The notes beneath the pieces are model-generated. The model made no database searches. It was given only the letters and a program-made list of their open reading frames with translations, and was not told the DNA's origin. Positions 1-64,000 of a DNA stretch of 64,000 bases are shown here, piece after piece (positions within the stretch are counted from its first letter, which is position 1; each line of letters begins with the position of its first letter). The DNA comes from a virus (lineage: Duplodnaviria > Caudoviricetes). The translations under genes were made by a program, and so were the position numbers. The DNA lies in IMG/VR virus record IMGVR_UViG_3300021403_000004, positions 32,001-96,000 of that record. One strand, written 5' to 3'.

Positions 1-147
1 TTCTTCTCCGCGGCAGTGGCCTGGACCCGGGCCAGCGCGCGGTCAGCCTTGGCCGGGATGGCAGCCTGGGCCTTGGCCGGCCGCGGCGGGGGGAGCGTGA
101 CGGCCGGGACCGGCTCATCCCAGTCGATCGTGTAGTCGGCCTCTGCC

Positions 148-474
148 TCAGGCACCAGGACCATCTCCTAGCTCAGCAGTGATCCGGTCAATCTGCTTCT
201 GGATCCAGGCAACGCCTTCCTGCCGGGCCTCGTTCTCCTCCAGGTCCGATCCGGTGGCGTTGTCGATGCCGCGCGTTGCGTTCACCACGTGCCGGGTGAT
301 CTCCGCGACCGTCAGGTCCGTGACTAGGTGATGGTGCGCGAGTGCGTTGACCAGGGTCGCGGCAAGGTTGAACCGCTTGGTCTCGTTGACCAGCAGTGCC
401 ATGTACAGCAGCCGCCGCGTTTCGTCAAAGTCCGTGGCGTCGCCGCTGTCGCGGGTGATCTTCCGTGCTGTCAT
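148..474 (-). CDS. hypothetical protein
   Basis: ORF with GC3-biased codons; start placed at MTARKIT. Confidence 0.55.
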   Translation of the reverse strand: MTARKITRDSGDATDFDETRRLLYMALLVNETKRFNLAATLVNALAHHHLVTDLTVAEITRHVVNATRGIDNATGSDLEENEARQEGVAWIQKQIDRITAELGDGPGA

Positions 475-601
475 CGTGGTCCGTCCCGTATCAGGATCTG
501 ATGATGTAGACTGCGTGATACCCCAGCGTCGCACTGGGGGAGAGGGTGGCCAGGCGGGCACGAGCGCCGTGCTCGCCTGGCCGTTTTCCTGAACTGTTCA
601 G

Positions 602-1318
602 TTATGCGGAGCCCGTTAGCTCGGCCCTGGTCAGCGCCCGCGCGCGACCCAGGACCGCCTGGACCTCATTCGGGTAGTACTGCGTGACGAAGGTGATCAG
701 GTCTTCCAGGCGCTGGCCTGTTGGCTGCACCTTCACCCAGACCTCCAGGTTCTCGGGCCGGTTGTCGGTCTTGATGCCGTTGACGTGGTGCACGTTCTCG
801 AATGGGTAGAGCCTGCGGCCGAGCTTGACTTCCGCGACGGCACGGTGCTCCAGGATGGTCCACTTGCCGTACTTGAGCACGACGTAGCCCTGGTTGTTGA
901 CGCCCCGGTGACCTGAGCCGTTCTGGCCACGGCGCAACGGCTCATTAGCGTCCCCGTAGTCCTTCCAGCGCTGGTAGTGCCGAAGGCAGAATCCGCGGCC
1001 GTAGTGAAGAGAACCGCAGCCTTCGACTTCGCACAGACGCGGCTGGCTGGGCTTGCGAGAGCCGGCGTTCTTACGTGGCCTGGCCCCTCCTGCTTCCCCG
1101 TTGTTTGCCTTCGCCCGGTAGTAGTGCATGCTGCACAAGCCCTTGGCGCTGTAGGGACGGGTGCAGCCCTCCACGGAGCACTCCCTGGGCGGCTGGCGCA
1201 TCGGCCCTCCGCCCAGGGGATCTCCGTAGCGCCGGTTCCGCTGCCAGTGCGCAGCGCACCAGCCGCGAGCGTAATGCGAATTCGCGCAGCCTTCGATTGA
1301 GCATGTCTCTTGAGCCAT
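602..1318 (-). CDS. HNH homing endonuclease with Cys-rich N-terminal repeats
   Basis: 3x CxxxGC..G.C..HY/W repeats; EHR...[20 protein letters not shown] motif. Confidence 0.9.
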   Translation of the reverse strand: MAQETCSIEGCANSHYARGWCAAHWQRNRRYGDPLGGGPMRQPPRECSVEGCTRPYSAKGLCSMHYYRAKANNGEAGGARPRKNAGSRKPSQPRLCEVEGCGSLHYGRGFCLRHYQRWKDYGDANEPLRRGQNGSGHRGVNNQGYVVLKYGKWTILEHRAVAEVKLGRRLYPFENVHHVNGIKTDNRPENLEVWVKVQPTGQRLEDLITFVTQYYPNEVQAVLGRARALTRAELTGSA

Positions 1319-1355
1319 GCTGCACGATACCGCATAATTACGCTCTTCACAGTTA

Positions 1356-1790
1356 TCAGGTTCCGGCTATGCCTACAGTTGGATAACGCTGAATGCGCGT
1401 CGCAGCGTTCCAGGTGCTCTTCAGGCTCACGGCTGCCGCCACGCCGCCCGCGACGCTGAAATCAGGGAGGATTTGGCCAAAGAAGTATTGGCCCGGTGCG
1501 GACCCCTGCACGCCGAGCGTGCTCGGGTAGAGGTAGAAGTTGCGCGGCAGGCCGTCAGTGGCCGCCACGTACGTCTGCGCCGTGGCCGTGTCGTAGAACC
1601 CGGTGAAGTCACCGGAAGCGTCGGGCAACCCGGCGACCCAGATGAGGTTCTGGTCGCCCATGGAGGTTACGTCGACTTTGTTAACGACAAAATTGATGCT
1701 CCAGTCCGACAAGAAAGCCATGGGACTGGCGAGGTCGGCGGGATTCACGCCGACGTACGCGATGCCATTCCTTCCGTGGATCCGACTCAC
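1356..1790 (-). CDS. major tail (tube) protein
   Basis: 144 aa; WSINF..KVDVTSMGD...AGLPDASGDFTG pattern typical of siphoviral tail tubes; co-oriented with the virion genes. Confidence 0.7.
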   Translation of the reverse strand: MSRIHGRNGIAYVGVNPADLASPMAFLSDWSINFVVNKVDVTSMGDQNLIWVAGLPDASGDFTGFYDTATAQTYVAATDGLPRNFYLYPSTLGVQGSAPGQYFFGQILPDFSVAGGVAAAVSLKSTWNAATRIQRYPTVGIAGT

Positions 1791-1810
1791 TGTAGCTGAC
1801 TCCTTACGCT

Positions 1811-2731
1811 ATGTGTTGCGAAGGACCCGGCTCCGTGCACGGCCTCGGGTGTCACATACCTTGTGACATGCGATACTATACCAGTGTGATCTGTACTGAT
1901 TGCGGTCGTGACAGGCCGCCGCGCCGCGGGCTGTGCGGTGCCTGCTACAAGCGCCGGAAGGAAGCTGGCACGCTTCCGCAAAAAGCCGTGCCTGACCGAA
2001 CGTGCACGGCAGCGGCTGGTGGGCAGTGCTCTGACGACTACATGGGTAAAGGGCTGTGCAAGAGGCATTATTACCGGCAGTATTTCCAGGGCACGACAGA
2101 ACTGACGACGCTGAAGACGGCGCCCGATGACGTGCGGTATTACGCAGGCGTTGACCGGCGCACGGCTGGGGAGTGCTGGCCCTGGACGGGAACGATTGTC
2201 AGCACGACTGGTTACGGGCAACTTCACTGGGATGGTCAGGGCGTCTCCGCGCACATTGCGGGCTGGGAGCTGGCCACCGGGCTGATCGCAGCCGGCTTCT
2301 GGATCGACCATGCCTGCCACAACCGGGATGGCTCGTGCAGGGGGCTGGCGTCCTGCCTGCACCGCAGGTGCCAGAACCCGCTGCACCTGGAAGCGGTAAC
2401 GCCAGGCGTCAACTTGGCCCGCAGCCCGCTGACGAAGATCAATCAGGGCTGGGTAGCCCGGGGCGCCAGCGAGGACGAATACACTGCACTGGCCAGCAGC
2501 TGGGCCACCTGGGCTAGCGGGAAGATCGATGACGAGGCGTTCACTGCCCTGGTCATCACGCACGCGAACGCCCGGATCATTCCCACGTGGCGCCCACCTG
2601 ACTGCCCGCTCGGGCACCGGCTGGCCGGGGCTAACAGGATCGTGCACCCAGAGCGGGGGACGACGGGCTGCCGCGAGTGCATGATGCGCACCAAGCGGTT
2701 CCGTGGCCACTGGCTGCTCCGTCAGGACTGA
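1811..2731 (+). CDS. HNH endonuclease (zinc-binding loop type)
   Basis: CWPWTG..GYG..AH..IDHAC..RCQNPLHLEAVT..VN; C-terminal CPLGH..CREC; start uncertain. Confidence 0.85.
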   Translation: MCCEGPGSVHGLGCHIPCDMRYYTSVICTDCGRDRPPRRGLCGACYKRRKEAGTLPQKAVPDRTCTAAAGGQCSDDYMGKGLCKRHYYRQYFQGTTELTTLKTAPDDVRYYAGVDRRTAGECWPWTGTIVSTTGYGQLHWDGQGVSAHIAGWELATGLIAAGFWIDHACHNRDGSCRGLASCLHRRCQNPLHLEAVTPGVNLARSPLTKINQGWVARGASEDEYTALASSWATWASGKIDDEAFTALVITHANARIIPTWRPPDCPLGHRLAGANRIVHPERGTTGCRECMMRTKRFRGHWLLRQD

Positions 2732-2794
2732 GCGAGCCGGCTCCGGTCAGGGCCGCGGCATGTTACCGGCAGGGTACACCAGCTAGCCTGTTAA

Positions 2795-3097
2795 GTGTGC
2801 GATGAGCTGTGGCGGCCTGTCCCCGGCTACCAGGGATGGTATGAGGTCAGCAGCCATGGCCAGGTGTACTCACTGGCGCGGCCCTCCGCGCACGGCGGCT
2901 TGCTCGCGCCACAGGTTAACTCCGCCGGGTACCGGTTCGTGCGCCTGCATAAGTACGGCCGTGCCCGGGCGTTCACCGTCGCGCGCCTCGTGCTGGAGGC
3001 CTTCAGCGAACCAGGCCGCGGGCGCCGTGCCCGGCACGGCCCAGGCGGCAAGCTGGATGACTCATTCAGCAACCTGCGCTGGCGCTTACATTACTAG
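2795..3097 (+). CDS. NUMOD4/HNH-type endonuclease (degenerate)
   Basis: ELWRPVPGYQGWYEVSSHGQVYS NUMOD4 motif; GY..V.L; ..SNLRW. Confidence 0.8.
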   Translation: MCDELWRPVPGYQGWYEVSSHGQVYSLARPSAHGGLLAPQVNSAGYRFVRLHKYGRARAFTVARLVLEAFSEPGRGRRARHGPGGKLDDSFSNLRWRLHY

Positions 3098-3134
3098 AAC
3101 ATTTATTCGAAAAATATCTTCTTACCATCCGGAA

Positions 3135-3163
3135 TAGACCTTGCCGTCATTGCGTTATATACT
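3135..3163 (+). promoter_or_regulatory. putative sigma70-type promoter
   Basis: TAGACC-17 bp-TATACT upstream of the + strand operon. Confidence 0.5.
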
Positions 3164-3240
3164 GTAACAGACACTTAGCGCAGCCGATCCGGGAAGCTCC
3201 GGGGCACGCTGCGCGGCACAGGAGAAAGAAGCGCTTGGCA

Positions 3241-4395
3241 ATGCCAGCAAACGTAGATGCCATGTTCTCCGTCCGCCAGGTGCCCTGGCACCGGGAGGGC
3301 ATCGTCACCGACGACTACCCGCAGACGTTCGCCGAGGCCCGGGCCCTGGCCGGGCTGGACTGGGACCCCGTCGCCTACCCGGTGACCAGCGAGCAGGTGA
3401 TGACCGCGGCCCAGTTCCGCGAGCGCGCCCGGGACCTCATCATGTCCCGCGGGGAGCTGAGCGCTGATGAACTGGCCAGCGACGTCACCAGCTTGTGGCT
3501 AGAATCCTTCCGGCGCCCTGTCAATGACGTGGTCGTGTTCGGCCCCCTGGTCGCCGAGATCGTGGACAGCGCCGCTGACGACAGTGACCAGTGGCGCCGG
3601 ATCGCCCGCAGCGACACCGGGGCCACGCTGTCATACCAGCGCGCTTCCTACAGGCTCATCCCGAACAGCGACTTCGGCGAGATCATCGACGCCGTCACCG
3701 GGTCTGACAGCACGGTCAAGCTGGAGACCGGGGGCTGCCTGGACGGCGGGCGCCGGGTCTGGATGCTGGCCCGGCTGGACGAGCCGCACCAGGTAACGGC
3801 CCGCGGGCGCATTGACGCGTCTTACAGCTTCCCGTACCTGGGCGTCACCAGTGACCACACCGGGAAGGCCAGCTGCGCGGCGCGGCTGACCGAGGTCAGG
3901 ATCGTGTGCGGGAACACCTACTCACTCGCTGAGGCCGAGGGCGAGCGCACCGGCGCGGTCTTCTCCTTCAGCCACCGCGGGGACTGGCGGGACCGGGTCA
4001 CCGAGGCTCGCGAGGCCCTGCAGTTCGCCCGCAACGAGGCGCGGGAGTACACCGAGGTGATGAGCGGGCTGCTCGGGATCGCGGTGACCCCGGCGCAGCA
4101 GCAGCTGTGGCTGCGCGAGTTCATCCCGGCCCCGCCGGACGGCATCGTCTCAGACCGGGTGATGGCCAACATCGAGACGGCGCGCGCGGCCGTGCTCGGC
4201 TTCCTGAACGGGCCGACCGTGGAAGGCGCTGGCATCGGCGGCACCGCGTACGGGCTGGTGCAGGCGGCTGGCGAGTACCTGGACTGGGCGCGGCGCGCGA
4301 ATTCCTGGGAGAGCCGGCTGAACCGCAACCTGCTCAAGGCCGAGCCGCTGAAGGCGAAGGCGGCAGCGCTGGCAAGGGAAGCGGCACTGGCGTGA
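3241..4395 (+). CDS. DUF932/DUF945-family phage/plasmid-like protein
   Basis: MFSVRQVPWHREG, AGLDW, ETGGCLDGGRRVW, VRIVCGNT, GTAYGLVQAAGEYLD motifs. Confidence 0.85.
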   Translation: MPANVDAMFSVRQVPWHREGIVTDDYPQTFAEARALAGLDWDPVAYPVTSEQVMTAAQFRERARDLIMSRGELSADELASDVTSLWLESFRRPVNDVVVFGPLVAEIVDSAADDSDQWRRIARSDTGATLSYQRASYRLIPNSDFGEIIDAVTGSDSTVKLETGGCLDGGRRVWMLARLDEPHQVTARGRIDASYSFPYLGVTSDHTGKASCAARLTEVRIVCGNTYSLAEAEGERTGAVFSFSHRGDWRDRVTEAREALQFARNEAREYTEVMSGLLGIAVTPAQQQLWLREFIPAPPDGIVSDRVMANIETARAAVLGFLNGPTVEGAGIGGTAYGLVQAAGEYLDWARRANSWESRLNRNLLKAEPLKAKAAALAREAALA

Positions 4396-4580
4396 ACACC
4401 TGGAAAGCTTACGGGACAGGCGCACACGACCTGATGAAGCTGGAGGTGAACCACGAGCCGGGCACAGTCACGGCCCGCGTCTTCATCATCGGCTCCCAGG
4501 GCGGCACGCATGGCGCCATCGAGGTGCGCATGACGGACCTGCTCCGGCTCCTGGCGGGACTGACGGCCAGCAGGTCCTGA
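4392..4580 (+). CDS. hypothetical protein
   Basis: GTGA overlap with the upstream stop; operon-like packing. Confidence 0.5.
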   Translation: MNTWKAYGTGAHDLMKLEVNHEPGTVTARVFIIGSQGGTHGAIEVRMTDLLRLLAGLTASRS

Positions 4581-4599
4581 GCGGAAAGAAAGAGAAGGC

Positions 4600-5178
4600 A
4601 TGGGAACACGAGGATTCATCACCTTCGCCGTGAACGACGAGGAGAAGACGGCCTACAACCACTGGGACAGCTACCCTGATGGCCTGGGCCTGGCGGTGCT
4701 AGGGTGGCTGCGGGAAGCGGCCAAGGACCCGGCGGCCTTGCGCCAGCAGGCAGCTGCCCTGCAGGTCGCCAGCCCGGGCAGCGCGCCCACAGACGAAGAC
4801 GTCGCCCGGCTCGCCGGCTTCGCGGACCAGGGCGTGGGCACCGGGAGCCTGCGCGACTGGTACGTCCTGCTGCGCGCCACGCAAGGGGAGCCGGGCCTGA
4901 TGCTGGCAGCGGGGGTCATTGAGGACGCCCGCGACTTCCCGCTGGACTCGCTGTTCGCTGAGTGGGGCTACGTCATCGACCTCGACGGAGACGGCCTGTT
5001 CGAGGTGTACCGGGGCTTCCAGAAGCAGCCGCACGACCTGGGCCGGTTCGCTAGCCGTAGCGAGCCAGGCGGCAACCACGGGTACTACCCGTGCGCCCGC
5101 ACGGCACGCTGGCCGCTGGCGGCACTGCCGGGCAACGAGGAGTTCCTGGCGCAGCTCCGGGAAGACGACGATGAGTAA
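4600..5178 (+). CDS. hypothetical phage protein
   Basis: purine-rich RBS; MGTRG..YNHWDSYP.GLG..EWGYVIDLD pattern. Confidence 0.75.
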   Translation: MGTRGFITFAVNDEEKTAYNHWDSYPDGLGLAVLGWLREAAKDPAALRQQAAALQVASPGSAPTDEDVARLAGFADQGVGTGSLRDWYVLLRATQGEPGLMLAAGVIEDARDFPLDSLFAEWGYVIDLDGDGLFEVYRGFQKQPHDLGRFASRSEPGGNHGYYPCARTARWPLAALPGNEEFLAQLREDDDE

Positions 5179-5182
5179 CCTT

Positions 5183-5840
5183 GCGGCCCGTGACCACTAG
5201 CCAGCCAACCACGCCATGCCGCCGTGAACCCGCAGCCAATGACCGTTAGCCAGCCAACGACGCCATGCCGCCACTCAGTGTCAGCCAGCCAACGTACCGG
5301 TGCCGGCAGCCAAGGAGCAACTAGCCAGTCATGAACCCGCAGCCAGGGGGCGTTAGCCAGCCAGGACAAAAATGCAGCCCTTGAACGTGTGCCAGCCATC
5401 GGGATCATGAGCTAGCCCGCAGTAAACGCGCAGCCATGGAACGCCTGCCTGCCATGATGATGATGATGATGATGATGATGCACATGACCACCAGTCAGCC
5501 ACACTAGACGAGCAGCCATCGGACGCTTGCCAGCCATCATGATGATGCACACGACCTGCAGCCAGGGGGCATTAGCCAGCCACGGTACATCAGCCCTGAG
5601 TGACGGTCAGCCAACGATGCGGAGCCGCAGCCAGGATATACGAGCCAGCCATCATCCCGCAGCCAGGGCATGCAGCCATACGACCTGAGCCAGCCAGCGT
5701 GCCGGTGTCCTGCAGCCACGGGTTTACAGCCAGCCAAGGTACGCGTGCCCCGCGCGGCCAGCAGAACTCAGCCAACCATGCAGCCAAGACGAAGTGGCCA
5801 GCCAGCAGCCTCCTGGCACGCGCGGCGAAGTAGCCAGCCC
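5183..5840 (+). repeat. TIGR-like dual-repeat array 1 (degenerate)
   Basis: recurring GCAGCCA-N9-AGCCAGCCA units; contains an (ATG)9 run at ~5454-5480. Confidence 0.8.
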
Positions 5841-5888
5841 GTGCCCCGATGAGTTATACTGCATCAGACACCAAGAAAGGACGAGGCC

Positions 5889-6137
5889 ATGACAACGCGA
5901 TGGCCTGACGGCTTCAAGCCCCAGTACTGGTCGGGTGACCGCTGGGTGCAGGAGGAGCGCGCCACGCTGCCCGGTGGCATCACGGCGGCGGAACTGCCGG
6001 CGTTCCTGGCAAGCGAGGGCATCCCGGGCACCGCGGAGCTCACTGCCATCACGGAATACGACGAGGACGGCCCCGTCGTGCAGCTCCGGTGGCTCACCGG
6101 CGTCCCGGAAGAGAAGGCAGGAGGGGACAGGGCATGA
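5889..6137 (+). CDS. hypothetical protein
   Basis: TATACT at 5855, GAGG RBS, ATGA coupling to the next gene. Confidence 0.65.
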   Translation: MTTRWPDGFKPQYWSGDRWVQEERATLPGGITAAELPAFLASEGIPGTAELTAITEYDEDGPVVQLRWLTGVPEEKAGGDRA

Positions 6138-6352
6138 TCGTCCACCGTGGCCTGAAGCACGTAAGCGCCACCGGCTCCACGCTCGGGTTCTCGCTAGAGG
6201 ACAACCTGCACGTGCGCCTGGAAGGCAAGGAAGTCCAGCGGGTGCTTGACGAGATCGCCTGGTCCGCACCGGAACTGCTGCACATGGCCCTGGAGCGGCG
6301 CCAGGTCCGGCTCATCACTGAGGCAGTCAGGAACGAGGAGGGCGCGGCATGA
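6134..6352 (+). CDS. hypothetical protein
   Basis: ATGA-coupled on both sides (MIVHRGL...). Confidence 0.65.
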   Translation: MIVHRGLKHVSATGSTLGFSLEDNLHVRLEGKEVQRVLDEIAWSAPELLHMALERRQVRLITEAVRNEEGAA

Positions 6353-7281
6353 CGCACTTCATCGTGCTGGCCTGCCTGGAAGACCCTGGCCAGCTGAGCG
6401 AGATGCTCGCGCCGTACGACGAGAACAGGGAAGCAGCGCCATACCGCAGCTATGAAGACGGCCTGCCCGAGGAGCACTGGGCCGTGAAGAGCCTGCGCGC
6501 TGAGGGCAAGCTCCCAGACGGCCCGCTGACCTGGCAGCAGGTCGCGGACGCGGTCAATGTCGCGTACTGCCAGGGTGCCGACGATGAAGGCGACCATCTG
6601 TTCCTTGATGAGGACACCGACCGGGCCTACATGATGTCCACGCGCAACCAGCAGTCCAAGTGGGACTGGTACACCGTCGGCGGCCGGTGGGGCGGTTCCC
6701 TGCGCTACAAGCCCGGGCACGCTGGCGAAGTCCTGATGCCAGAGCAGTCGTGGAGCTCACCGGAGAAGTTCCCGTTCTTCGGCTGCGATGGCGGCCCCAA
6801 GCGCGCGCTGGACCTGGAGAAGGTGCGCCAGGATGCGGAAGACGAGGCCAGGACGCTGTACCGCGAGTACCAGGGCCTGGTGGCAGGACTGCCAGAAGCG
6901 GTCCCGTTCAGCGTCTTCGCCGGCATGGTCAGCGAGGGCAGCGGCTACACCATCGAGCGCGCGCGGCAGGAGTACCACAGCCAGCTGCGGGTGGCACGAC
7001 TCAATGCGGAGGGCAGCCCGTTCCGGTGGTCCAGCAAGGACGTGCTGGAGGTGTTCTCCGTCAGCGAGGACGAGCACGCACGGCGGCAGCGGGACCAGGC
7101 CGTGCCCGGCTACGCGCTGCTCACGACCGACGGCGAGTGGATGGCGCCAGGCACGATGGGCTGGTTCGGCATGAGTGACGACGGCCCGGACGACCGGGCT
7201 GCCTACCTGCGCGCGGCCAACGCCTACGTGGACAGCCTGCCCGATGACGCGTGGCTGGTCGTGGTGGACTGCCACATCTAG
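6349..7281 (+). CDS. hypothetical phage protein
   Basis: 310 aa; KWDWYTVGGRWGG and terminal VVVDCHI motifs. Confidence 0.8.
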   Translation: MTHFIVLACLEDPGQLSEMLAPYDENREAAPYRSYEDGLPEEHWAVKSLRAEGKLPDGPLTWQQVADAVNVAYCQGADDEGDHLFLDEDTDRAYMMSTRNQQSKWDWYTVGGRWGGSLRYKPGHAGEVLMPEQSWSSPEKFPFFGCDGGPKRALDLEKVRQDAEDEARTLYREYQGLVAGLPEAVPFSVFAGMVSEGSGYTIERARQEYHSQLRVARLNAEGSPFRWSSKDVLEVFSVSEDEHARRQRDQAVPGYALLTTDGEWMAPGTMGWFGMSDDGPDDRAAYLRAANAYVDSLPDDAWLVVVDCHI

Positions 7282-7530
7282 CCAGCAGGAGAACGTGCCG
7301 CCATGACCGTGAAGCCAGCCCCCATGATGCTGAAACCAGTCATCATCCCGCAGCCAGAGCATATGAGCCAGCCAAGATCGCGCAGCCAGATCCGTTCAGC
7401 CAGCCACGATAGGCGAGCATCCTGCAACACGGCCAGTCCATGGGAGCCAGCCGAGATAGTCCAGCCCGCAACGCAGCCAGAGCACGCGAGCCAGCCACTA
7501 TGCCACAGCCCGACGGCTACAGCCAGCCCC
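7280..7530 (+). repeat. TIGR-like dual-repeat array 2
   Basis: GCAGCCA-N9-AGCCAGCCA units. Confidence 0.8.
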
Positions 7531-7583
7531 ACTTCAATGCCTGCGCAGAGGCAAGAGAACTGCGACCCGCTACCATCATGACC

Positions 7584-7696
7584 AGCCCCCGCCAGCCGGG
7601 GCTTACAACCTTTCTCCCCGGTTACAACAGCCCGCCTGCTTCGGGCGTGAGACCGTGCATGGCGCTTCACGCGGAAGGCGAGATCTGGCGGGGGCT
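7584..7696 (+). ncRNA. putative structured ncRNA family C, copy 1
   Basis: terminal stem GCCCCCGCCA/TGGCGGGGGC; internal motifs shared with 8286-8397. Confidence 0.55.
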
Positions 7697-7723
7697 CTCC
7701 CGGGCGCAGGCCCTGCAGTCACT

Positions 7724-7900
7724 GACATCCAATGGACTTGAGCCAGCCAGGGTAGATGTGCAGCCTCAACACCTGAGCCAGCCAATGGAGTACAGTCAAC
7801 GCACCTGAGCCAGCCAGTGAAGTACAGCCATGGCAGGTCAGCCAGCCAAGGTAAATGTGCAGCCAGAGCATGCTAGCCAGCCGAGGCCAAGATGCAGCCT
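7724..7900 (+). repeat. TIGR-like dual-repeat array 3
   Basis: 5 regular units; spacers 9 nt and 7/10 nt. Confidence 0.85.
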
Positions 7901-7925
7901 CACGATAACTGAATAAGGAGAACAA

Positions 7926-8089
7926 GGGCAGGCCAGGAATTGTCCGGCGTTCGGGGAGCGGAATCACACAGCAACATTCATGTGATCCTCGCCGCTCCTG
8001 TCACCGGGCAGGCAAGGCGCACGCCAGGGAAGGGCCTTACACTACAATCTCTTCCCGTGCCTTCAGGAGTTCGATCCTCCTGCTGTCCA
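7926..8089 (+). ncRNA. tRNA-like structured ncRNA family A, copy 1
   Basis: GGGCAG/CTGTCC-A acceptor-like stem; AGGAG-TTCGATC-CTCCT T-arm; two long arms with variable loops. Confidence 0.65.
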
Positions 8090-8116
8090 CGCAAGACAAC
8101 TGAATAAGGGGAACAA

Positions 8117-8281
8117 GGGCAGGCCAGGAATTGCCCGGCGTTCGGGGAGCAGGCTTATTGGAGAAATCCAGTCTCAGCTCTCTGCTCCTGTCACCGGGCA
8201 GGCAAGGCGCACGCCAGGGAAGGCTTCTAATTAGCAGGATGCTTTTCCGTGCCTTCAGGAGTTCGACTCTCCTGCTGCCCA
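8117..8281 (+). ncRNA. tRNA-like structured ncRNA family A, copy 2
   Basis: same scaffold, different loops; T-arm AGGAG-TTCGACT-CTCCT. Confidence 0.65.
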
Positions 8282-8285
8282 CGAG

Positions 8286-8397
8286 GCCCTCGCCGGCCGG
8301 ACCTCCACGGTTAGGCAACTGCCGGTTACAATAGCCGCCTGCATCGGGTGCGTCAACTGACATGCACGAGCGCACGGAAGGCGGATACGGCGAGGGC
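8286..8397 (+). ncRNA. putative structured ncRNA family C, copy 2
   Basis: terminal stem GCCCTCGCCG/CGGCGAGGGC, with compensatory changes relative to copy 1. Confidence 0.55.
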
Positions 8398-8481
8398 GCT
8401 CACCACTGAATAAGCACGTGCCGCCAGAAGACCTCGGCCAGCCAGCGGGATCGTGAAGCATAAACTGAATAAAAGAAACAA

Positions 8482-8631
8482 GGGCAGGCCAGGAATTGCC
8501 CGGCGCTCGGGGAGCGGAGAAATGTGTACTTCACGCTTCACCACCGCTCCTGTCACCGGGCAGGCACGGCGCATGGCAGAGAAGACCCTTTTTCTTCTCG
8601 CGCTTCGGAAGTTCAAGTCTCCCGCTGCCCA
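8482..8631 (+). ncRNA. tRNA-like structured ncRNA family A, copy 3
   Basis: same scaffold, shorter second arm; T-loop TTCAAGT. Confidence 0.6.
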
Positions 8632-8647
8632 CGCGCGACAACGTCAT

Positions 8648-8872
8648 CCAGCCGCCAGCGCTCTTAAGCCCGCCAAAGTAGACCTGCAGCCAGCAGATCC
8701 CAGCCATCGGACCCCAGCCAGCCATCGTTCTCCAGCCAGCGCTTGGCCTTGGCAATGCCTGCGCAGAGGCAAGAGAACTGCGACAGCCAGCGCATGTGAA
8801 TCCGCCAAGATCGCACAGCCAGATAACCTCAGCCAGCCATCGTTCTTCAGCCAATGAACCCGGGCCAGCCAA
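8648..8872 (+). repeat. TIGR-like dual-repeat array 4 (degenerate)
   Basis: CAGCCA-N9-AGCCAGCCA units. Confidence 0.7.
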
Positions 8873-8889
8873 GGGAAAGGACAGTACCC

Positions 8890-9432
8890 ATGACAACGAA
8901 GGTAAAGGCCGAAGCCGCTAACGACCGCGCCCGCCGGCTATGGGACGGGGACGCGCACAGCACGGCGCAGGCGCTGCTCAAGGAGCTGATGGACGACCCG
9001 TCGCCCCAGGAGGCCATCCTGGTGCTGCTGCCGTGGATCACCGACCGGGTCCGGGCGGCCATTCGCACCGACGTGCGGGCAGCGGAGGAGAGCGCCTTCA
9101 CTAACCCGTCCGGCCGGCCCGACCGGGTCGCCCAGCACATCCGCTCGCAATCGGGCGCGCTGCCCGCGCTGGACAACCTGGAGATGCTGCTGTCGCTGCC
9201 GGTCCTGGTGCCCGTCGCGGGCAGCGTGACGCAGTCAGTCCTGTGGAAGGACATGACCATCGCGGATCACCAAGCCAGAATCGGCATGATCAGCAAGCCC
9301 CTGGCCGCCATTAACGCGGCCATAAGCCGCCATCGGTGGTCTATCGCCGAGATAAAGAAGCACAAGGTGGAGTGCCTCGGGCAGATTGACCTCGCCGTGC
9401 TCCGGGCTGAGATGCTCAGCTCCCGGGCGTAA
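8890..9432 (+). CDS. hypothetical protein embedded between arrays (candidate Tas accessory)
   Basis: AAGGA RBS; 180 aa; flanked by arrays on both sides. Confidence 0.8.
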   Translation: MTTKVKAEAANDRARRLWDGDAHSTAQALLKELMDDPSPQEAILVLLPWITDRVRAAIRTDVRAAEESAFTNPSGRPDRVAQHIRSQSGALPALDNLEMLLSLPVLVPVAGSVTQSVLWKDMTIADHQARIGMISKPLAAINAAISRHRWSIAEIKKHKVECLGQIDLAVLRAEMLSSRA

Positions 9433-9448
9433 TACCGCCGCAGAACCT

Positions 9449-9867
9449 CAGCCAGCTATCGCAGGACAGCGAACTTGCCGCCAAGAGACCCTAGCCAGCC
9501 CTGGTTCCCCAGCCGGGAGCTTTTGCAGCCAAGCTACTACAGCCAGCCAACGACCTGCAGCCAAACTACCAGAGCCAGCCAAGGTACCGCAGCCTAGGGA
9601 GATCAGCCAGCCACTGAAGGCCTGCAGCCAAACTACCGGAGCCAGCCAATGCCGTGCAGCCAAGCTACTGGAGCCAGCCAACGATCTTCAGCCAACCTAC
9701 CGGAGTCAGCCAAGGACCTGCAGCCGATGATCATCAGCCAAGCTACTACAGCCAGCCAACGACCTGCAGCCAAGGATCGACAGCCAGCCAATGTTCTTGT
9801 GCAGCCATGTACTGACAGCCAGCCACGGAGCCGGTGGCACATGCAGCCAAGGTTTGTGGGCCAGCCA
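9449..9867 (+). repeat. TIGR-like dual-repeat array 5 (most regular; directly upstream of the tasA-like gene)
   Basis: ~11 units, mostly 32 nt: GCAGCCA-N9-AGCCAGCCA-N7. Confidence 0.9.
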
Positions 9868-9896
9868 AAGAAGAACAGAAGGGAAAACAAAAGAAA

Positions 9897-10793
9897 ATGA
9901 ATAAGGAGTACTGGCAGCTTCGCACTGCCGGGCGGAATTACTACGACGCCTACCGGCTCACCACCCGGATCGGCAACCGGCTGCGCGCGCTTGCCCGGGC
10001 CGGCGAGGCCTATGACATCGACCTTCATGCGCAGCTGGAAGCGGCGACTGCCATGAAGGACACCAGCGGGCGCATCCTCGTCCGCGTCTACAAGAACATC
10101 GGCCCCCTGAAGGTCCGGGAATTCCAGAAGGCCACCCTGGGCATCGGCGAGGTGTGGATGGCCCGGCTGATCGGGGAAGTGGGCGACTTCGTCACCTACA
10201 CCGAGGCGTGGTGGGAAACCCCGGATGACGCGCGCGGCCCGCTGGCCTCCGATGACTTCGATGACGACGACGATGAGCTCGGTGAAGAGGACGAGGACGA
10301 AGCGCCCCGGCCCAAGCGGGTGCTGGCAATCGGCGACGTGCGCTCCATGGGCGTCCGCGAGCTGTGGGCGTACTGCGGGCACGGTGACGCCGAGCGGCGC
10401 CGGCGCCGCAACCAGACGCAGGAGGAGGCCCTGGCTTCCGGGAACCCGGCCGCGAAGATGATCGTGCACCAGATGGCCGAGTTCGCGCTGCGCTCCAACG
10501 GGGCACCGGACAAGAACGGCAAGGCCCGCGGGCAGACCCCGTACTACCCGTGCTACGTGCGGGCCCGGGCGCACGCAGAAGAGCTGCACCCCGACTGGAA
10601 GGCCGGCCACGTCTACAAGCACGCGGTGCGGATAGTCGGCAAGGCCATCCTCAAGGACCTGTGGCGCGTCCAGCACGGCTACGAGCCCATCTACGGCGCG
10701 CACCAGGATGACTGGGTGCCGCGCCGCCCCCTGGTGCAGCCTGAGCGCACGGCACGAGCCGCCGTCCCGGGGCGCGCACCCGCTGGCGTGTAA
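9897..10793 (+). CDS. tasA: TasA-like Nop-domain RNA-binding protein (IS110 C-terminal-like, no nuclease domain)
   Basis: N-terminal coiled coil; LGIGEVWMARLIGEVGD, LWAYCG, GNPAAKMIV, HAVRIVGKAILKDLW match the IS110/Nop fold pattern; no DEDD/RuvC or HNH; flanked by dual-repeat arrays. Confidence 0.8.
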   Translation: MNKEYWQLRTAGRNYYDAYRLTTRIGNRLRALARAGEAYDIDLHAQLEAATAMKDTSGRILVRVYKNIGPLKVREFQKATLGIGEVWMARLIGEVGDFVTYTEAWWETPDDARGPLASDDFDDDDDELGEEDEDEAPRPKRVLAIGDVRSMGVRELWAYCGHGDAERRRRRNQTQEEALASGNPAAKMIVHQMAEFALRSNGAPDKNGKARGQTPYYPCYVRARAHAEELHPDWKAGHVYKHAVRIVGKAILKDLWRVQHGYEPIYGAHQDDWVPRRPLVQPERTARAAVPGRAPAGV

Positions 10794-10809
10794 AGCTCGC
10801 CACCGTTCT

Positions 10810-11032
10810 TCAGCCAGGATCCTGGAGCCAGCCAAGGTAAACGAGCAGCCAGAGAACAACAGCCAGCCCGCGAACTCGTGCAGCCATTGAAGACCAGCCA
10901 GCGTATTCGTGCAGCCATCCCCGCCCGAGCCAGCCATGGGCCGTGTGAACATGCAGCCACGCAACCAAAGAACAACAACCAGCCATTGACCATGTGACGG
11001 CTCTTAATAATCCACGCATGAGCAGCCAGCCC
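10810..11032 (+). repeat. TIGR-like dual-repeat array 6
   Basis: GCAGCCA-N9-AGCCAGCCA-N10 units downstream of the tasA-like gene. Confidence 0.85.
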
Positions 11033-11051
11033 ATCATCTGGTGAAGCAAGG

Positions 11052-11093
11052 AAAAAGCCCCGTACCGGGAAACCGGTGCGGGGCTTTTCTTTT
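11052..11093. terminator. bidirectional intrinsic terminator
   Basis: AAAAAGCCCCGTACCGG-GAAA-CCGGTGCGGGGCTTTTCTTT between convergent transcription units. Confidence 0.85.
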
Positions 11094-11121
11094 GCCTTTT
11101 TTCACGCTGCCCCTGGACGCG

Positions 11122-12108
11122 TCATGCCAGGCCCTTCACCACGGCCCAGTCGCGCAGCGCCTGCGCCGCGTGCTTGTTTCCTGCCGTGTGCATGAGCGTG
11201 GTCCACGCGCTGGTCTTGGCCCACAGCTCCTGGTCGTGCACGTCATGGAGCGCCGGGGCGGGCGGCACGGGGACTGGCGGCGCTGGAACGGGAGCTGGTG
11301 GCACCGGGACGGGAAACGGTCGGCCGGTGAGCGCAGTGTAGTCCGCGGCAAACTGGGGCAGGCTGACGCCGTCCAGGAATTCCCGGCTGTTGAGGTGCTC
11401 AGGCCAGATGACGGCCCAGCACTCCTGCACCTGCCGGCTCCAGAACGCGTCCGTGAAGCTCGTCTCCTGGGCCCACGTGATGAACGCCTCGTCGCCGCCG
11501 AGCTGCCCGGTGCCACCGGAACCATAGCCGCCGACCAGCACGGAGTGGCCGCCCTCGTCCGGTGAGCCGGGCACGTAGTCCCAGGGCTGGCCGACGCTGA
11601 ACTGGTCCTGGTTGGCGGACTGGACCACGATGCCCGTCCACACCGCGCCGAAGATGGCAATGGCGGCCTTGACCTCATCCGGGTTGGTGTAGTCGACGGC
11701 AGCGAAGCCGAGCGCCTTCACGCCGTCCGGGCCGCCGTTGGCCACCAGGTCCTCCAGCGCCGTCTGGATGTCCATGCCGTTGTCCTGCTGGGGGAAGCCC
11801 GGGTTCTGCGTGGCGTAGAACGCCCCTACCTGCGGCAATGTCGGGTAGTACTCCGTGCTGAGCACGGCCGTGACCAGGCGCCGGAAATCCGCCCATGTTA
11901 CCGCGACGCAATCGCCCGCACCTTCGGCCGGGAACCCTGCCGCGACGTTGGCGGGATCAGGCCCGTTGCCGAGCATCTGCCAGCCCTGCAGCCGCGCCAG
12001 GTAATCGGCTGCAGGCGGGTGCGCGGGGACCACGCCCGTCAGTGACCGGCTCAGCCGGACGCGCGGGCGCCGGGGGTCATTCGGGCGGCGGCCGAATTTG
12101 AGGGTCAT
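11122..12108 (-). CDS. papain-like cysteine peptidase (possible lysin)
   Basis: GDCVAV catalytic Cys, GGHSVLVGGY His, FITW; Pro-rich linker and small C-terminal domain. Confidence 0.7.
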   Translation of the reverse strand: MTLKFGRRPNDPRRPRVRLSRSLTGVVPAHPPAADYLARLQGWQMLGNGPDPANVAAGFPAEGAGDCVAVTWADFRRLVTAVLSTEYYPTLPQVGAFYATQNPGFPQQDNGMDIQTALEDLVANGGPDGVKALGFAAVDYTNPDEVKAAIAIFGAVWTGIVVQSANQDQFSVGQPWDYVPGSPDEGGHSVLVGGYGSGGTGQLGGDEAFITWAQETSFTDAFWSRQVQECWAVIWPEHLNSREFLDGVSLPQFAADYTALTGRPFPVPVPPAPVPAPPVPVPPAPALHDVHDQELWAKTSAWTTLMHTAGNKHAAQALRDWAVVKGLA

Positions 12109-12181
12109 GCATGCTCCCAGGTCCGTGGCTGGCCGGCTGATCGTCCCAGGCGGCGTATTTCACGGTATCGCATGGTGAGCG

Positions 12182-12568
12182 TCACGTGCAGGGGTGATGG
12201 CCGTGCCGGGCAAACCACTTGTTCGCCTTGAGGAACCGGCCTTCTCGCCAGAAGCCCCATGCCCGGGACTTCGGGCCAGTGAGCATCAGCGTCCAGGCCC
12301 CGTGCTCGCCCGGGATGACCGTGTGCTGGTGCAGGGCCGGGCGCACCCGGGCTGAGCCTGCCATCAGCACGTCATCGCCTGCCGGGCTGCGATCGGTGTA
12401 GCAACCGCGCAGCATGACCGTGGCGAACCACCACGGGTGATCATGGAAGGCCCGGTCATCATCCGGCTTCAGCCAGTGGTGCAGGCGCACCGAGCCAAGC
12501 CTTGCCTCCAGCTTCCACCGGATGACGTACGGGCATTGCGGCAGCCCGAGCTTCTCGGCCCAGGTCAT
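12182..12568 (-). CDS. cupin-like protein
   Basis: RLHH..DDDRAFHDHPW..LRGCY..HTV..AWTL motif; start moved to MTWAEK because the upstream part is tRNA-like. Confidence 0.7.
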   Translation of the reverse strand: MTWAEKLGLPQCPYVIRWKLEARLGSVRLHHWLKPDDDRAFHDHPWWFATVMLRGCYTDRSPAGDDVLMAGSARVRPALHQHTVIPGEHGAWTLMLTGPKSRAWGFWREGRFLKANKWFARHGHHPCT

Positions 12569-12574
12569 CGTCAG

Positions 12575-12646
12575 CACCGGGGAATGGTTTCGGGCCACTG
12601 ACCTCTGCGTAATCTGCGCAGCGCTCTTCCTCTGAGCTACCCCGGT
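12575..12646 (-). tRNA. isolated tRNA-like cloverleaf (loop CAGATTA; non-canonical T-loop)
   Basis: ACCGGGG/CCCCGGT acceptor, GCTC/GAGC D-arm, CTGCG/CGCAG anticodon stem, AGTGG-CCCGAAA-CCATT T-arm. Confidence 0.6.
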
Positions 12647-12741
12647 CCGGCGGAAGCCCCCGGACTTCGTTGGCTCCCACTCGGTCATGTCTCTTACAGT
12701 ATCATACATTCACGCCTGCACGTATCACGCAGGACCATTGT

Positions 12742-12812
12742 GGCTGGCAAGCCAATGATGGCGGCAGGTTCCTGACATGTCTCTTGTGGCTGGTAATCCG
12801 ATACTGGCTGCA
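12742..12812 (-). repeat. two TIGR-like units
   Basis: minus strand: TGCAGCCA-N9-TACCAGCCA and TGCCGCCA-N9-TGCCAGCCA. Confidence 0.55.
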
Positions 12813-12960
12813 GGGTTAGTCAGGCAGTCCCGGTGCCCTTGCAGTCCTTGCAGGGCACGAAGGTTGATGCCCCAGGCTCCAGTCCTGAGCCCCCACAGGT
12901 GGGGCAGTCTTTCCTGGTTACCCGGATCATGGTGAGGTTCATGACATGTATCTTACAGTA

Positions 12961-14042
12961 TCACAGCTGCTCTAGCCACCCGAGCAGCTTCCGGGCGTGG
13001 CTGGCGAACGTCCGGTCCGCGATGGCCACCTGCGCCTTCCGGGCCGCCTCCTCGCGCTCAGCCTCGTGCCTGCACCACCAGCGCAGCTGCTCTGCGGCGT
13101 CTTCCGGCGTCGCGAACGAGGGCAGCATCCCGAGGACCTCATCGCTTTCCGGCCGCGGGTCCCTGAGGAAAAACAACCGGGACGCTGCCATCTCCACCTC
13201 GCGCGGGCCCATTGCCCAGCCCTCGCCCGCGTGCTCTTCCTCTGATTCCCGGCGGTACAAGTTGATGCCGCACGCGGCGTGCCGGTACAGCTCAGCCGTC
13301 TCGGCATTGTCCACGCAGGCTGCGTCCTGGGACAGGTACGCGCGCAGGGGCGAGCCCTCGCCCGTTTCCTCTTTCCAGTACGAGCCGCCCAGCAGGAAGT
13401 CCAGGCCCGCGAAGCCAGGCTGGGTGACCATTGCCTCAAAGAACCGCACCCGCGATTCAAAGGCCGTGCCGATGAAGGTGAGGTCCGCGGCCAGCTCCGG
13501 GTTGACTGGCCCCGTGCGCGGGTGGTGCACGTCCGGCCGGTACGCGTGCGGGATGTAGTACGCCGGGCCAAGTTCCTGGTACCGGGCAAGGTTCACGGGG
13601 TCGTTGATGAGGTTGATGTCACCGAACGGCGCCCGGGTCAGTTGCTCCGTGTCCTGGTACGGCGATTCCGTGTGCAGAAGCACTATCTTGTGCCCTCGTG
13701 CACGGAGAAGCGCAAACGTCCCAGCTTCAACAAAAAAGGCGCTCACGAACACGATCACCTGGGGCCAGAAGGAGTAGGTGGCATGCGTGATGCCTTGCAT
13801 GGACGCGCGGATCGCTTCCAGCTGGTTCATCGCCTGCCGGACGATAGGATGCCCGGTCTCGTCCTTCTCTTCCGTGTCAATAAGGGCGCGCGAGTAGAAG
13901 TAAAGGCGGCCCTTTAAATCATTGGTGTTGTATAGCGCGACCTCGCAACCCTGCTCCCGCAGGCCGTCGGCCCATCCCCGGTATACGTCCGCAACACTGA
14001 AATCAGGGCCGTTAAACCAGGGTGTACTATCAGCACCCTCAT
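12961..14042 (-). pseudogene. GT-B glycosyltransferase (CgeB/YkvP-like) with a frameshift after codon 9
   Basis: AGGAGGTG RBS before MRVLIVHPG; the GPDFSVADVY...ESPY...DLTFIGT...INLYR..GPREVEMAA frame is offset by -1. Confidence 0.7.
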
Positions 14043-14058
14043 GTTGGCATCACCTCCT

Positions 14059-14598
14059 TCACAGCGATTTCCGCTGTTTACGCTGCAGGTACATCTTTCG
14101 GTAATGATCCTTGCGGGCACCACTTGCATTCCTGGCGTTATCCCGCGCCTGAGCGCATGCCCGGCATTCCCTCTTGCCATTTTTGCGCAGGATGGTATTA
14201 GCTTCCGTGAATTCATGCCCTTGCGGGCACTTGTTCTCGCGAACCAGGATAGCAGTCGGGTGCATCCCGCGGAGCATGTTGACTGACCGGGTCACCGGGT
14301 CGCCGTGCCAAGGGTTCACGCAGGCCCGGTTACGGCACAGGTGATCAGGTTCCAGCTCAGGATCGAACTCGCCACGGTACAGCCGCCAGGCAATCCGGTG
14401 CGCTGTCGTTGGCCGCCACTTCCCGTCTCCGCACTTAACATTGAACAGAGCGTAACCTGTCTTCTGGAAGTGCGCGCCTGACCAGGCCCAGCAAGGTCCC
14501 GGGCACAAATCCTCATCCGGTGATGGTGGCCCTGGCAGCAGCTTGGCCTCGAACCGCTTGTGCATATCCCAGGTAACCGGGATTTGAACTCGTTTCAC
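14059..14598 (-). CDS. HNH homing endonuclease
   Basis: CWAWSG..GY..AHR..DHLCRNRACVNP.H; CPQGH..RECRAC. Confidence 0.9.
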   Translation of the reverse strand: MKRVQIPVTWDMHKRFEAKLLPGPPSPDEDLCPGPCWAWSGAHFQKTGYALFNVKCGDGKWRPTTAHRIAWRLYRGEFDPELEPDHLCRNRACVNPWHGDPVTRSVNMLRGMHPTAILVRENKCPQGHEFTEANTILRKNGKRECRACAQARDNARNASGARKDHYRKMYLQRKQRKSL

Positions 14599-14703
14599 AC
14601 ACGGAGATTACCTAGTCCTGGGTGTAAAAAACAAGACTTGGCACCCCGGTTAAGCACCTGTACCCATACAGGAACGCGCCCGCGTCTTTGCGCAGGTCGT
14701 CGC

Positions 14704-15228
14704 TCACGAAGCGGGCAGCCCGAGGGCCGGAGCGACGATCGTGCGGTACCACTGGGTCGCCTGCGCGCCCCCGCGGGCGAGGTCCGTCAGGCCCTCATAG
14801 CCCTCATGCACCTCGCCGGTGAACTCGTTCTCCCAGGCCCAGCGGGCGCCCTGGCCGTCCAGCCACTGGCCCAGCTCCGCGACCAGGCGGGCGTGCAGGT
14901 CACCGCAGCCATTGCCGTCGGAGTCCCGGTAGCCGTACGGCGTGTCGAAGGAGGCCTCCAGCCAGTGCGGGAAGCAGCGCCGGTGGCGCGCGTCCTCGTC
15001 ATCAGGCTCGCAGTACCGGTGGTGGCCGCCCTCGGCAACCAGTGGCGCGTCCGTGCCATAGTGAACGTCCAGCAGCGCGAGCAGCCCCTGGCCGGGCTTG
15101 TTCCCGATGTAACCGCCCTCATCGGTGAACTTGATGCCCTCGTGAGCGCCGATGAGCCGGTTGCACGCTACCCACACGGCCCGGTAGTCCACCTTGCTGA
15201 TCACGTACACGCGTGTGTCCAGGGTCAT
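14704..15228 (-). CDS. hypothetical protein
   Basis: ATGA-coupled ORF with GC3 bias. Confidence 0.7.
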   Translation of the reverse strand: MTLDTRVYVISKVDYRAVWVACNRLIGAHEGIKFTDEGGYIGNKPGQGLLALLDVHYGTDAPLVAEGGHHRYCEPDDEDARHRRCFPHWLEASFDTPYGYRDSDGNGCGDLHARLVAELGQWLDGQGARWAWENEFTGEVHEGYEGLTDLARGGAQATQWYRTIVAPALGLPAS

Positions 15229-15497
15229 TGCACGTTCTCCTCAAACCAGGCGGCCATCTCACGGGCGCGCTCGTGAACGGCGTCCAGCTCCTGCTGCGTC
15301 CAGGCAGGCAGCTCCAGGCGCGTCACGGTGCCCGCGTCGGTGTCCAGCACCAGGACGTCACCCGGCATCACGTCGTGCAAGCCCCACCGGGCCAGCTCCA
15401 CCTCTGCCACCATGCTCACGCTGCCCTCCCGGCGCAGGTCAACAGTGGCCTCATCGCCAGTGACCTCGATCACGATGCCGTGCCAGGGCTGGCTCAC
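15225..15497 (-). CDS. hypothetical protein
   Basis: coupled ORF. Confidence 0.65.
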   Translation of the reverse strand: MSQPWHGIVIEVTGDEATVDLRREGSVSMVAEVELARWGLHDVMPGDVLVLDTDAGTVTRLELPAWTQQELDAVHERAREMAAWFEENVQ

Positions 15498-15877
15498 GAT
15501 GCCTCTTCCTCCAGCCAGCGCTCCACCCGCTCGCTCAAGATGGCGTAGCGCACGGCCATGTCCTGCCGTTCCAGTGCCGCCGCGCGGGTCTCCGGCGCCC
15601 GCGGCACGTACACCGGGACGGACGCGAACTGGCTGGCGGTGGCGTCGAGCAGCATGCCGCCGGGCAGCCGGTTCACCGTGTGCCGCATGTCCATGCCGGC
15701 GTCAACGACAAGGAACCGCACGAGGTCGCCGCCGGCATAGTCCTGGATCACCAGGGCCGATACCGTGCACTGCCCGCACGCAGGGTTCCCGGGCGTCCAC
15801 CGGTCCGGGAAGGCGCTGGTCTCCCGTATCCAGGATTGCCGCAGCGCCGCCAGGACGTCATCAAGCACGGGATTCAT
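15494..15877 (-). CDS. YunG-like protein
   Basis: W..ET...GQCTVSALVIQDY.GG.L..H..N..DATASQF. Confidence 0.6.
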   Translation of the reverse strand: MNPVLDDVLAALRQSWIRETSAFPDRWTPGNPACGQCTVSALVIQDYAGGDLVRFLVVDAGMDMRHTVNRLPGGMLLDATASQFASVPVYVPRAPETRAAALERQDMAVRYAILSERVERWLEEEAS

Positions 15878-15919
15878 GACGTTAGCATACTGCGTCAGAC
15901 TGCGCCGCGCTGTGCCGGG

Positions 15920-16345
15920 CTACAGCGCCCCTGCCTGGATCGACAGGCGGGCCCCGAAATAGGTGACCCCGGCATAGTCCACCCGCCCGTAGCTGTCAGC
16001 GGCCAGCGGCACGGCGAAGTGCACGGCGCCGCCCAGCGTCGGGTCCTCCTGGATGGCGCCGGCGATGCTGGCCGGGACGCTGTCATCCACGCCGATGCCC
16101 AGGTAGGCATCCAGCGCGCGCTGCACCTTCTCCACCGGCGCCCCGTCGCTGAGCAGCAGCAGCACCCGCAGGTTCACGGTGAAGGCGCCGTCCACGGTGG
16201 CGCCGTAGGTCACCACGGGCTGGCCGGGCAGCACCACGGCCACCGGCGGGCTGACCTGGTCACGGGCTTCCGGCAGGGCGCGCAGTCCCGTGCCCGTGGT
16301 AATCCGGGCGGCCAGGGCGGTGCGGATAGCGGCAAGGTCAGTCAC
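15920..16345 (-). CDS. tail terminator / head-tail completion protein
   Basis: IRTALA..PP.AVV..Q..LDAYL..SI..AI..DPTLGG pattern of actinophage tail terminators. Confidence 0.65.
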   Translation of the reverse strand: MTDLAAIRTALAARITTGTGLRALPEARDQVSPPVAVVLPGQPVVTYGATVDGAFTVNLRVLLLLSDGAPVEKVQRALDAYLGIGVDDSVPASIAGAIQEDPTLGGAVHFAVPLAADSYGRVDYAGVTYFGARLSIQAGAL

Positions 16346-16940
16346 AGTCAGCGCTCCCGGGATCACGGCGCGATGCTGGCTCCTGCCCGGGCTCGTGCCC
16401 TGGGGAGAACGCGCCCGCTCCTGGCGTCATCGCGGTAACATGACGGTGAATTTCCGTCAGCAGCGCGCTGGCTGCCTCGATCCGCGCCGTCATCTCATTA
16501 TTGACGGTCAGGAGCGCGTCCAGCTTTCCCGTCTCGCTGTAATGCGCGAGCGCCTGCTCTGCTGAGACCCGGTCAGCCCGCTTGGCCGCGATCAGGATCA
16601 GCGCTCCCTGCAAGCCGGCCATCATCGACAAGCACAAGTTCAGCAGGATGTACGGGTACTTATCGAACCCGTGCCCGCGCAGGAACAGTGAATTGAACGC
16701 CATCCAGGCGCCCATGAAGGCCAGGAAGCTGCCAACGAACGCCCACGACCCGAAGGCGTTTCGCATCACGTCCGCAGCGCGCTCGCCAAAAGTCAGTTCC
16801 TGCCCGGTCCGGACGTGCGGATGGCGCTTCCACAGCTCGCGCCCTGACTTCAGCCCGCGCACCAGCTGGTAATGGCGCTCAGGCAGCTCCACGCGGCCAT
16901 CCTTGATTCCTGGCAGCCACGTGCGACGACCCGTTACCAT
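16338..16940 (-). CDS. DUF1003-family membrane protein
   Basis: GERAAD..FGSWAF..FDKYPYILLNLCLS..LQGALIL. Confidence 0.85.
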   Translation of the reverse strand: MVTGRRTWLPGIKDGRVELPERHYQLVRGLKSGRELWKRHPHVRTGQELTFGERAADVMRNAFGSWAFVGSFLAFMGAWMAFNSLFLRGHGFDKYPYILLNLCLSMMAGLQGALILIAAKRADRVSAEQALAHYSETGKLDALLTVNNEMTARIEAASALLTEIHRHVTAMTPGAGAFSPGHEPGQEPASRRDPGSADCD

Positions 16941-17208
16941 GAGCTTTACCGTACGCTACAGCAGTCATTCACGCCGCCTTCATGATCATCGCGTAGATCA
17001 CGGTCGACACCAGCTCCATGGACTGCTCCGTGGTGAAGCCTGCCATCACCCAGGCCAGGTACATCTCGTGCTGGGCCACGGCGGACGCCTGCAGCATCGT
17101 CAGCGGGTCAGGAACGTCGTCAGCCACGAGCTGATACTATACTGCGAGAGACGACTGGCCTGCGCCCGCCTTCCCGGCTCTCTTCGCTGAAGGCCAGTCG
17201 TCTCCTTT

Positions 17209-17330
17209 GCAGCCATTGATCCAAGGCCAGCCAACACGATCGTGCCGCCAGGGACATGTCGCAGTTCTCTTGCCTCTGCGCGCAGGCGAAGCCAGCCATG
17301 CCTGTTCAGCCGTTGACCCAGGGCCAGCCA
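17209..17330 (+). repeat. TIGR-like mini-array, antisense to flanking genes
   Basis: GCAGCCA-N9-GGCCAGCCA units; TATACT at 17138 upstream. Confidence 0.65.
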
Positions 17331-17338
17331 TTGTGGCA

Positions 17339-17986
17339 CTAGGCCGCCCACTCCAGTGCCCACGCCTCATCCGGCACCCCGGTCCAGGGCATCACGCGCC
17401 CCCAGCTGACCATCCCCCGCGGGTGGGACAGCACGGCATGGCGCGCGTGCGGCAGGCTGACGCCGACGACGAGGCCAGGCACGATCATGGCCTCGTCAGC
17501 GCGCCTGGCCGACACCAGGCGCACATCTGCCCTAGGTGACCAAGCCAGCAGCACGTCCAGCACGTCAGCGATGCCGGCGCCGTCCTCGCCCCCGGCCATC
17601 GCGTGCAGCCGCGCGACCTCCTGCGCAGTCAGCGCCAGGCCCGTGACGGCCAGCAGGTGGTTGGCCACTGCCGTGGCCGCGCACGTGGGCGCCTCGTCAT
17701 TGCAGCCCAGCAGCCACCAGCCGGGCAGGACCGCAGGCTGGACGGGAGCGACGGCCGCGGCCTTCTGCACCGGGACCTTGCCCTGGCGCTTGGCCGCCTG
17801 CGCTGCCCGGCCCGCCGCGGCCCACTTCAGCGCCGCCTGCTTCTGGGCAGCGGACGGCTTCTTGCCCCGGGCCCGGGCGGTAGCCTGCGCCTTACGGCCG
17901 GCAGCGGCGAACTTCTTCCCGGCGGCCACTTGCGCAGGCGTGCGGCCGGCATGCGCGGCAAGCGGGGCCTTCGGGGCCTTGGCCAT
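17339..17986 (-). CDS. hypothetical protein with Lys/Ala-rich N-terminus
   Basis: CAGGAGG RBS; basic repeats followed by a Cys/His peptidase-like remnant. Confidence 0.65.
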   Translation of the reverse strand: MAKAPKAPLAAHAGRTPAQVAAGKKFAAAGRKAQATARARGKKPSAAQKQAALKWAAAGRAAQAAKRQGKVPVQKAAAVAPVQPAVLPGWWLLGCNDEAPTCAATAVANHLLAVTGLALTAQEVARLHAMAGGEDGAGIADVLDVLLAWSPRADVRLVSARRADEAMIVPGLVVGVSLPHARHAVLSHPRGMVSWGRVMPWTGVPDEAWALEWAA

Positions 17987-18000
17987 CGTGACCTCCTGGG

Positions 18001-18261
18001 CTAAACGGTATCCCTGGCAGCGTGCGCATAGAAGTACCCGCACCAGAAATGCGCGAATGCCCGGTCTTCGTCGCCCAGTTCACTGTGGTAGATGACAGCC
18101 TGCGCTTCGGCAATCCCGTCCTTGTTGACCGTGACGCTGCCGTCGCCTCCCCGCAAGACCAGCGGGACGCGCATGACCTCGCGCTCAGTGCCCTCCTCGA
18201 ACACGATCACGTCGTCGCCCGCGTGCTGGGCAAGGTAGCGCCCGCTTGGCAGCCGTGCCAT
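18001..18261 (-). CDS. hypothetical protein
   Basis: AAGGAGG RBS, TATACT upstream. Confidence 0.7.
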   Translation of the reverse strand: MARLPSGRYLAQHAGDDVIVFEEGTEREVMRVPLVLRGGDGSVTVNKDGIAEAQAVIYHSELGDEDRAFAHFWCGYFYAHAARDTV

Positions 18262-18305
18262 GTGCCCTCCTTCTTGCTGTATGCTGCAGTATAACGGCCG
18301 CAGGT

Positions 18306-18507
18306 AGCCAGTCAAAGAAACAGCAGCCCAGGGACGCGAGTCAGCCAAGGACCAGCAGCCCGAGATCGCTTGCGCGCCAAGGACCAGCAGCCCGAGATCG
18401 CTTGCCCGCCAAGGACCAGCAGCCCGAGATCGCTTGCCCGCCAAGGACCAGCAGCCGAACCAGATGAGCCAGCCAGAAGACGGCAGCCACCGCCGGTCAG
18501 CCAGCCG
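18306..18507 (+). repeat. TIGR-like array with three near-identical 32-nt units
   Basis: (GCAGCCC-GAGATCGCT-TGCCCGCCA-AGGACCA)x3 plus unique units. Confidence 0.8.
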
Positions 18508-18672
18508 AAGACTCCCTGACCGTCATGGCTCACCGGCCGCGGGGGCAGCCCGACTTCACGTTGTCCACCGGCACGAGGGCCGGGCAGTTCTGCGTCGTCA
18601 GCACGCCCCGCGTTAGCCCGGTCCTTACCTTGATGACCATCACGCCTCACTCTTCCCCGTTCCGTAAAACGA

Positions 18673-18822
18673 CCAGCCATGAGACACGTGCCAGCCTCAG
18701 CGGCCCTGCAGCCAAGCGACTACAGCCAGCCACCCCATGCGTGCCGCCCTATCCGCTCAGCCAGCCAGCGTAGATGTGCCTTATGCCTCCCCTTCCTGCT
18801 GCCACAGATCGACAGCCAGCCA
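18673..18822 (+). repeat. TIGR-like mini-array
   Basis: GCAGCCA-AGCGACTAC-AGCCAGCCA and similar units. Confidence 0.7.
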
Positions 18823-18835
18823 GCGTAGGCGTGCC

Positions 18836-19774
18836 TCATACTCCCACCGAGCGCTTCGTGTTCTTGAAGGGCCGCAGCAGCTCTATCAGCCAGGGGTTGG
18901 CCTGGATGCGCGTGACGCCGTAATCGGAGACCCCCGCCACGCCGAAGGGCGCGTCCTTTGACTTGAACAAGTCCGCGGCCAGGATGAAGGACGCTTGCGT
19001 CACCGAGGCCGGGACCTGGCTCCAGCCCCAGGTCCCGGCGATCTGCACCCGGTCCAGGTGCGCGAACGGGTAGATGAAGGGGAACAGCTTCCCAGACTGC
19101 ACGGTGTAGGCCTGCCGGTACGGCCGCAAGATGCCCGTCGCGTTCAGGTTATAGCTGTCAGGCCCGATCCGGAGCTGGTAATCAGTGCCCTGCACCCAGG
19201 CCTCCTCGAAAGTGCCGTCACCATCGCGGTCCACGTTGAGCGCGGTCAGCGAGACCAGCGGGTCGATGTTGACCTTCACCAGCTCATGCGGCACGAAGGT
19301 GCGCACTTCGGTGATCCGGGTGAAGTGCTGGCCGCACCACTGGTTCACCCAGTCGCACACGGTCTGGATGGCGATCTGGGCCTGCGAGTCGTCGTCGCTG
19401 TCGGTGATGCCCAGCCGGTCCTTGAACTCCTCCAGGCCGATGTACCAGGTGCCGACCGCCGTCGGCAGCACCCGCCAGGTGCCCGGCTGGATGTCCGATA
19501 CCGCCCCGGTGCCGATCCAGACGAACGACCACAGGCCGTCAATGCCCGTGATGGCCGGCGAGCACGGCACGGGCAGCGTGTAGCTCCCGGCGGAATTGCG
19601 GACGACGTCCGCGGGAGCCGAGCCGTTGTAGGTGTGCGTGACGGACGTGCCAGACGGGTCAGTCACCACGCAGCTGACCGTGGTCGGGTCTGCCGCGACC
19701 TGGGAGCTGTTCAGGAAGACGTTGCCCAGCTCGGCTATCTCCGATGGTGACTCGTAGAAGACCGTTGCGGTCAT
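18836..19774 (-). CDS. head-to-tail adaptor with an N-terminal Ig-like extension
   Basis: YI.LEEFK.RLGITD..WGW..VP..V.QA..LAADLFK.KDAPFGVAG. Confidence 0.8.
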   Translation of the reverse strand: MTATVFYESPSEIAELGNVFLNSSQVAADPTTVSCVVTDPSGTSVTHTYNGSAPADVVRNSAGSYTLPVPCSPAITGIDGLWSFVWIGTGAVSDIQPGTWRVLPTAVGTWYIGLEEFKDRLGITDSDDDSQAQIAIQTVCDWVNQWCGQHFTRITEVRTFVPHELVKVNIDPLVSLTALNVDRDGDGTFEEAWVQGTDYQLRIGPDSYNLNATGILRPYRQAYTVQSGKLFPFIYPFAHLDRVQIAGTWGWSQVPASVTQASFILAADLFKSKDAPFGVAGVSDYGVTRIQANPWLIELLRPFKNTKRSVGV

Positions 19775-19871
19775 GCGCGCTGCCCTGGCTGAGGGTGACC
19801 CGCGCTACCAGCCGCCGGGTGCTGGTCCTGCATCCTCTTGCCTGCCAGGATACGCCTCGCCATCACGCCGG

Positions 19872-21746
19872 TCACGTCACCGTGGCGCGCATGCTCGCCA
19901 GCTCCGTCACGGCGGTGTCAATGCTGTGGCCGCCCACGACCGGGCCGGTCACTCCCGGTGCCGGGGCAGTGCCCGTGCCTGCCGCCAGCCCTGCCGCTGC
20001 CGTCACGTTGCTGGAGCTGGCCACGGACGGCGGCTGCGCCGTCCCGTTCCCGGTGCCCGCCCCTGCAGCGGCCACGGTCACGGCAACGGGCGCCTGGGCA
20101 GTGCCTGCAGCAGCGGCCAGCCCTGCGGCGGCCGTCACGGACGGCACCGTGGTGACCACGGCGTTCCAAGCCGTCCCGGCGCCCGGGGGCAGCCCGGCAA
20201 TGACAGTAACCTGCGCTGCTGGCGGCTGGGAAGCACCGGCCCCGGCTGCCAGCCCGGTACCGGCCACGACTTGCGCGGCAGGCGGCTGCGCGGTCCCGGC
20301 ACCGGGCGCCCGCCCTGCGCTCGCGGTCACGGCCGCAGCTGGCGGCTGCGCAGTTCCTGCTCCTGGTGCCCGCCCGGGGCCGGCCGCGATGACGGCGCCT
20401 GGCGGCTGCGCGGTTCCCGTCCCGGCAGCCAGGCCCGCGCTGGCAGTCACGCTGGCCACGGGCGGCTGGGCAGTGCCCGTTCCGGCAGCCAGGCCCGCGC
20501 TGATGACCGCCGGGGTCACTTCAAGGTCAGCCCAGTAGTTTTGCGTGCTGCCGGCCGTCGGGGTGGTGACCAGCGCCACCAGGTAGGGGTAGACGTCAGG
20601 CGGGCCCTGGGTGAAGGTGCCCTGCCCGGCCAGCGTCGTGCCATCGCTGAACGCAGGCGTCCCGCCGGCATTGCCGTTGTAGTTGTAGGCCAGTGACGCG
20701 GCAGACAGCTGCGGCGCCGAGATGGGGCCGTTGGTGACGCCGCTGGCGCCGATGCCGTTGCGCCAGTAATCGGTCTGCGCGTCCTTGGCGAAGCACGCGG
20801 CCGGCGAGGCAGCGCCGTTGTACACGCCGGCCTTGTACTTGCCCGCAGGGAGGGTCGCGCTCAGCGTGCACGAGATCCACCCGGACGCCGCGGCGCCCGA
20901 CCACGACGGCGCCGCGTTCGTGGCGGCCAGGGTGCCCGTCAGGCCGCCGCCGGTGATGCTCCAGATGTTCGCCGCGGTCGCCAGCTGCGTCGCGCCTGAT
21001 GGTGAGTAGTACCAGAGCTTGCTGACCACGCACGCCTGCGACAGCGCGATCTCGGTGGCGACCTCGTAATTGTCCGGGGCATCGGAGACGATCGACGGGT
21101 TCGGCGGCCCGGTGTTCGGCCACAGCCGGTACGTCCCCGCGTACCCGGCAGGGGCCGTGTCGGAGACGCTGGCGTCCATCCAGAAGTTGCCGTTGTTGCT
21201 GCCCGTGAAAGGCATGTTCACGGTCGCGTCCGTGCCTGCCGTGGAGAAAACGCCCTGCGGGTTGCCGAACGGGTCCGGCGCGGAAAAGCCCTGGTCCGAG
21301 AACGCGAACAGGGGCCCGCTGGTGATGCCCGATGTGTGGCCGCCGGAGCCGTACGAGTCAGCCGCGCCCGTGCCCGCGCCGGTCGTGTCGGAATCGCTGA
21401 AGCCGTGCAAGGTGACCGCAGCCCAGCCGGTGCACGCGTTGTACGTGCTGCCGATCGACAGCTGAATGGGCGTGCTGAGGGCGACGAAGTTCCACTGCCC
21501 GGCCGTCAGCGTCCCGGACGTGACCGTCGCAGCGGGCAGCAGCGTCCCGGTGCCGGCGCCGTCGACGTGCCACAGCGCGAACTTCCGCGCCGTCACGTCC
21601 TCGCCGGTGGCCACCCACTTCCAGTAGCCGGTGAACCACATGCCGCCCTGGGTCACCCGGAACAGGACGCCCACCAGGATGTTGCCGGTGTAGGGCACCG
21701 GCGAGGACGGGCCGTTAGTGGCCGGGAACAGCCGGTACGTCGTCAT
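19872..21746 (-). CDS. virion fibre/decoration protein with DUF4082-like domains and Ala/Gly/Thr repeats
   Basis: two TYRL(F/W)P...N(F/Y)W.D modules followed by 20-aa AGLAAGTGTAQPP repeats. Confidence 0.7.
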   Translation of the reverse strand: MTTYRLFPATNGPSSPVPYTGNILVGVLFRVTQGGMWFTGYWKWVATGEDVTARKFALWHVDGAGTGTLLPAATVTSGTLTAGQWNFVALSTPIQLSIGSTYNACTGWAAVTLHGFSDSDTTGAGTGAADSYGSGGHTSGITSGPLFAFSDQGFSAPDPFGNPQGVFSTAGTDATVNMPFTGSNNGNFWMDASVSDTAPAGYAGTYRLWPNTGPPNPSIVSDAPDNYEVATEIALSQACVVSKLWYYSPSGATQLATAANIWSITGGGLTGTLAATNAAPSWSGAAASGWISCTLSATLPAGKYKAGVYNGAASPAACFAKDAQTDYWRNGIGASGVTNGPISAPQLSAASLAYNYNGNAGGTPAFSDGTTLAGQGTFTQGPPDVYPYLVALVTTPTAGSTQNYWADLEVTPAVISAGLAAGTGTAQPPVASVTASAGLAAGTGTAQPPGAVIAAGPGRAPGAGTAQPPAAAVTASAGRAPGAGTAQPPAAQVVAGTGLAAGAGASQPPAAQVTVIAGLPPGAGTAWNAVVTTVPSVTAAAGLAAAAGTAQAPVAVTVAAAGAGTGNGTAQPPSVASSSNVTAAAGLAAGTGTAPAPGVTGPVVGGHSIDTAVTELASMRATVT

Positions 21747-24700
21747 GCGCCGCCTCCGGGGAAGGTCACCGTTGCCCGGCTGCTGGCAGCTGGCGTCACG
21801 CTGGCGCCAGCGCTGTAGCCCTTGATGACGTTCGCGGCAGCTGACACGGCGGGCAGCGGGGCCACCGCCAGCGAGCTGGCCAGCTGGGCCCGGGCCGTCA
21901 CCACGGCGGCTGCAGCCAGCGCTGCCGCGGTCGCAGCCGCCAGCACGGGCGTCCGGGCCGGGACCGCGGCCTGCGCGGTTCCTGCGCCCGTGGCCAGTGC
22001 GGCACTGGCGGTCACGCTCGCCACGGGCGGCTGGGCAGCCCCGGTCCCGGCGCCCAGGCCGGGAGCCTCAGCTGCCTGCGCTACCGGGCTGAGGGCCGCG
22101 CCCGTGCCTGCTGGCAGTCCCGGCACCCGGCCAGGCACGGGCGGCTGGGCAGTGCCCGTGCCAGCGCCCAGGCCCGCTGCGGCGACAGCTTGCGCACCAG
22201 GAGACTGCGCCGTGCCTGCGCCCGTGGCCAGCCCGGCACTCGCCGTCGTGCTGCCTGACGTGGACGCCGTGGCCGTCAGTGCCGCGCCCGTACCGGAAGC
22301 CAGCCCGGCAAGGACGGTGACCTGCGCACCAGGGGGCTGGGACGTGCCCGCACTGACGGCCGTGCCCGGCGTGAGCGCCACGGCTGGCTGCTGCGCGGTC
22401 CCGGCACCGGGCGCCAGCCCGGCACTGACCGCGTCTTGTACTGCCGGGAGCTGGGCCGTGCCAGCGCCCGTGACCAGCCCGGCGGCTGCCGCGAGCTGCG
22501 CGGCCGGGGCTTGCGCGGTTCCCGTGCCGGAGGCAAGGCCAGAAGCCGTTGCCGCGGTGGCCACGGGCGGCTGCGCGGTCCCGGTTCCGGTGGCAAGGCC
22601 CGGCTGCGCGGTAACTTGCGCACCCGGAGCCTGGGACGTGCCCGCGCCCGCAGCCAGCCCGGCATTTGCCGTGGTGTTCCCTGACGTCGATGCTGACGGG
22701 GCAAGTGCCGTGCCCGTCCCGGCAGCCAGCCCGGCACTGACGGTGACTTGCGCACCCGGAGCCTGGGCGGTGCCCGTGCCCGTGGCCAGTCCCGTGCTGG
22801 CAATCGCGAGCGCTCCCGGGGCCTGGGACGCGCCCGTGCCTGCGGCCAGTCCCGCGCTGGCAATGACCTGCGCTCCCGGGGGCTGGGACGTGCCCGTGCC
22901 TGCGGCCAGTCCCGCGCTGGCAATGACCTGCGCTCCCGGGGGCTGGGACGTGCCCGTGCCTGCGGCCAGTCCCGCGCTGGCAATGACCTGCGCTCCCGGG
23001 GGCTGGGACGTGCCCGTGCCTGCGGCCAGTCCTGGAGCAGCCGTGACCTGCGCGCCCGGAGCCTGGGAAGTACCTGTCCCGGCAGCCAGCCCGGCAGGAG
23101 CGGCAGCCACGGCAAGGGGGGTGTCCAGCGCCGCGCCGGTGCCCGTGGCCAGCCCCGGAACTGCCGTGACGACGGCAAGAGGGGTATCGAGTGCCGCGCC
23201 CGTCCCGGCAGCCAGGCCCGCTGGCGCCGTGGTGGCCGGCACCGTGGCCGCCGGGCTGGCGATGGCCTGCTGCTGGCGCCGGTAGCGCCGCTGCCACAGG
23301 TCCGACCCGGGCTGCACGGGCGGCGCCGTCACGGCCGGCTGGGCAGGCGGCCCCTGGAAGGCCAGCACCCAGTCGGGATCGCCCTGGCTGTTGCTGCCCT
23401 TGGCCGTGGAATTGTACGTCGTGCCCGTGGCAGCAGGCGACGTGGCGCCGTTGACGGGGTCAATCCAGGTCGCGGTGTACCCGGGATTCAGCAGCGCCTG
23501 GTTGACGGTGATCGTGGTGGCGTGGCTGAGGTACACCACGGCCAGCGAGCCGTCTGGCGTGATGGAGCCGGTGACGTAGGCGTCCGTCGTGGAGGACTCA
23601 TACTGGCTGGTGGTGTACGTGGAGTGCGTGCCGCGCCCGGACGTGATGAACTGGCTGGCCGTGTCCGGCAGCAGGTTCTGCCAGCCGGGCAGCCCCTCGA
23701 ACGCCGTCCTGATCGCCAGCGCGCTGTTCTTCCAGAACCAGCCGGTCGCCGCCTGGTTCTGGGCGGTGGCCGGCCACTCCCAGACGCCCTCATCACCGTG
23801 GATCTTGCCGCGCGCGCCTGACGACAGCGCCCACCAGGACTCTTGCCGGAAATTGCGGTCGAACGCGAAGCTCGACCCGCCGACGTACGATGAGCCGCCC
23901 TGGTAGAAGTAGCCGTCCCCGGCGATCACCGGCACGGTGCCGTCAGCCGAGTACGCCAGCTCAACCCCGTAGTAGATGACCTGGTAGCTGTAGACGAAGT
24001 TGTACTGGGCGTTGGCGAAGCCCCACGCCTGGTGGGTGTTATTGCCGTCCAGCGTCAGGCGGCTGGTGGTCTCGGGATTGTTCTCGATGGACACCACGTG
24101 CGCGTCCCCGGCCGCGCGCACGCCCGTCATGAACGCCGTGATCAGCGCGTCATTCTCGCCGAAGTAGTCATCGGCAAGGTTCCAGACGAGGTTGGGCAGG
24201 CCTTTGTACCGGTTGCCGAGCGCTGTGCCGTACGCGGTGAACTCTGCCGCCGACTTGCCGAACAACGGCCCGGGACCGGAGCTGAAGTCGCTATCGTAGC
24301 CGATGGCGTTCAGGAACACGCAGATGCCCTTGGCCCGGGCGCTGGCCAGGAAGTAGTCGATCCGCTGCCAGTACGCTTCCGTCAGGCCCGACGACGGGCT
24401 CGCGCCCGATGTCCCGGTTGACGGCGCGCCGCCCTGGAAGGGGTACAGCCCGTCGAACGTCACGCCCTGGTCGTTGATGTTGCCGGACTGGGTGGTGCCC
24501 ATCGGCTTGGTGTAGACGACGTTGACGCCCTGGGCCTGGCGGGTGGCCAGGTAAGTGTCGTAGTCGGCCTGCCAGGCGCCGGACGTCCAGCGCCCCACGT
24601 TGCCGCACAGCGCCCAGGCTGCGTCGCCCCACACCAGCCGGGGCGTGCCGTACTGGTCGGTGAAGTACCCGTTCGCGCCGCCCGCGGTGCCCGTGATGAC

Positions 24701-25615
24701 CGGCGGGTCAATGAACCGGTACCAGGGGATGTTGGGATTGCGCCAGCGGTGCCGGAAGAACACGCCGCCCGGCTGGGCAGGCAGCGACGGCGGCGCGGGC
24801 GTGGATGCCTGCCCGTCCAGGCCGGAGCCGGCGGCGGCCGCCAGCCCGGCCATGACGGGCGGCGGCAGGCTGCTCGGGACGGGCTGCTGCGGGCGCCTCC
24901 ACCAGCGCCGCCAGGACGCGCTGCCCGGCTGCGGGGCTGGCGGCAGTGACGGCGGCGGGGCGGCCAGCTTGAACGCGACCAGGAGCAGGCCCCAGGTGGT
25001 GGCCCCGGAGATCGCCCAGGACAGGGACTCCAGGCCGCCCGTGGAGTTGCCGTAGCCCGCCACGAGCTGCGCGCTGTTGCTGGACCCCGAGTTCACCGCG
25101 GAGGAATAACCGGACAGCGTGTACGTGCTGCCGTACCCGGCGTCGCCCGCCATGCCGAGCAGGAACTCGCCCGCCGTGGCCGAGGAGTACGTCGTGCCGC
25201 CGGTGATGGTGGCTGGCGATGCCGTGCCCGTGTTGTGCCCGGCAGTGCCGTCCAGGATGGCCGTGGTGCTGCCCGCCTGGAGCCCGGCTACCTCAAGCAG
25301 GCCGGCGACGGCGCCGAAGTTCGTGCCGTTGGTGCACGTGATGACGGGCTTGAGGCCGGCATCGCCCGCTGGGGTGTCCAGCGCCCAGAAGGACAGGCCG
25401 CCCTGGCCCGACGGGTAGGCAACGGACCCGATGCTCGTGAAGCTGTTGGCCGCCGCGTCCTTGACGGTCGTGGGAACGGTGACCGTGTTGGAGTCCAGCG
25501 ACACCACGACGATCAGCTTGGAGCCCGATGACAGGCTCGCCGTGGACGGCGTGACCGTGCAGTTGCCGGAGCCGGCCACGGCACCGGTGGCTGACTGGAG
25601 GACGGACCAGCTCAC
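21743..25615 (-). CDS. large virion protein with a DUF4038 (apiosidase-like glycoside hydrolase) domain and long 20-aa repeats
   Basis: YFTDQYGTP..WGDAAW, YLATRQAQGVN, YWQRID, NLVW.L..DY, DG.LAVVY, WIDP.NG, DWVL; >20 AGLAAGTG repeats. Confidence 0.75.
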   Translation of the reverse strand: MSWSVLQSATGAVAGSGNCTVTPSTASLSSGSKLIVVVSLDSNTVTVPTTVKDAAANSFTSIGSVAYPSGQGGLSFWALDTPAGDAGLKPVITCTNGTNFGAVAGLLEVAGLQAGSTTAILDGTAGHNTGTASPATITGGTTYSSATAGEFLLGMAGDAGYGSTYTLSGYSSAVNSGSSNSAQLVAGYGNSTGGLESLSWAISGATTWGLLLVAFKLAAPPPSLPPAPQPGSASWRRWWRRPQQPVPSSLPPPVMAGLAAAAGSGLDGQASTPAPPSLPAQPGGVFFRHRWRNPNIPWYRFIDPPVITGTAGGANGYFTDQYGTPRLVWGDAAWALCGNVGRWTSGAWQADYDTYLATRQAQGVNVVYTKPMGTTQSGNINDQGVTFDGLYPFQGGAPSTGTSGASPSSGLTEAYWQRIDYFLASARAKGICVFLNAIGYDSDFSSGPGPLFGKSAAEFTAYGTALGNRYKGLPNLVWNLADDYFGENDALITAFMTGVRAAGDAHVVSIENNPETTSRLTLDGNNTHQAWGFANAQYNFVYSYQVIYYGVELAYSADGTVPVIAGDGYFYQGGSSYVGGSSFAFDRNFRQESWWALSSGARGKIHGDEGVWEWPATAQNQAATGWFWKNSALAIRTAFEGLPGWQNLLPDTASQFITSGRGTHSTYTTSQYESSTTDAYVTGSITPDGSLAVVYLSHATTITVNQALLNPGYTATWIDPVNGATSPAATGTTYNSTAKGSNSQGDPDWVLAFQGPPAQPAVTAPPVQPGSDLWQRRYRRQQQAIASPAATVPATTAPAGLAAGTGAALDTPLAVVTAVPGLATGTGAALDTPLAVAAAPAGLAAGTGTSQAPGAQVTAAPGLAAGTGTSQPPGAQVIASAGLAAGTGTSQPPGAQVIASAGLAAGTGTSQPPGAQVIASAGLAAGTGASQAPGALAIASTGLATGTGTAQAPGAQVTVSAGLAAGTGTALAPSASTSGNTTANAGLAAGAGTSQAPGAQVTAQPGLATGTGTAQPPVATAATASGLASGTGTAQAPAAQLAAAAGLVTGAGTAQLPAVQDAVSAGLAPGAGTAQQPAVALTPGTAVSAGTSQPPGAQVTVLAGLASGTGAALTATASTSGSTTASAGLATGAGTAQSPGAQAVAAAGLGAGTGTAQPPVPGRVPGLPAGTGAALSPVAQAAEAPGLGAGTGAAQPPVASVTASAALATGAGTAQAAVPARTPVLAAATAAALAAAAVVTARAQLASSLAVAPLPAVSAAANVIKGYSAGASVTPAASSRATVTFPGGGA
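22830..23032. repeat. near-perfect 60-bp coding tandem repeat
   Basis: ~3.4 copies encoding AGLAAGTGTSQPPGAQVIAS. Confidence 0.9.
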
Positions 25616-25655
25616 GCGTGCCCACCTCCTGCCAGGTCAGGCCGGACTGCCCCCC

Positions 25656-26237
25656 TCAGTTCTCGCCGTAGACCCGCATCTGGGTCAGCGTCGTGCTGTT
25701 GGCGGCGTTGGAGGCAGACCAGGTCCCGAACAATTCCAGGAACAGGCTGATCTCGTTGTTCACGCCCGTCAGGTTGTTGGAGAACATCAGCGACTGGGGC
25801 GCCGTCGACCACACGGACGTGGCCACGACGGCCACCCGGATCTCGCCGTTGGCCTGCAGCGTGGTGCCCAGGTTGCCAACTGCCTGGCAGGTGACGTCGC
25901 AGTCGATGGACCACGGGAAGACGGTGGTGATCGCCGGGGTCAGCGTGGCGGACGTGAACAGCGTCGCGCCGCCAGTGCCCGCGATCGTCCCGGCCGCGGC
26001 GTCCAGGCCGGCGGCGTAGACGAACGTGGCCGTGCCCGCCACCGACGTGATGGTGCCCTCAGCCTTGAGGTGCAGGGCCTTGCCCGGGTAGGTGAAGTAG
26101 CCGGCCGGGATCAGGCAGCGCGGGATGGATGATGACGCGATGGCCGAGATAGGCGCCTGCGTAGTGTACGTGTTCTTGGTGACCGAGGCAGGAAGGGAGT
26201 ACAGCAGTTCCCCCTGGGTCATGGTATAACCGCTCAA
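25656..26237 (-). CDS. virion structural protein
   Basis: Thr/Ala-rich beta-type protein within the structural operon. Confidence 0.65.
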   Translation of the reverse strand: MSGYTMTQGELLYSLPASVTKNTYTTQAPISAIASSSIPRCLIPAGYFTYPGKALHLKAEGTITSVAGTATFVYAAGLDAAAGTIAGTGGATLFTSATLTPAITTVFPWSIDCDVTCQAVGNLGTTLQANGEIRVAVVATSVWSTAPQSLMFSNNLTGVNNEISLFLELFGTWSASNAANSTTLTQMRVYGEN

Positions 26238-26296
26238 GATGATCTCCTTTTGACCGGAATCAGAGCGTTCCCAAAGAAATGTGTTATGCTCAGAGC

Positions 26297-26887
26297 ATGG
26301 CTAACAAAAGGAGATTTACGCCGAAGCAAGATTCCGACATTGCTGCCCTCTACGTCGACAAAGGCCTGACGATGGACGCCATCGCTGCGCGGTACGTGAA
26401 CGCATCGGTTAACAGCGTCCGGAATTCGCTGCTGCGCAGTAACGTGACTATCAGGCCGAAGAACAGTCCACGGCCTGATGAGGACTGGCCTGTCTGCTCC
26501 TGTGGCGGGCGCGTGATCTACAAGACGGCCGGCCAGTGCGCAAGCTGCTACCACCGGGAGCGCAATCGTGTGCCTGAAGTCAGAGAGGCAAAATTCACCT
26601 GGTGGCTTCGAAAAGCACATGGCATGAGCCGGGAAGCTTACGATGCCATGCTGGCCGCGCAAGACGGGGTATGTGCAATCTGCCGCAGTCCTGACCCACG
26701 AGGACACCGGCTCGCGGTCGACCACGATCATGCTTGCTGCCCTGGTGAGGGATCGGCATGCAGCTCGTGCATCCGCGGACTGCTGTGCGTGAGCTGCAAT
26801 ACGGCACTTGGATCGCTTCATGACGACGTGAGGCTTGCTGAAGCCCTCATCGCCTACCTGAAGCACACCCGTAGTAATCATGGCTGA
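26297..26887 (+). CDS. endonuclease VII-family homing endonuclease with N-terminal HTH
   Basis: YDAMLAAQDGVCAIC..LAVDHDH..IRGLLCVSCN.ALG. Confidence 0.9.
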   Translation: MANKRRFTPKQDSDIAALYVDKGLTMDAIAARYVNASVNSVRNSLLRSNVTIRPKNSPRPDEDWPVCSCGGRVIYKTAGQCASCYHRERNRVPEVREAKFTWWLRKAHGMSREAYDAMLAAQDGVCAICRSPDPRGHRLAVDHDHACCPGEGSACSSCIRGLLCVSCNTALGSLHDDVRLAEALIAYLKHTRSNHG

Positions 26888-27415
26888 TCACGTCGTGATG
26901 CTGAAGACGGTGCCGCTGCTGTACCCGGTGGTGAACCAGGCAATGGTGAACGTGCCCGCCGTCACCGATTGCGACCCGCCGAAGTAATTGAAGCAGAATC
27001 CCTGGTTGGCGACGGTTCCCGCGGTGATGGACGTGCAGTACACCAGGTCGCCGAAGACCGCGCTGACCGTGACGGTCGTCCAGCTGGCATTGGCGGCATG
27101 GAACGCCAGCGCATTGGTGGCCGTCCCGTCAATGCCGTAGGACAGCGTGCCCAGGGCCGTGCCGCCCGCGGTGTAGTTCGTGCCGGATGCCTCATTGGCC
27201 GTCACCCACGGGCCGCCGGCGCCGTTGTAGCCGATGTGCGCCATCGTGTCGGTGTTCAGCGGCGTGGTCGTCAGGTACAGGGCGGCCTTGAAGCCGTTGT
27301 TGGCGATGCCCGTGGTGACCCAGCCCGTGGGCAGGGACGTCCCGCTGCCGGCCGTCGCCTGCAGCAGGGGGTTGTTCATGGTCTGCGTGAAGATGGCACT
27401 ACCTGACCAGGCCAC
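26888..27415 (-). CDS. virion structural protein
   Basis: FKAALY..NEASGTNYTAGG..L..W..GTFTI.W pattern. Confidence 0.7.
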   Translation of the reverse strand: MAWSGSAIFTQTMNNPLLQATAGSGTSLPTGWVTTGIANNGFKAALYLTTTPLNTDTMAHIGYNGAGGPWVTANEASGTNYTAGGTALGTLSYGIDGTATNALAFHAANASWTTVTVSAVFGDLVYCTSITAGTVANQGFCFNYFGGSQSVTAGTFTIAWFTTGYSSGTVFSITT

Positions 27416-27418
27416 GGC

Positions 27419-27742
27419 CTAGACCTCCGTTGCGAGCACGGCCCGTGCGAGGCCTGCGTTGACGAGCACGTCATCGTGGTCGTTGAAGAGGGTGCGGACG
27501 GACATGTACGCCTTGCCGTCCTCGCCCATGGCCTGCAGGTCCGCGCCCAGGTAGTCCTGGCGCTCTTCAGCCACGACGGAGCACCGCGTCCCTGTCCGTA
27601 CCAGGGGCGCGGTGAGCATGTGCAGGCGCGGGCACGTGTGAAAGCGGGACGACCCCGGGGGCAGTGCGGGAGTCCGGTCTGTAGTATTACAATTGGGGCA
27701 GTGCCAGTCTTCGTACGGGACCTTCAGGAGCGGGACGTCCAC
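27419..27742 (-). CDS. hypothetical Cys-containing protein
   Basis: W.CPNC..FHTCP.L..LTAPL. Confidence 0.65.
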   Translation of the reverse strand: MDVPLLKVPYEDWHCPNCNTTDRTPALPPGSSRFHTCPRLHMLTAPLVRTGTRCSVVAEERQDYLGADLQAMGEDGKAYMSVRTLFNDHDDVLVNAGLARAVLATEV

Positions 27743-27852
27743 CCGGAGGGCCTCCAGCCACTCAGGTGATTGCTTCCTGGCTCCCTGACCTGGGCCGCAG
27801 CGTTACCGACAGTGTAACGTAGCGCGTCCCGTGCTGGGCGGTCCTGCGGCGC

Positions 27853-28470
27853 TTACTTCTTGAGCGCCAGCATGATGCCCAGGACCACCGACACCAGCAC
27901 GCTGATCACCATGATGACGGGGACGATCACCTGGTTCAGGTCGGTGCGCCCGGCCCGTCCCTCAGCCCGCTGCGCCAGCTCGCCTGCCGTCGTGCCGGAC
28001 GCGGTGTCCAGCCGGGACGTGAGCCGCAGCTCCAGCTTGCCGATCAGCTCGCTGAGGGCAGCCAGCCTGTCCTCCAGCGCCTGGCGCGCCCCGGCGTACT
28101 CCTGCCGGGGCACGAAGTGCGCAGCCTGGTCAGACAGCGTCTTGCGGAACTCATTGACGGACTGGAACCGGGCTTCATTAGAGGTGGCCGCCACGCCCAC
28201 GGCCTTTTCTGCGCTGCCCAGTGCCGTGGCAGTTGCCTTCTCCGCGGCGGCGAACGCCGCGTCCAGGGCCTTGACCTGGGTGGCGTAACGCTCGTCCAGC
28301 AGCGTGCTCAGGCTGGCGATCTTGATGTCCGTCAGCTCGCGAAGCGCCGCCAGCTCCCGGCGGTACTGCACCGTGACCTGCTCAATGGCCGCATTGGTGA
28401 GCAGCGTCGGGTCCGGGCGCGGCACCAGGTCCTGCTGCTGCCAGCCCGGCGGCACGGAAGTGCCCTCCAT
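27853..28470 (-). CDS. coiled-coil membrane protein
   Basis: VNEFR.TLSDQ motif; C-terminal TM helix. Confidence 0.7.
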   Translation of the reverse strand: MEGTSVPPGWQQQDLVPRPDPTLLTNAAIEQVTVQYRRELAALRELTDIKIASLSTLLDERYATQVKALDAAFAAAEKATATALGSAEKAVGVAATSNEARFQSVNEFRKTLSDQAAHFVPRQEYAGARQALEDRLAALSELIGKLELRLTSRLDTASGTTAGELAQRAEGRAGRTDLNQVIVPVIMVISVLVSVVLGIMLALKK

Positions 28471-28498
28471 CCCTGGATCATACGGCTCACCTGCTGCC

Positions 28499-28780
28499 TC
28501 AGCCCTGCACCGGCGGCTTCCCCAGGCTCATGACATCGTGCGGGGACGCCACGACCAGGGCGCCGCCCAGCTGGTCGGCCAGCCCTGACAGCGCCCGGGA
28601 CCAGGCGCGCAGGTCCGTGGCGCTCACGAGCATCGTCAGCGTGGCCGACGACGTCCGGAAGGTCAGCACGCCCAGCATCCCGCCCGGGGCGTCCATCGTC
28701 CCCGCGTCCATCCGGGCCGGCCCCATGGCCAGCAGGGGATTGCCCGGGTCCACGAGGAACGGCTGCCCTGGCGCGGTCAC
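28499..28780 (-). CDS. hypothetical protein
   Basis: GTGA-coupled ORF. Confidence 0.55.
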   Translation of the reverse strand: MTAPGQPFLVDPGNPLLAMGPARMDAGTMDAPGGMLGVLTFRTSSATLTMLVSATDLRAWSRALSGLADQLGGALVVASPHDVMSLGKPPVQG

Positions 28781-29457
28781 GGGTGGCTGCCGGCCAGCGG
28801 GAACGAGGCGGAGTCGCCCGTGGCGTAATCCGTCAGCACCAGGGCCGGGCCGTCAGCTGACAGGGCGCCGGCATCGCCGATGCTCATCACGCACTGGTCA
28901 ATGCGCAGGCCGCCCAGCGCGCCGGCATCGCGTGCCGGGAAGACCCGGCCGGACACGTCCACGCACGCGATGGTCACCGGGACGGTGCGCACCGGCCCCG
29001 GGACCGCCACGGTCCGGGTCACCGTCCGGGTGCGCACCGGGCCTGGGACGGCAACCTTCTTCACGACCACCGGTCCCGGCACCCGCACCTGCACGGTCCT
29101 GGACACGGTGTGTTCCGGGACGGGCATGCCCGCCATCGCCCACGATGCGCCGGCGAGCACCGTGACCACCACGGCAGCCAGCAGGAAGACCAGCCGCGCG
29201 CCTGCCTGGCGGCGGAACGGGGCCAGCGGCGCGTCCTGCGGCGGGATGACCGGAATCGGGCACGTGTCATCATCGGCATGCGAAACGGGCAGCGGCGCGG
29301 GTGACTGGGTCACGAGCTCGGCAATCCTCTTAACGCTGGCTGGCGGTCCGGCCGAACAGCATGTCCAGCACGGCATCGGGGCTGACCTTGCGCGCGAGCA
29401 GGGCTGACAGGGCAGCCGCTTCCTTGCCCTCGTAGAAGTCCAGGAGCTGCCCGTCAT
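28777..29457 (-). CDS. membrane protein with VPGPV repeats
   Basis: TM helix then VPGPV x3; real start probably downstream (~29313). Confidence 0.55.
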   Translation of the reverse strand: MTGSSWTSTRARKRLPCQPCSRARSAPMPCWTCCSAGPPASVKRIAELVTQSPAPLPVSHADDDTCPIPVIPPQDAPLAPFRRQAGARLVFLLAAVVVTVLAGASWAMAGMPVPEHTVSRTVQVRVPGPVVVKKVAVPGPVRTRTVTRTVAVPGPVRTVPVTIACVDVSGRVFPARDAGALGGLRIDQCVMSIGDAGALSADGPALVLTDYATGDSASFPLAGSHP

Positions 29458-29528
29458 CAGAAAAGGCCACGTACCGGGACGACTCCTGCGGGCCGTCCAC
29501 GTCCTTGACGATCACCATCGCGATTACC

Positions 29529-30083
29529 TCACGCGGGGCGCTGCTTGATCCACCGCCGGACTTCCCCGTCGTCCAGCACGGGCCACCAGTGCTCAGGCGG
29601 CGGCGCTTCCAGGTTAGCGCAGATGACCACGCCGCCTGGGCGCACGTCCTGCCAGACTTTCGCCTCCAGCTCGCGCTGCAGCGCCCTGTCGCGCAGCGGG
29701 CGGTTGAACCACAGGAGGTCGAACTTGCCGTAGCCCCCGTAATCCAGGGCGTCAGCGACCTCTGCCGACAAGCCGAGCTTCCAGGCCTCGTTCACGTACT
29801 CCGGGACCCGGTCAATGCCGTGCACGTCCAGGCCGAAGACCTCCTGGGCAATGAGCATCCGGGTTCCCACGCCGCTGCCGACTTCAAGGAACGACGTCCC
29901 GGAAGACTCCGGCAGCGCCTCTGCCACCAAGGCGATGAAGTCCCAGAGCGGGAACGGCATCCAGGGCGTGCTGCGCACGTCATCATGCCCGGCGCTGCCT
30001 GCCAGCCACTGCCGGTCCAGCAGCTCCGCCTGCCGCAGCGCCACCCTGATCGCCTCGGGCCTGCTGCCCCCGGGGATGCTCAC
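29529..30083 (-). CDS. class I SAM-dependent methyltransferase
   Basis: FLEVGSGVG, GID, ADAL, RPGG motifs. Confidence 0.85.
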   Translation of the reverse strand: MSIPGGSRPEAIRVALRQAELLDRQWLAGSAGHDDVRSTPWMPFPLWDFIALVAEALPESSGTSFLEVGSGVGTRMLIAQEVFGLDVHGIDRVPEYVNEAWKLGLSAEVADALDYGGYGKFDLLWFNRPLRDRALQRELEAKVWQDVRPGGVVICANLEAPPPEHWWPVLDDGEVRRWIKQRPA

Positions 30084-30492
30084 GACTGGGCCCCGTCACG
30101 CGGGCCGGGCACGTCATCGCGCAGGCAAGGCTGGACATCGTCACGCGGGCCGGGCGCGCCCGTTGCCGGGGCCAGCCCTGCCTGCGCGATGACGTGACCG
30201 CCAGGCAGCGGCTCGCTGTCCGGCTCAGGATAGGCGTCCGCAGGCAACGGCGGCAGCGGCTCGCCCGCCACGGCCTTCGCCCAGTCGATCCGGTCCCCGC
30301 CGCGGGTTTCCTGCTGCGGCACCTGCTCGCCCATGCCGGCTCCGTCCTGTCCTGGCTGGCTGGCCAGCCTGTCACTCCCGTGCACATCAGTCTTGGCTGG
30401 CATCGTCCGTGCACGGCTGCGCCCCCGGCCCTGAGTGAGCGGCTCGCGGTCCCCGTCATGATACCGCACGGATACCGCATGAGACCGCCAGG

Positions 30493-31545
30493 CTACCGGA
30501 ACAAGGACTCATACGCCTGCGCCCACAGGTGCCAGTTCCTCGCGATGGTGCGCTCGCACGCCGCCTCCCGGGCTGCCTTGCCCATGGACGCCCGCAGTCC
30601 CGCGTCATTGGCCAGCACGGACATGTACTTCAGCCACTCGTGGTCGTGCCTGACCAGGAAACCGTTCTCGCCGTGCCGGATGAAGTTGCGGTACACCGCG
30701 CAGTCGGTGGCGATGGACGGGATGCCGCGGGCTGCCCACTCCAGGACCTTGACGTCCGACTTGGCGAGGTCGAAGTCCGTGCCCGTCAGCGGGGCCAGCC
30801 CGATGTCGAAGTCCGCCGTGGCATAGTACTCCCGTGGCTGCTCGTACACCGGCACCCACGGGACGTGCAGGACCCTGTCGCTCAGCAGGTACGGCTTGCG
30901 GGCCTTTCCCGACGGGTTCAGGAACGACTCGCTGAAGTCCGTGCCCCCCAGCTGGAAGTCCCAGCCAGGGAAGCGCCGCAGGAACCGCCGCACGGGGTCC
31001 ACGATGAGGCCCACGTCGCTGCCGTGGCTCGCGCCGCCTGCCCAGCCCACGGCAGGCCGCTCCCGGGAGGCCCGGGGCATGTCCAGCACCCAGCCGGGGA
31101 TGCAGTTGGGCAGCACGGCCACGCCCGGGTTGCCCGTCTCCTCGCGCATCACCGCGGCCAGGTGACTGGTCGTCACGGTGATCAGGTCGGCCACCTGCGC
31201 CTGGTGCGTGACAGCCTCGCGGATCTCCGGCCTGCTAAAGACATGGTAGGCCTGCCAGTTCACCGGCGTCACCCGGAACACGTCGTCATCGATCTCGTAC
31301 ACCAGGCGGCTGCCCGGGACGCGCGCCTGCCGCCAGACGCGCATGCCGCCGTAATGGTTGAAGCGCTGGCCGATGATGATGTCGTGGCCTTGCATGTCCC
31401 GCAGCGTGATGGGCCTGTTGCCCTCCTCGTTCCCCCCACTGCGGAACGTGACCTCATGCCCGTGCCTGGCCAGCTCCTCCAGGGGGACCGTCATGCGGTA
31501 CCAGCAGCACCCGGAACCGCCGTCGTGGCCGGCGAAGATCTTCAC
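30493..31545 (-). CDS. GT4-like glycosyltransferase
   Basis: VYEIDDD, ADLITVTT..LA, VGWAGG, DIGLAPL..F..AKS.VKVLE..A.GIP. Confidence 0.9.
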   Translation of the reverse strand: MKIFAGHDGGSGCCWYRMTVPLEELARHGHEVTFRSGGNEEGNRPITLRDMQGHDIIIGQRFNHYGGMRVWRQARVPGSRLVYEIDDDVFRVTPVNWQAYHVFSRPEIREAVTHQAQVADLITVTTSHLAAVMREETGNPGVAVLPNCIPGWVLDMPRASRERPAVGWAGGASHGSDVGLIVDPVRRFLRRFPGWDFQLGGTDFSESFLNPSGKARKPYLLSDRVLHVPWVPVYEQPREYYATADFDIGLAPLTGTDFDLAKSDVKVLEWAARGIPSIATDCAVYRNFIRHGENGFLVRHDHEWLKYMSVLANDAGLRASMGKAAREAACERTIARNWHLWAQAYESLFR

Positions 31546-31635
31546 GGGTGCACGGTCACCGACTCCATCAGCCGATCCTTTCAGCCTGAACGTTTCCGTG
31601 TTTTAACCGGAAGAGTACAGTTAAGGGTAGCGGGC

Positions 31636-32610
31636 CTAGTGCGGCTGCCCGCTGGGAGACAACACCTCCGAGCCGCAAAGGAGCTGATGGCAATGCTCGC
31701 CATCGCCGCGCTCGTGTTCTTCATCATCACCGCCGTCGTCGCGTGGGTAGACAAGACCATTTCGGTCCCGCACTTGATCGCCTTGACGGCCGTCGGCCTG
31801 GCCTTCCTCGCTGGTCACTTTATCTGGGGCTGGTGGGGCACCCGTACTGCTCCCTGACAGGGACCGCGGGCGTCCTGCAGCCTGGTCACCACGCGCACCC
31901 TGTAACCCGCGTCCGGGCAAGACCGTGCCCGCCTCGTCCCAGGGCGCCTCTTTCTTCGGCGTCCAGCAGGAGATCCCCGGCTCGGCATGCGCGTGGTAGT
32001 ACGCCAGCTCAGCACTGAGGTTCGCGTAGTCCTCATGCCAGGCCAAATGGTCGGCAACGTACGGGAAGCCCGTGCGCACGGCGCTGAAGGAGTGGCAGCC
32101 GACGTCCATCATCGGGACGTGCACGGCCAGCGTGGTGTCCACGTCCGCGTGGAAGACGCCCGGCTCAACCTCGTTATCCCAGAAGTGGGCTTCCCAGCCG
32201 ATCACGTTCTCGCGCTGGCTGTAATGCGCCGGGATGCGGTCAATCCGCAGGCCCAGCCCGGCCTTGTGATAGCGCGGGTGCCTGCTGAGGACCTCAGCCA
32301 GGTGCCAGGGCCAGTCAAGGGGGCAGCCTTCCGACGGCACCACGTCGGGATCGGTGACGACGTACTTCTCCCGGGCGTTGGCTGCGCGGAACCAGCCCCG
32401 CGTCCACAGGTCACGCGGGTTGCCGCCGCCGTCGTCCACTACCCGGACCCCGGCTTTCTGCACGTCCCGGAGCCAGTCCACGGCCTCCGGCCAGGTCGTG
32501 CCGTGGTCAACGATGGTGGTCTCCAGGCCGGCCGCCTGCATGGCCGCGAGGCAGAGCCTGCCGTAGGTCACCCTGTCCCGGAAGATGATGAAAGCGCGCA
32601 AGAGCGTCAC
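31636..32610 (-). CDS. GT-A-type glycosyltransferase
   Basis: IVDHGTT, YVVTDPD, ADVDTTLA; last ~100 codons overlap an opposite-strand gene and may be spurious. Confidence 0.7.
   Translation of the reverse strand: MTLLRAFIIFRDRVTYGRLCLAAMQAAGLETTIVDHGTTWPEAVDWLRDVQKAGVRVVDDGGGNPRDLWTRGWFRAANAREKYVVTDPDVVPSEGCPLDWPWHLAEVLSRHPRYHKAGLGLRIDRIPAHYSQRENVIGWEAHFWDNEVEPGVFHADVDTTLAVHVPMMDVGCHSFSAVRTGFPYVADHLAWHEDYANLSAELAYYHAHAEPGISCWTPKKEAPWDEAGTVLPGRGLQGARGDQAAGRPRSLSGSSTGAPPAPDKVTSEEGQADGRQGDQVRDRNGLVYPRDDGGDDEEHERGDGEHCHQLLCGSEVLSPSGQPH
31687..31857 (+). CDS. small two-TM membrane protein
   Basis: AAGGAG RBS; two hydrophobic helices. Confidence 0.65.
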   Translation: MAMLAIAALVFFIITAVVAWVDKTISVPHLIALTAVGLAFLAGHFIWGWWGTRTAP

Positions 32611-32616
32611 AGCCTT

Positions 32617-33321
32617 TCAGGGATACTCCGGCCATCCGGGCTTCAGGTCGTAAACGGCAGGGTTAGCCTGCGACATCCAGGTCTCGGCCTGCCAGCGGTC
32701 CTCACTGGCCGGGGCCGGGAGCCGGCGCAGGTACGACGACGTGGCCCACCAGAAGTTGCCGCCGAAGAACGGGGGGTCGCTCGGGTAGTGCTGGTTGTCC
32801 ACCCAGTGGCAGCCCACGGCATCATGGCGGGCCAGCAGCGCCAGGCACTCTTCCCACTCGTAGATGACCTTGCGCGTCATCGACCTGCGCCAGGCCATGT
32901 TGGTGTCCGAGCCGTCCGCGGCGCCCTTGGTGTGCGCGTACACGACGGCGTACTCGTCCTGGGACTTCTGCACGTCATCGTGGATGGCCTGGAGCGTCAG
33001 CTGCTCCCAGCCCTCGTCAGCCTCGCGCCAGGCCGCCGGCTCGGGGAGGTCCCAGTTCCGGCACAGCAAGCCGATCCGCTGCCGGGCGGCGTCACGGTCT
33101 CGCGGCGGCCCCACCAGGCCGACCGTGGTGACCACGCCGTCAAGGCCCGAGCGGCCCATCGCGGTGAAGTGATCGCGTACCGGCACCGCCCAGGCGCCTG
33201 CCGCGTAACAATGATAGTAATGGCGCACCGGGAGGGCCGCCCGCAACCGCGCCTCCCGCTGGGCGCACTGGGCGCACGAGCTGCCCGTCATCGCTGCTCC
33301 TGCCTGAACCGGGACGGCCAC
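32617..33321 (-). CDS. putative glycosyltransferase
   Basis: VYAHTKG, WRR.M, FGGNFWWA..YL..LP, DRW.AE.W. Confidence 0.7.
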   Translation of the reverse strand: MAVPVQAGAAMTGSSCAQCAQREARLRAALPVRHYYHCYAAGAWAVPVRDHFTAMGRSGLDGVVTTVGLVGPPRDRDAARQRIGLLCRNWDLPEPAAWREADEGWEQLTLQAIHDDVQKSQDEYAVVYAHTKGAADGSDTNMAWRRSMTRKVIYEWEECLALLARHDAVGCHWVDNQHYPSDPPFFGGNFWWATSSYLRRLPAPASEDRWQAETWMSQANPAVYDLKPGWPEYP

Positions 33322-33920
33322 ACGTCACTGGTCTCCTCGTCCACGCTCACGTACGGCACCCCGGCATCCAGCCACCGCTGCACGAGGTCCCAGTCCTCCG
33401 TCCAGGACGCGGGCCCCCAGGTGCCGTGCTCCAGGGCCCAGCGCCGGTGCATGATCATCGGCGTTCCCACGTTCCCGCACGCCAGCGGCCCCCAGCCGGT
33501 GACCGTCTCGTGCGGGCCGCCGTGCGCCGTCATCCTGCTGACGGCGAAGCCTGCCTGCGGCGCGGCGTCCAGGGCCTTGGCCAGCAGCGCGCAGTGCCCC
33601 GGCCGCAATGCGTCGTCATCGTCACAGTAAGTAATGTACGTCCCGTGCGCTTCTTCCAGGCCGGCCAGCCGGGCATGGTGCCCCCAGTGCTCGCCCGCCG
33701 GGTGCTCCGGCAGCTCGCAGTAGCGGATGCCGTGCCAGCCGTTGCGCGCGACCTCGCCGCCCAGCCGGAAGGCCAGCTCGTCGTCTGGCCCGTCACTGAC
33801 GATGACGTGCTCAGTGCCCGCCAGCGACTGCGCCTGCACGGACGGGATGCACCGCTCCAGGAGCAGGTCGTGGCGCCGGAACCAGGTGGGCGTGATGACG
33901 GTCACCGCAGGGCCGCTCAT
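33288..33920 (-). CDS. GT2 glycosyltransferase
   Basis: VTVITPT..EHVIVSDG..YITYCDDDD..EDWDL. Confidence 0.9.
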   Translation of the reverse strand: MSGPAVTVITPTWFRRHDLLLERCIPSVQAQSLAGTEHVIVSDGPDDELAFRLGGEVARNGWHGIRYCELPEHPAGEHWGHHARLAGLEEAHGTYITYCDDDDALRPGHCALLAKALDAAPQAGFAVSRMTAHGGPHETVTGWGPLACGNVGTPMIMHRRWALEHGTWGPASWTEDWDLVQRWLDAGVPYVSVDEETSDVWPSRFRQEQR

Positions 33921-34642
33921 CCGGGCCACCTGTCCGGGACGTTGATGCCGCGGTTGAACTCAGCTAGTGACTGCGGGGTGAACGGCGTCCCGCCCAGCTT
34001 GGCGATATCGGCGTTCAGCTGCCCCCCGCGGCTGTAGGCGTGCCAGTTCTGCAGGTCGGCTGCCGTCAGCGCGTACGACGCTGCGTACGTCTGGTCATGG
34101 CCGGCCTTGCCGTTGGAGTAATGCAGGTGCTCGATGACCACGTCATCAAGGTAGGTGATCCCGCACGCGGTGCCCCAGGCGAACCAGGCCACGTCCACGT
34201 ACATGTGGCTGATCGACGGCGCCCCTGCGTAGCCCAGTGCCTGCACCACCTCACTGCGCATGAAGACATGGCAGCTCATCGACCCCGGGTCGCGCGGGTA
34301 CAGGTCGTTGCCGAACGCGAACGGGGTGCGCTGCAGGGCCTCCAGGATGCGGGCATCCCAGCCTGCCGTGCGCGGCACGTTGTCGTCACCCAGGCAGCCC
34401 ACGGCCCGGTAGCCCGCGGCCCGGGGGACGGCCAGCTCGTTCGTCCAGGCCGTGACCTGGCGCAGCCCGGATCGCACCTCGTACTCCACGCCCTGCAGGC
34501 GCGGGTACTGGCGCTCATCGTCATCGTCTAGGCCCACGGCCAGCGTGGTCGCCGCCGTGCACGTCTGCGCCATCGCCTGCGCCAGCCTGCTGACGCTCGC
34601 CGGACGCCCGCGGCTGGGCACGACGACCAGCAGGTCCCTCAT
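33917..34642 (-). CDS. GT2-like glycosyltransferase
   Basis: VVVPSRGRP..LGDD..P.T.GWD..HMYVD..IEHLH. Confidence 0.85.
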   Translation of the reverse strand: MRDLLVVVPSRGRPASVSRLAQAMAQTCTAATTLAVGLDDDDERQYPRLQGVEYEVRSGLRQVTAWTNELAVPRAAGYRAVGCLGDDNVPRTAGWDARILEALQRTPFAFGNDLYPRDPGSMSCHVFMRSEVVQALGYAGAPSISHMYVDVAWFAWGTACGITYLDDVVIEHLHYSNGKAGHDQTYAASYALTAADLQNWHAYSRGGQLNADIAKLGGTPFTPQSLAEFNRGINVPDRWPG

Positions 34643-34872
34643 GGGGCTTCAACTAACCTTGTGCACGTTAATGACTTGACTCCACGGAAGCACGCACGCA
34701 TCCCAGGCCTCATCACCCACAGTAATAGCCGCGGTGGCTACACCGTGATTAAACAACTCCACATCCCCGACAGGAAGAGTAACGCTCCCATCGGTCACGG
34801 TTACCAGCTCTACCGTCATCGCACCGCCCCACCATGCGGGGTACAGCTCGCTGAGCACGACTGGCGTGTCCG

Positions 34873-35565
34873 TCATTTCTCGCTCTCCTTGCCTAGTGCC
34901 GGGCTGCACACCCAGAATGACCTGTCTGGCGTCAGGTGCCCTGCGTACAGTACGGTCTCGATCCGGTACCCGAAGCCTTCCAGCAATGCATGGCACCGAA
35001 GACGGCTATTCATCTGCGCCACGAACGGGTACACGTCTGTATGATCCTCTATCAGCAATCTAGGCACGAATTGCCGCAGCGTTGCCGCACCCCCCATGAG
35101 AACGCCGAGCTCGGCACCCTCCACGTCAATCTTCACCCAGTCCAGGCGCGTGATGTCGTGCTCCTGAGCTAGCTCATCCAGGGTGGAGAACACAGCCCCG
35201 TCAGGCGCATGATGCTCCGGGTACGGCATAGTATCCAAGGCAGTCCTGAATCCCGGCTCGTAGCCACCAGGAGCAGCAAGTGCCTCATGGATCACGACAA
35301 GCCGTGACACGTCCAGGCGGTTAGACTCGCACAACCGTACCAGCGTGCCCGTATACGCCACCGACGGGTCTACCGCGTACACCATCGCCCCGGCAGCCAG
35401 TGCCGGAATCGTGTAACTGCCGATATGGCAGCCGATGTCGATGACCACGTCACCAGGCCTCACGCGCCAGTGCGCCTGCCTTACCTCAGCCTCATCCTCG
35501 AACCAGCCTGTGATGTTTGGGTCATCGGGCAGCGTCACGTCCTGCTGCCCGTACGTCACGATCAT
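34873..35565 (-). CDS. FkbM-family methyltransferase
   Basis: VIDIGCHIG, TLD, VKIDVEGAE.VL.G; lower GC than neighbours. Confidence 0.9.
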   Translation of the reverse strand: MIVTYGQQDVTLPDDPNITGWFEDEAEVRQAHWRVRPGDVVIDIGCHIGSYTIPALAAGAMVYAVDPSVAYTGTLVRLCESNRLDVSRLVVIHEALAAPGGYEPGFRTALDTMPYPEHHAPDGAVFSTLDELAQEHDITRLDWVKIDVEGAELGVLMGGAATLRQFVPRLLIEDHTDVYPFVAQMNSRLRCHALLEGFGYRIETVLYAGHLTPDRSFWVCSPALGKESEK

Positions 35566-36206
35566 GACGATCCCGCGATCACCGTCAGCCACGGGTAGGA
35601 CGGCACCGGCGGGACCTTCTCCGCTGGCAGCGGGAAGCGCTCGGTCTTGAAGGTGTCAGCCGCGGAGGACCGGTACCAGTACACCGGGTCGCCGGGCACC
35701 CAGGCCTGCTCCCGGCACCGGCCGCTCGCCCGCACCTTGTTGCTCCACTCGCGCTCGGCCCCGTTCCCGCCCTCCCAGGCCCCCAGGAGCGCGATCTCCC
35801 GGCGGATCGGGTTGAACTGGGTGATGTCCCTGGTCAGCATGTCATCCCGGTTCGTCCAGCCGGAGTGCACGAGCGAGTGCTCCACCGGGGCCTCCAGCAC
35901 GCCGTCCGTCGTCCAGCGCACCATGAAGCCCACGTAGTCGGGCTGCGCCTGCAGGGCGGCCATGACGCGGGCAACGCCATCGGGGGCCAGCAGGTCATCA
36001 TCGTCAATGCAGGACACGTACTGCGCCCGGGACGCGTCCAGCAGCGCCTGCGTCTTGGCGCCGTAGGTGCTTTCCAGGTTGTCCCGGTACAGCAGCGCGC
36101 CGAATCCCGGCTGCCACTGCCGGTCCAGGTCCGCGAGCAGCTCCAGCAAGGTGGCGTGCCGGTGCGGGATGGAGCAGATCAGGGCATCCCAGGTAACATC
36201 GCTCAT
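35562..36206 (-). CDS. GT2 glycosyltransferase
   Basis: LICSIP.R, YVSCIDDDD. Confidence 0.8.
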   Translation of the reverse strand: MSDVTWDALICSIPHRHATLLELLADLDRQWQPGFGALLYRDNLESTYGAKTQALLDASRAQYVSCIDDDDLLAPDGVARVMAALQAQPDYVGFMVRWTTDGVLEAPVEHSLVHSGWTNRDDMLTRDITQFNPIRREIALLGAWEGGNGAEREWSNKVRASGRCREQAWVPGDPVYWYRSSAADTFKTERFPLPAEKVPPVPSYPWLTVIAGSS

Positions 36207-36868
36207 CACAGCACCGCCTTGATCGCGCCGATGTCCTGCGCCAGCTGCCCCCGGCAGTACGCGCTGTACGCTGCCTGGCACTGCGGCCAGGACTGCTCCG
36301 CCCGCAGGTACGTCTCATCCAGCGGGGCCTTGCCGGACGAGTGGTGCAGGTGCTCAATGATGACATCGCCCAGGTACTCAATCCCGCACGCGGCACCCCA
36401 GGCACCCCAGGCGTCGTCCACGAACATGTGCGTGAGGGACGGGACGCCAAGGTAGCCAAGCGCCTGGACCACTTCACTGCGCATGAAGGCGTGCGTCACC
36501 TGAGAGCCCTGCGGGCGCAGCGGGTACAGGTCGTTGGCGTAGGCAAACGGCTCCCGGCCCAGCGCGGCCATGATCCTGGCATCCCAGCCGGGCGTCTGCG
36601 GCACGCAGTCATCGCCCAGCGCCCCGGTGAACCGGTACGTGCCCGCACGGGGAACCGCGAGCTCGTTCACCCAGGGCGTGAAGCCGCGCAAGCCAGAGCG
36701 GACCTCGTACTCCACGCCCGCCAGGCGCTCGTAGCCGCCCTCGTCATCGCTGTCCAGGCCGACGACCAGCGTCGTGTCGCCCCGGCAGGTGGCGTCCATG
36801 GCCTCGCGCAGCCGGCGGACGTTCTGCGGGCGCCCCCGGCTCGGCACGACGACGACGAGGTCCCTCAT
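36206..36868 (-). CDS. GT2-like glycosyltransferase (paralog of 33917-34642)
   Basis: MRDLVVVVPSRGRP; clearly similar to the paralog along its length. Confidence 0.85.
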   Translation of the reverse strand: MRDLVVVVPSRGRPQNVRRLREAMDATCRGDTTLVVGLDSDDEGGYERLAGVEYEVRSGLRGFTPWVNELAVPRAGTYRFTGALGDDCVPQTPGWDARIMAALGREPFAYANDLYPLRPQGSQVTHAFMRSEVVQALGYLGVPSLTHMFVDDAWGAWGAACGIEYLGDVIIEHLHHSSGKAPLDETYLRAEQSWPQCQAAYSAYCRGQLAQDIGAIKAVL

Positions 36869-37227
36869 ATCAGCCTGTCCGCCGCGGCCAGCCGGACCGT
36901 GTCGCCCTCGTACCCCTCACCCGACCGCGGCCCGCGGGTGAACACCAGGCACGTGCAGTCCTCCAGGGCCTCCCAGGCGTGCGCGACCCCCGGCAGCTCG
37001 CAGGCCATGTCACCCGGGCCGTACGCGCGGTCCTGCACCAGCCCTTCCTCGTCCCTGGTGACGATGCGCAGCCGCCCGCGGACCACGTACGTCCACTGGG
37101 TGGTCTGGGCATGCACGTGATTACCGCGGATGGACCCGGCCCAGCTGACGATCCGGGTCACGGAGTCCAGTGGCGTGACCAGGAGGTCCTCAATCAGGCC
37201 ACGCCCGTCAGCAAAGCTGCTAGGCAT
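36865..37227 (-). CDS. cupin sugar isomerase/epimerase (FdtA/WxcM-like)
   Basis: F.DGRG.I..IRGNH.H..Q..YV..G..PGVAH. Confidence 0.75.
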   Translation of the reverse strand: MPSSFADGRGLIEDLLVTPLDSVTRIVSWAGSIRGNHVHAQTTQWTYVVRGRLRIVTRDEEGLVQDRAYGPGDMACELPGVAHAWEALEDCTCLVFTRGPRSGEGYEGDTVRLAAADRLI

Positions 37228-38350
37228 CAATGACCTCCGGGCTCGGGAGCGGGATGATGAACGCGCCCCTGTAGCCTGCCGCCCGCAGCTTCGGCATGAT
37301 GTCGCCGGCAAGGTGCCAGGACAGCAGGAGCGCGTACCCCGGCTGGTCTTCCGTCAGCCGCTTCTCGTCTGCGACGGGAATTTGCGTGCCCGGGATCAGC
37401 GTGCCGATCTTCTCGCTGCCTGGCACCTCGCACACGAGCGTGATGAACCTGGCGATCCCGGCGTAGTGGATGAGCGGCGTGGCACGGGTGGCGGCGCCAA
37501 TGCCGTACACGGACTTCTTCTCCAGGTGAACGGCCCTCCACAGCATGCCGCGCAGTGCCGCGGCGGCGCCCTCGGCGCGGAACTGCCAGCCCGGCCGCTG
37601 CACGCGCGCGCGCATCCGGAATGACCCGCCGTGCACCGGCACCTGCCGGGAGCTGGTCACCCGCATCCCGTGCCGTTCCAGCAAGGCGCTCAGTGACGCC
37701 ACCGAGTAATAGCGCAAGTGCTCATGATAAATGGCGTCGACCTGAAGGCCCTCGGTAATGCTCGCCAGGTCATGGTTCTCCGTGATGAATTCCCCGCCCT
37801 CGCCAAGCAGGAGCTGCACGCCATCCAGGAAGTCATGCGGGTCGGGCACGTGCGCGAGGACATTGCACGCCGTGATGACCGCGGCCGGGCCGTGGTCCTC
37901 ACGGATCTTCCTGGCCAGTTCCGCGGAGAAGAACTCCTGGTAGCGGATGATTCCCGGGCCGCATTTCAGGACCTGGCCGGTAGGCTCGACAGCGGCTTTC
38001 CGCAAGCCAGGACCGGGATAGCTGCCCAGCAGCGTCCCGTCATTGGCCCCGATGTCGATGACGAGGTCATCCAGGAACAGGGATGAGGCCAGTGAGCTCG
38101 CCAGGTCGGCGTAATGCCGCCGCAAGGCTGCGGAGTTACCTGTCGCGTAAGGGTGGTCGGGGCGGAACAGCTCTTCCTGGCTCACGGTGTGGCTCAGCTG
38201 CACGAGCGTGCAGTTACCGCATCGCACGAGCGCGAGCGGGTACCGGGCACTGGCGCTCATGCGCTCGGCGAGGGGCTGGCGGCCCATGCTGAACAAGGGC
38301 CGCAGGCTGGCTGAGCCACAGCCGCCGCATGCCGTGACCTCACCGTCCAC
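37220..38350 (-). CDS. NDP-sugar C-methyltransferase
   Basis: CxxC/CxxC zinc domain, IDIGANDG, NVLAH, D.IYHEH..YYS, HGGS.R, GIGA, LLSWH. Confidence 0.9.
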   Translation of the reverse strand: MDGEVTACGGCGSASLRPLFSMGRQPLAERMSASARYPLALVRCGNCTLVQLSHTVSQEELFRPDHPYATGNSAALRRHYADLASSLASSLFLDDLVIDIGANDGTLLGSYPGPGLRKAAVEPTGQVLKCGPGIIRYQEFFSAELARKIREDHGPAAVITACNVLAHVPDPHDFLDGVQLLLGEGGEFITENHDLASITEGLQVDAIYHEHLRYYSVASLSALLERHGMRVTSSRQVPVHGGSFRMRARVQRPGWQFRAEGAAAALRGMLWRAVHLEKKSVYGIGAATRATPLIHYAGIARFITLVCEVPGSEKIGTLIPGTQIPVADEKRLTEDQPGYALLLSWHLAGDIMPKLRAAGYRGAFIIPLPSPEVIDA

Positions 38351-38906
38351 TATCGCTCCTGCGATGCAGGTAATTATGCTCTGCCGGAGACAGCCAGATG
38401 CAGTTACCTGGCTCGTAATCACCATCAGTGTCCAACCGGTGCAGGTGCCAGTAAGGAGCTGGTGACGGCCCCATGTCAGCCAGGAAATTCGGGAATCCAT
38501 CACGTCCGGTCCAGCGGGCGCACACCTTAATGCCGCGCCCCCCGTAACGGGCGTAGGACTTATTGGCCGGGTCTTCACAGCGTCGGCGCACGCCCTGCCA
38601 TAGCGTGTAGTTCGGATGATGACTGAGTCCGTGCCTGAACTGCATGCCAGACGTCCGGCAATGCTCCGCGACTTTCCTGGCCTTCAGGCACCCGCATGAC
38701 TTCCGGTGACCACTCCGCAAGCTTGCGCCCGGAGCCACGACGACAGCGCCACAGGCGCACTCGCAACGGTAAGTCCTGTACCCGTTTTTACTCCCTGCGT
38801 ACTCCAGCACGGTCAGCAGCCCGTAAGCATCTCCCGGCTTAACTGACGGCGGCCGTCCGCGACCGATACCACGCGACGCCGTCACTTCGGGTGCTCCCGG
38901 TACCAA
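38340..38906 (-). CDS. homing endonuclease (YGGRGI/HNH type)
   Basis: CECACG..SCGC..RRC..YGGRGIKVC.RW..F.ADMG..Y.PGNC.W. Confidence 0.85.
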   Translation of the reverse strand: MVPGAPEVTASRGIGRGRPPSVKPGDAYGLLTVLEYAGSKNGYRTYRCECACGAVVVAPGASLRSGHRKSCGCLKARKVAEHCRTSGMQFRHGLSHHPNYTLWQGVRRRCEDPANKSYARYGGRGIKVCARWTGRDGFPNFLADMGPSPAPYWHLHRLDTDGDYEPGNCIWLSPAEHNYLHRRSDSGR

Positions 38907-39841
38907 TCGAGAACCGGCCCTATACCTCGTGCTAGTGAGACTTTCGGGCTGTACCCGAGAGCACTGATCTTACTGATGTCAGGGCACCGCCGCGGAGGAC
39001 TGCCCGCCGGAAGCACCCCGGGCGTTATCTTCACGTCTCTGTTGTAGTGCGCACCGATAAGGGAGACCAGCTCTGCGATCGTTCTTTCCTCCGGGGTCCC
39101 CACGTGATAGATCCCGCTGGGCGTGCTCTCATCGAGAAGGAGCGCGAGCGCATCCGTGCAATCTGAGATGTGGCAGAACGCCCGGGTTTCCTGGCCTGTG
39201 CCCTGAATCGGAAACCGGATCACCCCTGCTCCCGGGTTCGCGTCAAGCAATGTGCTGATCCGGCGGCCGAACTCCGGGATCACGTGCTCGTAACCCCCGT
39301 CATTTCCGTAGACGTTGTGCGGGCGCGCGATGACGACCCGGTCCAGCACGCCCGTCCGCGCCCAGGCCAGGGCCATCAGCTCGCAGGCGATCTTCCCGCC
39401 GCCATAGGAGTACCGCGGGTTCTCCACGTCCGGCACCACCAGCGGGACGCTCTCGGGCGTGGGCACCTGGCGGGCCACCTGGTAGGCCTCAGAAGAGGAC
39501 ACCAGCAGCAGGCTCGCGGTGCCCGTCGCCTCGCACGCCGTGAGCACGTTCAGCATGCCCCGGATGGCCACGTCCAGCACCTGGCGCGGCTCAGCATAGA
39601 ACGTCTGCGTGCCCTGCAGGTACGCCAGGTGCGCGACCGCCTCGCAGCCCGCCATCGCATCACGGACGGCGGCGGCATCGCGCACGTCACCCTGCAGGAC
39701 CTCGCAGTTCACGCCCTCCAGGCGATCCTGGCGCCCGCGGGACATGTCATCCAGGACGCGGACCTCATGACCGTCCGCTGCCAGGCGCCGGACGAGGTCA
39801 CTGCCCACGAAGCCGGCCCCGCCAGTCACCAGGTAGCGCAT
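38882..39841 (-). CDS. NAD-dependent epimerase/dehydratase
   Basis: LVTGGAGFVG, SSSE.Y, YGGGK, RPHNVYG. Confidence 0.92.
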   Translation of the reverse strand: MRYLVTGGAGFVGSDLVRRLAADGHEVRVLDDMSRGRQDRLEGVNCEVLQGDVRDAAAVRDAMAGCEAVAHLAYLQGTQTFYAEPRQVLDVAIRGMLNVLTACEATGTASLLLVSSSEAYQVARQVPTPESVPLVVPDVENPRYSYGGGKIACELMALAWARTGVLDRVVIARPHNVYGNDGGYEHVIPEFGRRISTLLDANPGAGVIRFPIQGTGQETRAFCHISDCTDALALLLDESTPSGIYHVGTPEERTIAELVSLIGAHYNRDVKITPGVLPAGSPPRRCPDISKISALGYSPKVSLARGIGPVLDWYREHPK

Positions 39842-39904
39842 GAAGAGGACTCTAGCAGACTCAGGGCCTGGTAGCCCATGAAGAGACTCTAGCAGACTCG
39901 GGCT
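39840..39904. promoter_or_regulatory. direct repeat between divergent genes
   Basis: ATGAAGAG(G)ACTCTAGCAGACTC(A)GGGC twice. Confidence 0.55.
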
Positions 39905-39926
39905 TCGTGGTTGATACCATGACATC

Positions 39927-40547
39927 ATGACTGATGACAAGCTTCCTGGGTACCCGTCCGTCCTGGGCATCCTGGAACGGCTGGATGCAGCCGGGGCCAC
40001 CGGGATGCTGTCCAAGGACCTGGCGCTGTCCTTCCGGCTGAGGCCGCGCGGCCTGCACGCCACCCAGGTTGAGGTGAACACCTGCCTGGACAAGCTGTGC
40101 CAGGCAGGCCGCGTGCTGCGAGGAGGACTGGAGCCATCACCCTACTATCACGGGTCGCCGGCCTTCCGCTGGTACATCACGCCAGCGGGCACCGCGCACC
40201 TGAAGGCAGGCGGCCTCAAGGGCAAGGCCGCGGCACGGCGGGCCGTGCAGGCCCGCAGCCAGGACGCCCGCGACCAGGCCGCCCGGCAGCGCGCGGACGC
40301 CGAGGCGCGCGCCCGCGTGCGCGTGCAGTCCCTGGCGCCGGGCTGCACGCGCGAGCGCAACGAGGTGATCCGCGAGCTGCGCGCCACGGGCCTCACGCTG
40401 GCGTTCATCGGCGCCTTGCTCGGGATCACCCGCGAGCGCACCCGGCAGGTCCTCGCGAGCATCCGGGTGCGCCAGCCGTGCCGGTGCCCCCGGTGCCGGG
40501 CGTTACTTGGCCCGGTCGTATACCCGGTGGTGCTGCCTGCACAGTAG
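39927..40547 (+). CDS. HTH DNA-binding protein
   Basis: winged-helix-like N-terminus; GLTLAFIGALLGITRERTRQV sigma-region-4-like HTH. Confidence 0.7.
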   Translation: MTDDKLPGYPSVLGILERLDAAGATGMLSKDLALSFRLRPRGLHATQVEVNTCLDKLCQAGRVLRGGLEPSPYYHGSPAFRWYITPAGTAHLKAGGLKGKAAARRAVQARSQDARDQAARQRADAEARARVRVQSLAPGCTRERNEVIRELRATGLTLAFIGALLGITRERTRQVLASIRVRQPCRCPRCRALLGPVVYPVVLPAQ

Positions 40548-40700
40548 CACTAGATCAGCGCGAACGGTCATCCTTGTAGTCGTGGCCCGAGCTGCCGTTG
40601 ACGACGGTGGCCTTCTCCTTCCCGTTCACTTCAGGAAGGCCGCCCGTCTGACCGCCCTTGGCCAGCTCCTGGCCGTTGGGGTACACGCGGGCAAGGTCGC

Positions 40701-40958
40701 TCACGTCTGCACCCAGCCGCCGTCAGAGGATGCCCCGTTTCCCGGCCAGCTGCCCGCGATGGCCTCGCCTGACGGGCCGCACGCGCCCGCTTCCTGGATC
40801 TTGCGCCACGGGCCGCCTGCCGCGTCACCGCCCACGGCATCGTAGATCGTGCCGCTGGTCACCTGGTCCTCCGCGGCACCCGGCGCGCTGGCGTCATAAG
40901 GCTGCCACGGCAGTGCGGGCGGGGAGGTGATCGGGCTTGGTGCGTCTGCCATCGTCAT
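40701..40958 (-). CDS. small hypothetical protein
   Basis: CAGGAG RBS; capsid-downstream operon. Confidence 0.55.
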   Translation of the reverse strand: MTMADAPSPITSPPALPWQPYDASAPGAAEDQVTSGTIYDAVGGDAAGGPWRKIQEAGACGPSGEAIAGSWPGNGASSDGGWVQT

Positions 40959-40966
40959 GCTCCTGT

Positions 40967-41191
40967 TCAGGTCTGCAGCCAGCGGCCTGGGCCGTCCGGG
41001 AACGCCGCGGTGACGTTCCCGCTGCGGTCCGCCGTCCCGCTGCCATCGTCAACGGCCTTCCAGCCGCTCATCGTCGCGTCACTGGTGGCGTCCCAGTCCT
41101 GCTGCGGCGGCCCGCCTACCGTCGGCGAGGCCGTCACGACGTGCGGCGGGTCCGGGACGGTCACGTTCCCTATTGCCTTGTTGACGGCCAT
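40967..41191 (-). CDS. small hypothetical protein
   Basis: TGATG coupling; resembles its neighbour (W..V.D.G..FPDG..W.QT). Confidence 0.55.
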   Translation of the reverse strand: MAVNKAIGNVTVPDPPHVVTASPTVGGPPQQDWDATSDATMSGWKAVDDGSGTADRSGNVTAAFPDGPGRWLQT

Positions 41192-41502
41192 CAGGCAGCC
41201 GGCTTCCGCACGACGCCAGGCGTGGCCGTCCGGCTCCAGGCCGCGGTGCCCGGCCCGGTCCAGCGCTGGGAGCTGGCCTGCGGCTTGCCGTCGGTGCCCG
41301 GCGGGATCGCGCCCTTGTTCGTCGCCGTGATGGCCGGGTCGTTGCCGAAGTAGTCCCCTGCCGGGTGCATGACATCCACCGGCTGCGAGCCCGGGGCCGT
41401 CATCGCCTCCTCGTTGGAGGCCCGCATGTTGCCGCCTTCCTGGGAAGTGGGCGTCAGCGCGCTGACCGGGTCACCGGGCAGGAGGCTGCTCAGGTCCTGC
41501 AT
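41191..41502 (-). CDS. small hypothetical protein
   Basis: MQDLSS start right after the upstream stop. Confidence 0.5.
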   Translation of the reverse strand: MQDLSSLLPGDPVSALTPTSQEGGNMRASNEEAMTAPGSQPVDVMHPAGDYFGNDPAITATNKGAIPPGTDGKPQASSQRWTGPGTAAWSRTATPGVVRKPAA

Positions 41503-41506
41503 GGCT

Positions 41507-42034
41507 TCAGCCCCTGACCGCCCGGCCGCCGCGCAGGACGTGGCCGCCACCCGGCTGGTACCGGCCGCTGCCCGCCTGCGGCTCGTTGCCCTTGATCCCG
41601 GGAAGTTGCGGGCCGCCCGTGGCGTAGCCGCCATCATTGGCCTGCGTCGACTCCCGCGGGCCGGTGATGTCATCGGTCCGGGTGACCTGGTCGTACGGGC
41701 CGATGCCGTCATTGGGGTAGGTGTAGGTGATGGCCGTGCCGCCGCCATCGGTGTCCACCACGCCCTGCGTGCCCGGGGCGCCCGTGCTCACGATCTCCTC
41801 GTGCGTGATGCCGGTCAGGCCGTCAATGGTCTGGCCCTTCTCGTTGGTCGGGTCCAGTGCCTCCGCGCTGGTCGCCGAGCCAGGAGCGCCCGTGCCCGTC
41901 GGCAGCGGGCCGCCGAAGATGGCGGTGCCCCAGTCCCCGACCGGGTACTGGCCGGGCTCATTCGTCGGGTCGGCGGTCTCAGCCGTCCCCGAGTACGGCC
42001 GGTTGCTCGTCGTGGTCTTGCCAGGGCCTGCCAT
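41507..42034 (-). CDS. Gly/Thr/Pro-rich putative head-associated protein
   Basis: GGGAG RBS; DPTNE repeats. Confidence 0.65.
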   Translation of the reverse strand: MAGPGKTTTSNRPYSGTAETADPTNEPGQYPVGDWGTAIFGGPLPTGTGAPGSATSAEALDPTNEKGQTIDGLTGITHEEIVSTGAPGTQGVVDTDGGGTAITYTYPNDGIGPYDQVTRTDDITGPRESTQANDGGYATGGPQLPGIKGNEPQAGSGRYQPGGGHVLRGGRAVRG

Positions 42035-42066
42035 GTCCGGCTCCCTTCCTCGTCTTCATCCTACGC

Positions 42067-42453
42067 TTACAGCCTGGGGCCGAACCGCGATTGCAAGTCC
42101 GCCTTGGTCATCTTCGCCGCCGTGTCCGGGTCCATGCCCTGGCTCACCGCGTAGTCGACCCACGACTGCTTAGGATCTGCCGGAGCTGGCGGGGCCGGCG
42201 GCAGCGGCGCGAAGTTCTCCACGGGGCCGTCCGGCGCAGCCTCCTCATCCTCTTCTGGCAGCACGGCAATCTGGGCGGGTGACGCCAGCGGTGGCGGGGG
42301 TGCCACATAGGGCGGCTCCACTTCCATGGCCATGCCACCGCGGATCAGGTGCTCGCCTTCCCAGTCCTCTACCTGGAACGGCGTCCACCCGGGCGGGTAC
42401 CGGTCACCGTTAGCGCGGGTCCCCGACATGTGCATGGTGGTCTGGATCCACAT
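42067..42453 (-). CDS. capsid-downstream protein with HeH/Rho-N-like C-terminus
   Basis: K..WVDYA...G...A..MTKADL. Confidence 0.7.
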
Positions 42454-43400
42454 AACGTCAGCTCTTCCTTACGCCGGTCAAGCAGCGCCGCGTACATCTC
42501 ATCCGGGTAGTACTCGGCAATGAATGCGATCAGGTCTTCTAGCCGCTGCCCCCGCGGCTGGTTCTTGCGGACCCACAGTTCCAGGTTCTCCGGGCGGTTG
42601 TCACTGCGGATGCCGTTCTTGTGATGCGCGTCCTCAAACGTCCGCAGCAGGCGGCCGATCATCTGCTCCATCACCAGCCGGTGCTCCAGGACGGGGCGGC
42701 CATTCCGGCGCTCAGCCGACATCCGGTAGCCATCAGTCGTGGTGTAGCCCTGGCTTTTACGTGGCTGCGCGCCCCACTTGCCGACTGGGTCGCCCGTATG
42801 CAGCCAGCGCTGGTAGTGCATCCCGCACCAGCCGCGCCTCGTAGCTTGCCTCTCGCAGCTCTCGACAGCGCACGTTACCCCTTGCCATTTCGTTACGCGC
42901 TCTGACTGAGGAATCAAGGCAGCGCCACCTGCGTCACCGGTCCTGCGCAACCGTGCGTAGTGCGTCTCACAGTAGCCAAGAGACCTGACTGGGTTTTCAC
43001 ACCCTTCAACCGAGCAGGCCACTCCCGGGCTGTAATTCCGCGTTGCCTCTGCGCTGCCGTGCCTTTGAAACCTCATGTAGTGAAGTCGGCAGTAACCCTT
43101 GGCACTGTGCGGTTCATCACAGTCCTCTACCGAGCACACTGCCCCGGGATTCCAGGCGCGAGTTGCTTCTGGTGTTCCATGCCGCTCTACCCGATTCAGG
43201 TGGAGCTTGCAGTAACCGTGCGCATGCGGCTTGCTCGTGCAATCAACTGCCTGGCACTCCAGCGGCTGCCTGGCGTAGTCCCGCAACGGCGTGAGCGGCT
43301 TGCCGTTCATGAGCTGCTTGTAGTGCCGCGTGCAGTACCCGCGGCAGTATCGCAGCCTCGTGCAGCCCTCGAACGTGCATGGTTCAGTACTCTTAAGCAC
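42369..43400 (-). CDS. HNH homing endonuclease with five Cys-rich repeats (paralog of 602-1318)
   Basis: 5x C..E.C...GYC..H; [26 protein letters not shown]. Confidence 0.9.
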
Positions 43401-43644
43401 TGCTGGCCCCTCCCACACAGGGTGCTGGCTGAGAGCGGACGGCACGCACGCCGTCCGCTCTCCCCATGCTAGGGCCGGTACATGAACTGGCGCAAGCCTT
43501 CGCTCAAGAATGGCGCGTTCTGTTACGAGATCTGGTGCGAAAACGTGAAGACTCGCACATGCGCGCCCACGCTCTCGTACCAGTTCCCGAATCACTACAG
43601 TTCTCCTTCTGTTGCGTACCGAACGAGTTCTCGAAAAAACTCGA

Positions 43645-44895
43645 TTATGCGCTGGCGCCTTTGTAAACGCGAATCGCGCCCGTGCGGTCCACCATCGTCC
43701 CGTCCCCACGGAGGATAGCCCTGAAGGTTACCAAATCCGTGGAGAAGGCGAAGTCATCGGACCTTTCGAACCTGACCCCGCCGACGAGCCGGACGAAGTA
43801 CTGCGAGAAGTCCCCGAACGCGATCGACAGGGCGTTGGTGGCCAGGGCCGGCATGAACGGGTCGGCGACCAGCGGCTTGCCGAGCAGCAGGTCCGGGCTG
43901 CCGAGCACGGCTGACGGCTCCCAGATCGGGCGCCCCACCGTGTCGGTGATCTTGCGGAACCCGCCGATGGTCTTGTCCGCGGCCAGCCAGTAGCAGGACC
44001 GGCTCTGGCGGTACGGGGCGATGACCGAGTACTCCAGGTCGACCAGGTTGGCGTAGCTGGGCGCGCCGCCCACGCCGGTCGTGGCGCCGGTAACGCCCAC
44101 GGAGTTGTTGACGATGCCGTAAGGCTGCCCGGCGCCTGACCCGTTGACCAGGTCGGTGCCGAACGCGTTGCCCAGCGCGCGGCCGGCCTGCATGGCCAGG
44201 TAGCCGAGCAGGTCGACGGCCGTGTCATCGATGAGCTCGCGGGCCACCTGGAGCAGGACGCCGTACTTGTACGCCGACAGCGTCTGCATGCTGAAGGCCG
44301 GGTCTGAGGACGCGATCGTGCCTGCCTGCGCCGCCGAGGCCGCCGTGGAGTGACCGGTCGTCTTCGGGACCTGCAGCGTCTCGCCACCGCCGGTGTTCAG
44401 CACCGTGGGACCGCACTGCATGACGCCGGAGACCTCAATGAGGTGCGCGATCAGCATGTCATAAAAATCAGTCGGCACGATTGAGGACGCGTTCGTGCCG
44501 CCGACGCCAGCGGTGGTCAGGATGCGGTAGTTCACCGGGCCGCGAGCCGCCGTGTCGTGCTTGAGCTCCATCGCCCGCGGGGTGCCGGGCTCGCCGCGCG
44601 CCCACTTGCGCAGCTCGGCATCCATCGCGCCCTGCGCCGGAGCCTTGCGGTCCTGCGGCTTGTCGGCCAGGTCGTTGAAGGCCTTGTCCGCGTCCGAGGC
44701 GCGCTTCTCCTGGTCCAGTACCGCCTTGATCCGGGTGTCCAAGACGGACATTTCTTCCTGCATCGCCTCCCACCGGCCCTGCTCCTCCGGCGTGAAGCTG
44801 CGGTTCTCCTCAGCCGCATCTTCGGCGATCTTCTTTGCTTCGTTCCAGACGTTGAGCCTGCGATCCCTAAGACGCTTGGCCACTTCGCTTGCCAT
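43645..44895 (-). CDS. HK97-fold major capsid protein
   Basis: N-terminal coiled-coil delta domain; YKYG.L.QV.RELI.D; LLGKPL; FGDFS.Y.VR. Confidence 0.95.
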
Positions 44896-45019
44896 TTTTA
44901 GCTACTCCTTTCGAGAGAAGCTCGTGACTTTCGCGCCAAGATATGACGCGACGGTCACCGGCTCCGTCCACACCCAGGAAGGGCAGCTACGGCCACGGAT
45001 CTGTGGTACATTCACTCGC

Positions 45020-46012
45020 ATGTCCCGTATCGACCTCACAGGACAGCGCTTCGGACAGCTCATAGCCGTCGAAGTCATGGAAGGCCAGCGCATCAACGGC
45101 GGCCTTGCCTGGCTGTGCCGCTGCGACTGCGGCACTGAAAAGGTCTTCGCCTCCGGCGAGCTACGCCGGGGTCGCGCCTGGTCCTGCGGCTGCGGCATGC
45201 CCCGGTCCGTCGACATCGCCGGCCAGCGCTTCGGCCGGCTGACCGCCCTCTCAGCAGTAGACGGCCAGCGCATCCACGGATCACTCGCCTGGCTCTGCCG
45301 TTGTGACTGCGGCACCGAGAAGGTCCTGTCCTCGGACACACTGCGCGCTGGCCGTACCCAGTCCTGCGGCTGCAACGGCATAGCGCACCCCATCAACCTG
45401 GCCGACCAACGCTTCGGGTCCCTGCTCGTCCTCGGTGCCGCTGAAGGCCAGCGCATCCACGGATCGCTTGCCTGGCTATGCCGCTGCGACTGCGGCACTG
45501 AGAAGGTCCTCGCCTCCAACGCACTACGCACCGGCCACACCCAGTCCTGCGGCTGCGGCATGCACGCCGGAACGCACGGCCAGTCGTCGCGGCAAGGCAA
45601 GCCCACGCCCGAGTACATGGCCTGGGAGGCCATGAAGCAGCGGTGCCTTAATCCCCGCCATAAGGCGTTCCCCCGATACGGCGGCCGAGGCATTACCGTG
45701 TGCCCGGAGTGGATTGACTCGTTCGAGGCCTTCTTCGCGCACGTCGGCCCACGCCCCGGCCCGGAATATAGCCTGGACCGCTACCCGGATAATAACGGGA
45801 ACTACGAGCCGGGCAACGTACGCTGGACGACCTGGGAGGAGCAGAACCGGAACCAGCGCCCGCGCACGCCAGGACTGAAGCGACCCGGACGGCGCAAGGG
45901 GCCGCCACGGTACGCCGAATGCCACCCAGATCGCCCGCACGAAGCCAAGGGCCTGTGTCATGCGTGCTACCAGGCGGCCTGGTACCAGGCTCATCGTTCT
46001 CCTCCTCCCTGA
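45020..46012 (+). CDS. homing endonuclease with three CRCDCG/SCGC repeats
   Basis: DL.GQRFG.L..WLCRCDCG x3; YGGRGITVC.EW; LDR.PDNNGNYEPGNVRW. Confidence 0.9.
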   Translation: MSRIDLTGQRFGQLIAVEVMEGQRINGGLAWLCRCDCGTEKVFASGELRRGRAWSCGCGMPRSVDIAGQRFGRLTALSAVDGQRIHGSLAWLCRCDCGTEKVLSSDTLRAGRTQSCGCNGIAHPINLADQRFGSLLVLGAAEGQRIHGSLAWLCRCDCGTEKVLASNALRTGHTQSCGCGMHAGTHGQSSRQGKPTPEYMAWEAMKQRCLNPRHKAFPRYGGRGITVCPEWIDSFEAFFAHVGPRPGPEYSLDRYPDNNGNYEPGNVRWTTWEEQNRNQRPRTPGLKRPGRRKGPPRYAECHPDRPHEAKGLCHACYQAAWYQAHRSPPP

Positions 46013-46065
46013 ACTTGTCTTTCCGGCTAACCGGGAAGTTTTCGGTTATACTGGGTGAGACCGTG

Positions 46066-47091
46066 CTACTCCATATCGGAATAGGGGTCTTCCATGTTCA
46101 TCTGCAGGGCGAGCATGGCCTGCTGGCCGCTCAGGACGGGCTTGCGCGGCGGAGTAGGCTCTGAGCGCTTGGCCGGGCCGGCGTTATCGGTGCGGCGGAA
46201 GAACTCCATGCCCCGGCCGTCAGCCAGCCGTGAGCGCACTTCCTCCGGCTCGGCCTGCACCCAGTTGGACAGTGACTCCACCGCGCCGTTCAGCGCGCGG
46301 GCCGCCGCCGTCGAGTCCGGGTAAGCGGGATCGAGCACGGGCGCGACGTCCACCAGCTGCACCGACAGCAGCGTCCGCATGGGGTAGTTGAACTCGCTGA
46401 CGCCCCACTCATCGCCGCCCGGGAAGACGCGGAACGCGAAGCTGGAGTGCCGGACGTCGCCGCGCTGGCAATATTCGATAATGTCTGCCCGGGACTGCGG
46501 CGGGATCACGTCGTACAGCAGGCCCTGCTCGTCCACCTTGAGGTCCAGCGTGCGAGCGTACGTCGTGCCCAGCAGCAGGTCATCCTTGTGGTTGAACCGG
46601 CAGACGACATCGGGCCAGTGATCAGCCCGGGACTCGTTGAACGCCAGCGGCGAGACCTGCTCCACGAAGCCGCCCAGCTTGCGCGACAGCTTGCCGAAGC
46701 AGGCCGCGTACCCGTAAATGTGCTTGGGGTCCTCCGGGTGCGCCTGGCGCACCTCCAGCGGGAACCGGGTGAACCGGCGCTCCGGGAAGCCGTCCGGCGG
46801 CACCTCGCCAAAAGATGAGCGCTGCGCGCCGGACACCGTGATGCCGAACTTGCGGGCTGCGGCCAGGATCTTCGGCAGCGCCTGCTTGCCGAAGGGCGAC
46901 TGCGGCGCGCGGACCAGGGCATTGCGCGTGTGCGGGGCATCGTGCACGGGAAAGTGCCGCTTGCTGCGCGGCACCGTGCGGCCCGAGGAATCCTTCTTGC
47001 CGCCGTCCTCGATGTAGGCGAACGCGCTGTCGGGCAGGTTGTTGATCGCTGCCGTGTTCATCGCGGCCCGCGGCTCGTCACTCATGTGCAT
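46066..47091 (-). CDS. HK97-family prohead protease with N-terminal extension
   Basis: GYAACF..LGGFVEQ..FNH..LLG..SSFAF..L.DVAPV..PAY; N-terminal LPDSAFAY..FPVHD domain. Confidence 0.92.
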   Translation of the reverse strand: MHMSDEPRAAMNTAAINNLPDSAFAYIEDGGKKDSSGRTVPRSKRHFPVHDAPHTRNALVRAPQSPFGKQALPKILAAARKFGITVSGAQRSSFGEVPPDGFPERRFTRFPLEVRQAHPEDPKHIYGYAACFGKLSRKLGGFVEQVSPLAFNESRADHWPDVVCRFNHKDDLLLGTTYARTLDLKVDEQGLLYDVIPPQSRADIIEYCQRGDVRHSSFAFRVFPGGDEWGVSEFNYPMRTLLSVQLVDVAPVLDPAYPDSTAAARALNGAVESLSNWVQAEPEEVRSRLADGRGMEFFRRTDNAGPAKRSEPTPPRKPVLSGQQAMLALQMNMEDPYSDME

Positions 47092-47112
47092 TCCTTGTCG
47101 TCCGGGGCTGCA

Positions 47113-49836
47113 TCAGTGCGCCCTCCCGTTCCCGTTGCCGTTACTGCCATTCGCCGTCGCGAGCCGGGCCAGGTCCGCCTCCGACGGGATCCAGGGGCCG
47201 AGGAACTCCGGCTCCCGTCCCGCGGCCCTCCTCGCCTGCTGGAGGAGCCGCGCCGTGACGTCCGGGCCAAGATACTCATCCAGGAGGGCCCGCAGGTAGT
47301 CGAGCGTGATCGCCGAGTCATGATTATTACTGTTCCTGACCGACCCTACCTGAGAAGCCAGGAAGTCTTCCGGCGTCGGCGTGCTCGGGCCGGCCTCCGG
47401 GGCGGACAGGCCCTGCTTCTGCAGTTCTTCCAGCTTCTGGGTGATGAGGTCGACCTCAAGGGTGATGCTCGGCAGCATCGACTTGGGAATGCCGCGGATC
47501 GACCGGGACATCGCCACCATGACGTCCAGCGGGATCTTCTCGTCACCCGTGGCGTTCGGGTACGGGGCCTTGTCTTCCTGGTCGCGGATCTCGTCAATGG
47601 TGAGCATGCCGATCGCGCGCTGCTGGGCGTAGATCTCCGTGCGCGTCTTCAGGTCGGTCTTCAGCAGCGCGTCAGCATTGAACCGGCAGAACCGGTTCTG
47701 CGGCAGCAGCCGGAAGAACGCCGTCTCCAGCCGGACGAGCCACGGCCGCAGCGCCTCAATCACTTGCAATGTGGACTGTTCTACTGTATTCCCCGTGAAA
47801 TAGCAGGTGCCGTTGCGCCGCGCGAACCAGGTCTTATTCGGCGTCTGCACGCACCACACCAGATCGGCAGTTTCCTGGCTGACGTACTCAGCATGACCCT
47901 TGGGCTTAACCAAGGGGGACTTCCGCAGGCACATGACCCACATCCCGCGATTATTCTGACGGATCGTCCCAGCGCGCCCCGTAAGGGCGCATGCCACCTG
48001 AAACGCCTCCAGCCGTGCCCGGTTGCGCTGAGCGATGACATCGCCGCGGCTACGCGCGCCTGCCTGCCGGCCACCTCCCGCTACCCGGCAGCCATCCGCG
48101 TCAATCGAGGTCTGGTAGAACAGCTCCAGCTGAGCACGGGTAAGCTGGCTCAGGAACTCCGTCGAGACAACCTTGCCCGGCGCGTGCTCAGTCAGCACTG
48201 CCCCGGCAGCGGCGTTCAGCCGGAAACGACTAACCTGCCTGTCGTCGGTATCTTCCGTCCACCCGGGCCCATCTGCCTTCCCAGCGCGAACATGCGCAAC
48301 CGTGTGGCCATCAGCATCGCAAGCGCGGGCGATCTCCCGGTCACTGCGATCAGGATCACGTTCCAGTTCAGCGCGGATAACCGCCCGCTTCTCGCGGCCC
48401 TTGGATCCAAGCAGCGACCGGCCCGTGAACTTCACATCAGGGCCGAACAGCTCTGTCAAGGCCGCTCGGATACGCGCAACGTTTACCGGGTTGACCGCCC
48501 CCGACTGGGTAAGCGTCACCTGTCCGTGCTCACCAGCCCAGCCCTCAGTCCACAGCCAGGCCACTAGCTCGACCAGGGTGTCCGACCACTTGGCCTCTTC
48601 GGGGGCGACCACCGGAGCCGCTGCCGCAACCCTGTGGTGAGAGCCCATCCGGGCAGTATCTGTCCACTCCCAGGCAGTCTTTTCGTAAGGAAGTGCAGGC
48701 CAGCGATGATTCGGTGTGCTGACCGACGAATGTGACTTGCTTTCCAGCCTGATGACCGGGTACGGGCCGTCGCTGAACACGTGAACAGACGTCACCGGCT
48801 GCCACTCCGCCAGGCCTGTACTAGTATTCAGCGTCAGGCATGTATCATTCGTGGTCACCTGGTCATACCGAAGCCAACCACGTGTAGTCAAAATATCACT
48901 ATCAGTAGTCAGACAGTTGTACGTCAAGCTGTCCCCGCGACGCCCGCCGACACGGTCCGGGGGCAGCCCGAAAATCGCCGCGAGCTGGGTGGCGTTAGCC
49001 TGGACGGCTTCCAAGAACTGGGCTTCTGACGGCGGCACGGCCACCGGCTTGTAATCCCAGTCACGGCCGATCACCAGCGGCTTGTGCCCGTGGATGGCCT
49101 CCATCAGCGACTCACGGATCTCGCGGGCGTCCTCCAGGGTGACTTCCAGCTCCTGGTTGCGGAAGACGCCGGACGGGAAGCCGCCCGCAGTGAACCAGTC
49201 GGTCCCGTACTTGCCTGTCTCGATGCCGGACAGCACGGTCATCGCGAAGGCGCGCAGTGGCGAGATTCCCTCGGTCCGTCCCGGCAGCGTGTACGCCTTC
49301 ACGTGGAAGAGCTCATTGCGCCAGTCGCTGACCAGGCGGCCATACACGTACACGCGCGTGCGCAGCGGGTTCCAGGGCTGCTGGGCGTCATCTTCCACCT
49401 GGACCATGTCCGGCGGAACCCATTCAATGCCCGTCGGGTACCCGAAGCCGTCCCGGCCCGAAACCAGGCCCCAGGCATTGCCGTGCAGCAGCAGTGCCGT
49501 CATGCACTGGTAGAGCCAGTCATACAGCGTGACATCTGAATTAGCGCTCGGGTGGTCGAAGAGGGACGGCCCGTTGTACCGGGTGGTGACGTCAGACCCC
49601 TGCGGGCTGATGTAGATCTTGAGCGGAAGGCTGGCCAGTGATTCCGCGAGCAGCCGCGTGCAGGAATACAGGGCCGGCAGCCCGAGCGCCTCATCCTGGC
49701 CGTAGAAGGCCCGGGACGGGTGAACGGGGCCGCCCAGGTTGAAGCCCCAGTAGGGATTAGTCCACGGGCGCCATGGCACTCCGCCAATCACGCGCTTTTC
49801 AGCGCGGTCAGCCATGATGCGCTCAATGAGCCCCAC
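47113..49836 (-). CDS. HK97-family portal protein with intein
   Basis: LLLHGNAW, GISPL, EAQFLE, IFGLPP, TY|..|TVEQ, L.PWL.RLE. Confidence 0.95.
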   Translation of the reverse strand: MGLIERIMADRAEKRVIGGVPWRPWTNPYWGFNLGGPVHPSRAFYGQDEALGLPALYSCTRLLAESLASLPLKIYISPQGSDVTTRYNGPSLFDHPSANSDVTLYDWLYQCMTALLLHGNAWGLVSGRDGFGYPTGIEWVPPDMVQVEDDAQQPWNPLRTRVYVYGRLVSDWRNELFHVKAYTLPGRTEGISPLRAFAMTVLSGIETGKYGTDWFTAGGFPSGVFRNQELEVTLEDAREIRESLMEAIHGHKPLVIGRDWDYKPVAVPPSEAQFLEAVQANATQLAAIFGLPPDRVGGRRGDSLTYNCLTTDSDILTTRGWLRYDQVTTNDTCLTLNTSTGLAEWQPVTSVHVFSDGPYPVIRLESKSHSSVSTPNHRWPALPYEKTAWEWTDTARMGSHHRVAAAAPVVAPEEAKWSDTLVELVAWLWTEGWAGEHGQVTLTQSGAVNPVNVARIRAALTELFGPDVKFTGRSLLGSKGREKRAVIRAELERDPDRSDREIARACDADGHTVAHVRAGKADGPGWTEDTDDRQVSRFRLNAAAGAVLTEHAPGKVVSTEFLSQLTRAQLELFYQTSIDADGCRVAGGGRQAGARSRGDVIAQRNRARLEAFQVACALTGRAGTIRQNNRGMWVMCLRKSPLVKPKGHAEYVSQETADLVWCVQTPNKTWFARRNGTCYFTGNTVEQSTLQVIEALRPWLVRLETAFFRLLPQNRFCRFNADALLKTDLKTRTEIYAQQRAIGMLTIDEIRDQEDKAPYPNATGDEKIPLDVMVAMSRSIRGIPKSMLPSITLEVDLITQKLEELQKQGLSAPEAGPSTPTPEDFLASQVGSVRNSNNHDSAITLDYLRALLDEYLGPDVTARLLQQARRAAGREPEFLGPWIPSEADLARLATANGSNGNGNGRAH
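47788..48915 (-). mobile_element. intein in portal (376 aa; degenerate LAGLIDADG plus HTH insert)
   Basis: YN|CLTTDSDILT.RGW..TPNHRW..VWCV..FTGN|T. Confidence 0.9.
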
Positions 49837-50002
49837 TGCGGGTTCCGGGTCCTTCCGGGTCAGGAACGACCCGGCTCCCTGAAAATGGCCGCGGGCATGT
49901 TAAAGCACAGCGTACGCCACATGACGCCGTTTAGCACACGCTAGCCGGCGCGTTCGCGGCCCTGCCGTTAAATCAGACCCGGAAAGACACGGGAATGCCC
50001 GC

Positions 50003-50239
50003 TTACTGACGGCCCCCTGGCGTTACTGCCGCGGCATTGCCCGGGCCTGCCAGCCCCTGGCCCTCCCGCCAGCCGCGCCGGACGGACAGCGCGCAGATGA
50101 CCACGCCCACCCAGGCACGCGCCAACAGCCACCCGGCAACGTAGAACGTCCCCAGCAGCAGCGTCAGCGCGACCCGCGAGAACTTCACCTCACGGGCACG
50201 CGCGGTGATCTCGTCAACGGGCAACTGGATAGTAGCCAC
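50003..50239 (-). CDS. small membrane protein
   Basis: GGAGG RBS; hydrophobic stretch. Confidence 0.6.
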   Translation of the reverse strand: MATIQLPVDEITARAREVKFSRVALTLLLGTFYVAGWLLARAWVGVVICALSVRRGWREGQGLAGPGNAAAVTPGGRQ

Positions 50240-50258
50240 CTGCGCGCCCTCTTCCTTC

Positions 50259-50480
50259 TTAGCGGACCTGTCCCAGGAACCGCGCCCAGGCGGCCGGGCT
50301 GAACTCCAGGACGGGGCTGGCCTCCCTGAGCTGAGTGTCCCGGACACCTACCATCCCCGGGCCAGTCCCGGCTCCGACGCACCCGCCGTTGTGCACGCTG
50401 TAACTAGCCTTGCGCCAGGTCCCGGCCTCCACGCAATTACCACCCGTGGTGCCGCTGTAACTGGACTTGCGCCATGTCAT
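50259..50480 (-). CDS. DUF397 protein (duplicated WRKSSYS motif)
   Basis: WRKSSYS..GNCVE..VGVRDT..LEF...W..F. Confidence 0.9.
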   Translation of the reverse strand: MTWRKSSYSGTTGGNCVEAGTWRKASYSVHNGGCVGAGTGPGMVGVRDTQLREASPVLEFSPAAWARFLGQVR

Positions 50481-50496
50481 GCCCGTGCCACTCCCT

Positions 50497-50679
50497 TCAG
50501 CGGACCTGTCCCAGGAACCGCGCCCAGGCGGCCGGACTGAACTCCAGGACCGGGCTGCCGCCCCTCAGCTGGGTATCCCGGACGCCTACCACTCCAGGGG
50601 CCGTGCCCGCCTCCACGCAATTACCGCCTTGCGAGCCACTGTAACTGGACTTGCGCCAAGTCGCCGTCTCTATCATCAC
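50497..50679 (-). CDS. DUF397 protein
   Basis: WRKSSYSGSQGGNCVEA..VGVRDT. Confidence 0.9.
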   Translation of the reverse strand: MMIETATWRKSSYSGSQGGNCVEAGTAPGVVGVRDTQLRGGSPVLEFSPAAWARFLGQVR

Positions 50680-50930
50680 GCCGACCAGGATAACTCCTCC
50701 GGGGCCTCCGTGAAGGTGATCGCGATTTCCTTGCCGAGCCGGTCCACGAAGAACCCGGCCGCACCCTCATTGCGGATGGTCATCTGGACGGAGCCGTTCG
50801 GGGTGGCCGATGCCCAGTCCCGGTTGTGCTCGCCGCGCGACACTGCCTGCAGCTTGACCGTCGTCGCTGCGGGGTCCCAGGCCGCGCGCTCGTACCCGCT
50901 GACGTAAAACCGCGCTTCCACCATGGCCAT
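50676..50930 (-). CDS. hypothetical protein
   Basis: ARFYV..V.L.AV....N..WA.ATP.G...M.I.N..A. Confidence 0.7.
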   Translation of the reverse strand: MAMVEARFYVSGYERAAWDPAATTVKLQAVSRGEHNRDWASATPNGSVQMTIRNEGAAGFFVDRLGKEIAITFTEAPEELSWSA

Positions 50931-51046
50931 GACCGGGGCTCCTCGCTGAAGTTTCTGCTGCTGCCTGCACTGGATCACGGCTGCGAAGGGGCTTCAGGCC
51001 CAGTCCGGCCATTTTTGAGTATAGGCTATCCACGTTCAGCAGGGCA

Positions 51047-51071
51047 GCAGCCATTATGCAACAGCCAGCCA
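51047..51071 (+). repeat. single TIGR-like unit
   Basis: GCAGCCA-TTATGCAAC-AGCCAGCCA, intergenic. Confidence 0.55.
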
Positions 51072-51085
51072 CGCCCCGCGAGCGC

Positions 51086-54037
51086 TTACCTGACCGACTT
51101 GTGCACGTCATAAGACCGGCGCTTCTTGTTGAGCGCCCAGTAGGCGAGCGTCGCGGCAGTCACCGGAGTGATGTCATCCTCGCTCGTGCGCCGGGACCAG
51201 CCGCGCCCGCCATCGCCGATGTCCCGCGTCTGGGCGCTGGCAATCGCGCTCCACAAGGCGGGCGCCTTCTCCTTGCCCAGGTGGATCACGCGCCGCCCGC
51301 GGACGCCCGTCACCATCAGGGCGAAGGCGGCCGCCTCGTCACCGGAGCCGGCCACCAGGACCTCGATCCCGGCGCGCTCGGCCGCGTCCGCCAGCGCCGC
51401 CGCCGGGCCATTGCGCGGGATGCAGACCGCTGCCGGGCGCCAGTGCCTCTTCAGCTCCGCCAGCCGGGCGACCACCCAGTCGGTTCCCTCGCGGGAGCAG
51501 CCCCGCGGGATCTCCAGCACCGTGCGGTACGGTTGCTGCTCCTGCCGTGCCGAGCGCACCGGGCGCCCGTCAGCGTCCACCTTGACGACCCGGAGCTGCG
51601 GCTGCTGCGGCTGCTCCGGGCGCTCCCAGGCTGCCGCGATGGTGGCCACCGTCATCTCCGGGTTCACGTCCACCGCGAACGCCAGTGGCTGCACGGCGCC
51701 ACCCGGCTCAGCCATCCCGCACGCGGCCCAGGCTTCCTCGGACACCACGGCCCAGGCTTCCTCTTCTGCAGGCCAGTCGCCGATGCCCAGCCGCTCGCGA
51801 TCGAACTGGGCAGGCGTCAGGGCGGCGAACTCCTTGCGCACGTGCTCGTAGCTGATCCGGGAGCCGAACGCGGGATTGGCCTTGGCCCAGGTGCGCGGGT
51901 CGTCCCGGTCATCGTGCTTGCCGCACACGATGTAGTGATTGTCCTTGCGCCCGCGGACCTCATCACGCGGGCACGTGTCCAGGTGCGGGTCAGCCGACCA
52001 TTCCGCGCCCGCCACCGTGGGGTCCTGCCGCAGCAGGCGACGGCGCACGAGGGAGAGCTGGACGCTGTCCTTGACCCCGGCCGAGGCCGTGTAGTACATC
52101 TGCGGGTTCGGCACGGCCGACAGGGTCGGCATGGACGCGCCCACCTGCTCATCCGTGAGGAACATCGCCTCATCGTATACAACCACGTCGGCCGTGAAGG
52201 CCCGTCCGGAGCCCCGGGACCGGGCCAGGAAGCGCAGCCGGCCCGACACGGACTGCCGCACCCGCTTGCCGCCCGCTCCGAAGATCAGCGTCGGCGTGGC
52301 CCGCAGCTCGATCGCCTCATCGCCGTGGCTGGTCATCACCCGCTTGACCCGGCGGCTCAGCTCGTCATAGGAGCCGATGGTGTCCCGGACCCGGCGGAAG
52401 TGCTCGGCAGCAGCCTTGAACTCGTGCGCGGTGTGGATGATCATCCGCTCGCCGAACAGGAACAACCCGCCAAGCTCACGCACTTCCAGGCATGAGTTGT
52501 GCGTTGGCGTGAACGCCTTCCCCACCAGGTAAACGCCATCTGGCGCGTCCACCTGGATGCAGCGCGTCGGCACCGACGGCACCGGCCGGATGCCCGTGAT
52601 GCTCATGACCTCATGCGGCTGCGTCACTTCCCGCATCGTCGCGGGAACCTTGTGCCCTGGCGCGTCCATGTCGGCATCCCTGAGGCGCCGGTTCCGGTGC
52701 ATCTGGCACAGTCCCGGGCCCTCACCGCCAAGACGGCCCGCGTACGGGCGCGCGCAGCCAGGCCACTCACAGCTCCGGGCCGCGCGCTCCTGAGGGGGAC
52801 GCCAGCGCTCAGCCTTGCGCGGCATCGCGAACGGGTTGAACGCCGGGGTCCACAGGAACCGGGCGCGGTCCTTCCTGCGCACGCCGTTCAGTGACGTGGC
52901 ACCATCATGCCGGGTCACCCGGATGCCGAGGCTGCGCGCCAGCCGCCAGAAGTCCTCGGCCAGGCCGGGCAGCGTCGTAGTGAACTCAACTTGCGGGGCC
53001 TTGTTCGTGATCGCGATCGACCCGTCGCTGTCCATCAGGCCGCGCAGCAGTGCCAGCCGCTGGTCCGGCGACGCCGTCAGGTACAGCTCCGGGATGCGCT
53101 TCTTGCCAGCTCCCCAGATGCCAAGGTCCTGGCACGCCATGCGATACTTCCCTGGCTCCCTCAAGAGGAACCAGATCTCTTGCACCTTGGTGACAGGGTG
53201 CTCACGAACACGGTCAACCTCAGCGCCAGCAGACCTGATGGCGCTTTCTACCCAATCCCGGTCCATTTTGCCTGCAAATATAATCGCACTACGGCTAGCG
53301 CCGTCTCCAAGCCAGAAACCCAGCAGGTACGGGTCGATCGGCAGATCTGCCGGGGGTGTCTGCGGGACCGCATCGCAGCGAACCCTCCAGTTGTACTCCA
53401 TTCTGCCGTTATCAGGACGCCTGCCTCCAACATCTCCTGCCAGGTCGCGTGTCCGCTTGACTTCCCACTTCTTGTGATCCCGGCGCCTCACCCGCCAGAG
53501 GTGATCCTGACCGACAACGTGTGACGAGCCGTCCGTGAATGAAACCTCATAGCACGGCTCATCCGGAAAGACCTCCGTCCTGGCGATTACCCGTGTCGGC
53601 CTGCCTCCCGATCCGTAGACCGAATCGCCGACCCGAATATCCTTGAAGGTTGTCCAGCCACGTGATACAGTGAGGATGTCAGTCGAACAAGCATTCGGGT
53701 TCTTGCCGTTCTGGCGGGACACGATCGCCGCTACCTCAAAGGCTGCCCAGCGGCCATCCGGCTGGACCCCGCATGCCTCTGCCAGCCACCATTTCTGCCA
53801 GCCGTCCAGGTCATACCCGCACGACGGCGCCCACTGCAAGAGCTCCGCCGACGCGTAATCCCCGCACCCGAGGCCGGGATAGCCGCGCTGGCCGCACGTC
53901 CGGCACTCAGGGTCCTTCTCCCGGTGCCGGGGCGGCGACGTCCAGAAGCGCGGCAGCTGGCTGCCCAGCAGCTCACCATCGTAGACCGTCCCGTCCGGGA
54001 GGAAGACGAGCGGGCGGCCGAGGGGCTGGGCAGTCAC
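51086..54037 (-). CDS. terL: terminase large subunit with intein
   Basis: RQNGKN Walker A, HTAHEFK, GRAF, VYDEA Walker B, ANP, RERLG, FAVDV. Confidence 0.95.
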   Translation of the reverse strand: MTAQPLGRPLVFLPDGTVYDGELLGSQLPRFWTSPPRHREKDPECRTCGQRGYPGLGCGDYASAELLQWAPSCGYDLDGWQKWWLAEACGVQPDGRWAAFEVAAIVSRQNGKNPNACSTDILTVSRGWTTFKDIRVGDSVYGSGGRPTRVIARTEVFPDEPCYEVSFTDGSSHVVGQDHLWRVRRRDHKKWEVKRTRDLAGDVGGRRPDNGRMEYNWRVRCDAVPQTPPADLPIDPYLLGFWLGDGASRSAIIFAGKMDRDWVESAIRSAGAEVDRVREHPVTKVQEIWFLLREPGKYRMACQDLGIWGAGKKRIPELYLTASPDQRLALLRGLMDSDGSIAITNKAPQVEFTTTLPGLAEDFWRLARSLGIRVTRHDGATSLNGVRRKDRARFLWTPAFNPFAMPRKAERWRPPQERAARSCEWPGCARPYAGRLGGEGPGLCQMHRNRRLRDADMDAPGHKVPATMREVTQPHEVMSITGIRPVPSVPTRCIQVDAPDGVYLVGKAFTPTHNSCLEVRELGGLFLFGERMIIHTAHEFKAAAEHFRRVRDTIGSYDELSRRVKRVMTSHGDEAIELRATPTLIFGAGGKRVRQSVSGRLRFLARSRGSGRAFTADVVVYDEAMFLTDEQVGASMPTLSAVPNPQMYYTASAGVKDSVQLSLVRRRLLRQDPTVAGAEWSADPHLDTCPRDEVRGRKDNHYIVCGKHDDRDDPRTWAKANPAFGSRISYEHVRKEFAALTPAQFDRERLGIGDWPAEEEAWAVVSEEAWAACGMAEPGGAVQPLAFAVDVNPEMTVATIAAAWERPEQPQQPQLRVVKVDADGRPVRSARQEQQPYRTVLEIPRGCSREGTDWVVARLAELKRHWRPAAVCIPRNGPAAALADAAERAGIEVLVAGSGDEAAAFALMVTGVRGRRVIHLGKEKAPALWSAIASAQTRDIGDGGRGWSRRTSEDDITPVTAATLAYWALNKKRRSYDVHKSVR
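52496..53698 (-). mobile_element. class 3 intein with LAGLIDADG endonuclease (401 aa)
   Basis: NGKN|PNAC..; DHLW, TRCIQV, PTHN|S (W-C-T signature); DPYLLGFWLGDG and LLRGLMDSDG. Confidence 0.88.
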
Positions 54038-54085
54038 TCACCCAGTATGCACGAGTCTTGACGACTCCCGGAAGCAAAAGCTCCG

Positions 54086-54357
54086 TGGCTGCCTTACCTT
54101 GCTTGGCTGCACCTCTTTCTTGGCTGGCTGTCGTGCTCTGGCTGCACGCATCGCGTGGCTGGCTGCCGTGCCCTGGCTGCACGCATCGCGTGGCTGGCTG
54201 CCGTGCCCTGGCTGCACGCATCGCGTGGCTGGCTGCCGTGCCCTGGCTGCACGCATCGCGTGGCTGGCTGCCGTGCCCTGGCTGCACGCATCGCGTGGCT
54301 GGCTGCCGTGCCCTGGCTGCACGTCTGCAATGGCTGGCTGTCGCCTTCTGGCTGCAC
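54086..54357 (-). repeat. TIGR-like array of eight 35-nt units, mostly identical
   Basis: minus strand GCAGCCA-GGGCACGGC-AGCCAGCCA-CGCGATGCGT repeated, with unique end units. Confidence 0.9.
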
Positions 54358-54358
54358 G

Positions 54359-54565
54359 CTACGCGCCCGGCGGTACTTCCTCTACCTCCAGCAGGGGCCA
54401 GCAATGATGGACCATGCCGTCGTCCTGGCGCAGCTCCACGTCGCCGCCGTCCCCGTACCCTAGCAGGACGCCTTCCTGGACGACGTGCGCGGCTAGCTTA
54501 ACCTTGACGCGCTTGCCCAGCAGGGACGTCACGTGCGCGTGCCACTGCGTCAGCATCTCGCTCAC
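54359..54565 (-). CDS. small Sm/LSm-like protein
   Basis: LLGKRVKVKL....EGVLLGY...DVEL resembles the Sm1 motif. Confidence 0.5.
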   Translation of the reverse strand: MSEMLTQWHAHVTSLLGKRVKVKLAAHVVQEGVLLGYGDGGDVELRQDDGMVHHCWPLLEVEEVPPGA

Positions 54566-54753
54566 GGTGCCGTCACCACGGCCTTCAGGCTGGCCGTGAA
54601 CTCCTGCCACGCGCCAGCCGGGAACTCCAGCACAGTGCGGCACGCGCTCCCGGCTTGCTTGGTGTCGCGCACGCCCACCCCTCCACGGGCCGTGCCAGCC
54701 TCCACGCACAGAGCCTGGTTATGCGTGTAGCTGGATGTGCGCCAGCCGTTCAC
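54562..54753 (-). CDS. DUF397 protein
   Basis: WRTSSYT..CVEAG..VGVRDTK..LEF...W..F. Confidence 0.85.
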   Translation of the reverse strand: MNGWRTSSYTHNQALCVEAGTARGGVGVRDTKQAGSACRTVLEFPAGAWQEFTASLKAVVTAP

Positions 54754-55069
54754 TCCGGCGGCCTCCCCTCCGTGAAGTCCACGTACGTGACCGCCCTGGG
54801 AACGTCTCGCAGCACGAGCCGCGCAAGCGGGCTGCTGCTGACAGGGCAGTTGCTGAACGACGCGCCCCTGGCCATCACAGCCCCGCACTGGTCGTCGTCA
54901 GCCGGGCGTAAATGCCGCCCGTGAGGATCTCCGCATCGCCGGCGCACGCGCCCTGGCTGTTGCTGAACACGGTCTTTCTCCCTTCATCATGGCGGCTGCC
55001 GCTCACTGCTGAGCCGCCTGTGAACCTTGTCCCTGGACAGAGCATACAGCAAGAGACTCTGTGCCGTGC

Positions 55070-55969
55070 CTACTTCGGGATCGGGTAGTTCCGCGAGGTG
55101 AGCTGCCCGCGCCAGGGCTGGATCTTGTCCCGCTTCTCACCAGACCGCCAGTAATTCCAGGTCCCGAACAGCAGCGCCCGGCGCTCGTCCACGGTGTGCG
55201 CGGCGCCGCTGCGCAGGCGGGTCAGCTGGTTGCGGAACACCAGGATGGGGTTATCCGGCTTGAGCTCGTCCCCGTATGCCAGCTTGTTGAAGAACTCCGC
55301 TGCCTGGGCAGTGTCCAGCCTGTTCAAGATGATGGTGGCCGTGCCGAGCACGGAGGCCGGCAACGGCACCATGATGCGCAGCCGTTCCGCGTACGCTGAC
55401 GCGGCCTGGACCGCGTCCTGGTGCTCGCGCAGGTAATCGTCGAGCTCCGCCCGGGAAGCCTTCTCGGAGCCGCCGCTGGGAACCAGCGTCAGGTGCCCGC
55501 GGTCCCAGCGCCACATCCCTCGCGTGATGGACGATATGGACGTCGGGTAGGAATAGCCGGCGACCCTAAGCATGTCGAAGTAATACCGGGGCAGCCCCGT
55601 GTCGAACGTGTCCATGACGTCCGGCTCCACGCCCTCCACCAGGAGCAGGAGGACCGCCGTCCCGCTCTTGGTAACGGCCTCCAGCCGGTGCTGCCCCTGC
55701 AGCAGGTTGCCGTCCCGGTCACGGACGACCGTCTCCCCGTTGAACTTCCAGCGCCCTTCGGCCATGTCCCGGCCATAGGCGTCGCTCACGTAGCCGCGGC
55801 GGCTCCGGTTACGGACGCTGGACTGCGCCAGCCACTTGGTGGCCACCTCCGGCGTCATCAAGACGGCCCGGATGGTGACTCCCTCCGGGGCCCCGGGGAC
55901 CGGGACGGCTGGCACGCCGAACGGGTCATTGCGAATGTCATCCTGCACCTGCGACGGGTCCTTGCTCAT
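55070..55969 (-). CDS. ParB/Srx-like N-terminal domain protein
   Basis: TPE.A..WL..NR..Y..DM..G.W..NGE..G.L..GQHRL.A. Confidence 0.75.
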   Translation of the reverse strand: MSKDPSQVQDDIRNDPFGVPAVPVPGAPEGVTIRAVLMTPEVATKWLAQSSVRNRSRRGYVSDAYGRDMAEGRWKFNGETVVRDRDGNLLQGQHRLEAVTKSGTAVLLLLVEGVEPDVMDTFDTGLPRYYFDMLRVAGYSYPTSISSITRGMWRWDRGHLTLVPSGGSEKASRAELDDYLREHQDAVQAASAYAERLRIMVPLPASVLGTATIILNRLDTAQAAEFFNKLAYGDELKPDNPILVFRNQLTRLRSGAAHTVDERRALLFGTWNYWRSGEKRDKIQPWRGQLTSRNYPIPK

Positions 55970-56265
55970 CAGCTGCTGCCGTTTCCTTCCCCTGACAGCA
56001 AGGCCGTCAGGCGGTTCAGTTCCTTTTCCATCACGCGGTTGCGGCTCTTGAACACCGCCAGCAGGGCCACCGCCTCATCCACTGACAAGGCCCTGGTGCC
56101 CGCCCTGGTCAGCGACGGGGGCGTGTGTGCGCTCCAGCCCGCATGGCCTGCCTTCTGCATCTCGAACGCGATGCGCTCTGACGTCCAGCCGGACTTGATC
56201 TGGCTGTGCAGCAGCTTCTTCACCGCGTCACTGATCGTGGTGCTCGTTACGATCCGCGAGTTCAC
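55969..56265 (-). CDS. XRE-like HTH protein
   Basis: GWT.E.IA..M..AG..W......G.R.LSVDE. Confidence 0.6.
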   Translation of the reverse strand: MNSRIVTSTTISDAVKKLLHSQIKSGWTSERIAFEMQKAGHAGWSAHTPPSLTRAGTRALSVDEAVALLAVFKSRNRVMEKELNRLTALLSGEGNGSS

Positions 56266-56769
56266 CTTGAGACTGCTCCTTTCACCCGCTCACGCTGAGC
56301 AGATGTCACAACTATACCCTAAAATACTCTGTTGGCAACCCGGGCGCGACCACGGCAACCGGAGGGCTGCAGACGGCATGCGAGCAGCGAGCCTGGGTAG
56401 CGGCAAGGCCGGAGGCTGCCATGGGACTTGTCAGCGCGATTCTCTTCGGCGTTGCTTTTGTGCTGTAATGGGCCGGCGGCGGGAAAGCACCGTTCACCCC
56501 GGAAGGACCTGACCATCCTCGGGCTGTTCTTCCTGGTCCTGGCCATCATCTTCGGTCCCTGGTGGCCTAGCCGCCGGTAGCCTTCCGGACTGCGGCCTGC
56601 CCTGGCTGCACGGGCACGACGACGAGGCTGGCCACGACCGGGAACGGTGCCTGCGCGAGCACGGCGCGCTCAGCGGCTTCCCGGTTCGCCGCCGTCAGGC
56701 CGCAAGTGTAGATGGCGCCAGCCGGGGACTCAGCGCGTGCCTGCCAGGATGCCATGACCGTCATGACCG

Positions 56770-57051
56770 TCACTCACCGCCTGCCAGCCTGCGCTCCCGG
56801 CGCTCCCGGACCTCATCGGTGGCGTCCCCCTTGACCTCTCCGGGGGCCATGTCCCGCAGCTGGGCGAGCGCCAGCCGGATCTCGCGGGCGTAAAGGGCTG
56901 CGTCCCGGGGGGTCAGCGGAACCTCATCTATCTGGCGGGCGCAGTACAGCGCCACGGCAGCCACCCCGCCCCGGCGCATGTCGGCGGGCAGCCGGGCCAG
57001 GTCACTGAGCACGGAGCCTTCCATGGACTGCTCTTCCTGAGGCGGCGTCAT
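56770..57051 (-). CDS. terminase small subunit (putative)
   Basis: AL..ARQID..AA..RE.R..L..L..D..DE.R.RR..R helical pattern; upstream of terL. Confidence 0.6.
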   Translation of the reverse strand: MTPPQEEQSMEGSVLSDLARLPADMRRGGVAAVALYCARQIDEVPLTPRDAALYAREIRLALAQLRDMAPGEVKGDATDEVRERRERRLAGGE

Positions 57052-57052
57052 G

Positions 57053-57691
57053 TCAGTCTCCGCTTCCCGACCTGCTGCGCTCGTCATCGGTGTAGGAAAT
57101 GCCCGCTGACTGCCCGCGGGCATACCGCGCCGAAGCCGCTGACGCCGCCCGGTAAGAGTCATGCGTGGCCCGTGGCGTCGCCGTATAGTGCAAGGACCTC
57201 TCGCCCGGGATTCCCAGGCTCGCTGCCTCCGCGAAGGCATCAACGTTCGCGCCCACGTAGGCGACCTGCCACCCGTACTCCTGCTGCTGCCGGGTGATAA
57301 GGTCCCGGACCTGGCTGCGCGTGTACTCCTGAGACGCGTTCTCCTGGCCGTCAGTGGTGATGAGCATGATGACCTTCCCGGGCCGGTCGCCCTCCGGCAA
57401 TGCGGCCAGCTGCTCGCCTGTCCGGGTAATGGCCTGCCCGCACGCGTCCAGCAGTGCGGTCATGGCCCGCGGCACCAGCTCGTACGACAGCGCGGCCTCC
57501 AGGGGGGCGAAGTCGTGCACGGTCTCGGGCACGCTGTCGAACTGGCACAGCGTCATGGTAGCCCGGCCAGGCAGCGCGGCCTGTTCCTGGATGAAGAGCC
57601 GGATGCCTGCCTGCGCTTCAGGCTGGATGGCGGCCATGCTCCCGGACCGGTCCGTGATGAGCAGGTAATGCCGGTAATCAGGATCAGTCAT
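57053..57691 (-). CDS. vWA domain protein
   Basis: DRSGSM MIDAS, TALLDA.G, TDGQENAS. Confidence 0.9.
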   Translation of the reverse strand: MTDPDYRHYLLITDRSGSMAAIQPEAQAGIRLFIQEQAALPGRATMTLCQFDSVPETVHDFAPLEAALSYELVPRAMTALLDACGQAITRTGEQLAALPEGDRPGKVIMLITTDGQENASQEYTRSQVRDLITRQQQEYGWQVAYVGANVDAFAEAASLGIPGERSLHYTATPRATHDSYRAASAASARYARGQSAGISYTDDERSRSGSGD

Positions 57692-57875
57692 CGCCGTCCT
57701 CCACGCCGCACTCCTCGTCCAGGTACCCGCCCGCGCCATCAGCCCGGATGGTGTCACCCGGGCTGATGTCGGCCCCGCACCCGGCACAGCTGCCGTTGTA
57801 CGCCGCCACGAACCACGGCCCGGGATCCTTGCTCATGACGCCAGCCTAGTCCTCCCAGTGCTATACTGCAACGGA

Positions 57876-57900
57876 CAGCCATCGGCCATAAGCCAGCCCT
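57876..57900 (+). repeat. single TIGR-like unit just after a TATACT box
   Basis: ACAGCCA-TCGGCCATA-AGCCAGCCC; TATACT at 57862. Confidence 0.5.
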
Positions 57901-57955
57901 GGCAGGATTGCCGCCGGCCACGCTCAGCCAGCGAACTCCAGGAAGGAGCCGGCCC

Positions 57956-58663
57956 GTGCCCCGACTGCTCGACGGCTGCTGTGGCGCTGGCGGGGCCGCC
58001 CGCGGGTACGTGACCGCCGGGTTCGAGGTGCACGGCATCGACAGCAACCCGCGGCTGCGCGAGGATTACCTGAAATCAGGAGCGGTCAGCTTCACGGTGG
58101 CGGACATCATGGACGTGCTCGCTGACGTCGCGTACATGCGGTCCTTCGACGCTATTCACTGCAGCTTCCCCTGTCAGTTCTACTCCCAGATGTCACGGTG
58201 CCGCCCTGGCCTCGCGGCCCAGTACCCTGACCTCATCGGTCCCGGCCGTGAGCTCCTGGAACGGGCGGCCATCCCGTACGTCATCGAGAACGTCGGCGCT
58301 GCCCGGCCCTGGCTGAAGGATCCCGTCGTGCTCTGCGGCGTGATGTTCGGCCGCCCGGTCTACCGGCACCGGCTCTTCGAGGCCGGGAACGGGATCACGC
58401 TCGCGCAGCCTCCCGCGCCCTGGCAGCAGCGCGCGTCCGCCACGCCATACAACAAAGAGTGCCGGTGGAATCACCCGGTTGCCGCCGCGAAAGCCGGGCA
58501 CTGGAAGCCCGGTTACTACGTCAGCGTCAGCGGGCACGAGCGCAAGGAGCCCGTCCGCGAGGCGATGGCCATCGACTGGATGCGCAACCGGGACGACGTC
58601 AAGGAAGCGGTACCGCCGTACATGACTCTCGAAATCGGCCGGCAAATCCTGGAGCAGCTGTGA
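57956..58663 (+). CDS. C5-cytosine DNA methyltransferase-like protein
   Basis: LLDGCCGAGG, SFPCQ, VIENV, RHR.FE. Confidence 0.88.
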   Translation: MPRLLDGCCGAGGAARGYVTAGFEVHGIDSNPRLREDYLKSGAVSFTVADIMDVLADVAYMRSFDAIHCSFPCQFYSQMSRCRPGLAAQYPDLIGPGRELLERAAIPYVIENVGAARPWLKDPVVLCGVMFGRPVYRHRLFEAGNGITLAQPPAPWQQRASATPYNKECRWNHPVAAAKAGHWKPGYYVSVSGHERKEPVREAMAIDWMRNRDDVKEAVPPYMTLEIGRQILEQL

Positions 58664-59001
58664 CCTGGAGCCTTGACTTCGCCCGGAACCCCGAGCGCAT
58701 CGCGTCACTGACTGAGCTGTACGCGATCACGCCGCTGCGCTTTGACGGGACCACGCCGCACGGCCTGTGCACGGCCCCCAGGGACGTGCTGGCCGGCGCG
58801 CGCTTCAGGGGCGGCCCCGGGCGGGAAGAAGAGGCCCGGAAAGCGTGGGCCTTCGAGATGAAGGCGTACTTCCACCGCGGCGTGGGAGAACCGCCGGTCG
58901 TCACGTCGTACGACGGTGGCGTGTACACGGTCATCGGCCTCATCACGACAACCCATCCTGGCGACCAGCCGGATGAGCAGGGCATCGTGTGGTTCACGTG
59001 A
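58660..59001 (+). CDS. hypothetical protein
   Basis: GTGA coupling. Confidence 0.55.
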   Translation: MTWSLDFARNPERIASLTELYAITPLRFDGTTPHGLCTAPRDVLAGARFRGGPGREEEARKAWAFEMKAYFHRGVGEPPVVTSYDGGVYTVIGLITTTHPGDQPDEQGIVWFT

Positions 59002-59099
59002 TTAATGCCAGGGGATGGCCCTCGGGCTGCTTGATGACTTGCGGACAGCACGCGAACTGTCCTGAACACCGAGAACGTCAGCAGCGGTGAGCACGCAAG

Positions 59100-59168
59100 C
59101 ACCCCTGCCAGGAGTCGAACCTGGCGGCTGGATTTAGGAAACCCGGCGCCGGGTCCGCCGGCAGGGGC
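59100..59168 (-). tRNA. tRNA-Arg(CCT)
   Basis: loop TTCCTAA; GTTCGAC T-loop; reduced D-arm. Confidence 0.7.
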
Positions 59169-59169
59169 C

Positions 59170-59244
59170 TGGAGTCGCGCCCGGGAGTCGAACCCGGCTT
59201 CGCACGGTTTGCAATCGTGCCCCCGCGCCAGCGAGACGCGCGAC
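59170..59244 (-). tRNA. tRNA-Cys(GCA)
   Basis: loop TTGCAAA; encoded CCA. Confidence 0.85.
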
Positions 59245-59245
59245 A

Positions 59246-59318
59246 TGGTGTCCCCGTCCGGAGTCGGACCGGATAGCATTCCTTCGGAGGGAAGGCAGCA
59301 GGTCCGCTGCCAGGGACA
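59246..59318 (-). tRNA. tRNA-Arg(CCG)
   Basis: loop CTCCGAA; encoded CCA. Confidence 0.75.
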
Positions 59319-59393
59319 GGAGCCCCTGTCCGATTCGAACGGGTACTCCATTGCCAGCCGCGCGGCCAGCGGAGACCAATCCAGGGTAGGGGC
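59319..59393 (-). tRNA. tRNA-like element, no assignable anticodon
   Basis: acceptor stem and GTTCGAATC T-loop; irregular long central arm. Confidence 0.45.
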
Positions 59394-59403
59394 CTGAACA
59401 CAG

Positions 59404-59485
59404 TGCGCGACATAGGATTCGAACCTACTCAGCCATAGCACCTGATTTACAGTCAGGTTCCGCTCGCCATCTCGGACGATCGCGC
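59404..59485 (-). tRNA. tRNA-Tyr(GTA)
   Basis: loop CTGTAAA; long variable arm. Confidence 0.85.
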
Positions 59486-59606
59486 AAGGAGGGTTTCCGC
59501 GGCCATTGAACCCGGCAGGTCACGGCTGGCTGCGGTTCGCGGGGCCGGGAGCCTGCCTGAGTCCGGCGTGCCGCACGAGGATGCCCTCAACCCCGGCTAT
59601 TCAAGA

Positions 59607-59681
59607 GGGTGATCACCCGGGTTCGATCCGGGACTTTCAGAGTCACAGTCTGACGTGCAGGGCCACTACACCATGACCACC
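59607..59681 (-). tRNA. tRNA-His(GTG)
   Basis: loop CTGTGAC; G-1/C73. Confidence 0.85.
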
Positions 59682-59699
59682 ATGAGCGCTTGCGCGCTG

Positions 59700-59772
59700 T
59701 ACACGGAGTGGGACTCGAACCCACGATACCCTGTTTGTAGGACAGGAGCCTTAGCCGCTAGACGACCCGTGC
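59700..59772 (-). tRNA. tRNA-Val(TAC)
   Basis: loop CCTACAA (C33). Confidence 0.75.
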
Positions 59773-59820
59773 ATGAACACTCCGGTCACTTGCTGATGAC
59801 GCCCCCGGAACCAGGCTCCA

Positions 59821-59895
59821 TGGTACAGTCACCGGGATTCGAACCCGAAATAAGAGATTCGTAGTCTCTCGTGATATCCGTTTCACCATGACTGC
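59821..59895 (-). tRNA. tRNA-Arg(ACG)
   Basis: loop CTACGAA; encoded CCA. Confidence 0.88.
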
Positions 59896-59896
59896 G

Positions 59897-59969
59897 CGCT
59901 GATGAAGAGAATCGAACTCTCGGCCCTCCGCTCGACAGGCGGACGCTCTAACCCCTGAGCTACACCAGC
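59897..59969 (-). tRNA. tRNA-Asp(GTC)
   Basis: loop CTGTCGA; G73. Confidence 0.88.
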
Positions 59970-59977
59970 TTGCTAGC

Positions 59978-60571
59978 TTACTCAACGTCTTTATATGTAA
60001 GCCTACGTTTTATCATCGATACCGCAGTCCGTGAAATATCATACCGGGCACCGATATCTCGTGTTGTACCACTTGCTAGGCGAATTTCACGCACCTGATC
60101 TTCCGTCAGGGTGGAATTACCCGACCTTACGCCTGACACCCCTGGATTTGGTATGCCCTGATTTACAGCCGACAAGCGGTGACGCGCTTCTTCAGACCAT
60201 ATGCGGTCTTTTCCGCCGACACCGTGACTACCGGAGACCGCGTTAAGCAAATTAGTCCCCGGTATCTTGAACAGGAGATCTGTCCAATATTCCTCAGCTT
60301 TCCAGCGGTCAGCTACGCACACTTCCTGCACTACCAGAAATTGAGGTGGTTCCGGCAACGTCACCAGCCACCCGGCCACGTGAGTTGATTTAGCGAAACG
60401 GCTCGCCCAGTGCAGCCGAACACGCTCCTGCGCACCTAGTTTAGTGGAGCCAACATACCGGATGGCGTCTCTATCAAACAGTACGTAAATATCAGCCATG
60501 TCTTGTGCATGACGCTTGCGTAGCCACTCTTGCTGATAGGTACGCCGCATCTTAGAATCTGCATAGGGCAC
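59978..60571 (-). CDS. GIY-YIG homing endonuclease with NUMOD3/HTH, inside the tRNA array
   Basis: IYVL..RYVGST..R..H..E; SEEAR..LS; LTEDQVREIR HTH; lower GC. Confidence 0.85.
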   Translation of the reverse strand: MPYADSKMRRTYQQEWLRKRHAQDMADIYVLFDRDAIRYVGSTKLGAQERVRLHWASRFAKSTHVAGWLVTLPEPPQFLVVQEVCVADRWKAEEYWTDLLFKIPGTNLLNAVSGSHGVGGKDRIWSEEARHRLSAVNQGIPNPGVSGVRSGNSTLTEDQVREIRLASGTTRDIGARYDISRTAVSMIKRRLTYKDVE

Positions 60572-60587
60572 CTACCCAGTATACCTG

Positions 60588-60658
60588 CTCTCCCACCTGG
60601 ATTCGAACCAGAATTAAATGGTTAACAGCCATCCGTTCTGCCGTTGAACTATAGGAGA
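60588..60658 (-). tRNA. tRNA-Asn(GTT)
   Basis: loop CTGTTAA. Confidence 0.88.
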
Positions 60659-60695
60659 TTAGTGCCCGATTATAGCCTCGGAGCCAGGCTGGCAG

Positions 60696-60769
60696 TGGCG
60701 GAGGCGTGATTCGAACACGCGATCTTCAGGTTATGAGCCTGACGAGGTACCTAGCTCCTCTACTCCGCA
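60696..60769 (-). tRNA. tRNA-Met(CAT), initiator-like
   Basis: loop CTCATAA; 1:72 mismatch. Confidence 0.85.
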
Positions 60770-60770
60770 G

Positions 60771-60841
60771 TCGTCCTACAGGGATTCGAACCCTGTTCTC
60801 AGCCTTGAAAGGGCTGGGGCCTACCTATAGCCGATAGGACG
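60771..60841 (-). tRNA. tRNA-Glu(TTC)
   Basis: loop CTTTCAA. Confidence 0.82.
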
Positions 60842-60845
60842 CGAG

Positions 60846-60918
60846 CGCTCGCACCGGGGCTTGAACCCGGGATCTCCTGCTTGAGGGGCAGGCGACTTCA
60901 CCGCTTGTCCACGCGAGC
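60846..60918 (-). tRNA. tRNA-Glu(CTC)
   Basis: loop CCCTCAA (C33). Confidence 0.8.
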
Positions 60919-60922
60919 TCAG

Positions 60923-60992
60923 CACAGCGCCAGGGAGTCGAACCCTGTTTCCGCGGCTTAGAAGACCGCTGCACGTATCCGCCGTGCGCTGC
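60923..60992 (-). tRNA. tRNA-Arg(TCT)
   Basis: loop CTTCTAA. Confidence 0.78.
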
Positions 60993-60993
60993 A

Positions 60994-61068
60994 TGGTGCC
61001 TCCGTGGGGACTCGAACCCCAGTACGCGGGGTAAAAGCCCGCTGTCCTTGCCGCTAAACGACAGAGGC
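60994..61068 (-). tRNA. tRNA-Lys(TTT)
   Basis: loop CTTTTAC; encoded CCA. Confidence 0.85.
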
Positions 61069-61073
61069 GCGAG

Positions 61074-61144
61074 TCGGGATACCGGGTGCCGCCCCCGGGT
61101 GACTGGCTTATGAGACCAGCGGTTTACTGTTAGCCTATATCCCA
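61074..61144 (-). tRNA. tRNA-Met/Ile2(CAT)
   Basis: loop CTCATAA; non-canonical T-loop. Confidence 0.65.
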
Positions 61145-61145
61145 G

Positions 61146-61217
61146 TGGGATCGCAGGGAATCGAACCCTGATCACGTCCTTATAAGAGGCGCATCCTCAC
61201 CATTAAACGACGATCCA
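61146..61217 (-). tRNA. tRNA-Ile(TAT)
   Basis: loop CTTATAA; A73. Confidence 0.82.
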
Positions 61218-61218
61218 G

Positions 61219-61295
61219 TCGTACGGGAAGGACTTGAACCTTCGTGTCACCAGTTACCCTTTCGGCTCCTTATCAGGGAGAGGGGATACCGTACG
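61219..61295 (-). tRNA. atypical tRNA-Ile(GAT)
   Basis: loop CTGATAA; no D-arm; ~22-nt variable region. Confidence 0.6.
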
Positions 61296-61299
61296 CACG

Positions 61300-61383
61300 A
61301 GGAAGAACGACGAGTCGAACGCCACGGGTCACCCCGCGATCCGCTTTCAAGGCGGTCCCAGGCACCGGCCTGGATGATCTTCC
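61300..61383 (-). tRNA. tRNA-Ser(TGA)
   Basis: loop CTTGAAA; long variable arm. Confidence 0.8.
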
Positions 61384-61485
61384 GGAAGAACTCAGTGCCC
61401 CACCCGGGGAGCGCCCGGCCACGGGTACCTAGGATCACGCGGAATTGAACCGCGCCGCCAGGACTTGAACCTGTCACTGAGAAAG

Positions 61486-61570
61486 CAGAAGGCGGAGGGC
61501 ACGATCCCCAGGGCTGTCACGCCCCCGGCTCGCTAGCAACGAGTGCCTGGCCCCGCCAGGTTCGCCTTCC
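61486..61570 (-). tRNA. tRNA-Ser(GCT)
   Basis: loop TTGCTAG; long variable arm. Confidence 0.78.
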
Positions 61571-61571
61571 A

Positions 61572-61648
61572 TGGTACCCCAGGCGGGATTCGAACCCGCA
61601 GCATCGCCGGATCTGAACCGGAGTGGTCGGCCAGTTGCCTACCGGGGC
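61572..61648 (-). tRNA. tRNA-Leu(CAG)
   Basis: loop TTCAGAT; short variable arm; encoded CCA. Confidence 0.82.
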
Positions 61649-61649
61649 A

Positions 61650-61725
61650 TGGAGTAGATGACGGGACTCGAACCCGCAACCATTACCTTGGCAAGGTAAT
61701 ACGCTACCAATTGCGCCACATCTAC
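61650..61725 (-). tRNA. tRNA-Gly(GCC)
   Basis: loop TTGCCAA; encoded CCA. Confidence 0.88.
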
Positions 61726-61729
61726 GCAG

Positions 61730-61800
61730 AGCGAGCGACGGGAATCGGACCCGCGCCTCGACCTTGGGAAGGTCACGTGCTGCCATTGCACCACGCTCGC
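61730..61800 (-). tRNA. tRNA-Gly(CCC)
   Basis: loop TTCCCAA. Confidence 0.85.
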
Positions 61801-61896
61801 ATGACAGGAACGGGCAGCTAATCCGCCGGGATTCCGGAACTCCCGATTGCGCCGCTTCCGCCGGTAAGAGCCTTTGCGCTAGCGCTTTTCCTGCCG

Positions 61897-61970
61897 AGCC
61901 TGACGCCGGATTCGAACCGGCGACCCTCGCCTTACCACGGCGATGCTCTCACCACTGGAGCTAGTCAGGC
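61897..61970 (-). tRNA. tRNA-Thr(GGT)
   Basis: loop GTGGTAA. Confidence 0.88.
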
Positions 61971-61972
61971 AG

Positions 61973-62040
61973 AGCCGCGATCCGGTGCCGGCCCGGACCT
62001 GCTTCCTTACAAGGGAAGCGTCACAGCCGTGTGCCGCGGC
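61973..62040 (-). tRNA. tRNA-Thr(TGT)
   Basis: loop CTTGTAA; non-canonical T-loop. Confidence 0.7.
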
Positions 62041-62044
62041 ATTG

Positions 62045-62117
62045 CTGTCCGCCCAGGACTCGAACCTGGAATCGCCGGGACCAAAACCCGGAGAGCTGCC
62101 TGTTGCCCTAGCGGACA
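62045..62117 (-). tRNA. tRNA-Gln(TTG)
   Basis: loop TTTTGGT. Confidence 0.85.
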
Positions 62118-62192
62118 CTGCTGCTGCCATTATCACGTTGACAGGTCTCCCTGCTTTCGGGGTCGTTCTAGGCAGCTTCATGACTGTCCCCG

Positions 62193-62273
62193 TGCGCGAG
62201 GCGGGAATCGAACCCGCAAGACCGAGGTCGCTGCCTCCTCAAGGCAGTGCGTTTACCGTTTCACCACTCACGC
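62193..62273 (-). tRNA. tRNA-Leu(GAG)
   Basis: loop TTGAGGA; long variable arm. Confidence 0.85.
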
Positions 62274-62277
62274 AAGG

Positions 62278-62348
62278 CTTCCCTTCAAGGACTCGAACCT
62301 CAATCGCCAGAGTCAGATTCTGGCATCCTGCCATTAGACGAAAGGGAA
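62278..62348 (-). tRNA. tRNA-Gln(CTG)
   Basis: loop ATCTGAC. Confidence 0.85.
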
Positions 62349-62354
62349 TTAAAG

Positions 62355-62428
62355 TGCGCAGCCCGGGATTCGAACCCGGAGCATCACTGGTTTTGGGCCA
62401 GCGTGGTCGGCCAGTTGCCTAGCCGCGC
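62355..62428 (-). tRNA. tRNA-Leu(CAA)
   Basis: loop CCCAAAA (C33); short variable arm. Confidence 0.75.
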
Positions 62429-62520
62429 AGGAGCAGCAGTTTCATGCTCCCGGTACTTCAGGACTGATCGGGCCCTGGTTGCCGGGACGAGCAGTGCCCC
62501 CGCTGCCGGGCATGCCTGCG

Positions 62521-62594
62521 TGCGCCGCGAGGGACTTGAACCCCCAACTCCCGACTTAAGAGGACGGTACTCTAACCAGTTGAGTTAGCGGCAC
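62521..62594 (-). tRNA. tRNA-Lys(CTT)
   Basis: loop CTCTTAA. Confidence 0.85.
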
Positions 62595-62820
62595 GTAGTT
62601 GTTGCACATATTCACGTCTTGCATCTTTACAGTCATCACATTTTGGCGGCCCACAAAGGGCTGCGGTCCCCTTGCAGTCCCGCAGTGGCCTCGCGAGCAG
62701 AGCCTGACCTCAGAATCGGACTGAGCGATCTTCCCGTACGAAGGGACGACGTGACCCAGCACGTCAGGCATGAAGCTCGTCCCGGTTGGGCGCGCGATGG
62801 CTTATTGAGGACGAGCTCCG

Positions 62821-62890
62821 AAGGGCAGGCGGGAATCGAACCCGCATCTTCTGCTTGGAAGGCAGAGGGCCTGCCATTAACTGACTGCCC
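62821..62890 (-). tRNA. tRNA-Gly(TCC)
   Basis: loop CTTCCAA; U73. Confidence 0.82.
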
Positions 62891-62979
62891 CGTAAAAAGC
62901 GACCGGACTGCACCCGCAAAACGGTGCGGAAGCCAGGACTGCTTGCAGTTGCGACTTATCTCCTTTGCAGTCCAGCCGG

Positions 62980-63053
62980 TGCCTGCTCCCTGGATCGAAC
63001 AGGGGGCCTCTGCATTTTCAGTGCAACGCTCATTCCGACTGAGCTAAGCAGGC
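62980..63053 (-). tRNA. tRNA-Phe(GAA)
   Basis: loop CTGAAAA. Confidence 0.88.
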
Positions 63054-63133
63054 ATGCGGGCGCTGTTTTTCCGCGGCGCCTAGAAGGCCGCGCCCGGTCT
63101 TGCGTCCCTCCCTCCGGAGGGAACCGCTTTCCC

Positions 63134-63276
63134 GCTGGTGTGCTGTTACGCCAGGGCAGTGCGCCGTTTGCCTTCCCGCCCGCCAGCGTCTGCACTGTCA
63201 CCGCGCAGGCCCTCAGACAAGAAGCGGCATGACCGCGCTCTTTCAAGGATGGCTGCCTTTAAGCCCACCTTCCAGC
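63134..63276 (-). ncRNA. 23S rRNA L11-binding domain (H43/H44) mimic with an ~85-nt insertion
   Basis: GCTGGAAGGTGGGCTTAAAGGCAGCCATCCTTGAAAGAG-[insert]-GCGTAACAGCACACCAGC aligns in register with 23S nt 1051-1108. Confidence 0.75.
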
Positions 63277-63280
63277 CGGG

Positions 63281-63353
63281 TCGGGTACCCCTGAGTCGAA
63301 CAGGGTGCTTCCTGCTCCCAAAGCAGGCGGGTTAACCGTCTCCCTCGTACCCG
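63281..63353 (-). tRNA. tRNA-Pro(TGG)
   Basis: loop TTTGGGA. Confidence 0.85.
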
Positions 63354-63391
63354 TCATGCCTTAGCCAGGCCTTTCAGCCCATGAAGCCGAG

Positions 63392-63463
63392 TCGGGCACC
63401 CCTGAATCGAACAGGGTCTCTCCTGCATCCCGAGCAGGCAGATTGCCATCTTCCCCGTACCCG
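63392..63463 (-). tRNA. tRNA-Pro(GGG)
   Basis: loop TCGGGAT (C33, A37). Confidence 0.78.
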
Positions 63464-63467
63464 AAAG

Positions 63468-63539
63468 TCAGCCCCCCGGGAGTCGAACCCGGTTTCTCCT
63501 CGATCCGAACGAGGCAGATTACCGTCTTCCTCGAAGCTG
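63468..63539 (-). tRNA. tRNA-Pro(CGG)
   Basis: loop TTCGGAT. Confidence 0.75.
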
Positions 63540-63545
63540 GCGACG

Positions 63546-63617
63546 TGGAGACTGAGGGAATCGAACCCTCTGCGTCAACGCTTGCAAAGCGCGACCGCTG
63601 CCTTAGCTGTAATCCCC
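63546..63617 (-). tRNA. tRNA-Ala(TGC)
   Basis: loop TTTGCAA; G3:U70. Confidence 0.82.
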
Positions 63618-63622
63618 GTGCG

Positions 63623-63695
63623 TGGAACCTGCGAGGCTTGAACTCGCGACCTCGTGCGTGCCACGCACGTGCTCTCCCAGCTGAGCTAAGGCCCC
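63623..63695 (-). tRNA. tRNA-Ala(GGC)
   Basis: loop GTGGCAC; G3:U70. Confidence 0.85.
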
Positions 63696-63804
63696 ATCTG
63701 CCCAGGCGGGCCCGGTCGAGCAGGCGCATGCGCGCCCTCCCGCGGTCCCTGGGCAATGCTCACCACTGTTGAGTTCTCAAGTAAGCCCCCGTCATGCGGG
63801 GAAG

Positions 63805-63876
63805 CTGGCCGCCGAGGAATCGAACCCCGACCAAGAGGTTTGGAAGCTCTTGTGCTTGCCGTTACACCAGCAGCCA
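63805..63876 (-). tRNA. tRNA-Trp(CCA)
   Basis: loop TTCCAAA; G73. Confidence 0.75.
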
Positions 63877-63900
63877 CTGTCGTTGTGCCTTGTGCTCTTT

Positions 63901-63929
63901 ACACTAGCTCAGGCCTGCCCCTGTGGCAA
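63901..63929 (-). promoter_or_regulatory. putative promoter of the tRNA array
   Basis: TTGCCA-17 bp-TAGTGT just upstream of the first tRNA. Confidence 0.6.
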
Positions 63930-64000
63930 GCTCTTTTTAGACTGTATCAGACTTCCCTCTGCTTGTCCACCCGGCAGGAGCGCGGTGGGGCCCTCGCCTA

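What the first reader, a model, noticed from the sequence alone, without database searches (positions are those of the whole stretch)
5183..57900. The same guide-like units are dispersed at ~13 intergenic sites far from the effector gene
Seen: GCAGCCA-N9-AGCCAGCCA units occur at ~5.2, 7.3, 7.7, 8.65, 9.45, 10.8, 12.75(-), 17.2, 18.3, 18.7, 51.05, 54.1(-) and 57.9 kb. They are essentially all intergenic and range from single units to ~15. Some lie antisense to flanking genes and have their own -10-like box (TATACT 17138, TATAAC 18290, TATACT 57862). Spacer families recur between distant arrays (GAGCATATG/GAGCACGCG/GAGCATGCT/GAGCACGAC; GGGTAGATG/AGGTAAATG/GCGTAGATG). Inference: a genome-wide distributed guide library served in trans by one protein and spread by duplication or recombination. 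Alternative: stoperator-like DNA binding sites.
Basis: partly seen in the sequence, partly recalled or inferred. Interest (0 to 1): 0.8.

Follow-up and report, generated by a model that had tools for sequence, protein, structure and literature searches.

The report
Phage guide-RNA units scattered genome-wide
A soil phage that carries one small RNA-guided DNA-binding protein (TasA type) has that protein's short guide-RNA units at many places between genes across its genome, not only next to the protein's gene, an arrangement not described for these systems in the papers searched.

Summary
GCAGCCA-N9-AGCCAGCCA (2 mismatches or fewer) occurs 61 times in the window against 0.15 expected. In the 106,870-base virus record it occurs 74 times at 18 sites.

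The units have the TIGR dual-repeat build: an 8-nt repeat TGCAGCCA, a 9-nt spacer, a 9-nt repeat AGCCAGCCA, then a 9-nt (or 6-nt) spacer. Of 39 solitary or terminal units, 23 end with TG exactly 9 nt after the second repeat, like a truncated edge repeat.

The gene at 9897-10793 encodes a 298-aa Tas (Nop-fold) protein with no nuclease domain. It is the only one found in the record.

- Eight sites lie more than 10 kb from it, the farthest 56.9 kb away.
- Five related phage records have neither the motif nor Tas.
- A metagenome contig with a 50%-identical Tas has clean 35-nt arrays with the same first repeat.
- Contigs from three RNA libraries cover several arrays, including two distal ones.
- A distantly related Tas phage also has distal units.

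Loading onto TasA, processing and targets are untested. This is a new organisational variant of a known system.

The parts
5183..5814 (+). TIGR-type array, 13 units at 2 mismatches or fewer, irregular spacing (26-82 nt between unit starts). It lies between genes 4600-5178 and 5889-6137, 4.1 kb upstream of tasA.
   Evidence: RNA-library contigs cover 5269-5529 (X5) and 5311-5796 (X7)
7297..7893 (+). TIGR-type units, 9 in two groups (7297-7497 and 7725-7883), downstream of gene 6349-7281.
   Evidence: RNA-library contigs cover 7309-7554 and 7596-7811 (X6) and 7596-7815 (X7)
8420..8881 (+). TIGR-type units, 5, interleaved with the third copy of a tRNA-like element and running up to gene 8890-9432.
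8890..9432 (+). 180-aa protein of unknown fold, conserved immediately upstream of tasA homologues.
   Evidence: 30% identical copy beside the Tas homologue in L307. Its 15 homologues include 6 on contigs whose lengths equal those listed for Tas homologues. AF2 pLDDT 76.5; 0 PDB fold matches at E of 0.001 or better; no Pfam or NCBIfam family.
9477..9877 (+). TIGR-type array, 11 units, mostly 32-nt period, ending 20 nt before the tasA start.
   Evidence: RNA-library contigs cover 9526-9764 (X5) and 9623-9825 (X7)
9897..10793 (+). tasA-like gene. The 298-aa Tas protein has a Nop-type fold, no recognisable nuclease domain, and a conserved C-terminal tail with His260 and Tyr266.
   Evidence: P0001 is 100% identical over 298 aa. 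NCBIfam NF052498 TIGR_Tas_endo: E 2.8e-17, 63.4 bits, below the 100-bit cut-off. AF2 pLDDT 87.4, pTM 0.80. The ten best Foldseek PDB matches are all TasR or TasH chains, followed by IS110-type recombinases. Tail conservation.
10810..10995 (+). TIGR-type array, 4 units, directly downstream of tasA.
   Evidence: RNA-library contigs cover 10821-11131 (X5) and 10846-11049 (X6)
11053..11088 (+). Terminator-like hairpin (16 pairs followed by a T run) that closes the plus-strand tas block.
12741..12821 (-). Two complete units 46 nt apart, each ending in TGY 9 nt after the second repeat. They lie between minus-strand genes in the sense orientation.
   Evidence: RNA-library contigs cover 12694-12935 (X6) and 12732-12916 (X7); inside DNA contig 11636-13463 of a second sample
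17209..17243 (+). Solitary complete unit, antisense to the flanking minus-strand genes, 71 nt downstream of a TATACTGC box at 17138.
   Evidence: inside DNA contig 13438-18322 of a second sample. No listed RNA contig covers it.
18323..18832 (+). Six units: degenerate 32-nt units at 18323-18507 (three of them identical) and three better units at 18708-18822. They are antisense to the flanking structural genes.
   Evidence: RNA-library contigs cover 18594-18782 (X6) and 18485-18751 (X7)
51047..51081 (+). Solitary unit with no mismatch, between two minus-strand genes, 40 kb from tasA. The second spacer is followed by AGC, not TGC.
54086..54365 (-). Regular 35-nt array of 8 units (8 + 9 + 9 + 9 nt), five of them identical, ending in a truncated repeat TGC. 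It lies between genes 54359-54709 and 51086-54037 in the sense orientation, 43 kb from tasA.
57875..57909 (+). Solitary unit 13 nt downstream of a TATACTGC box at 57862, in the leader of the plus-strand methyltransferase-like gene, 47 kb from tasA.

Best explanation
The dispersed units are tigRNA genes of a dual-repeat TIGR-TasA system.

The phage encodes one nuclease-less Tas protein at 9897-10793. Each complete unit would give an RNA of about 35 nt: the 3' part of the first repeat (AGCCA), spacer A (9 nt), the second repeat (AGCCAGCCA), spacer B (9 nt), and the 5' part of the next first repeat (UGC).

Most units lie in a 6.5-kb accessory block around tasA. Others, as single units or short arrays, sit in intergenic gaps up to 57 kb away on either strand. 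They would be transcribed either with the flanking genes or from their own promoters.

The inferred mechanism: TasA made from the one gene binds and trims these RNAs wherever they are transcribed. It then uses the two spacers together to bind DNA targets, most likely repressing transcription, as published for other TasA proteins.

Shown here: the unit architecture, the Tas fold, co-occurrence of motif and Tas, the dispersal, and presence of array sequence in RNA libraries. Inferred: processing, loading, DNA binding and the nature of the targets.
For: 1. Architecture. Two alternating short repeats both end in CCA. The first is preceded by T in 47 of 74 units, giving TG...CCA. Spacer A is exactly 9 nt. 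Spacer B is 9 nt in 18 units followed by another unit. This matches the published description: alternating 8-12-nt repeats, 9-nt spacers, repeats starting UG and ending CCA (PMC12045711, passages read).

2. Truncated ends. Of 39 solitary or terminal units, 23 have TG exactly 9 nt after the second repeat, against 0-4 at eight other offsets. The same paper reports arrays ending in a truncated edge repeat.

3. The protein. NF052498 E 2.8e-17. A confident model whose ten best PDB matches are all TasR or TasH. One Tas locus in the record.

4. Co-occurrence. L307 has a 50%-identical Tas flanked by regular 35-nt arrays, TGCAGCCA-9-TGACAGCCA-9, with 12 of 13 units followed by TGC. In 0 of 5 related records (G001-G005, 13-75% complete) is there either the motif or Tas. 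G003 is syntenic at about 70% amino-acid identity but lacks the whole block 4409-10793 and has no enriched intergenic 8-mer.

5. RNA. 14 of 24 listed contig pieces from three metatranscriptome runs of three studies overlap array sites, which make up 17% of the 17,001 bases laid. These include the distal sites at 12.7 kb and 18.5-18.8 kb, each in two runs.

6. Independent case. In G006 (Tas 26% identical, different repeats, 37-nt period), 28 exact matches include units 14, 26 and 45 kb from its tas; the reversed-pattern control gave 0.

7. Relatives. L033, L066 and L227 carry the same units between structural genes, on 8-12-kb contigs that hold no tas.
Against: - The second repeat starts AG, not UG.
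- Sixteen units have a 6-nt and one a 5-nt second spacer, giving a 32-nt period. The 5.2-kb array is irregular.
- Five units at 54 kb and three at 18.3 kb are identical, so they add no new guide.
- Spacers show position-specific bias rather than free variation.
- No target was found. Joining spacer A to the reverse complement of spacer B gave 1 hit at 2 or fewer mismatches and 14 at 3 mismatches in G000 plus G003. Three control arrangements gave 1-2 and 15-19.
- RNA evidence is from assembled contigs only. It shows no strand, ends, small RNAs or processing, and DNA carry-over in RNA libraries cannot be excluded.
- The NCBIfam score is below the family cut-off, and the same model gives sub-cut-off hits in 5 of 14 control genomes.
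- The record is about 69% complete, so a second tas gene cannot be excluded.
Confidence: 0.7

Rival explanations
1. The distal units are relics or passengers. On this view, pieces of the tas-proximal arrays were copied into other intergenic gaps by recombination or a MITE-like process. They persist without being loaded onto TasA or used as guides.
For: Many units are degenerate (2 mismatches) or have a short second spacer. Array positions differ between relatives: L033 has an array between homologues of 30493-31545 and 31987-33630, where the window has none. No target was found.
Against: Solitary units keep both repeats, the exact 9-nt spacing and the TG of a truncated repeat, 23 of 39. Two follow a TATACTGC box on the same strand. 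Distal sites at 12.7 and 18.5-18.8 kb are present in RNA-library contigs. Distal units recur in an unrelated Tas phage.
Confidence: 0.15
2. The units act mainly in cis on RNA. TasA, or a host RNase it recruits, would cut within the first repeat wherever a unit lies in a polycistronic transcript. The units would then punctuate phage operons and set mRNA stability, with guide function secondary or absent.
For: Of 65 intergenic units, 34 have the same orientation as both flanking genes. Arrays fill almost every gap of the plus-strand block 4600-11000. Published work places processing of dual-repeat tigRNAs inside the edge repeat, by a Tyr/His pair in a C-terminal Tas loop (bioRxiv 10.64898/2026.09.09.750476, sections read). 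This protein has a conserved tail with His260 in 29 of 42 and Tyr266 in 28 of 32 sequences.
Against: Four units are antisense to both neighbours, and several are solitary behind their own -10 box. Variable 9-nt spacers are not needed for a pure processing signal.
Confidence: 0.1
3. The units are double-stranded DNA sites for a phage protein, such as stoperator-like operators or centromere-like repeats, unconnected with RNA guides.
For: Short asymmetric intergenic sites co-oriented with transcription are also what is described for cluster A mycobacteriophage stoperators (recalled, not looked up here). One unit overlaps the start region of a promoter at 57862-57909.
Against: The build is two fixed repeats around variable 9-nt stretches, in tandem arrays of up to 13 units. 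A cognate Tas gene lies in the middle of the arrays. A close Tas homologue has textbook TIGR arrays. Array sequence is present in RNA libraries. No DNA-binding regulator was identified in the block.
Confidence: 0.05

Closest known systems
Dual-repeat TIGR-TasA systems (Faure et al. 2025, PMC12045711; Xu et al. 2026, bioRxiv 10.64898/2026.09.09.750476)
   Same: A solo Nop-fold Tas protein. Two alternating short repeats ending in CCA with 9-nt spacers. A unit of about 35-36 nt. Arrays upstream and downstream of tas that end in a truncated repeat. Phage-borne.
   Different: Units also lie at 12 sites outside the arrays that flank tas, 8 of them 10-57 kb away, on both strands, some as single units behind their own -10 box. 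The second repeat begins AG, not UG. Many units have a 32-nt period with a 6-nt second spacer. The first paper looked only within 5 kb of tas (section read). I found no mention of distal, dispersed or orphan arrays in the main texts. Supplements and the TIGRSafari resource could not be seen.
tasParB-tasA operons with TIGR arrays between the genes (PMC12045711, methods passage seen)
   Same: A conserved small gene directly upstream of tasA, with an array between the two genes and arrays on both sides.
   Different: The 180-aa neighbour here shows no ParB family or fold: no Pfam or NCBIfam hit and 0 PDB fold matches at E of 0.001 or better.
Box C/D snoRNA genes of archaea and eukaryotes
   Same: Guide RNAs for a Nop-domain protein, scattered through the genome as single genes or small clusters. 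The Faure paper contrasts clustered tigRNAs with sparsely distributed snoRNAs (Discussion).
   Different: There is no K-turn or L7Ae-type element, no fibrillarin, and the published targets of Tas are DNA. This is a likeness in genome organisation only.
Stoperators of cluster A mycobacteriophages (recalled, not looked up)
   Same: Many short asymmetric intergenic sites co-oriented with transcription across a phage genome, served by one protein.
   Different: Stoperators are single fixed DNA sites for a repressor protein. Here the units have variable inner segments, form tandem arrays and accompany an RNA-guided protein.

Membership tests
TIGR-Tas (dual-repeat type) | A Tas protein with the Nop-type RNA-binding fold | tested here: met
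   NF052498 E 2.8e-17, 63.4 bits, below the 100-bit equivalog cut-off. AF2 pLDDT 87.4. Foldseek ranks 1-10 are all TasR or TasH chains, E 1.5e-6 to 3.9e-5, TM 0.52-0.57 on the query. Pfam Nop PF01798 itself gives no six-frame hit.
TIGR-Tas (dual-repeat type) | Two distinct alternating repeats of 8-12 nt separated by spacers of about 9 nt | tested here: met
   TGCAGCCA, 9 nt, AGCCAGCCA, then 9 nt in 18 units, 6 nt in 16 and 5 nt in 1 of the units followed by another unit. The 54-kb array is a perfect 35-nt repeat.
TIGR-Tas (dual-repeat type) | Both repeats begin UG (box D) and end CCA (box C) | tested here: inconclusive
   The first repeat is TG...CCA, with T in 47 of 74 units. The second ends CCA but begins AG. 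In the homologous locus L307 both repeats are TG...CCA. The paper says these motifs can diverge.
TIGR-Tas (dual-repeat type) | Arrays lie next to tas and end in a truncated edge repeat | tested here: met
   Arrays end 20 nt before and start 17 nt after tasA. TG lies exactly 9 nt after the second repeat in 23 of 39 terminal or solitary units.
TIGR-Tas (dual-repeat type) | [quoted passage not shown] | not testable with these tools
   The only evidence is assembled contigs of three RNA libraries that cover arrays. They give no strand, ends or small RNAs.
TasA subtype (no nuclease) | No HNH or RuvC domain fused to the Nop domain | tested here: met
   The protein starts directly with the coiled-coil helices. 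The 215-position family profile is covered end to end in two stretches. The rest is an acidic low-confidence insert and a 39-aa tail. No nuclease family in Pfam.
TasA subtype (no nuclease) | C-terminal Tyr/His processing loop of dual-repeat Tas proteins | tested here: inconclusive
   The tail after the last helix has His260 in 29 of 42 and Tyr266 in 28 of 32 aligned sequences. Equivalence to the published dyad was not established.
tasParB-tasA operon | A ParB-like gene operonic with tasA | tested here: not met
   The conserved 180-aa neighbour has no ParB family hit and no PDB fold match. The model is of moderate quality, pLDDT 76.5, pTM 0.44.
Stoperator-like operator sites | One fixed DNA sequence bound by a repressor protein encoded in the phage | not tested
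   No repressor was identified in the block. The units have variable inner segments. DNA binding cannot be tested here.

The most novel reading that the evidence does not exclude
Guide production is wired into the whole phage transcription programme, in a snoRNA-like dispersed arrangement. On this reading, tigRNA units sit inside early, late and antisense transcripts and in 5' leaders, so different guides appear at different times of infection.

Excision of the units by TasA would at the same time cut the polycistronic mRNAs at gene boundaries. The three tRNA-like elements and the tRNA-adjacent units seen in other Tas phages would serve as extra processing punctuation, a natural counterpart of engineered tRNA-guide arrays.
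Probability: 0.2. Interest if true: 0.8.

Novelty: new variant of a known kind. Interest (0 to 1): 0.62.

Why it matters
TIGR-Tas systems were described in 2025, and their natural roles and targets are still open. Surveys have looked for arrays around tas genes, within 5 kb in the first paper.

This phage shows that guides can lie tens of kilobases away, singly, on either strand and behind their own promoters. A second, unrelated Tas phage shows the same. Three consequences follow.

- **Guide catalogues.** Catalogues built from tas neighbourhoods will miss guides.
- **Arrayless Tas genes.** Tas genes that look arrayless may have guides elsewhere in the genome.
- **Function.** Placing guides inside defined phage transcription units gives a concrete way to ask when each guide is made and what TasA does during infection.

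The system is also present in soil metatranscriptomes, so native expression data can be obtained.

Tried and rejected
- **Pfam Nop.** PF01798 searched in six frames on the record gave nothing. The Tas protein was found only after L307 pointed to the 319-aa ORF.
- **Flanking proteins.** Pfam and PHROGs gave no regulator. PHROGs called the Tas protein a 'transposase' (phrog_4285). PDB sequence searches with two proteins gave nothing.
- **Named phages.** There is no close relative.
- **Single-unit pattern in viral contigs.** It matched 66 stretches, of which only L033 and L066 proved related.
- **Strict two-unit pattern.** There were 0 hits in genome contigs and viral contigs.
- **Loose four-hexamer pattern.** It matched 91 genome stretches and 113 or more metagenome stretches. 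Most high-count loci looked like (GCCA)n-type simple repeats; L200 was the one inspected. Only L227 and L307 held homologues adjacent to the motif.
- **310-aa protein.** Relatives of 6349-7281 do not carry the motif.
- **Rfam.** It found only tRNAs, plus weak hits on the terminator.
- **Targets in phage genomes.** The search in G000 and G003 found no excess over three control arrangements.
- **Targets in host genomes.** The five-fold repeated guide of the 54-kb array matched 4 of 401 genomes of one actinobacterial class, against 1 of 401 for the reversed control. All four had a 1-nt gap and there was no conserved site, so I treat this as chance.
- **Uncovered parts in RNA runs.** Parts of the laid stretch without RNA contigs, including the unit at 17209, say nothing either way. 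The 'skips 1182-1183' joints in X6 and X7 lie at a 32-nt sequence repeated at 7536 and 8754, and I read them as mapping of other molecules.
- **G007.** Its units lie near tas, apart from one possible distal match.
- **Neighbour protein.** No PDB fold match was found.
- Supplementary files of papers were not seen.

Full report
**What is there**

The window is bases 32001-96000 of a 106,870-base linear virus record, estimated about 69% complete. The composite motif GCAGCCA-N9-AGCCAGCCA, with up to 2 mismatches, occurs 61 times in the window, against 0.15 expected from shuffles.

In the whole record there are 74 such units, 69 of them distinct, grouped in 18 sites. Eleven of those sites are in the window. 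The units are essentially intergenic. 65 of 74 lie outside my crude gene calls, and the other 9 sit at over-extended ORF starts or in doubtful small ORFs. The core hexamer CAGCCA occurs 163 of 321 times in the 17.4% of the genome that is non-coding.

**Anatomy of a unit**

Aligning the 74 units gives the following order:
- a first repeat (T)GCAGCCA, with T present in 47 of 74;
- exactly 9 variable bases, with some positional bias;
- a second repeat AGCCAGCCA;
- a second variable stretch.

Where another unit follows, that second stretch is 9 nt in 18 cases (35-nt period), 6 nt in 16 cases (32-nt period) and 5 nt in one. Where no full unit follows, 23 of 39 units still have TG exactly 9 nt after the second repeat, and 13 have TGC. 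At eight other offsets the count is 0-4. So even solitary units end with the first bases of the next first repeat.

The array at 54086-54365 on the minus strand is a perfect 8 + 9 + 9 + 9 repeat of eight units that ends in TGC. Other arrays are less tidy. The one at 5183-5814 has 26-82 nt between unit starts.

**The link to TIGR-Tas**

[quoted passage not shown] The units here fit this, except that the second repeat begins AG.

A metagenome contig settled the matter. L307 (2,127 bases) came from a loose pattern scan. It carries, in the same order as the window:
- a 30%-identical copy of the gene at 8890-9432;
- an array;
- a 50%-identical copy of the gene at 9834-10793;
- a second array.

Its arrays are regular 35-nt repeats, TGCAGCCA-9-TGACAGCCA-9. 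Both repeats are TG...CCA, and 12 of 13 units are followed by TGC.

**The protein**

The database holds the window's protein as 298 aa, which corresponds to 9897-10793.
- It matches NCBIfam NF052498, 'TIGR-Tas system RNA-guided endonuclease', at E 2.8e-17 and 63.4 bits. That is below the 100-bit equivalog cut-off. The same model also gives sub-cut-off hits in 5 of 14 control genomes, so the sequence match alone is not decisive.
- An AlphaFold model built on 42 homologues is confident: pLDDT 87.4, pTM 0.80.
- Its ten best Foldseek matches in the PDB are all TasR or TasH chains, with probability 1.00 and E from 1.5e-6 to 3.9e-5. IS110-type recombinases follow.
- The protein starts with the coiled-coil helices and has no HNH or RuvC family. 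It therefore looks like TasA.
- Its tail after the last helix carries a conserved His260 and Tyr266. These may correspond to the Tyr/His processing loop reported for dual-repeat Tas proteins (bioRxiv 10.64898/2026.09.09.750476). I did not establish this.
- Only one Tas locus was found in the record.

**Dispersal**

Five sites form a 6.5-kb plus-strand block around tasA, spanning 5183-10995 with 42 units. The block is closed by a strong terminator-like hairpin at 11053-11088. The other sites lie 1.9 to 56.9 kb from tasA, and eight are more than 10 kb away. They include:
- a regular 8-unit array 43 kb away on the other strand;
- two-unit sites;
- five single units.

Of the 65 units outside my gene calls, 34 have the orientation of both neighbouring genes and 4 are antisense to both. 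TATACTGC occurs five times in the genome. It precedes the solitary units at 17209 and 57875 on the same strand by 71 and 13 nt.

The distal units at 12.7 and 17.2 kb lie inside longer DNA contigs of a second soil sample, with no differences, so they are not an assembly artefact of one sample.

**Co-occurrence**

Five related virus records found through a structural protein (G001-G005, 13-75% complete) have no unit at 2 mismatches or fewer and no Tas homologue. G003 is 158,651 bases and syntenic at roughly 70% amino-acid identity. It lacks the entire block 4409-10793 and shows no enriched intergenic 8-mer.

Three short contigs (L033, L066, L227; 8-12 kb) carry the same units between homologues of structural and replication genes, with no tas on the fragment. 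In L227 the units sit just upstream of the homologue of the 983-aa gene, as in the window. Array positions are otherwise not conserved.

That condition is not met.

**RNA**

Three metatranscriptome runs from three studies hold part of the tas block. Laid on 3000-20000, 14 of their 24 listed contig pieces overlap array sites, which make up 17% of the stretch. All 14 show no differences from the window. They cover:
- the arrays at 5.3, 7.3-7.8, 9.5-9.8 and 10.8-11.1 kb;
- the distal sites at 12.7 kb (two runs) and 18.5-18.8 kb (two runs).

Counting depth bins, 24 of 39 array-bearing bin-run combinations have depth, against 18 of 51 others.

These are assembled contigs. They cannot show strand, ends, abundance or small RNAs, and DNA carry-over cannot be ruled out.

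**Is dispersal peculiar to this phage?**

Thirty-five viral loci encode distant Tas homologues. In the three loci I opened to read the repeats (L333, L345, L320), I found their own pairs of repeats next to tas.

I scanned two of the larger records whole.
- G006 (117,211 bases, Tas 26% identical, 37-nt units with different repeats) has 28 exact matches. Among them are units 14, 26 and 45 kb from tas. The reversed-pattern control gave none.
- G007 (132,904 bases, 94% complete) has its units within about 3 kb of tas, plus one possible match 60 kb away.

In L345 and L320, single units or short arrays start right after tRNA-like 3' ends.

**Spacers and targets**

Spacers at different sites resemble each other more than shuffled spacers do. 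But similarity in spacer A is unrelated to similarity in spacer B (r = 0.02). So the 'families' reflect preferred bases at particular positions, not copying of whole units between sites. Tandem duplication within arrays is obvious: five identical units at 54 kb and three at 18.3 kb.

From the published cleavage geometry I inferred that a target reads as spacer A followed by the reverse complement of spacer B. Searching G000 and G003 for 37 distinct canonical guides gave 1 hit at 2 mismatches or fewer and 14 at 3 mismatches. Three control arrangements gave the same. A scan of 401 actinobacterial genomes with one guide gave 4 hits against 1 for the control, with no conserved site. Targets remain unknown. 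The host is also unknown. The soil origin, 67% G+C and portal relatives in actinobacteriophages only hint at Actinomycetota.

**Literature**

I read the abstract, outline, five named sections and search passages of PMC12045711. For bioRxiv 10.64898/2026.09.09.750476 I read the abstract, five sections and passages. For 10.64898/2026.08.11.744272 I read passages only. The other TIGR papers I saw only as a search listing.
- The first paper searched 5 kb on each side of tas.
- The second says arrays lie upstream, downstream, on both sides or inside tas, and that one branch seems to have no array.
- Neither main text contains 'dispersed', 'scattered', 'orphan' or 'elsewhere' applied to arrays.
- No paper in the library holds both 'tigRNA' and 'dispersed'.
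- Supplements and the TIGRSafari resource were not available to me, so the arrangement may be recorded there.

**Verdict**

What is new is the organisation, with guide units spread over the whole phage genome. Whether distal units are loaded and what they target remains to be tested.

Noticed in passing
window 7906-8092, 8098-8283, 8461-8645 (+): Three copies, about 80% alike, of a roughly 185-nt element lie between the TIGR units. The consensus fold has a 6-bp acceptor-like stem, a T-arm-like hairpin (GGAGTTCGATCCTCC type) and two long arms whose tips vary. Six pairs show compensatory changes. ARAGORN does not call it, and Rfam gives no match at E of 1 or better. It could be a tRNA-like processing or decoy RNA.
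   Followed up: partly
window 59099-63876 (-): A cluster of 29 tRNA genes on the minus strand, called by ARAGORN, lies in a stretch of lower G+C. One is called tRNA-Sec by Rfam at 61301-61383. A thirtieth ARAGORN call (tRNA-Ile at 12574-12646) lies inside a predicted gene and may be false.
   Followed up: no
window 51086-54037 (-): A 983-aa protein has a LAGLIDADG homing-endonuclease domain at residues 315-379, suggesting an intein. Its homologue in G003 aligns over only 470 residues. The 8-unit TIGR array lies just upstream of its start.
   Followed up: no
window 8890-9432 (+): A 180-aa helical protein is conserved directly upstream of tasA homologues, on at least 6 contigs by matching contig lengths. 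It has no known family or fold and may be a partner of TasA.
   Followed up: partly
window 7536-7567 and 8754-8785 (+): A 32-nt sequence (AATGCCTGCGCAGAGGCAAGAGAACTGCGAC type) is repeated within two array regions. RNA-library contigs of two runs end or switch there.
   Followed up: no
window 5454-5480 (+): A perfect (ATG)9 run lies inside the first array, directly after a degenerate unit. Shorter ATGATGATG runs follow another unit at 5537.
   Followed up: no
L345 10.8 kb and 12.1 kb; L320 12.4 kb: In two other Tas-carrying viral contigs, single TIGR units or short arrays begin immediately after tRNA-like 3' ends.
   Followed up: no
window 45080-45563: A 183-nt tandem repeat, 2.7 copies at 74% match, lies within or next to the predicted gene 44902-45693.
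   Followed up: no

Follow-up and report, generated by a model that had tools for sequence, protein, structure and literature searches.

Genes of the tasA locus

The 64,000-nt window analysed here is part of the 106,870-bp (~107 kb) record, 69% complete, of a tailed phage, and contains on its + strand a block of short-repeat arrays placed before, between and after two genes, with a terminator at the end. The genes are a 180-aa partner gene at 8890..9432 and tasA at 9897..10793. Arrays occupy 7313..7900 (two blocks, 7313-7529 and 7741-7900), 8687..8871 (short units), 9449..9867, directly upstream of tasA, and 10811..11032, downstream of it, and at 11053..11088 an intrinsic terminator closes the unit. 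Its stem has 16 pairs, 10 of them G-C, and a T run comes after; an earlier note on this DNA had seen a strong terminator there. That note confined the system to 7280-11093. The + strand array block and its terminator are indeed there, but another array lies upstream of and outside these limits, at 5199..5840 (+ strand; irregular, with several long spacer-A intervals), and more are found elsewhere in the window and beyond; nor did the note mention two components of the interval, the 180-aa gene and roughly 1 kb of structured RNA outside the arrays (7596-8635). Its description of the phage as an actinophage is not established, the basis being a G+C content of 66.8%, the presence of the sequence in soil metagenome runs and one weak match to an Arthrobacter phage.

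The 298-aa product of tasA has a coiled coil and a Nop domain but no nuclease domain. All the motifs quoted for it earlier are present in the translation: LGIGEVWMARLIGEVGD, LWAYCGHGD, GNPAAKMIVHQ, HAVRIVGKAILKDLW and the acidic run DDFDDDDDELGEEDEDE. The reported absence of RuvC and HNH domains also holds, since the coiled coil begins at residue 3 of the model and the TasH and TasR alignments start past the nuclease domains of those proteins; and the open frame upstream of tasA extends for 21 codons at most, up to a GTG at 9834, and is therefore too short for an N-terminal nuclease domain. An AlphaFold model (pLDDT 85.3, pTM 0.77) was compared with solved structures, as had been proposed for checking the Nop/Tas similarity, and placed TasR and TasH on top, with IS110 and Nop5 below: the best ten Foldseek matches are TasR or TasH chains without exception (E 2.5e-6 to 7.4e-5), and VIA-align gave Z 18.6 for TasH 21kl_B (rmsd 2.6 over 199 residues, chain 66-306), Z 18.3 for TasR 9mty_A (rmsd 2.4 over 188 residues, chain 110-319), Z 13.7-14.4 for the IS110 recombinases IS621 and ISCro4, and Z 7.5 and 6.4 for Nop5. 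In sequence, the family profile A1 matches TasR at E 3.4e-17 and TasH at E 2e-12. SpTasH (PDB 21kl, 9w03, 9w04) and TaTasR (PDB 9mty), the best structural and profile matches, bear an N-terminal HNH or RuvC nuclease, unlike TasA; judged by model and sequence comparison, then, the 9897-10793 product is a nuclease-less Tas protein.

That the gene might instead be the remnant of a decayed IS110-type transposase, with the repeats unrelated to it, is barely credible. It does match a PHROG annotated as transposase (phrog_4285, E 8.8e-21) as well as IS621 and ISCro4, with which it shares a homologous coiled-coil and RNA-binding domain and a tandem-guide logic. The IS110 matches, however, are limited to chain residues ~124-322, past the RuvC domain, and the combination of an N-terminal RuvC-like DEDD domain with a C-terminal Tnp domain that marks IS110 members is not seen, the alignment running only past residue 124; TasH and TasR outscore IS110 in both fold and sequence; and an intact tasA has been conserved in 58 relatives, with arrays adjoining it in every close relative examined. 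The locus has neither a RuvC or Tnp catalytic part nor element ends, and its guides would be arrayed 35-nt units, unlike the single bridge RNA of about 180 nt in IS110.

Relative to TasR and TasH, the model of TasA has about 50 aa inserted in the Nop domain, a predicted beta-hairpin with an acidic loop; the acidic insertion noted earlier is thus real. The last Nop helix (HAVRIVGKAILKDLW in TasA) is common to TasA, SpTasH and TaTasR. The C-terminal tail carries an invariant H260 and a nearly invariant Y266 among 44 close relatives. SpTasH is described, in the available text of PMC13421893, as having a Tyr/His processing pair, Y289 and H296, on a C-terminal Nop-domain loop; the TasA residues stand in reversed order and at a different spacing, distant TasA members lack the tail, and no clear equivalent of the pair is found in TasA, which counts against the reading favoured below.

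The 180-aa gene is conserved and has no Pfam or PHROG match. Its family numbers about 950 clusters, and in 41 of 105 related loci it is the gene immediately before tasA. The predicted structure, a beta-hairpin followed by a long helix, suggests a small helical protein, probably dimeric, and matches no solved fold. Arrangement with a second gene, and with dual-repeat arrays upstream of, between and downstream of both genes, recalls the TasParB-TasA operons as far as these are described by Faure et al. (2025). Identity of the partner with TasParB was nevertheless rejected: none of 22 family members matches ParB_N at E ≤1, no ParB_N (PF02195) is detected at E ≤10 in the 106,870-bp record (69% complete), and these profile searches reveal no ParB-like gene in an operon with tasA. 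In one relative, G001, the two occur together: the partner gene stands upstream of tasA, and downstream there is a ParB_N gene in its own right.

Two alternating repeats and their arrays

The arrays are built of an edge repeat, AGCCAGCCA (9 nt), alternating with a loop repeat, UGCAGCCA (8 nt). Within the window AGCCAGCC occurs 62 times (6.2 expected) and GCAGCCA 85 times (24.6 expected), counts that were reached in none of 100 shuffles. Core-to-core distances over the whole genome peak at 14 (54 pairs), 18 (68), 32 (39) and 35 (52), with about 1.1-1.9 pairs at each of these distances in twenty Markov controls. Spacer B, which follows the loop repeat, is strictly 9 nt, and the 7/10-nt spacer reported before GCAGCCA is recovered as 8 or 11 nt from the edge repeat to the CAGCCA core.

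Complete units number 40 in the genome, and 17 of them are in 7280-11093 (nine of 32 nt, five of 35 nt and three longer); the claim of units shorter than usual is borne out, at 35 or 32 nt. Fifteen of the 40, all of 35 nt, combine a spacer A of 9 nt with a following NG (13 TG, 2 AG). Another 13, of 32 nt, have 8 nt from the edge CCA to the loop core and end in TG in only three cases, and the remaining 12 have long spacer-A intervals of 14-29 nt; both classes count against a TIGR reading, and 32-nt units without box D may be non-functional or work differently. Two further features weigh on the same side: the edge repeat starts with AG, not UG (the trinucleotide preceding the edge core is AGC in 41, GGC in seven and TGC in six of 68 intervals), and the sequence of spacer B is not free, its position 6 being C in 49 of the 68.

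Both repeats end in GCCA, here as in the relatives, and so carry box C (CCA) at their 3' ends; box D retains its G but in most cases not its U. The CCA ends and the retained G fit the box C/D rule for TIGR repeats set out in the available text of PMC12045711, and the "divergent repeats" of the earlier note are divergent only mildly: the edge does start with AG rather than UG, but both repeats keep CCA and the box D G. In sum, what is found on the strand of the tas gene is an alternation of two repeats within the 8-12-nt range, with spacers of about 9 nt, as in TIGR-Tas arrays.

Box C/D-like motifs in the repeats and the Nop-fold similarity to Nop5 (Z 7.5 and 6.4) could also be read as a guide system for RNA modification, in which TasA, like archaeal Nop5 in a box C/D sRNP, would recognise such motifs and bring a methyltransferase to RNA of the host or the phage. 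This is very improbable. The locus and its immediate surroundings contain no methyltransferase gene, the nearest methyltransferase-like PHROG matches being at 33.9 kb and 57.9 kb; fibrillarin partner, K-turn and L7Ae context are likewise missing here; the Nop5 matches are far weaker than those to Tas proteins; and the Tas family, unlike Nop5, targets DNA, not RNA, TasR being inactive on the RNA substrates reported in the available text of PMC12045711.

The arrays are also strand-specific: of the CAGCC cores within 7280-11093, 82 are on the + strand and three on the - strand, and the units of G001 are 52 forward and none reverse. Such strict bias is hard to reconcile with the notion that the repeats are DNA sites for protein binding (iterons, a centromere-like region, operator arrays) read by the partner or another phage factor, with TasA incidental. 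That notion, which we regard as improbable, draws on the spread of units through intergenic regions genome-wide, on the small helical and probably dimeric nature predicted for the partner, and on the ParB_N gene near the locus in G001; against it, too, stand the two alternating CCA-ending repeats with fixed 9-nt spacers, the exact RNA architecture bound by Tas proteins, and the co-variation of repeat sequences with TasA clades.

Coiled coil, Nop fold and profile matches and the dual-repeat layout of the arrays support the TIGR-TasA reading, and the observation on which it was first based, a Tas-like protein amid dual-repeat arrays, is confirmed by fold, profile, repeat counts, spacing and terminator. 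We put at roughly 85% the probability that the locus is a dual-repeat TIGR-TasA system carried by a large tailed soil phage. The family is of a kind already known, published in 2025-2026. With dual-repeat TIGR-TasA (FpTasA of Flavonifractor plautii, MbTasA), as far as the available texts describe it (Faure et al. 2025, PMC12045711; Xu et al. 2026, bioRxiv 10.64898/2026.09.09.750476), the locus shares a solo coiled-coil and Nop protein, two alternating short CCA-ending repeats with 9-nt spacers, arrays on either side of the gene with a terminator at the end, and phage origin. It differs in its unit length (35/32 nt against 36 nt), in the AG start of the edge repeat (against UG) and in the ~50-aa predicted hairpin within the Nop domain. 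Four other features go beyond the published picture: arrays that are not restricted to the tas locus, with units scattered genome-wide; a conserved non-ParB partner gene directly upstream of tasA, distinct from the published TasParB; three tRNA-like RNAs inside the locus; and thirteen 32-nt units without box D, one third of all units.

Dispersed units, spacer turnover and proposed function

Scattered units and mini-arrays occur on the + strand at about 17.2-18.9 kb (17210..18830), between - strand structural genes, and an array on the - strand at 54091..54354, with seven complete 35-nt units of which five are identical, immediately precedes the large terminase gene, which is likewise on the - strand. 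Outside the window arrays are found at eight further genome positions (seven intergenic regions). In all, the 107 kb genome holds 58 two-core intervals, 51 of them intergenic by a crude gene call and seven in doubtful ORFs; in a 103-kb relative, 52-67 units are spread across 79 kb.

The canonical UGACAGCCA/UGCAGCCA repeat pair is found in close relatives, and five loci (L071, L104, L073, L069, L068) have arrays beside tasA with the CAGCCA core of this phage; more distant relatives have other repeats, for example CGAUACCCA, or CGGCGCCU with CGAAAAUCU. The spacers differ throughout: no identical 9-mer is found between the 85 of this phage and those of seven relative loci (1-36 each). Repeats kept while spacers turn over are what is expected of guides. 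The clade is distinguished by its small conserved partner protein and by guide units spread over many intergenic regions.

For the TIGR-TasA system we infer the following action, in which the partner may have some part. The arrays would be co-transcribed with the surrounding + strand genes and their transcripts cut inside the edge repeat into RNAs of ~35 nt (some of 32 nt), each to be bound by a dimer of the nuclease-less coiled-coil and Nop protein. The target would be an 18-bp DNA site, with each of the two 9-nt spacers pairing to a different strand; read along one strand, the site would be spacer A and then spacer B in reverse complement. Because TasA has no nuclease, it would bind the site and, most likely, thereby block transcription or some other transaction on the DNA of the host or of a competitor. 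RNA-guided DNA binding or repression is thus the most likely function of TasA, and the suggestion that it is a binder or repressor rather than a cutter agrees, by analogy, with MbTasA, which in the available text of bioRxiv 10.64898/2026.09.09.750476 binds target DNA under tigRNA guidance and represses transcription.

Searches for target sites with ≤1 mismatch, in either geometry, gave no match in the phage genome (107 kb, 69% complete), hence no self-targets there, and none in the 103-kb relative. Lack of DNA targets in these two genomes is one of the points that would favour action mainly on RNA, the dispersed units being places where polycistronic phage transcripts would be bound or cut by TasA, alone or together with its partner, in a device for mRNA processing or stability rather than chiefly for DNA targeting. 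The largely intergenic position of the units, the identical-unit array directly upstream of the terminase gene and the positional bias within spacer B point the same way, as does the pre-tigRNA cleavage reported for dual-repeat Tas proteins in the available text of PMC13421893. We consider it unlikely nonetheless, in view of the complete turnover of spacers among relatives, the long regular arrays that flank their tasA genes, and the RNA-guided DNA binding of the published TasA. That some units are antisense to neighbouring genes tells against a role on transcripts; it also counts against the DNA-targeting TIGR-TasA reading.

RNA-library coverage and structured RNAs

All five arrays around tasA are covered by 100%-identity contigs from four soil metatranscriptome libraries of four studies: at 5269-5796, 7309-7885, 8714-8864 (one contig), 9526-9825 and 10821-11131. 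This coverage is a hint of expression, DNA carry-over being possible; and because the runs are kept as contigs, not reads, processed RNA ends are not visible in them.

The + strand between arrays also carries predicted structured RNAs. One element is present in two paralogous copies, at 7596..7705 and 8308..8412, with 22 predicted pairs of which six are compensatory, as judged from these two sequences only. The three tRNA-like cloverleaf RNAs lie at 7907..8093, 8098..8285 and 8463..8635, and score 211.5, 207.6 and 183.8 bits, respectively, against model R1; the first has a 6-bp acceptor-like stem, two long variable-tipped arms and a T-arm.

A nuclease-less TasA protein and its dual-repeat arrays

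The earlier note had read the product of the ORF at 9897-10793 (+) as a Nop-domain protein, and all the motifs it quoted are found in the translation. Pfam gave no match to this protein; PHROGs labels it 'transposase' (phrog_4285, E 8.8e-21), and each of the 58 relatives found is unnamed or hypothetical. Its structural model, built with 32 of these relatives (pLDDT 85.3), begins with two long helices, contains a helical domain and a single beta-hairpin, and is placed with TasR and TasH by both Foldseek and VIA-align. The best ten Foldseek matches are TasR or TasH chains only; VIA-align gave Z 18.6 for TasH (chain residues 66-306) and 18.3 for TasR (residues 110-319), the aligned stretches lying C-terminal of the HNH or RuvC domain, with IS110 recombinases (Z 13.7-14.4) and Nop5 (Z 7.5) next best. 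The family profile matched the sequences of TasR (E 3.4e-17) and TasH (E 2e-12). Since the frame extends upstream by at most 21 codons, the protein is a TasA. Judging from domain breaks in the profile, an insertion of about 50 residues, absent from TasR and TasH, separates the GIGE helix from the LWAYCG segment; the acidic insertion remarked on earlier is real, being the loop of the inserted beta-hairpin, low in confidence in the model and variable in length. In the C-terminal tail H260 and Y266 are kept in close relatives, and may or may not be the counterpart of the SpTasH processing pair, Y289/H296 (PMC13421893).

The repeats flanking tasA stand far above chance: AGCCAGCC is present in the window in 62 copies against 6.2 expected and GCAGCCA in 85 against 24.6, neither count being reached in any of 100 shuffles, and within 7280-11093 the CAGCC core occurs 82 times on the + strand vs 3 on the - strand. 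Genome-wide, core-to-core distances of 14 nt (n=54), 18 nt (n=68), 32 nt (n=39) and 35 nt (n=52) compare with about 1.1-1.9 in Markov controls. The order is edge repeat AGCCAGCCA, a variable stretch, loop repeat (U)GCAGCCA, exactly 9 nt, then the next edge. Complete units number 40 genome-wide, 17 of them within 7280-11093. Fifteen are 35 nt long, with an 11-nt interval composed of a 9-nt spacer A and TG (13 units) or AG (2); thirteen are 32 nt long, with an 8-nt interval that ends in TG in only 3; the other 12 have longer intervals, of 14-29 nt. The block is closed by the strong terminator already proposed, a 16-pair stem at 11053-11088.

TIGR arrays are defined, in the published accounts, by two alternating repeats of 8-12 nt that start with UG (box D) and end with CCA (box C), by 9-nt spacers, and by a position on one or both sides of tas with a terminator at the end (PMC12045711; bioRxiv 10.64898/2026.09.09.750476). 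The phage arrays answer to this definition, except that the edge repeat mostly starts with AG and that box D is lost in most of the 32-nt units. The canonical form is seen in close relatives, namely L071, where tasA is flanked on either side by regular 35-nt units of UGACAGCCA and UGCAGCCA, and L104, with CGACAGCCA and CGCAGCCA; more distant relatives have other repeat pairs. Metagenome scans gave matches with alignment A3 as the query and none with the single protein. None of the phage's 85 nine-mers is found in seven relative loci, so that repeats have been kept and spacers replaced.

The TIGR-TasA-like call is correct, and we put at roughly 85% the probability that the locus is a working or recently working dual-repeat system, whose RNAs would guide a TasA dimer to DNA. 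Its core is of a known kind and not new. Among 9,182 rows of Table S1 (PMC12045711 supplements), the names of six of the relatives' contigs are absent, as are three other TasA motifs, 'ParB' and the motifs of the partner protein; LWAYCGHGD appears there once, in a JGI Tas protein similar to distant members of the family. What goes beyond the published picture, at the level of the clade, is the dispersal of the arrays, a new partner family and a set of tRNA-like RNAs, which together make this a variant deserving specialist attention.

Guide units dispersed through the genome

The genome has 58 sites at which two cores are spaced by 18 nt; a crude gene call, based on G+C at third positions, puts 51 of them between genes and 7 in doubtful ORFs. 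The main array block occupies 5.2-11.0 kb of the window; further sites lie at 12.8, 17.2, 18.3-18.7, 50.3, 51.0, 54.1-54.35 and 57.9 kb and, outside the window, at genome positions 318, 2381, 17447/17479, 31140/31228, 98816 and 99889. The same disposition is seen in G001, a 103-kb relative whose TasA is 32% identical: 52 edge-to-edge units lie on one strand, against none on the reverse strand and none in the control, and a looser pattern raises the number to 67; they span 15.0-93.8 kb, with tasA near 43 kb. The G001 repeats are a box C/D variant, ending in CCU or UCU and starting with CG. No printed description of dispersed arrays was found in the searchable TIGR literature, and such a whole-genome spread would escape tools that scan only around tas genes.

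At 17210-18830 (+) TIGR units occupy gaps between structural genes on the - strand, and are therefore antisense to their neighbours. The array at 54091-54354 (-), immediately 5' of the large terminase gene and on its strand, includes five identical tandem 35-nt units; these look like a recent amplification, and would mean a high dose of one guide. The 9-mers resemble one another more than expected, the mean nearest-neighbour distance being 2.75 vs 3.00 +/- 0.10 in column shuffles, with 5 of 500 shuffles as low. The occurrence of identical and near-identical units suggests that arrays grow by duplication and divergence, and such runs offer a handle on array expansion. Spacer B is biased in composition, with C at position 6 in 49 of 68 intervals and A at position 5 in 37 of 68; by eye, C at position 6 recurs in 11 of 13 units of L071 and in 5 of 10 of L104. 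A shared target motif, a structural need or the common descent of units may account for the bias.

A partner gene and tRNA-like RNAs beside tasA

Upstream of tasA lies an ORF of 180 codons (8890-9432, +). Of 105 related loci, 42 have a homologue, which in 41 cases is found immediately upstream of tasA and on its strand. All 42 come from the set of 60 loci in which TasA scores E <=1e-50 or better against the profile; six of these 60 lack upstream sequence, and the 44 more distant loci gave no homologue. In L011, a 132.9-kb viral contig, the homologue lies about 2 kb downstream of tasA. The family is large: its cluster representatives number 1,688 at E <=1e-3 and 950 at E <=1e-10, most of them of 140-210 aa, and gene order links this unannotated protein family to one TasA clade. 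None of 22 and none of 42 members rose above the Pfam cut-off, and PHROG gave no match. The model of the protein (pLDDT 82) had no Foldseek match to solved folds at E <=1e-3 and a best VIA Z of 4.9 over 48,161 chains; its profile met only coiled-coil noise among PDB sequences (best E 0.089).

The published ParB-like partner of tasA, TasParB, was considered as an identity for this protein and rejected: no ParB_N domain is found at E <=10 in the present record, which is 69% complete, and in G001 a ParB_N gene lies downstream of the arrays, distinct from the partner gene that precedes tasA. This ParB_N gene (46761-46997 of G001, +; E 8.7e-9, over the cut-off), about 1.3 kb past the last array downstream of tasA, is probably of the published TasParB type. 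The partner described here, for which no printed description was found in the searchable TIGR literature, may act in assembly, in processing or as an effector.

Between the arrays on the upstream side lie three tandem paralogues of a tRNA-like cloverleaf RNA, at 7907-8093, 8098-8285 and 8463-8635 (+), each preceded by AACUGAAUAA. The copies, of about 185 nt, have a canonical-looking T-arm, an acceptor-like stem of 6 bp and two long arms whose tips vary; 49 pairs are predicted, and 6 are compensatory. The conserved nucleotides shift in reading frame from copy to copy, so the elements are non-coding. Minimal versions, consisting of the acceptor-like stem and T-arm only (E 4e-9 and 9e-7), are found upstream of the partner genes in two close relatives, L069 (2257-2318) and L068 (2335-2429). 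A second pair of structured elements, at 7596-7705 and 8308-8412 (+), has 22 predicted pairs, 6 compensatory, in two copies only. ARAGORN reported no tRNA in 7.9-8.6 kb or in the loci L068-L073. Rfam at gathering thresholds matched the tRNA cluster only, and at E <=1 over 5000-11400 gave sub-threshold matches at the terminator only, which places the tRNA-like and other RNA elements outside all Rfam families. The tRNA-like RNAs may serve as decoys or as signals for processing by RNase P or RNase Z.

Of 39 relative loci, 7 hold any tRNA, and tRNAs are interleaved with arrays in L011 only, where four ordinary tRNA genes stand among irregular TIGR-like units (CGAUWCCCA) at 4143-8406 on the tasA strand; tRNAs beside arrays are so rare in relatives that they are not a general trait.

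An exact 31-nt repeat with a small hairpin is also present, at 7537-7567 and 8756-8786 (+).

Targets, expression and possible role

With the published 8-nt 3' overhang, a target should read as spacer A and then the reverse complement of spacer B. In this genome 31 distinct spacer pairs, taken in both geometries, had no match with <=1 mismatch, and one with 2 mismatches vs 0-2 in three control arrangements; in G001 67 units had no match with <=1 mismatch, the sole 2-mismatch match lying within the array itself. The guide pairs match neither genome above controls, which makes it unlikely that the phage regulates itself through perfect sites in the sequence covered: a linear record of 106,870 bp, estimated to be 69% complete, and 103 kb of G001. 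That two fairly complete phage genomes each carry 40-67 guides and show no self-targets suggests that the guides are directed at host or competitor DNA. The 18-base target predicted for the guide repeated five-fold had at least 120 matches, in many phyla, among 185,579 species genomes; this is the chance level for a G+C-rich 18-mer, and the scan is uninformative on the host.

Contigs of soil metatranscriptomes, drawn from four libraries and as many studies, are 100% identical to all five arrays around tasA (5199-5840, 7313-7900, 8687-8871, 9449-9867 and 10811-11032, +), which fits array transcription, the contigs being without strand or ends and open to DNA carry-over. The contigs listed leave 7.9-8.6 kb, the partner ORF and most of tasA uncovered, which does not imply absence of those transcripts. 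The 31-nt repeat makes some of these contigs seem joined across 1.18 kb; the letters between its two sides are unrelated.

The lack of a nuclease, taken with published work on MbTasA, suggests that TasA would repress or block its targets and not cut them. A broader reading, which we put forward tentatively and consider rather unlikely, is that one subclade of the phage TIGR-TasA systems constitutes a genome-wide guide regulon and no compact locus. The guides, which number at least 40 here and 52-67 in the relative, would have their transcription spread over many intergenic regions and hence, perhaps, over different times of infection; they would load on TasA along with the conserved small coiled-coil partner, and the resulting complex would silence DNA of the host or of rival elements. 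Arrays would expand through duplication and divergence of units, and tRNA-like minihelices in the locus would attract the tRNA-processing enzymes of the host, which would cut the long precursor. The locus and its relatives bear on several questions raised in the published accounts, namely the natural role of TIGR-Tas, its targets, the growth of arrays and whether TasA acts alone (PMC12045711; bioRxiv 10.64898/2026.09.09.750476).

The record has a G+C content of 66.8%, a tRNA cluster of about 30 genes and the structural module of a tailed phage (large terminase, portal, protease, major head protein, head-tail adaptor and tail terminator), and soil metagenome runs contain the stretch. In the phage collection Megablast found no DNA match to 7000-11400, and tblastn with TasA gave one weak match, to Arthrobacter phage Talia1610 (36% identity over 36% of the query), too small for a host to be named from it. 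Within the tRNA cluster Rfam matched tRNA-Sec at 61301-61383 (-), with 50.8 bits vs a gathering score of 47, at a place where ARAGORN has no gene. The ARAGORN call of tRNA-Ile(GAU) at 12574-12646 (-), which lies within the ORF 12182-12709 (PHROG label 'cysteine dioxygenase'), is absent from Rfam at gathering score and so is probably false. Finally, the stretch at 22650-23210 (+) is a long, imperfect, GCC/GGC-rich tandem repeat, whose units recur about every 75-80 nt; it has the look of a coding repeat and, despite the few GCAGCCA words in it, is unrelated to the TIGR arrays.

Follow-up and report, generated by a model that had tools for sequence, protein, structure and literature searches.

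Three tRNA-shaped RNAs outside described families lie in a phage TIGR-TasA locus and may serve as tRNA-type processing modules

RESULTS

The array belongs to a phage TIGR-Tas locus

The window, a 64,000-nucleotide stretch of a 106,870-bp virus record, carries a dual-repeat TIGR array that is part of a phage TIGR-Tas locus. The original prediction had placed three tRNA-like RNAs inside an array locus with a TasA-like protein, and a position within a guide-RNA array beside a TasA-like gene was borne out by the TIGR repeats and by a match of the gene product to the NCBIfam family TIGR_Tas_endo (E = 3.2e-17; 63 bits, below the 100-bit cut-off). The features of the locus are as follows.

7313-7905, + strand: TIGR dual-repeat sub-arrays, interrupted by element X; edge repeat AGCCAGCC, loop repeat CAGCC
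7585-7700, + strand: element X, a second candidate conserved structured RNA with 34 predicted pairs
7907-7925, + strand: A-rich leader, ACTGAATAA followed by GGAGAACAA, immediately 5' of copy 1
7926-8089, + strand: tRNA-like RNA copy 1, 164 nt (model R1, 184.6 bits)
7926-7931 paired with 8083-8088, + strand: acceptor of copy 1, with the discriminator A at 8089
7932-7934 paired with 8011-8013, + strand: D-like stem of copy 1
about 7941-8010, + strand: H1 of copy 1, variable tip about 7962-7991
about 8014-8063, + strand: H2 of copy 1, variable tip about 8034-8049
about 8064-8082, + strand: T-arm of copy 1
8098-8116, + strand: leader of copy 2
8117-8281, + strand: tRNA-like RNA copy 2, 165 nt, scaffold as in copy 1 (R1, 183.1 bits)
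8463-8481, + strand: leader of copy 3
8482-8631, + strand: tRNA-like RNA copy 3, 150 nt, scaffold as in copy 1 (R1, 159.6 bits)
8640-8850, + strand: TIGR sub-array, restarting about 15 nt past copy 3
8890-9432, + strand: conserved partner gene of tasA, 180 aa (ATG at 8890; alternative ORF start at 8854)
9440-9830, + strand: TIGR sub-array between the partner gene and tasA
9897-10793, + strand: TasA-like gene, 298 aa (ATG as in database homologues)
10826-11031, + strand: TIGR sub-array 3' of tasA
11053-11088, + strand: intrinsic-terminator-like hairpin, 16 pairs and a T run

The array has a period of 32 nt (14 + 18), and its edge repeat occurs at 62 sites in the window, compared with 6.2 expected. 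The TasA family profile matches PDB 9mty (E = 4e-5) and TasH (E = 1e-4), and 65 homologues of the TasA-like protein were found. Judged by these similarities, the product of 9897-10793 is a Nop-domain TIGR-associated protein, TasA-like, in which no nuclease domain was detected. A search with the TasA-family alignment (A3) yielded nine loci in metagenome contigs and no relative in viral contigs or genome contigs. In 6 of the 13 loci searched, a homologue of the partner gene immediately precedes tasA. The protein encoded at 8890-9432 had no Pfam match at E ≤ 10, no PHROG, and a single NCBIfam match (E = 0.07, well below the cut-off); the AF2 model (mean pLDDT, 76.6) consists mainly of long helices, with 0 Foldseek matches in the PDB at E ≤ 0.001 and no usable match in the Atlas. 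Because of this lack of a family or fold match in Pfam, PHROG, Foldseek, or the Atlas, the protein could not be equated with "TasParB" as it appears in the accessible text of Faure 2025. The neighboring protein had no DEDD or Transposase_20 match in Pfam at E ≤ 10.

The three tRNA-like RNAs occupy the junctions where sub-arrays, element X, and the downstream genes adjoin. Element X has a second copy at about 8290-8400 and an orthologue in contig L243 (2020-2130), and 8 of its 34 predicted pairs show compensatory change among three sequences. Three studies contributed RNA-library contigs that span element X and the neighboring arrays. RNA-library contigs with 100% identity cover 7309-7885, and 9461-9825 is covered as well; those of runs X5 to X7 do not cover 7926-8632, which speaks neither for nor against expression, since contigs do not show RNA ends and structured small RNAs are captured poorly. 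DNA run X3 is identical to the window over 7822-8489 and is thus uninformative on tip variation among strains. The locus is predicted to form one + strand unit ending at the strong terminator-like hairpin at 11053-11088. We also considered ACTGAATAA as a sigma-70-type promoter, but a scan of 6900-11200 returned no + strand promoter-like site.

Three direct repeats share a scaffold and differ in their tips

As originally described, the RNAs are three direct + strand repeats, each preceded by a leader of the form ACTGAATAA plus RRRRAAACAA. No further copy occurs in the whole virus record. The ACTGAATAA sequence has four exact sites, all within 7908-8472, with a solitary one at 8405, and the same 9-mer also lies 5' of the L243 orthologue described below. 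Copies 1 and 2 are in tandem, only 27 nt apart.

Each copy, folded separately, gives the same four-way junction, consisting of a 6-bp acceptor, a 3-bp D-like stem with a GG loop, the two arms H1 and H2, and a 6-bp T-arm; the proposed constant scaffold with an acceptor-like stem, a T-arm, and a short D-like loop was therefore recovered in all three folds. The minimum free energies of copies 1, 2, and 3 were -68.5, -81.4, and -65.5 kcal/mol (z = -2.95, -4.09, and -2.81), and 0, 0, and 3 of 200 shuffles, respectively, were as stable or better. The T-loops (UUCGAUC, UUCGACU, and UUCAAGU) are of the UUCRA type and, together with the 6 + 6 bp of T-arm and acceptor, complete the tRNA-like end of the molecule. 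Several G:U pairs would become A:C mismatches on the opposite strand, and the UUCRA T-loop is readable solely on the + strand, which assigns the RNA to that strand.

The claim that stems are conserved while distal loops differ completely also stood. Scaffold identity to copy 1 is 81 to 96% (repeat families D6, D10, and D11), and the two variable segments have no alignable similarity among the three copies. Copies 1 and 2 are 93 to 96% identical across leader and scaffold but share nothing in their tips, and a G-C pair in the upper part of H1 in copy 1 is replaced by a compensatory A-U pair in copy 2. Copy 3 is the most diverged, with a short H2 tip of 9 nt and one A-C mismatch in the T-stem. 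In copies 1 to 3, the H1 tips are 30, 29, and 26 nt long and the H2 tips are 18, 20, and 9 nt long. The H1 and H2 internal loops were also considered as k-turn or box C/D motifs; on inspection, the folds showed no tandem G-A pairs, and the idea was rejected.

The elements fall outside described RNA families

No match to the three copies was obtained in Rfam, either at the gathering score or at E ≤ 10, and ARAGORN, which called 30 tRNAs in the window, called nothing at 7926-8631. The initial failure to assign an RNA class was thus upheld, and our data support placing the three RNAs outside every described family. Their likeness to tRNA holds for the acceptor/T-arm half. The window copies have the 12-bp acceptor/T-arm stack, the 7-nt UUCRA T-loop, and the unpaired discriminator of a tRNA, but neither a 5-bp anticodon stem nor a 7-nt anticodon loop. 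Where a tRNA has its anticodon arm, the window copies carry H2, a bulged hairpin of 50 nt, and the L243 element has no structure at all. Rfam at E ≤ 10 likewise gave no tRNA (RF00005) match in 7000-10000 or on the L242 and L243 elements.

Other known families fared no better. ARAGORN called no tmRNA and Rfam gave no tmRNA match on the window copies; the sole Rfam tmRNA match covers 17 nt on the L243 T-arm (11.7 bits; E = 4.1; gathering score, 84). Y RNA-like RNAs (YrlA) and other Rfam tRNA mimics gave no match at E ≤ 10 on the window copies or on L242 and L243. The tigRNA unit, present in the surrounding DNA, is absent from the tRNA-like RNAs. The elements do correspond to t-elements in being a non-decoding tRNA-like fold at the border of functional RNAs, where cotranscription is suggested by the common strand and the terminator-like hairpin.

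Searches for further members were carried out at several levels. BLASTN of 7800-8700 against 50,697 phage records gave no match, and no exact 17-mer scaffold word was present in viral contigs. Viral loci sharing a 15-mer scaffold word, at least 116 for one word and at least 117 for a second, were attributed to chance, with one R1 match (E = 0.78) in 80 loci of the first word. R1, the model built from the three window copies, gave 0 matches at E ≤ 1 among loci with the leader-plus-acceptor pattern (20 viral loci; 80 of at least 120 genome-contig loci), and model R2 gave 0 matches at E ≤ 0.1 among 80 of at least 117 viral loci with a gapped acceptor pattern. Twelve of the gapped-pattern matches spanning 61 nt were aligned and set aside; 10 are near-identical copies of one sequence, 2 are of a second type, and no T-arm hairpin was evident in either. 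R2 also had no match on the complete records of four distant TasA viruses. In L245, the 711 nt preceding the partner gene gave no match, and an H1-like match at 3478-3523 (E = 0.67), about 1.3 kb downstream of tasA and apparently coding, was taken as chance. A search of 14 loci with filters off yielded a sole new match, a genuine tRNA-Tyr in L006.

Orthologues retain an acceptor/T-arm minihelix

Two soil contigs, L242 and L243, encode TasA proteins that are 71 to 74% identical to that of the window and carry the same element, likewise upstream of the partner gene and tasA. The L242 element is 71 nt long, lacks H1, and has a short H2 (R1, 25.2 bits; R2, 56.1 bits); the L243 element is a single copy of 46 nt without H1 and without H2 (R1, 29 bits; R2, 35.9 bits). 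Acceptor, D-like stem, and T-arm are kept in both. The absence of H1 and the retention of the minihelix indicate that the conserved core is the acceptor/T-arm minihelix and not the loops. The orthologue T-loops, UCCGAUU and AUCAGCA, depart from canonical UUCRA, and no CCA is encoded 3' of the discriminator in the window copies or in either orthologue.

Alignment A4 combines the three window copies with the two orthologues, so that the family is supported by five sequences from three loci. The acceptor (GGGCAG/CUGYCC) is constant in all five, and the D-stem pair 9:87 is C-G, G-C, or G-U. Covariation was found: both sides change in 11 of 45 pairs, compared with 4.3 ± 1.5 in shuffles (0 of 500 reach 11) and 1 to 4 pairs in a control with the partner slid, and 97.7% of 175 cells are paired, in an alignment that had been fitted to the model. 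The predicted alanine identity (G3:U70 plus A73) stood for copy 1 alone. The other four sequences have G3:C70, and the discriminator is A in the window copies and G in the orthologues, so an alanine- or tmRNA-like identity is not a conserved feature.

R1 weakly recognizes the phage's own tRNAs through acceptor and T-arm (E = 0.05 to 1.4). The one phage tRNA inspected, tRNA-Gly(UCC), has the same 6-bp acceptor as the elements and likewise lacks an encoded CCA.

A distant TIGR-TasA phage contig carries tRNA genes between array blocks

L006 is a distant TIGR-TasA phage contig whose TasA is 33% identical. In it, four ARAGORN tRNA genes (Cys, Tyr, Leu, and Gly) are interleaved with TIGR-type array blocks on the same strand. 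The L006 array repeat occurs at 42 sites, compared with 2.8 expected, and 40 of these are on the + strand. By analogy, this layout would be an independent parallel to tRNA-type modules between array blocks.

DISCUSSION

Our leading interpretation, put tentatively at slightly less than an even chance, is that the three RNAs are tRNA-derived, t-element-like modules excised by RNase P and RNase Z; their most likely role is to provide signals of tRNA type for cutting and stability. Non-decoding tRNA-derived modules would be built into the long noncoding transcript of the phage TIGR-TasA locus. Host RNase P would cleave at G1 and RNase Z 3' of the discriminator, and these cuts would part flanking array segments and mRNA and free a compact, tRNA-shaped, exonuclease-resistant RNA. 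Two arms would have been gained in this phage, H1 inside the D-loop and H2 in place of the anticodon arm, with the stems under selection and the tips free to vary. Considering such selected stems and free tips, the released 150- to 165-nt RNAs may have acquired a function of their own.

In favor of processing modules are the 12-bp acceptor/T-arm stack with its T-loop, the D-like stem with its GG loop, and the lack of CCA. The four-way junction common to the three copies, with its 11 covarying pairs, points the same way, as do the acceptor shared with tRNA-Gly(UCC), the predicted single + strand unit with neighboring arrays covered by RNA-library contigs, and the engineered tigRNA-tRNA array discussed below. 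The features that RNase P, RNase Z, and the CCA-adding enzyme require are the ones kept in the orthologues. Among the ideas offered originally, punctuation for array processing with RNase P/Z maturation is the one that the comparative data favor, since the minihelix alone is kept in the orthologues and real tRNAs lie between the L006 array blocks. Several observations count against processing modules. The element seems to be optional among TIGR-TasA loci, as it was not found in L005, L007, L008, L512 (Arthrobacter phage Talia1610), or L513 (Mycobacterium phage Omega; noise only, ≤11.8 bits). The tandem placement of copies 1 and 2 would be superfluous for pure punctuation, the acceptor sequence is invariant even though RNase P and RNase Z would need shape only, and the T-loops of the orthologues are noncanonical. 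In addition, Tas is reported to carry out the processing of dual-repeat TIGR arrays on its own (accessible parts of Faure 2025 and Xu 2026), so tRNA-type punctuation is not needed for tigRNA release.

The near-identical scaffolds and unrelated tips of copies 1 and 2 form a repeat/spacer pattern, the tips are rich in A, U, and C in a genome of 66% G+C, and the locus encodes an RNA-guided protein family. These features would suit loop-programmed effector RNAs, in which the tRNA-like body is a scaffold and the H1 and H2 tips base-pair with nucleic acid targets, either alone as antisense or kissing-loop RNAs or as a second guide class with TasA or the partner protein; the tandem copies would then be sensible, each RNA being the product itself. 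We consider this unlikely. H1 is missing and H2 is missing or short in the orthologues, which places the conserved function elsewhere than in the loops. On both strands of the virus record, the tips gave no match of ≥11 nt and only 10-mers at chance level, and so the proposed search for loop complementarity came back empty within this record. Moreover, the tips pair partly with themselves at the hairpin ends, in shapes that differ among copies. They resemble neither tigRNA spacers, which are flanked by box C/D-type repeats, nor the internal loops of bridge RNA, and scaffold constraint with free tip drift could yield an identical picture. A combined version, in which a tRNA-type body provides excision and stability and exchangeable programmable tips make a second guide-like class of TIGR RNA, is distinctly unlikely; TasA or the partner protein would possibly be the reader, and the tips would be swapped cassette-wise by whatever process renews TIGR spacers.

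We regard decay as quite unlikely too, in the sense of functionless relics of tRNA genes that once stood between array blocks and whose D-loop and anticodon region were enlarged by insertions. The likely ancestral state is seen in L006, orthologues range widely in size (46, 71, and 150 to 165 nt), and the acceptor is that of tRNA-Gly(UCC), but the high pairing and the 11 covarying pairs argue otherwise, as do the H1 and H2 stems kept in three paralogues despite complete tip divergence and the leader shared with L243. A very unlikely role is that of a tRNA mimic serving as decoy or sponge for a host factor that reads the acceptor, T-arm, or elbow, such as a tRNA-targeting defense nuclease, the CCA-adding enzyme, RNase P, or a modification enzyme. 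The elbow-forming acceptor, T-loop, and GG loop are retained, the acceptor invariance suggests sequence-specific recognition, and the 30 tRNA genes point to a heavy investment of the phage in tRNA biology. However, the anticodon stem-loop, the part cut by most known anticodon nucleases, is absent, the element is specific to TIGR loci rather than to the tRNA cluster at 59 to 64 kb, and L243 has one 46-nt copy. A DNA-level element, whether a recombination or attachment site or a set of protein-binding repeats, is extremely improbable. Many phage attachment sites coincide in part with the 3' half of a tRNA gene, and the surrounding DNA is dense in short repeats; against this, the acceptor helix has both of its strands, the compensatory changes are RNA-like with G:U pairs on one strand only, and no integrase was found among 10 neighboring ORFs scanned.

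Comparison with known systems points to partial likenesses. Plant mitochondrial t-elements are also non-decoding tRNA-like folds in a longer transcript, proposed as cis-signals for RNase Z and RNase P (Forner et al. 2007, PMC1920247, in the accessible text). They act in an organelle at mRNA ends, whereas the window elements belong to a phage TIGR guide-RNA array and have two large extra hairpins, an invariant acceptor, and tandem copies; their cleavage is predicted. The tRNA-like modules mascRNA (MALAT1 3' end) and the TMERs of murine gammaherpesvirus 68 recruit RNase P and RNase Z to yield a small stable RNA, and TMERs join a viral tRNA-like unit to hairpins of variable sequence. TMER hairpins come after the tRNA-like unit and those of the window are inserted within it, and mascRNA and TMERs belong to eukaryotic and viral polymerase II/III systems. 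The tRNA-like domain of tmRNA resembles the window elements in building acceptor and T-arm from the RNA ends, in its reduced D-loop without a normal stem, in replacing the anticodon arm with other structure, and, for copy 1, in G3:U70 plus A73. Unlike tmRNA, which is about 360 nt long, the window and orthologue elements have no tag reading frame and no pseudoknots and measure 46 to 165 nt. The IS110 bridge RNA, to which the original prediction had likened the two loops as a programmable guide, is likewise a structured RNA with two variable regions beside an RNA-binding protein of Nop/IS110 lineage. No support emerged for this likeness: bridge RNA pairs with target and donor DNA through two internal loops, whereas the variable parts here are terminal hairpin tips that are absent from the orthologues and lack a donor or target match of ≥11 nt in the record, and no DEDD/RuvC recombinase domain was detected.

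Polycistronic tRNA-gRNA arrays are used for CRISPR, and in tRNA-interspaced guide arrays generally, tRNA units stand between guide-RNA units that tRNA enzymes separate. The window units differ from these in having no anticodon arm and in separating whole sub-arrays rather than single guides. An engineered tigRNA-tRNA array is reported to be processed by endogenous tRNA enzymes in yeast (10.64898/2026.07.30.739390, in its accessible text); L006, in contrast, is a natural layout with real tRNAs. TIGR-Tas was first described in 2025. The searchable text of the two main TIGR papers, supplements aside, mentions no tRNA or tRNA-like RNA in the loci; its sole mentions of tRNA are references to plant tRNA-snoRNA genes (the dicistronic genes cited as references 66 and 67 in Faure 2025). 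Literature on TIGR arrays or tigRNA together with tRNA comprised, in its accessible text, reviews, the engineered yeast construct, and a noncoding-mapping preprint without the term "tRNA-like." The tRNA genes of L006 and the tRNA-derived modules of the window, L242, and L243 would be the natural counterpart of engineered tRNA-guide arrays. Natural tRNA units between array blocks would tie TIGR biogenesis to the host tRNA machinery and would echo the plant tRNA-snoRNA genes, a notable parallel given the kinship of Tas proteins with those of box C/D snoRNPs. In its enlarged form with variable tips, the element of this phage would be a natural example of RNA payloads within a tRNA frame.

Three tRNA-like RNAs share a scaffold

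The region from 7907 to 8631 (plus strand) contains three direct repeats, in each of which a leader (ACTGAATAA followed by RRRRAAACAA) precedes an RNA-like unit.

7926-8089, plus strand, copy 1 (164 nt)
8117-8281, plus strand, copy 2 (165 nt)
8482-8631, plus strand, copy 3 (150 nt)

Every copy on its own folds as a four-way junction (z, -2.8 to -4.1), and, as in tRNA, the acceptor and T-stem supply 12 stacked pairs.

Parts of the tRNA-like RNAs
Acceptor helix: 6 bp, GGGCAG with CUGYCC, then an unpaired A, in all three copies
D-like stem: 3 bp; the loop opens with AGGAAUU and then bears the long hairpin H1
H1: 7 bp, internal loop, 8 bp, variable tip
H2: long hairpin at the anticodon-arm position; 7 bp, 6-nt bulge, 7 to 8 bp, variable tip
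T-arm: 6-bp stem, 7-nt loop of the UUCRA type

Scaffold differences among the copies mostly preserve pairing (for example, an A-U pair replaces G-C in upper H1 and G-C replaces A-U in the T-stem, with several more such changes in H2), and the G:U pairs in the scaffold identify the plus strand as the RNA strand. The tips are unrelated among copies, measuring 30, 29, and 26 nt in H1 and 18, 20, and 9 nt in H2. The original prediction had described the three repeats correctly in every structural detail; the alanine-like G3:U70 pair is present in copy 1 but is peculiar to it rather than general.

The proposal that these RNAs fall outside known classes held up against Rfam 15: no family matched the copies at gathering score, and none did so at an E value of ≤10 in the region from 7000 to 10000. 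ARAGORN called neither a tRNA nor a tmRNA at the copies. A covariance model built from the three copies weakly detects the phage's own tRNAs (E, 0.05 to 1.4), solely through the acceptor and T-arm, which mechanically confirms the tRNA likeness of that half. The phage tRNA-Gly(UCC) (62820-62891, minus strand) shares its six acceptor pairs (GGGCAG/CUGCCC) with the tRNA-like RNAs, and its T-loop is one base away from that of the orthologous element in metagenome contig L243; it is a possible ancestor.

The RNAs lie within a TIGR-TasA locus

The surrounding arrays have a 32-nt period (14 + 18) in which a AGCCAGCC repeat and a CAGCC repeat are separated by short variable stretches. The window holds 62 AGCCAGCC sites, against 6.2 expected, in the following blocks.

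5199-5839, AGCCAGCC block
7313-7882, AGCCAGCC block
8716-8838, AGCCAGCC block
9493-9824, AGCCAGCC block
10826-11031, AGCCAGCC block
18467-18821, plus strand, AGCCAGCC block far from tasA
22298-23091, plus strand, AGCCAGCC block far from tasA
54122-54339, minus strand, AGCCAGCC block far from tasA

One block remote from tasA, on the minus strand immediately upstream of the terminase gene, comprises 7 units with a regular 35-nt period.

The product of the gene at 9897-10793 matched the NCBIfam family "TIGR-Tas system RNA-guided endonuclease" (E, 3.2e-17; 63 bits, below the 100-bit cutoff), and a profile of 50 of its homologues matched structure 9mty (E, 4e-5) and TasH (E, 1e-4). A domain search detected no nuclease domain in it, and the protein is therefore TasA-like. 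The locus has the architecture that Faure et al. (2025) describe for dual-repeat TIGR arrays, with arrays on either side of an upstream partner gene and tasA as well as in the gap separating the two. A homologue of the partner gene (8890-9432) lies immediately upstream of tasA in 6 of the 13 loci searched; Pfam, structure prediction, and structure searches assigned its protein no family or fold. At 11053-11088, a strong terminator-like hairpin would mark the end of the plus-strand unit.

Contigs from three metatranscriptome libraries (three studies) matched 7309-7885 and 9461-9825 at 100%, a result that fits with the arrays and element X being transcribed, although DNA carry-over in the libraries is possible. 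Element X, a second conserved structured-RNA candidate (window 7585-7700 and 8290-8400; L243 2020-2130), contains a CGGAAGGC box and a CCGGUUACAA stretch that is invariant; from the three sequences RNAalifold predicted 34 pairs, 8 with compensatory change, and Rfam gave nothing significant (E ≤ 10, window 7000-10000). RNA-library contigs from three studies cover it. An exact 32-nt repeat (7535-7566 and 8753-8784) had about 10 times the depth of its surroundings in metagenome runs and joined many unrelated flanks; it is therefore a short motif that recurs across many other genomes of the same soils and may be a promoter or protein site.

Relatives carry shorter elements or none

In all, 65 members of the TasA family were detected, and locus DNA was obtained from 9 metagenome contigs, 4 distant IMG/VR contigs, and 2 isolated phages. 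The element also occurs, upstream of both the partner gene and tasA, in the two contigs with sufficient upstream sequence (L242 and L243; TasA identity, 71 to 74%). In L243 it is 46 nt long, follows the same ACTGAATAA leader, and consists of an acceptor, a D-like stem of 3 bp (AGG loop), a linker of 6 nt, and a T-arm; the 71-nt L242 element has one short hairpin at the H2 position. The window's lineage has therefore added H1 and the long H2. The acceptor sequence is the same in all five sequences, across which the D-stem and T-stem covary, so the minihelix with its elbow is the portion under common selection. (In L243, a group I intron match at 5953-6204 [59.8 bits; E, 2.3e-13] lies about 1.5 kb downstream of tasA in this orthologous soil contig.)

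Not every TIGR-TasA locus has the element, which is thus an optional accessory: none was found within 711 nt upstream of the partner gene in metagenome contig L245, in three distant viral TasA loci searched with the covariance models, or in the TasA loci of two isolates, Arthrobacter phage Talia1610 and Mycobacterium phage Omega. In Omega (NC_004688.1, 14400-16700), gp21, annotated "transposase," is a TasA-like protein with 30% identity to the TasA of L006, and unannotated short interspaced repeats of the CGACACCCA type, read from the sequence, flank gp22 and gp21.

The fourth distant locus, in IMG/VR contig L006 (132,904 bp; TasA 33% identical), has four genuine tRNA genes set between blocks of a TIGR-type array, all sharing one strand with a tasA-like gene (3500-8700).

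4143-4218, strand of tasA, tRNA-Cys
5222-5305, strand of tasA, tRNA-Tyr
7138-7212, strand of tasA, tRNA-Leu
8333-8406, strand of tasA, tRNA-Gly

The nearest array repeat is in places only about 5 to 60 nt from a tRNA gene. The L006 repeat, ACGATNCCCA, occurs 42 times where 2.8 would be expected, and 40 of these sites are on the plus strand.

Guide or processing module

Copies 1 and 2 are 93 to 96% identical in scaffold and leader yet wholly different in their tips, as would suit H1 and H2 tips that recognize nucleic acid targets by base pairing, with the tRNA-like body as scaffold. We consider this improbable. No tip matched at least 11 nt on either strand of the virus record, and 10-mers occurred at chance level. 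The tips are hairpin ends whose shape differs among copies, the orthologous elements of L242 and L243 lack them, and the neighboring protein is not an IS110-type recombinase by Pfam, all of which speaks against the two-loop guide resembling IS110 bridge RNA that had been suggested. The divergence could also come from free drift of the tips, indels included, around a strongly constrained scaffold; the single DNA run compared over the element region was identical to the window.

We tentatively read the tRNA-like RNAs as tRNA-derived processing modules. This is the simplest account. Judging by the layout of L006, tRNA genes can belong to TIGR transcription units; a unit of this kind may, in the clade of the window, have lost its decoding arm and kept the features recognized by RNase P, RNase Z, and the CCA-adding enzyme. 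These features are conserved in sequence and predicted structure, and the enzymes would presumably act on them. Cuts at both ends would separate the flanking noncoding segments and the mRNA downstream, and the RNA left over would be compact and protected. The same mode of action is proposed for plant mitochondrial t-elements in PMC1920247, and such cutting resolves engineered tigRNA-tRNA arrays according to 10.64898/2026.07.30.739390.

Processing is probably not the whole story. Dual-repeat TIGR units are processed by Tas proteins themselves, according to Faure 2025 and Xu 2026; relatives can dispense with the element; copies 1 and 2 stand in tandem; the acceptor is fixed in sequence, beyond mere shape; and this phage maintains two elaborate arms, with stems conserved across paralogues. 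Because of these five points, we place the processing module at slightly under an even chance, and the released RNA may have its own function.

tRNA-like processing or scaffold elements are already known as a kind; the TIGR locus is a new setting, and no Rfam family matches. The main text of two TIGR survey papers, in its available portions, does not mention tRNA or tRNA-like RNAs in TIGR loci, although supplementary locus maps may show tRNAs; wider literature searches likewise returned no mention.

The virus

The IMG/VR record (106,870 bp; about 69% complete; window, bases 32001-96000) is present in sequencing runs labeled soil metagenome. The window (G+C, about 66%; 30 tRNA genes by ARAGORN) encodes a portal, capsid, and protease, along with a terminase that shares 40% identity with its counterparts in Mycobacterium phage Redno2 and related phages, and the virus is therefore actinobacteriophage-like. 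The large terminase gene (51086-54037, minus strand; 983 aa) includes a LAGLIDADG homing-endonuclease domain at residues ~315 to 379, as for an intein. Within the phage tRNA cluster, 61301-61383 (minus strand) matches Rfam tRNA-Sec (50.8 bits; gathering score, 47) at a site without an ARAGORN call.
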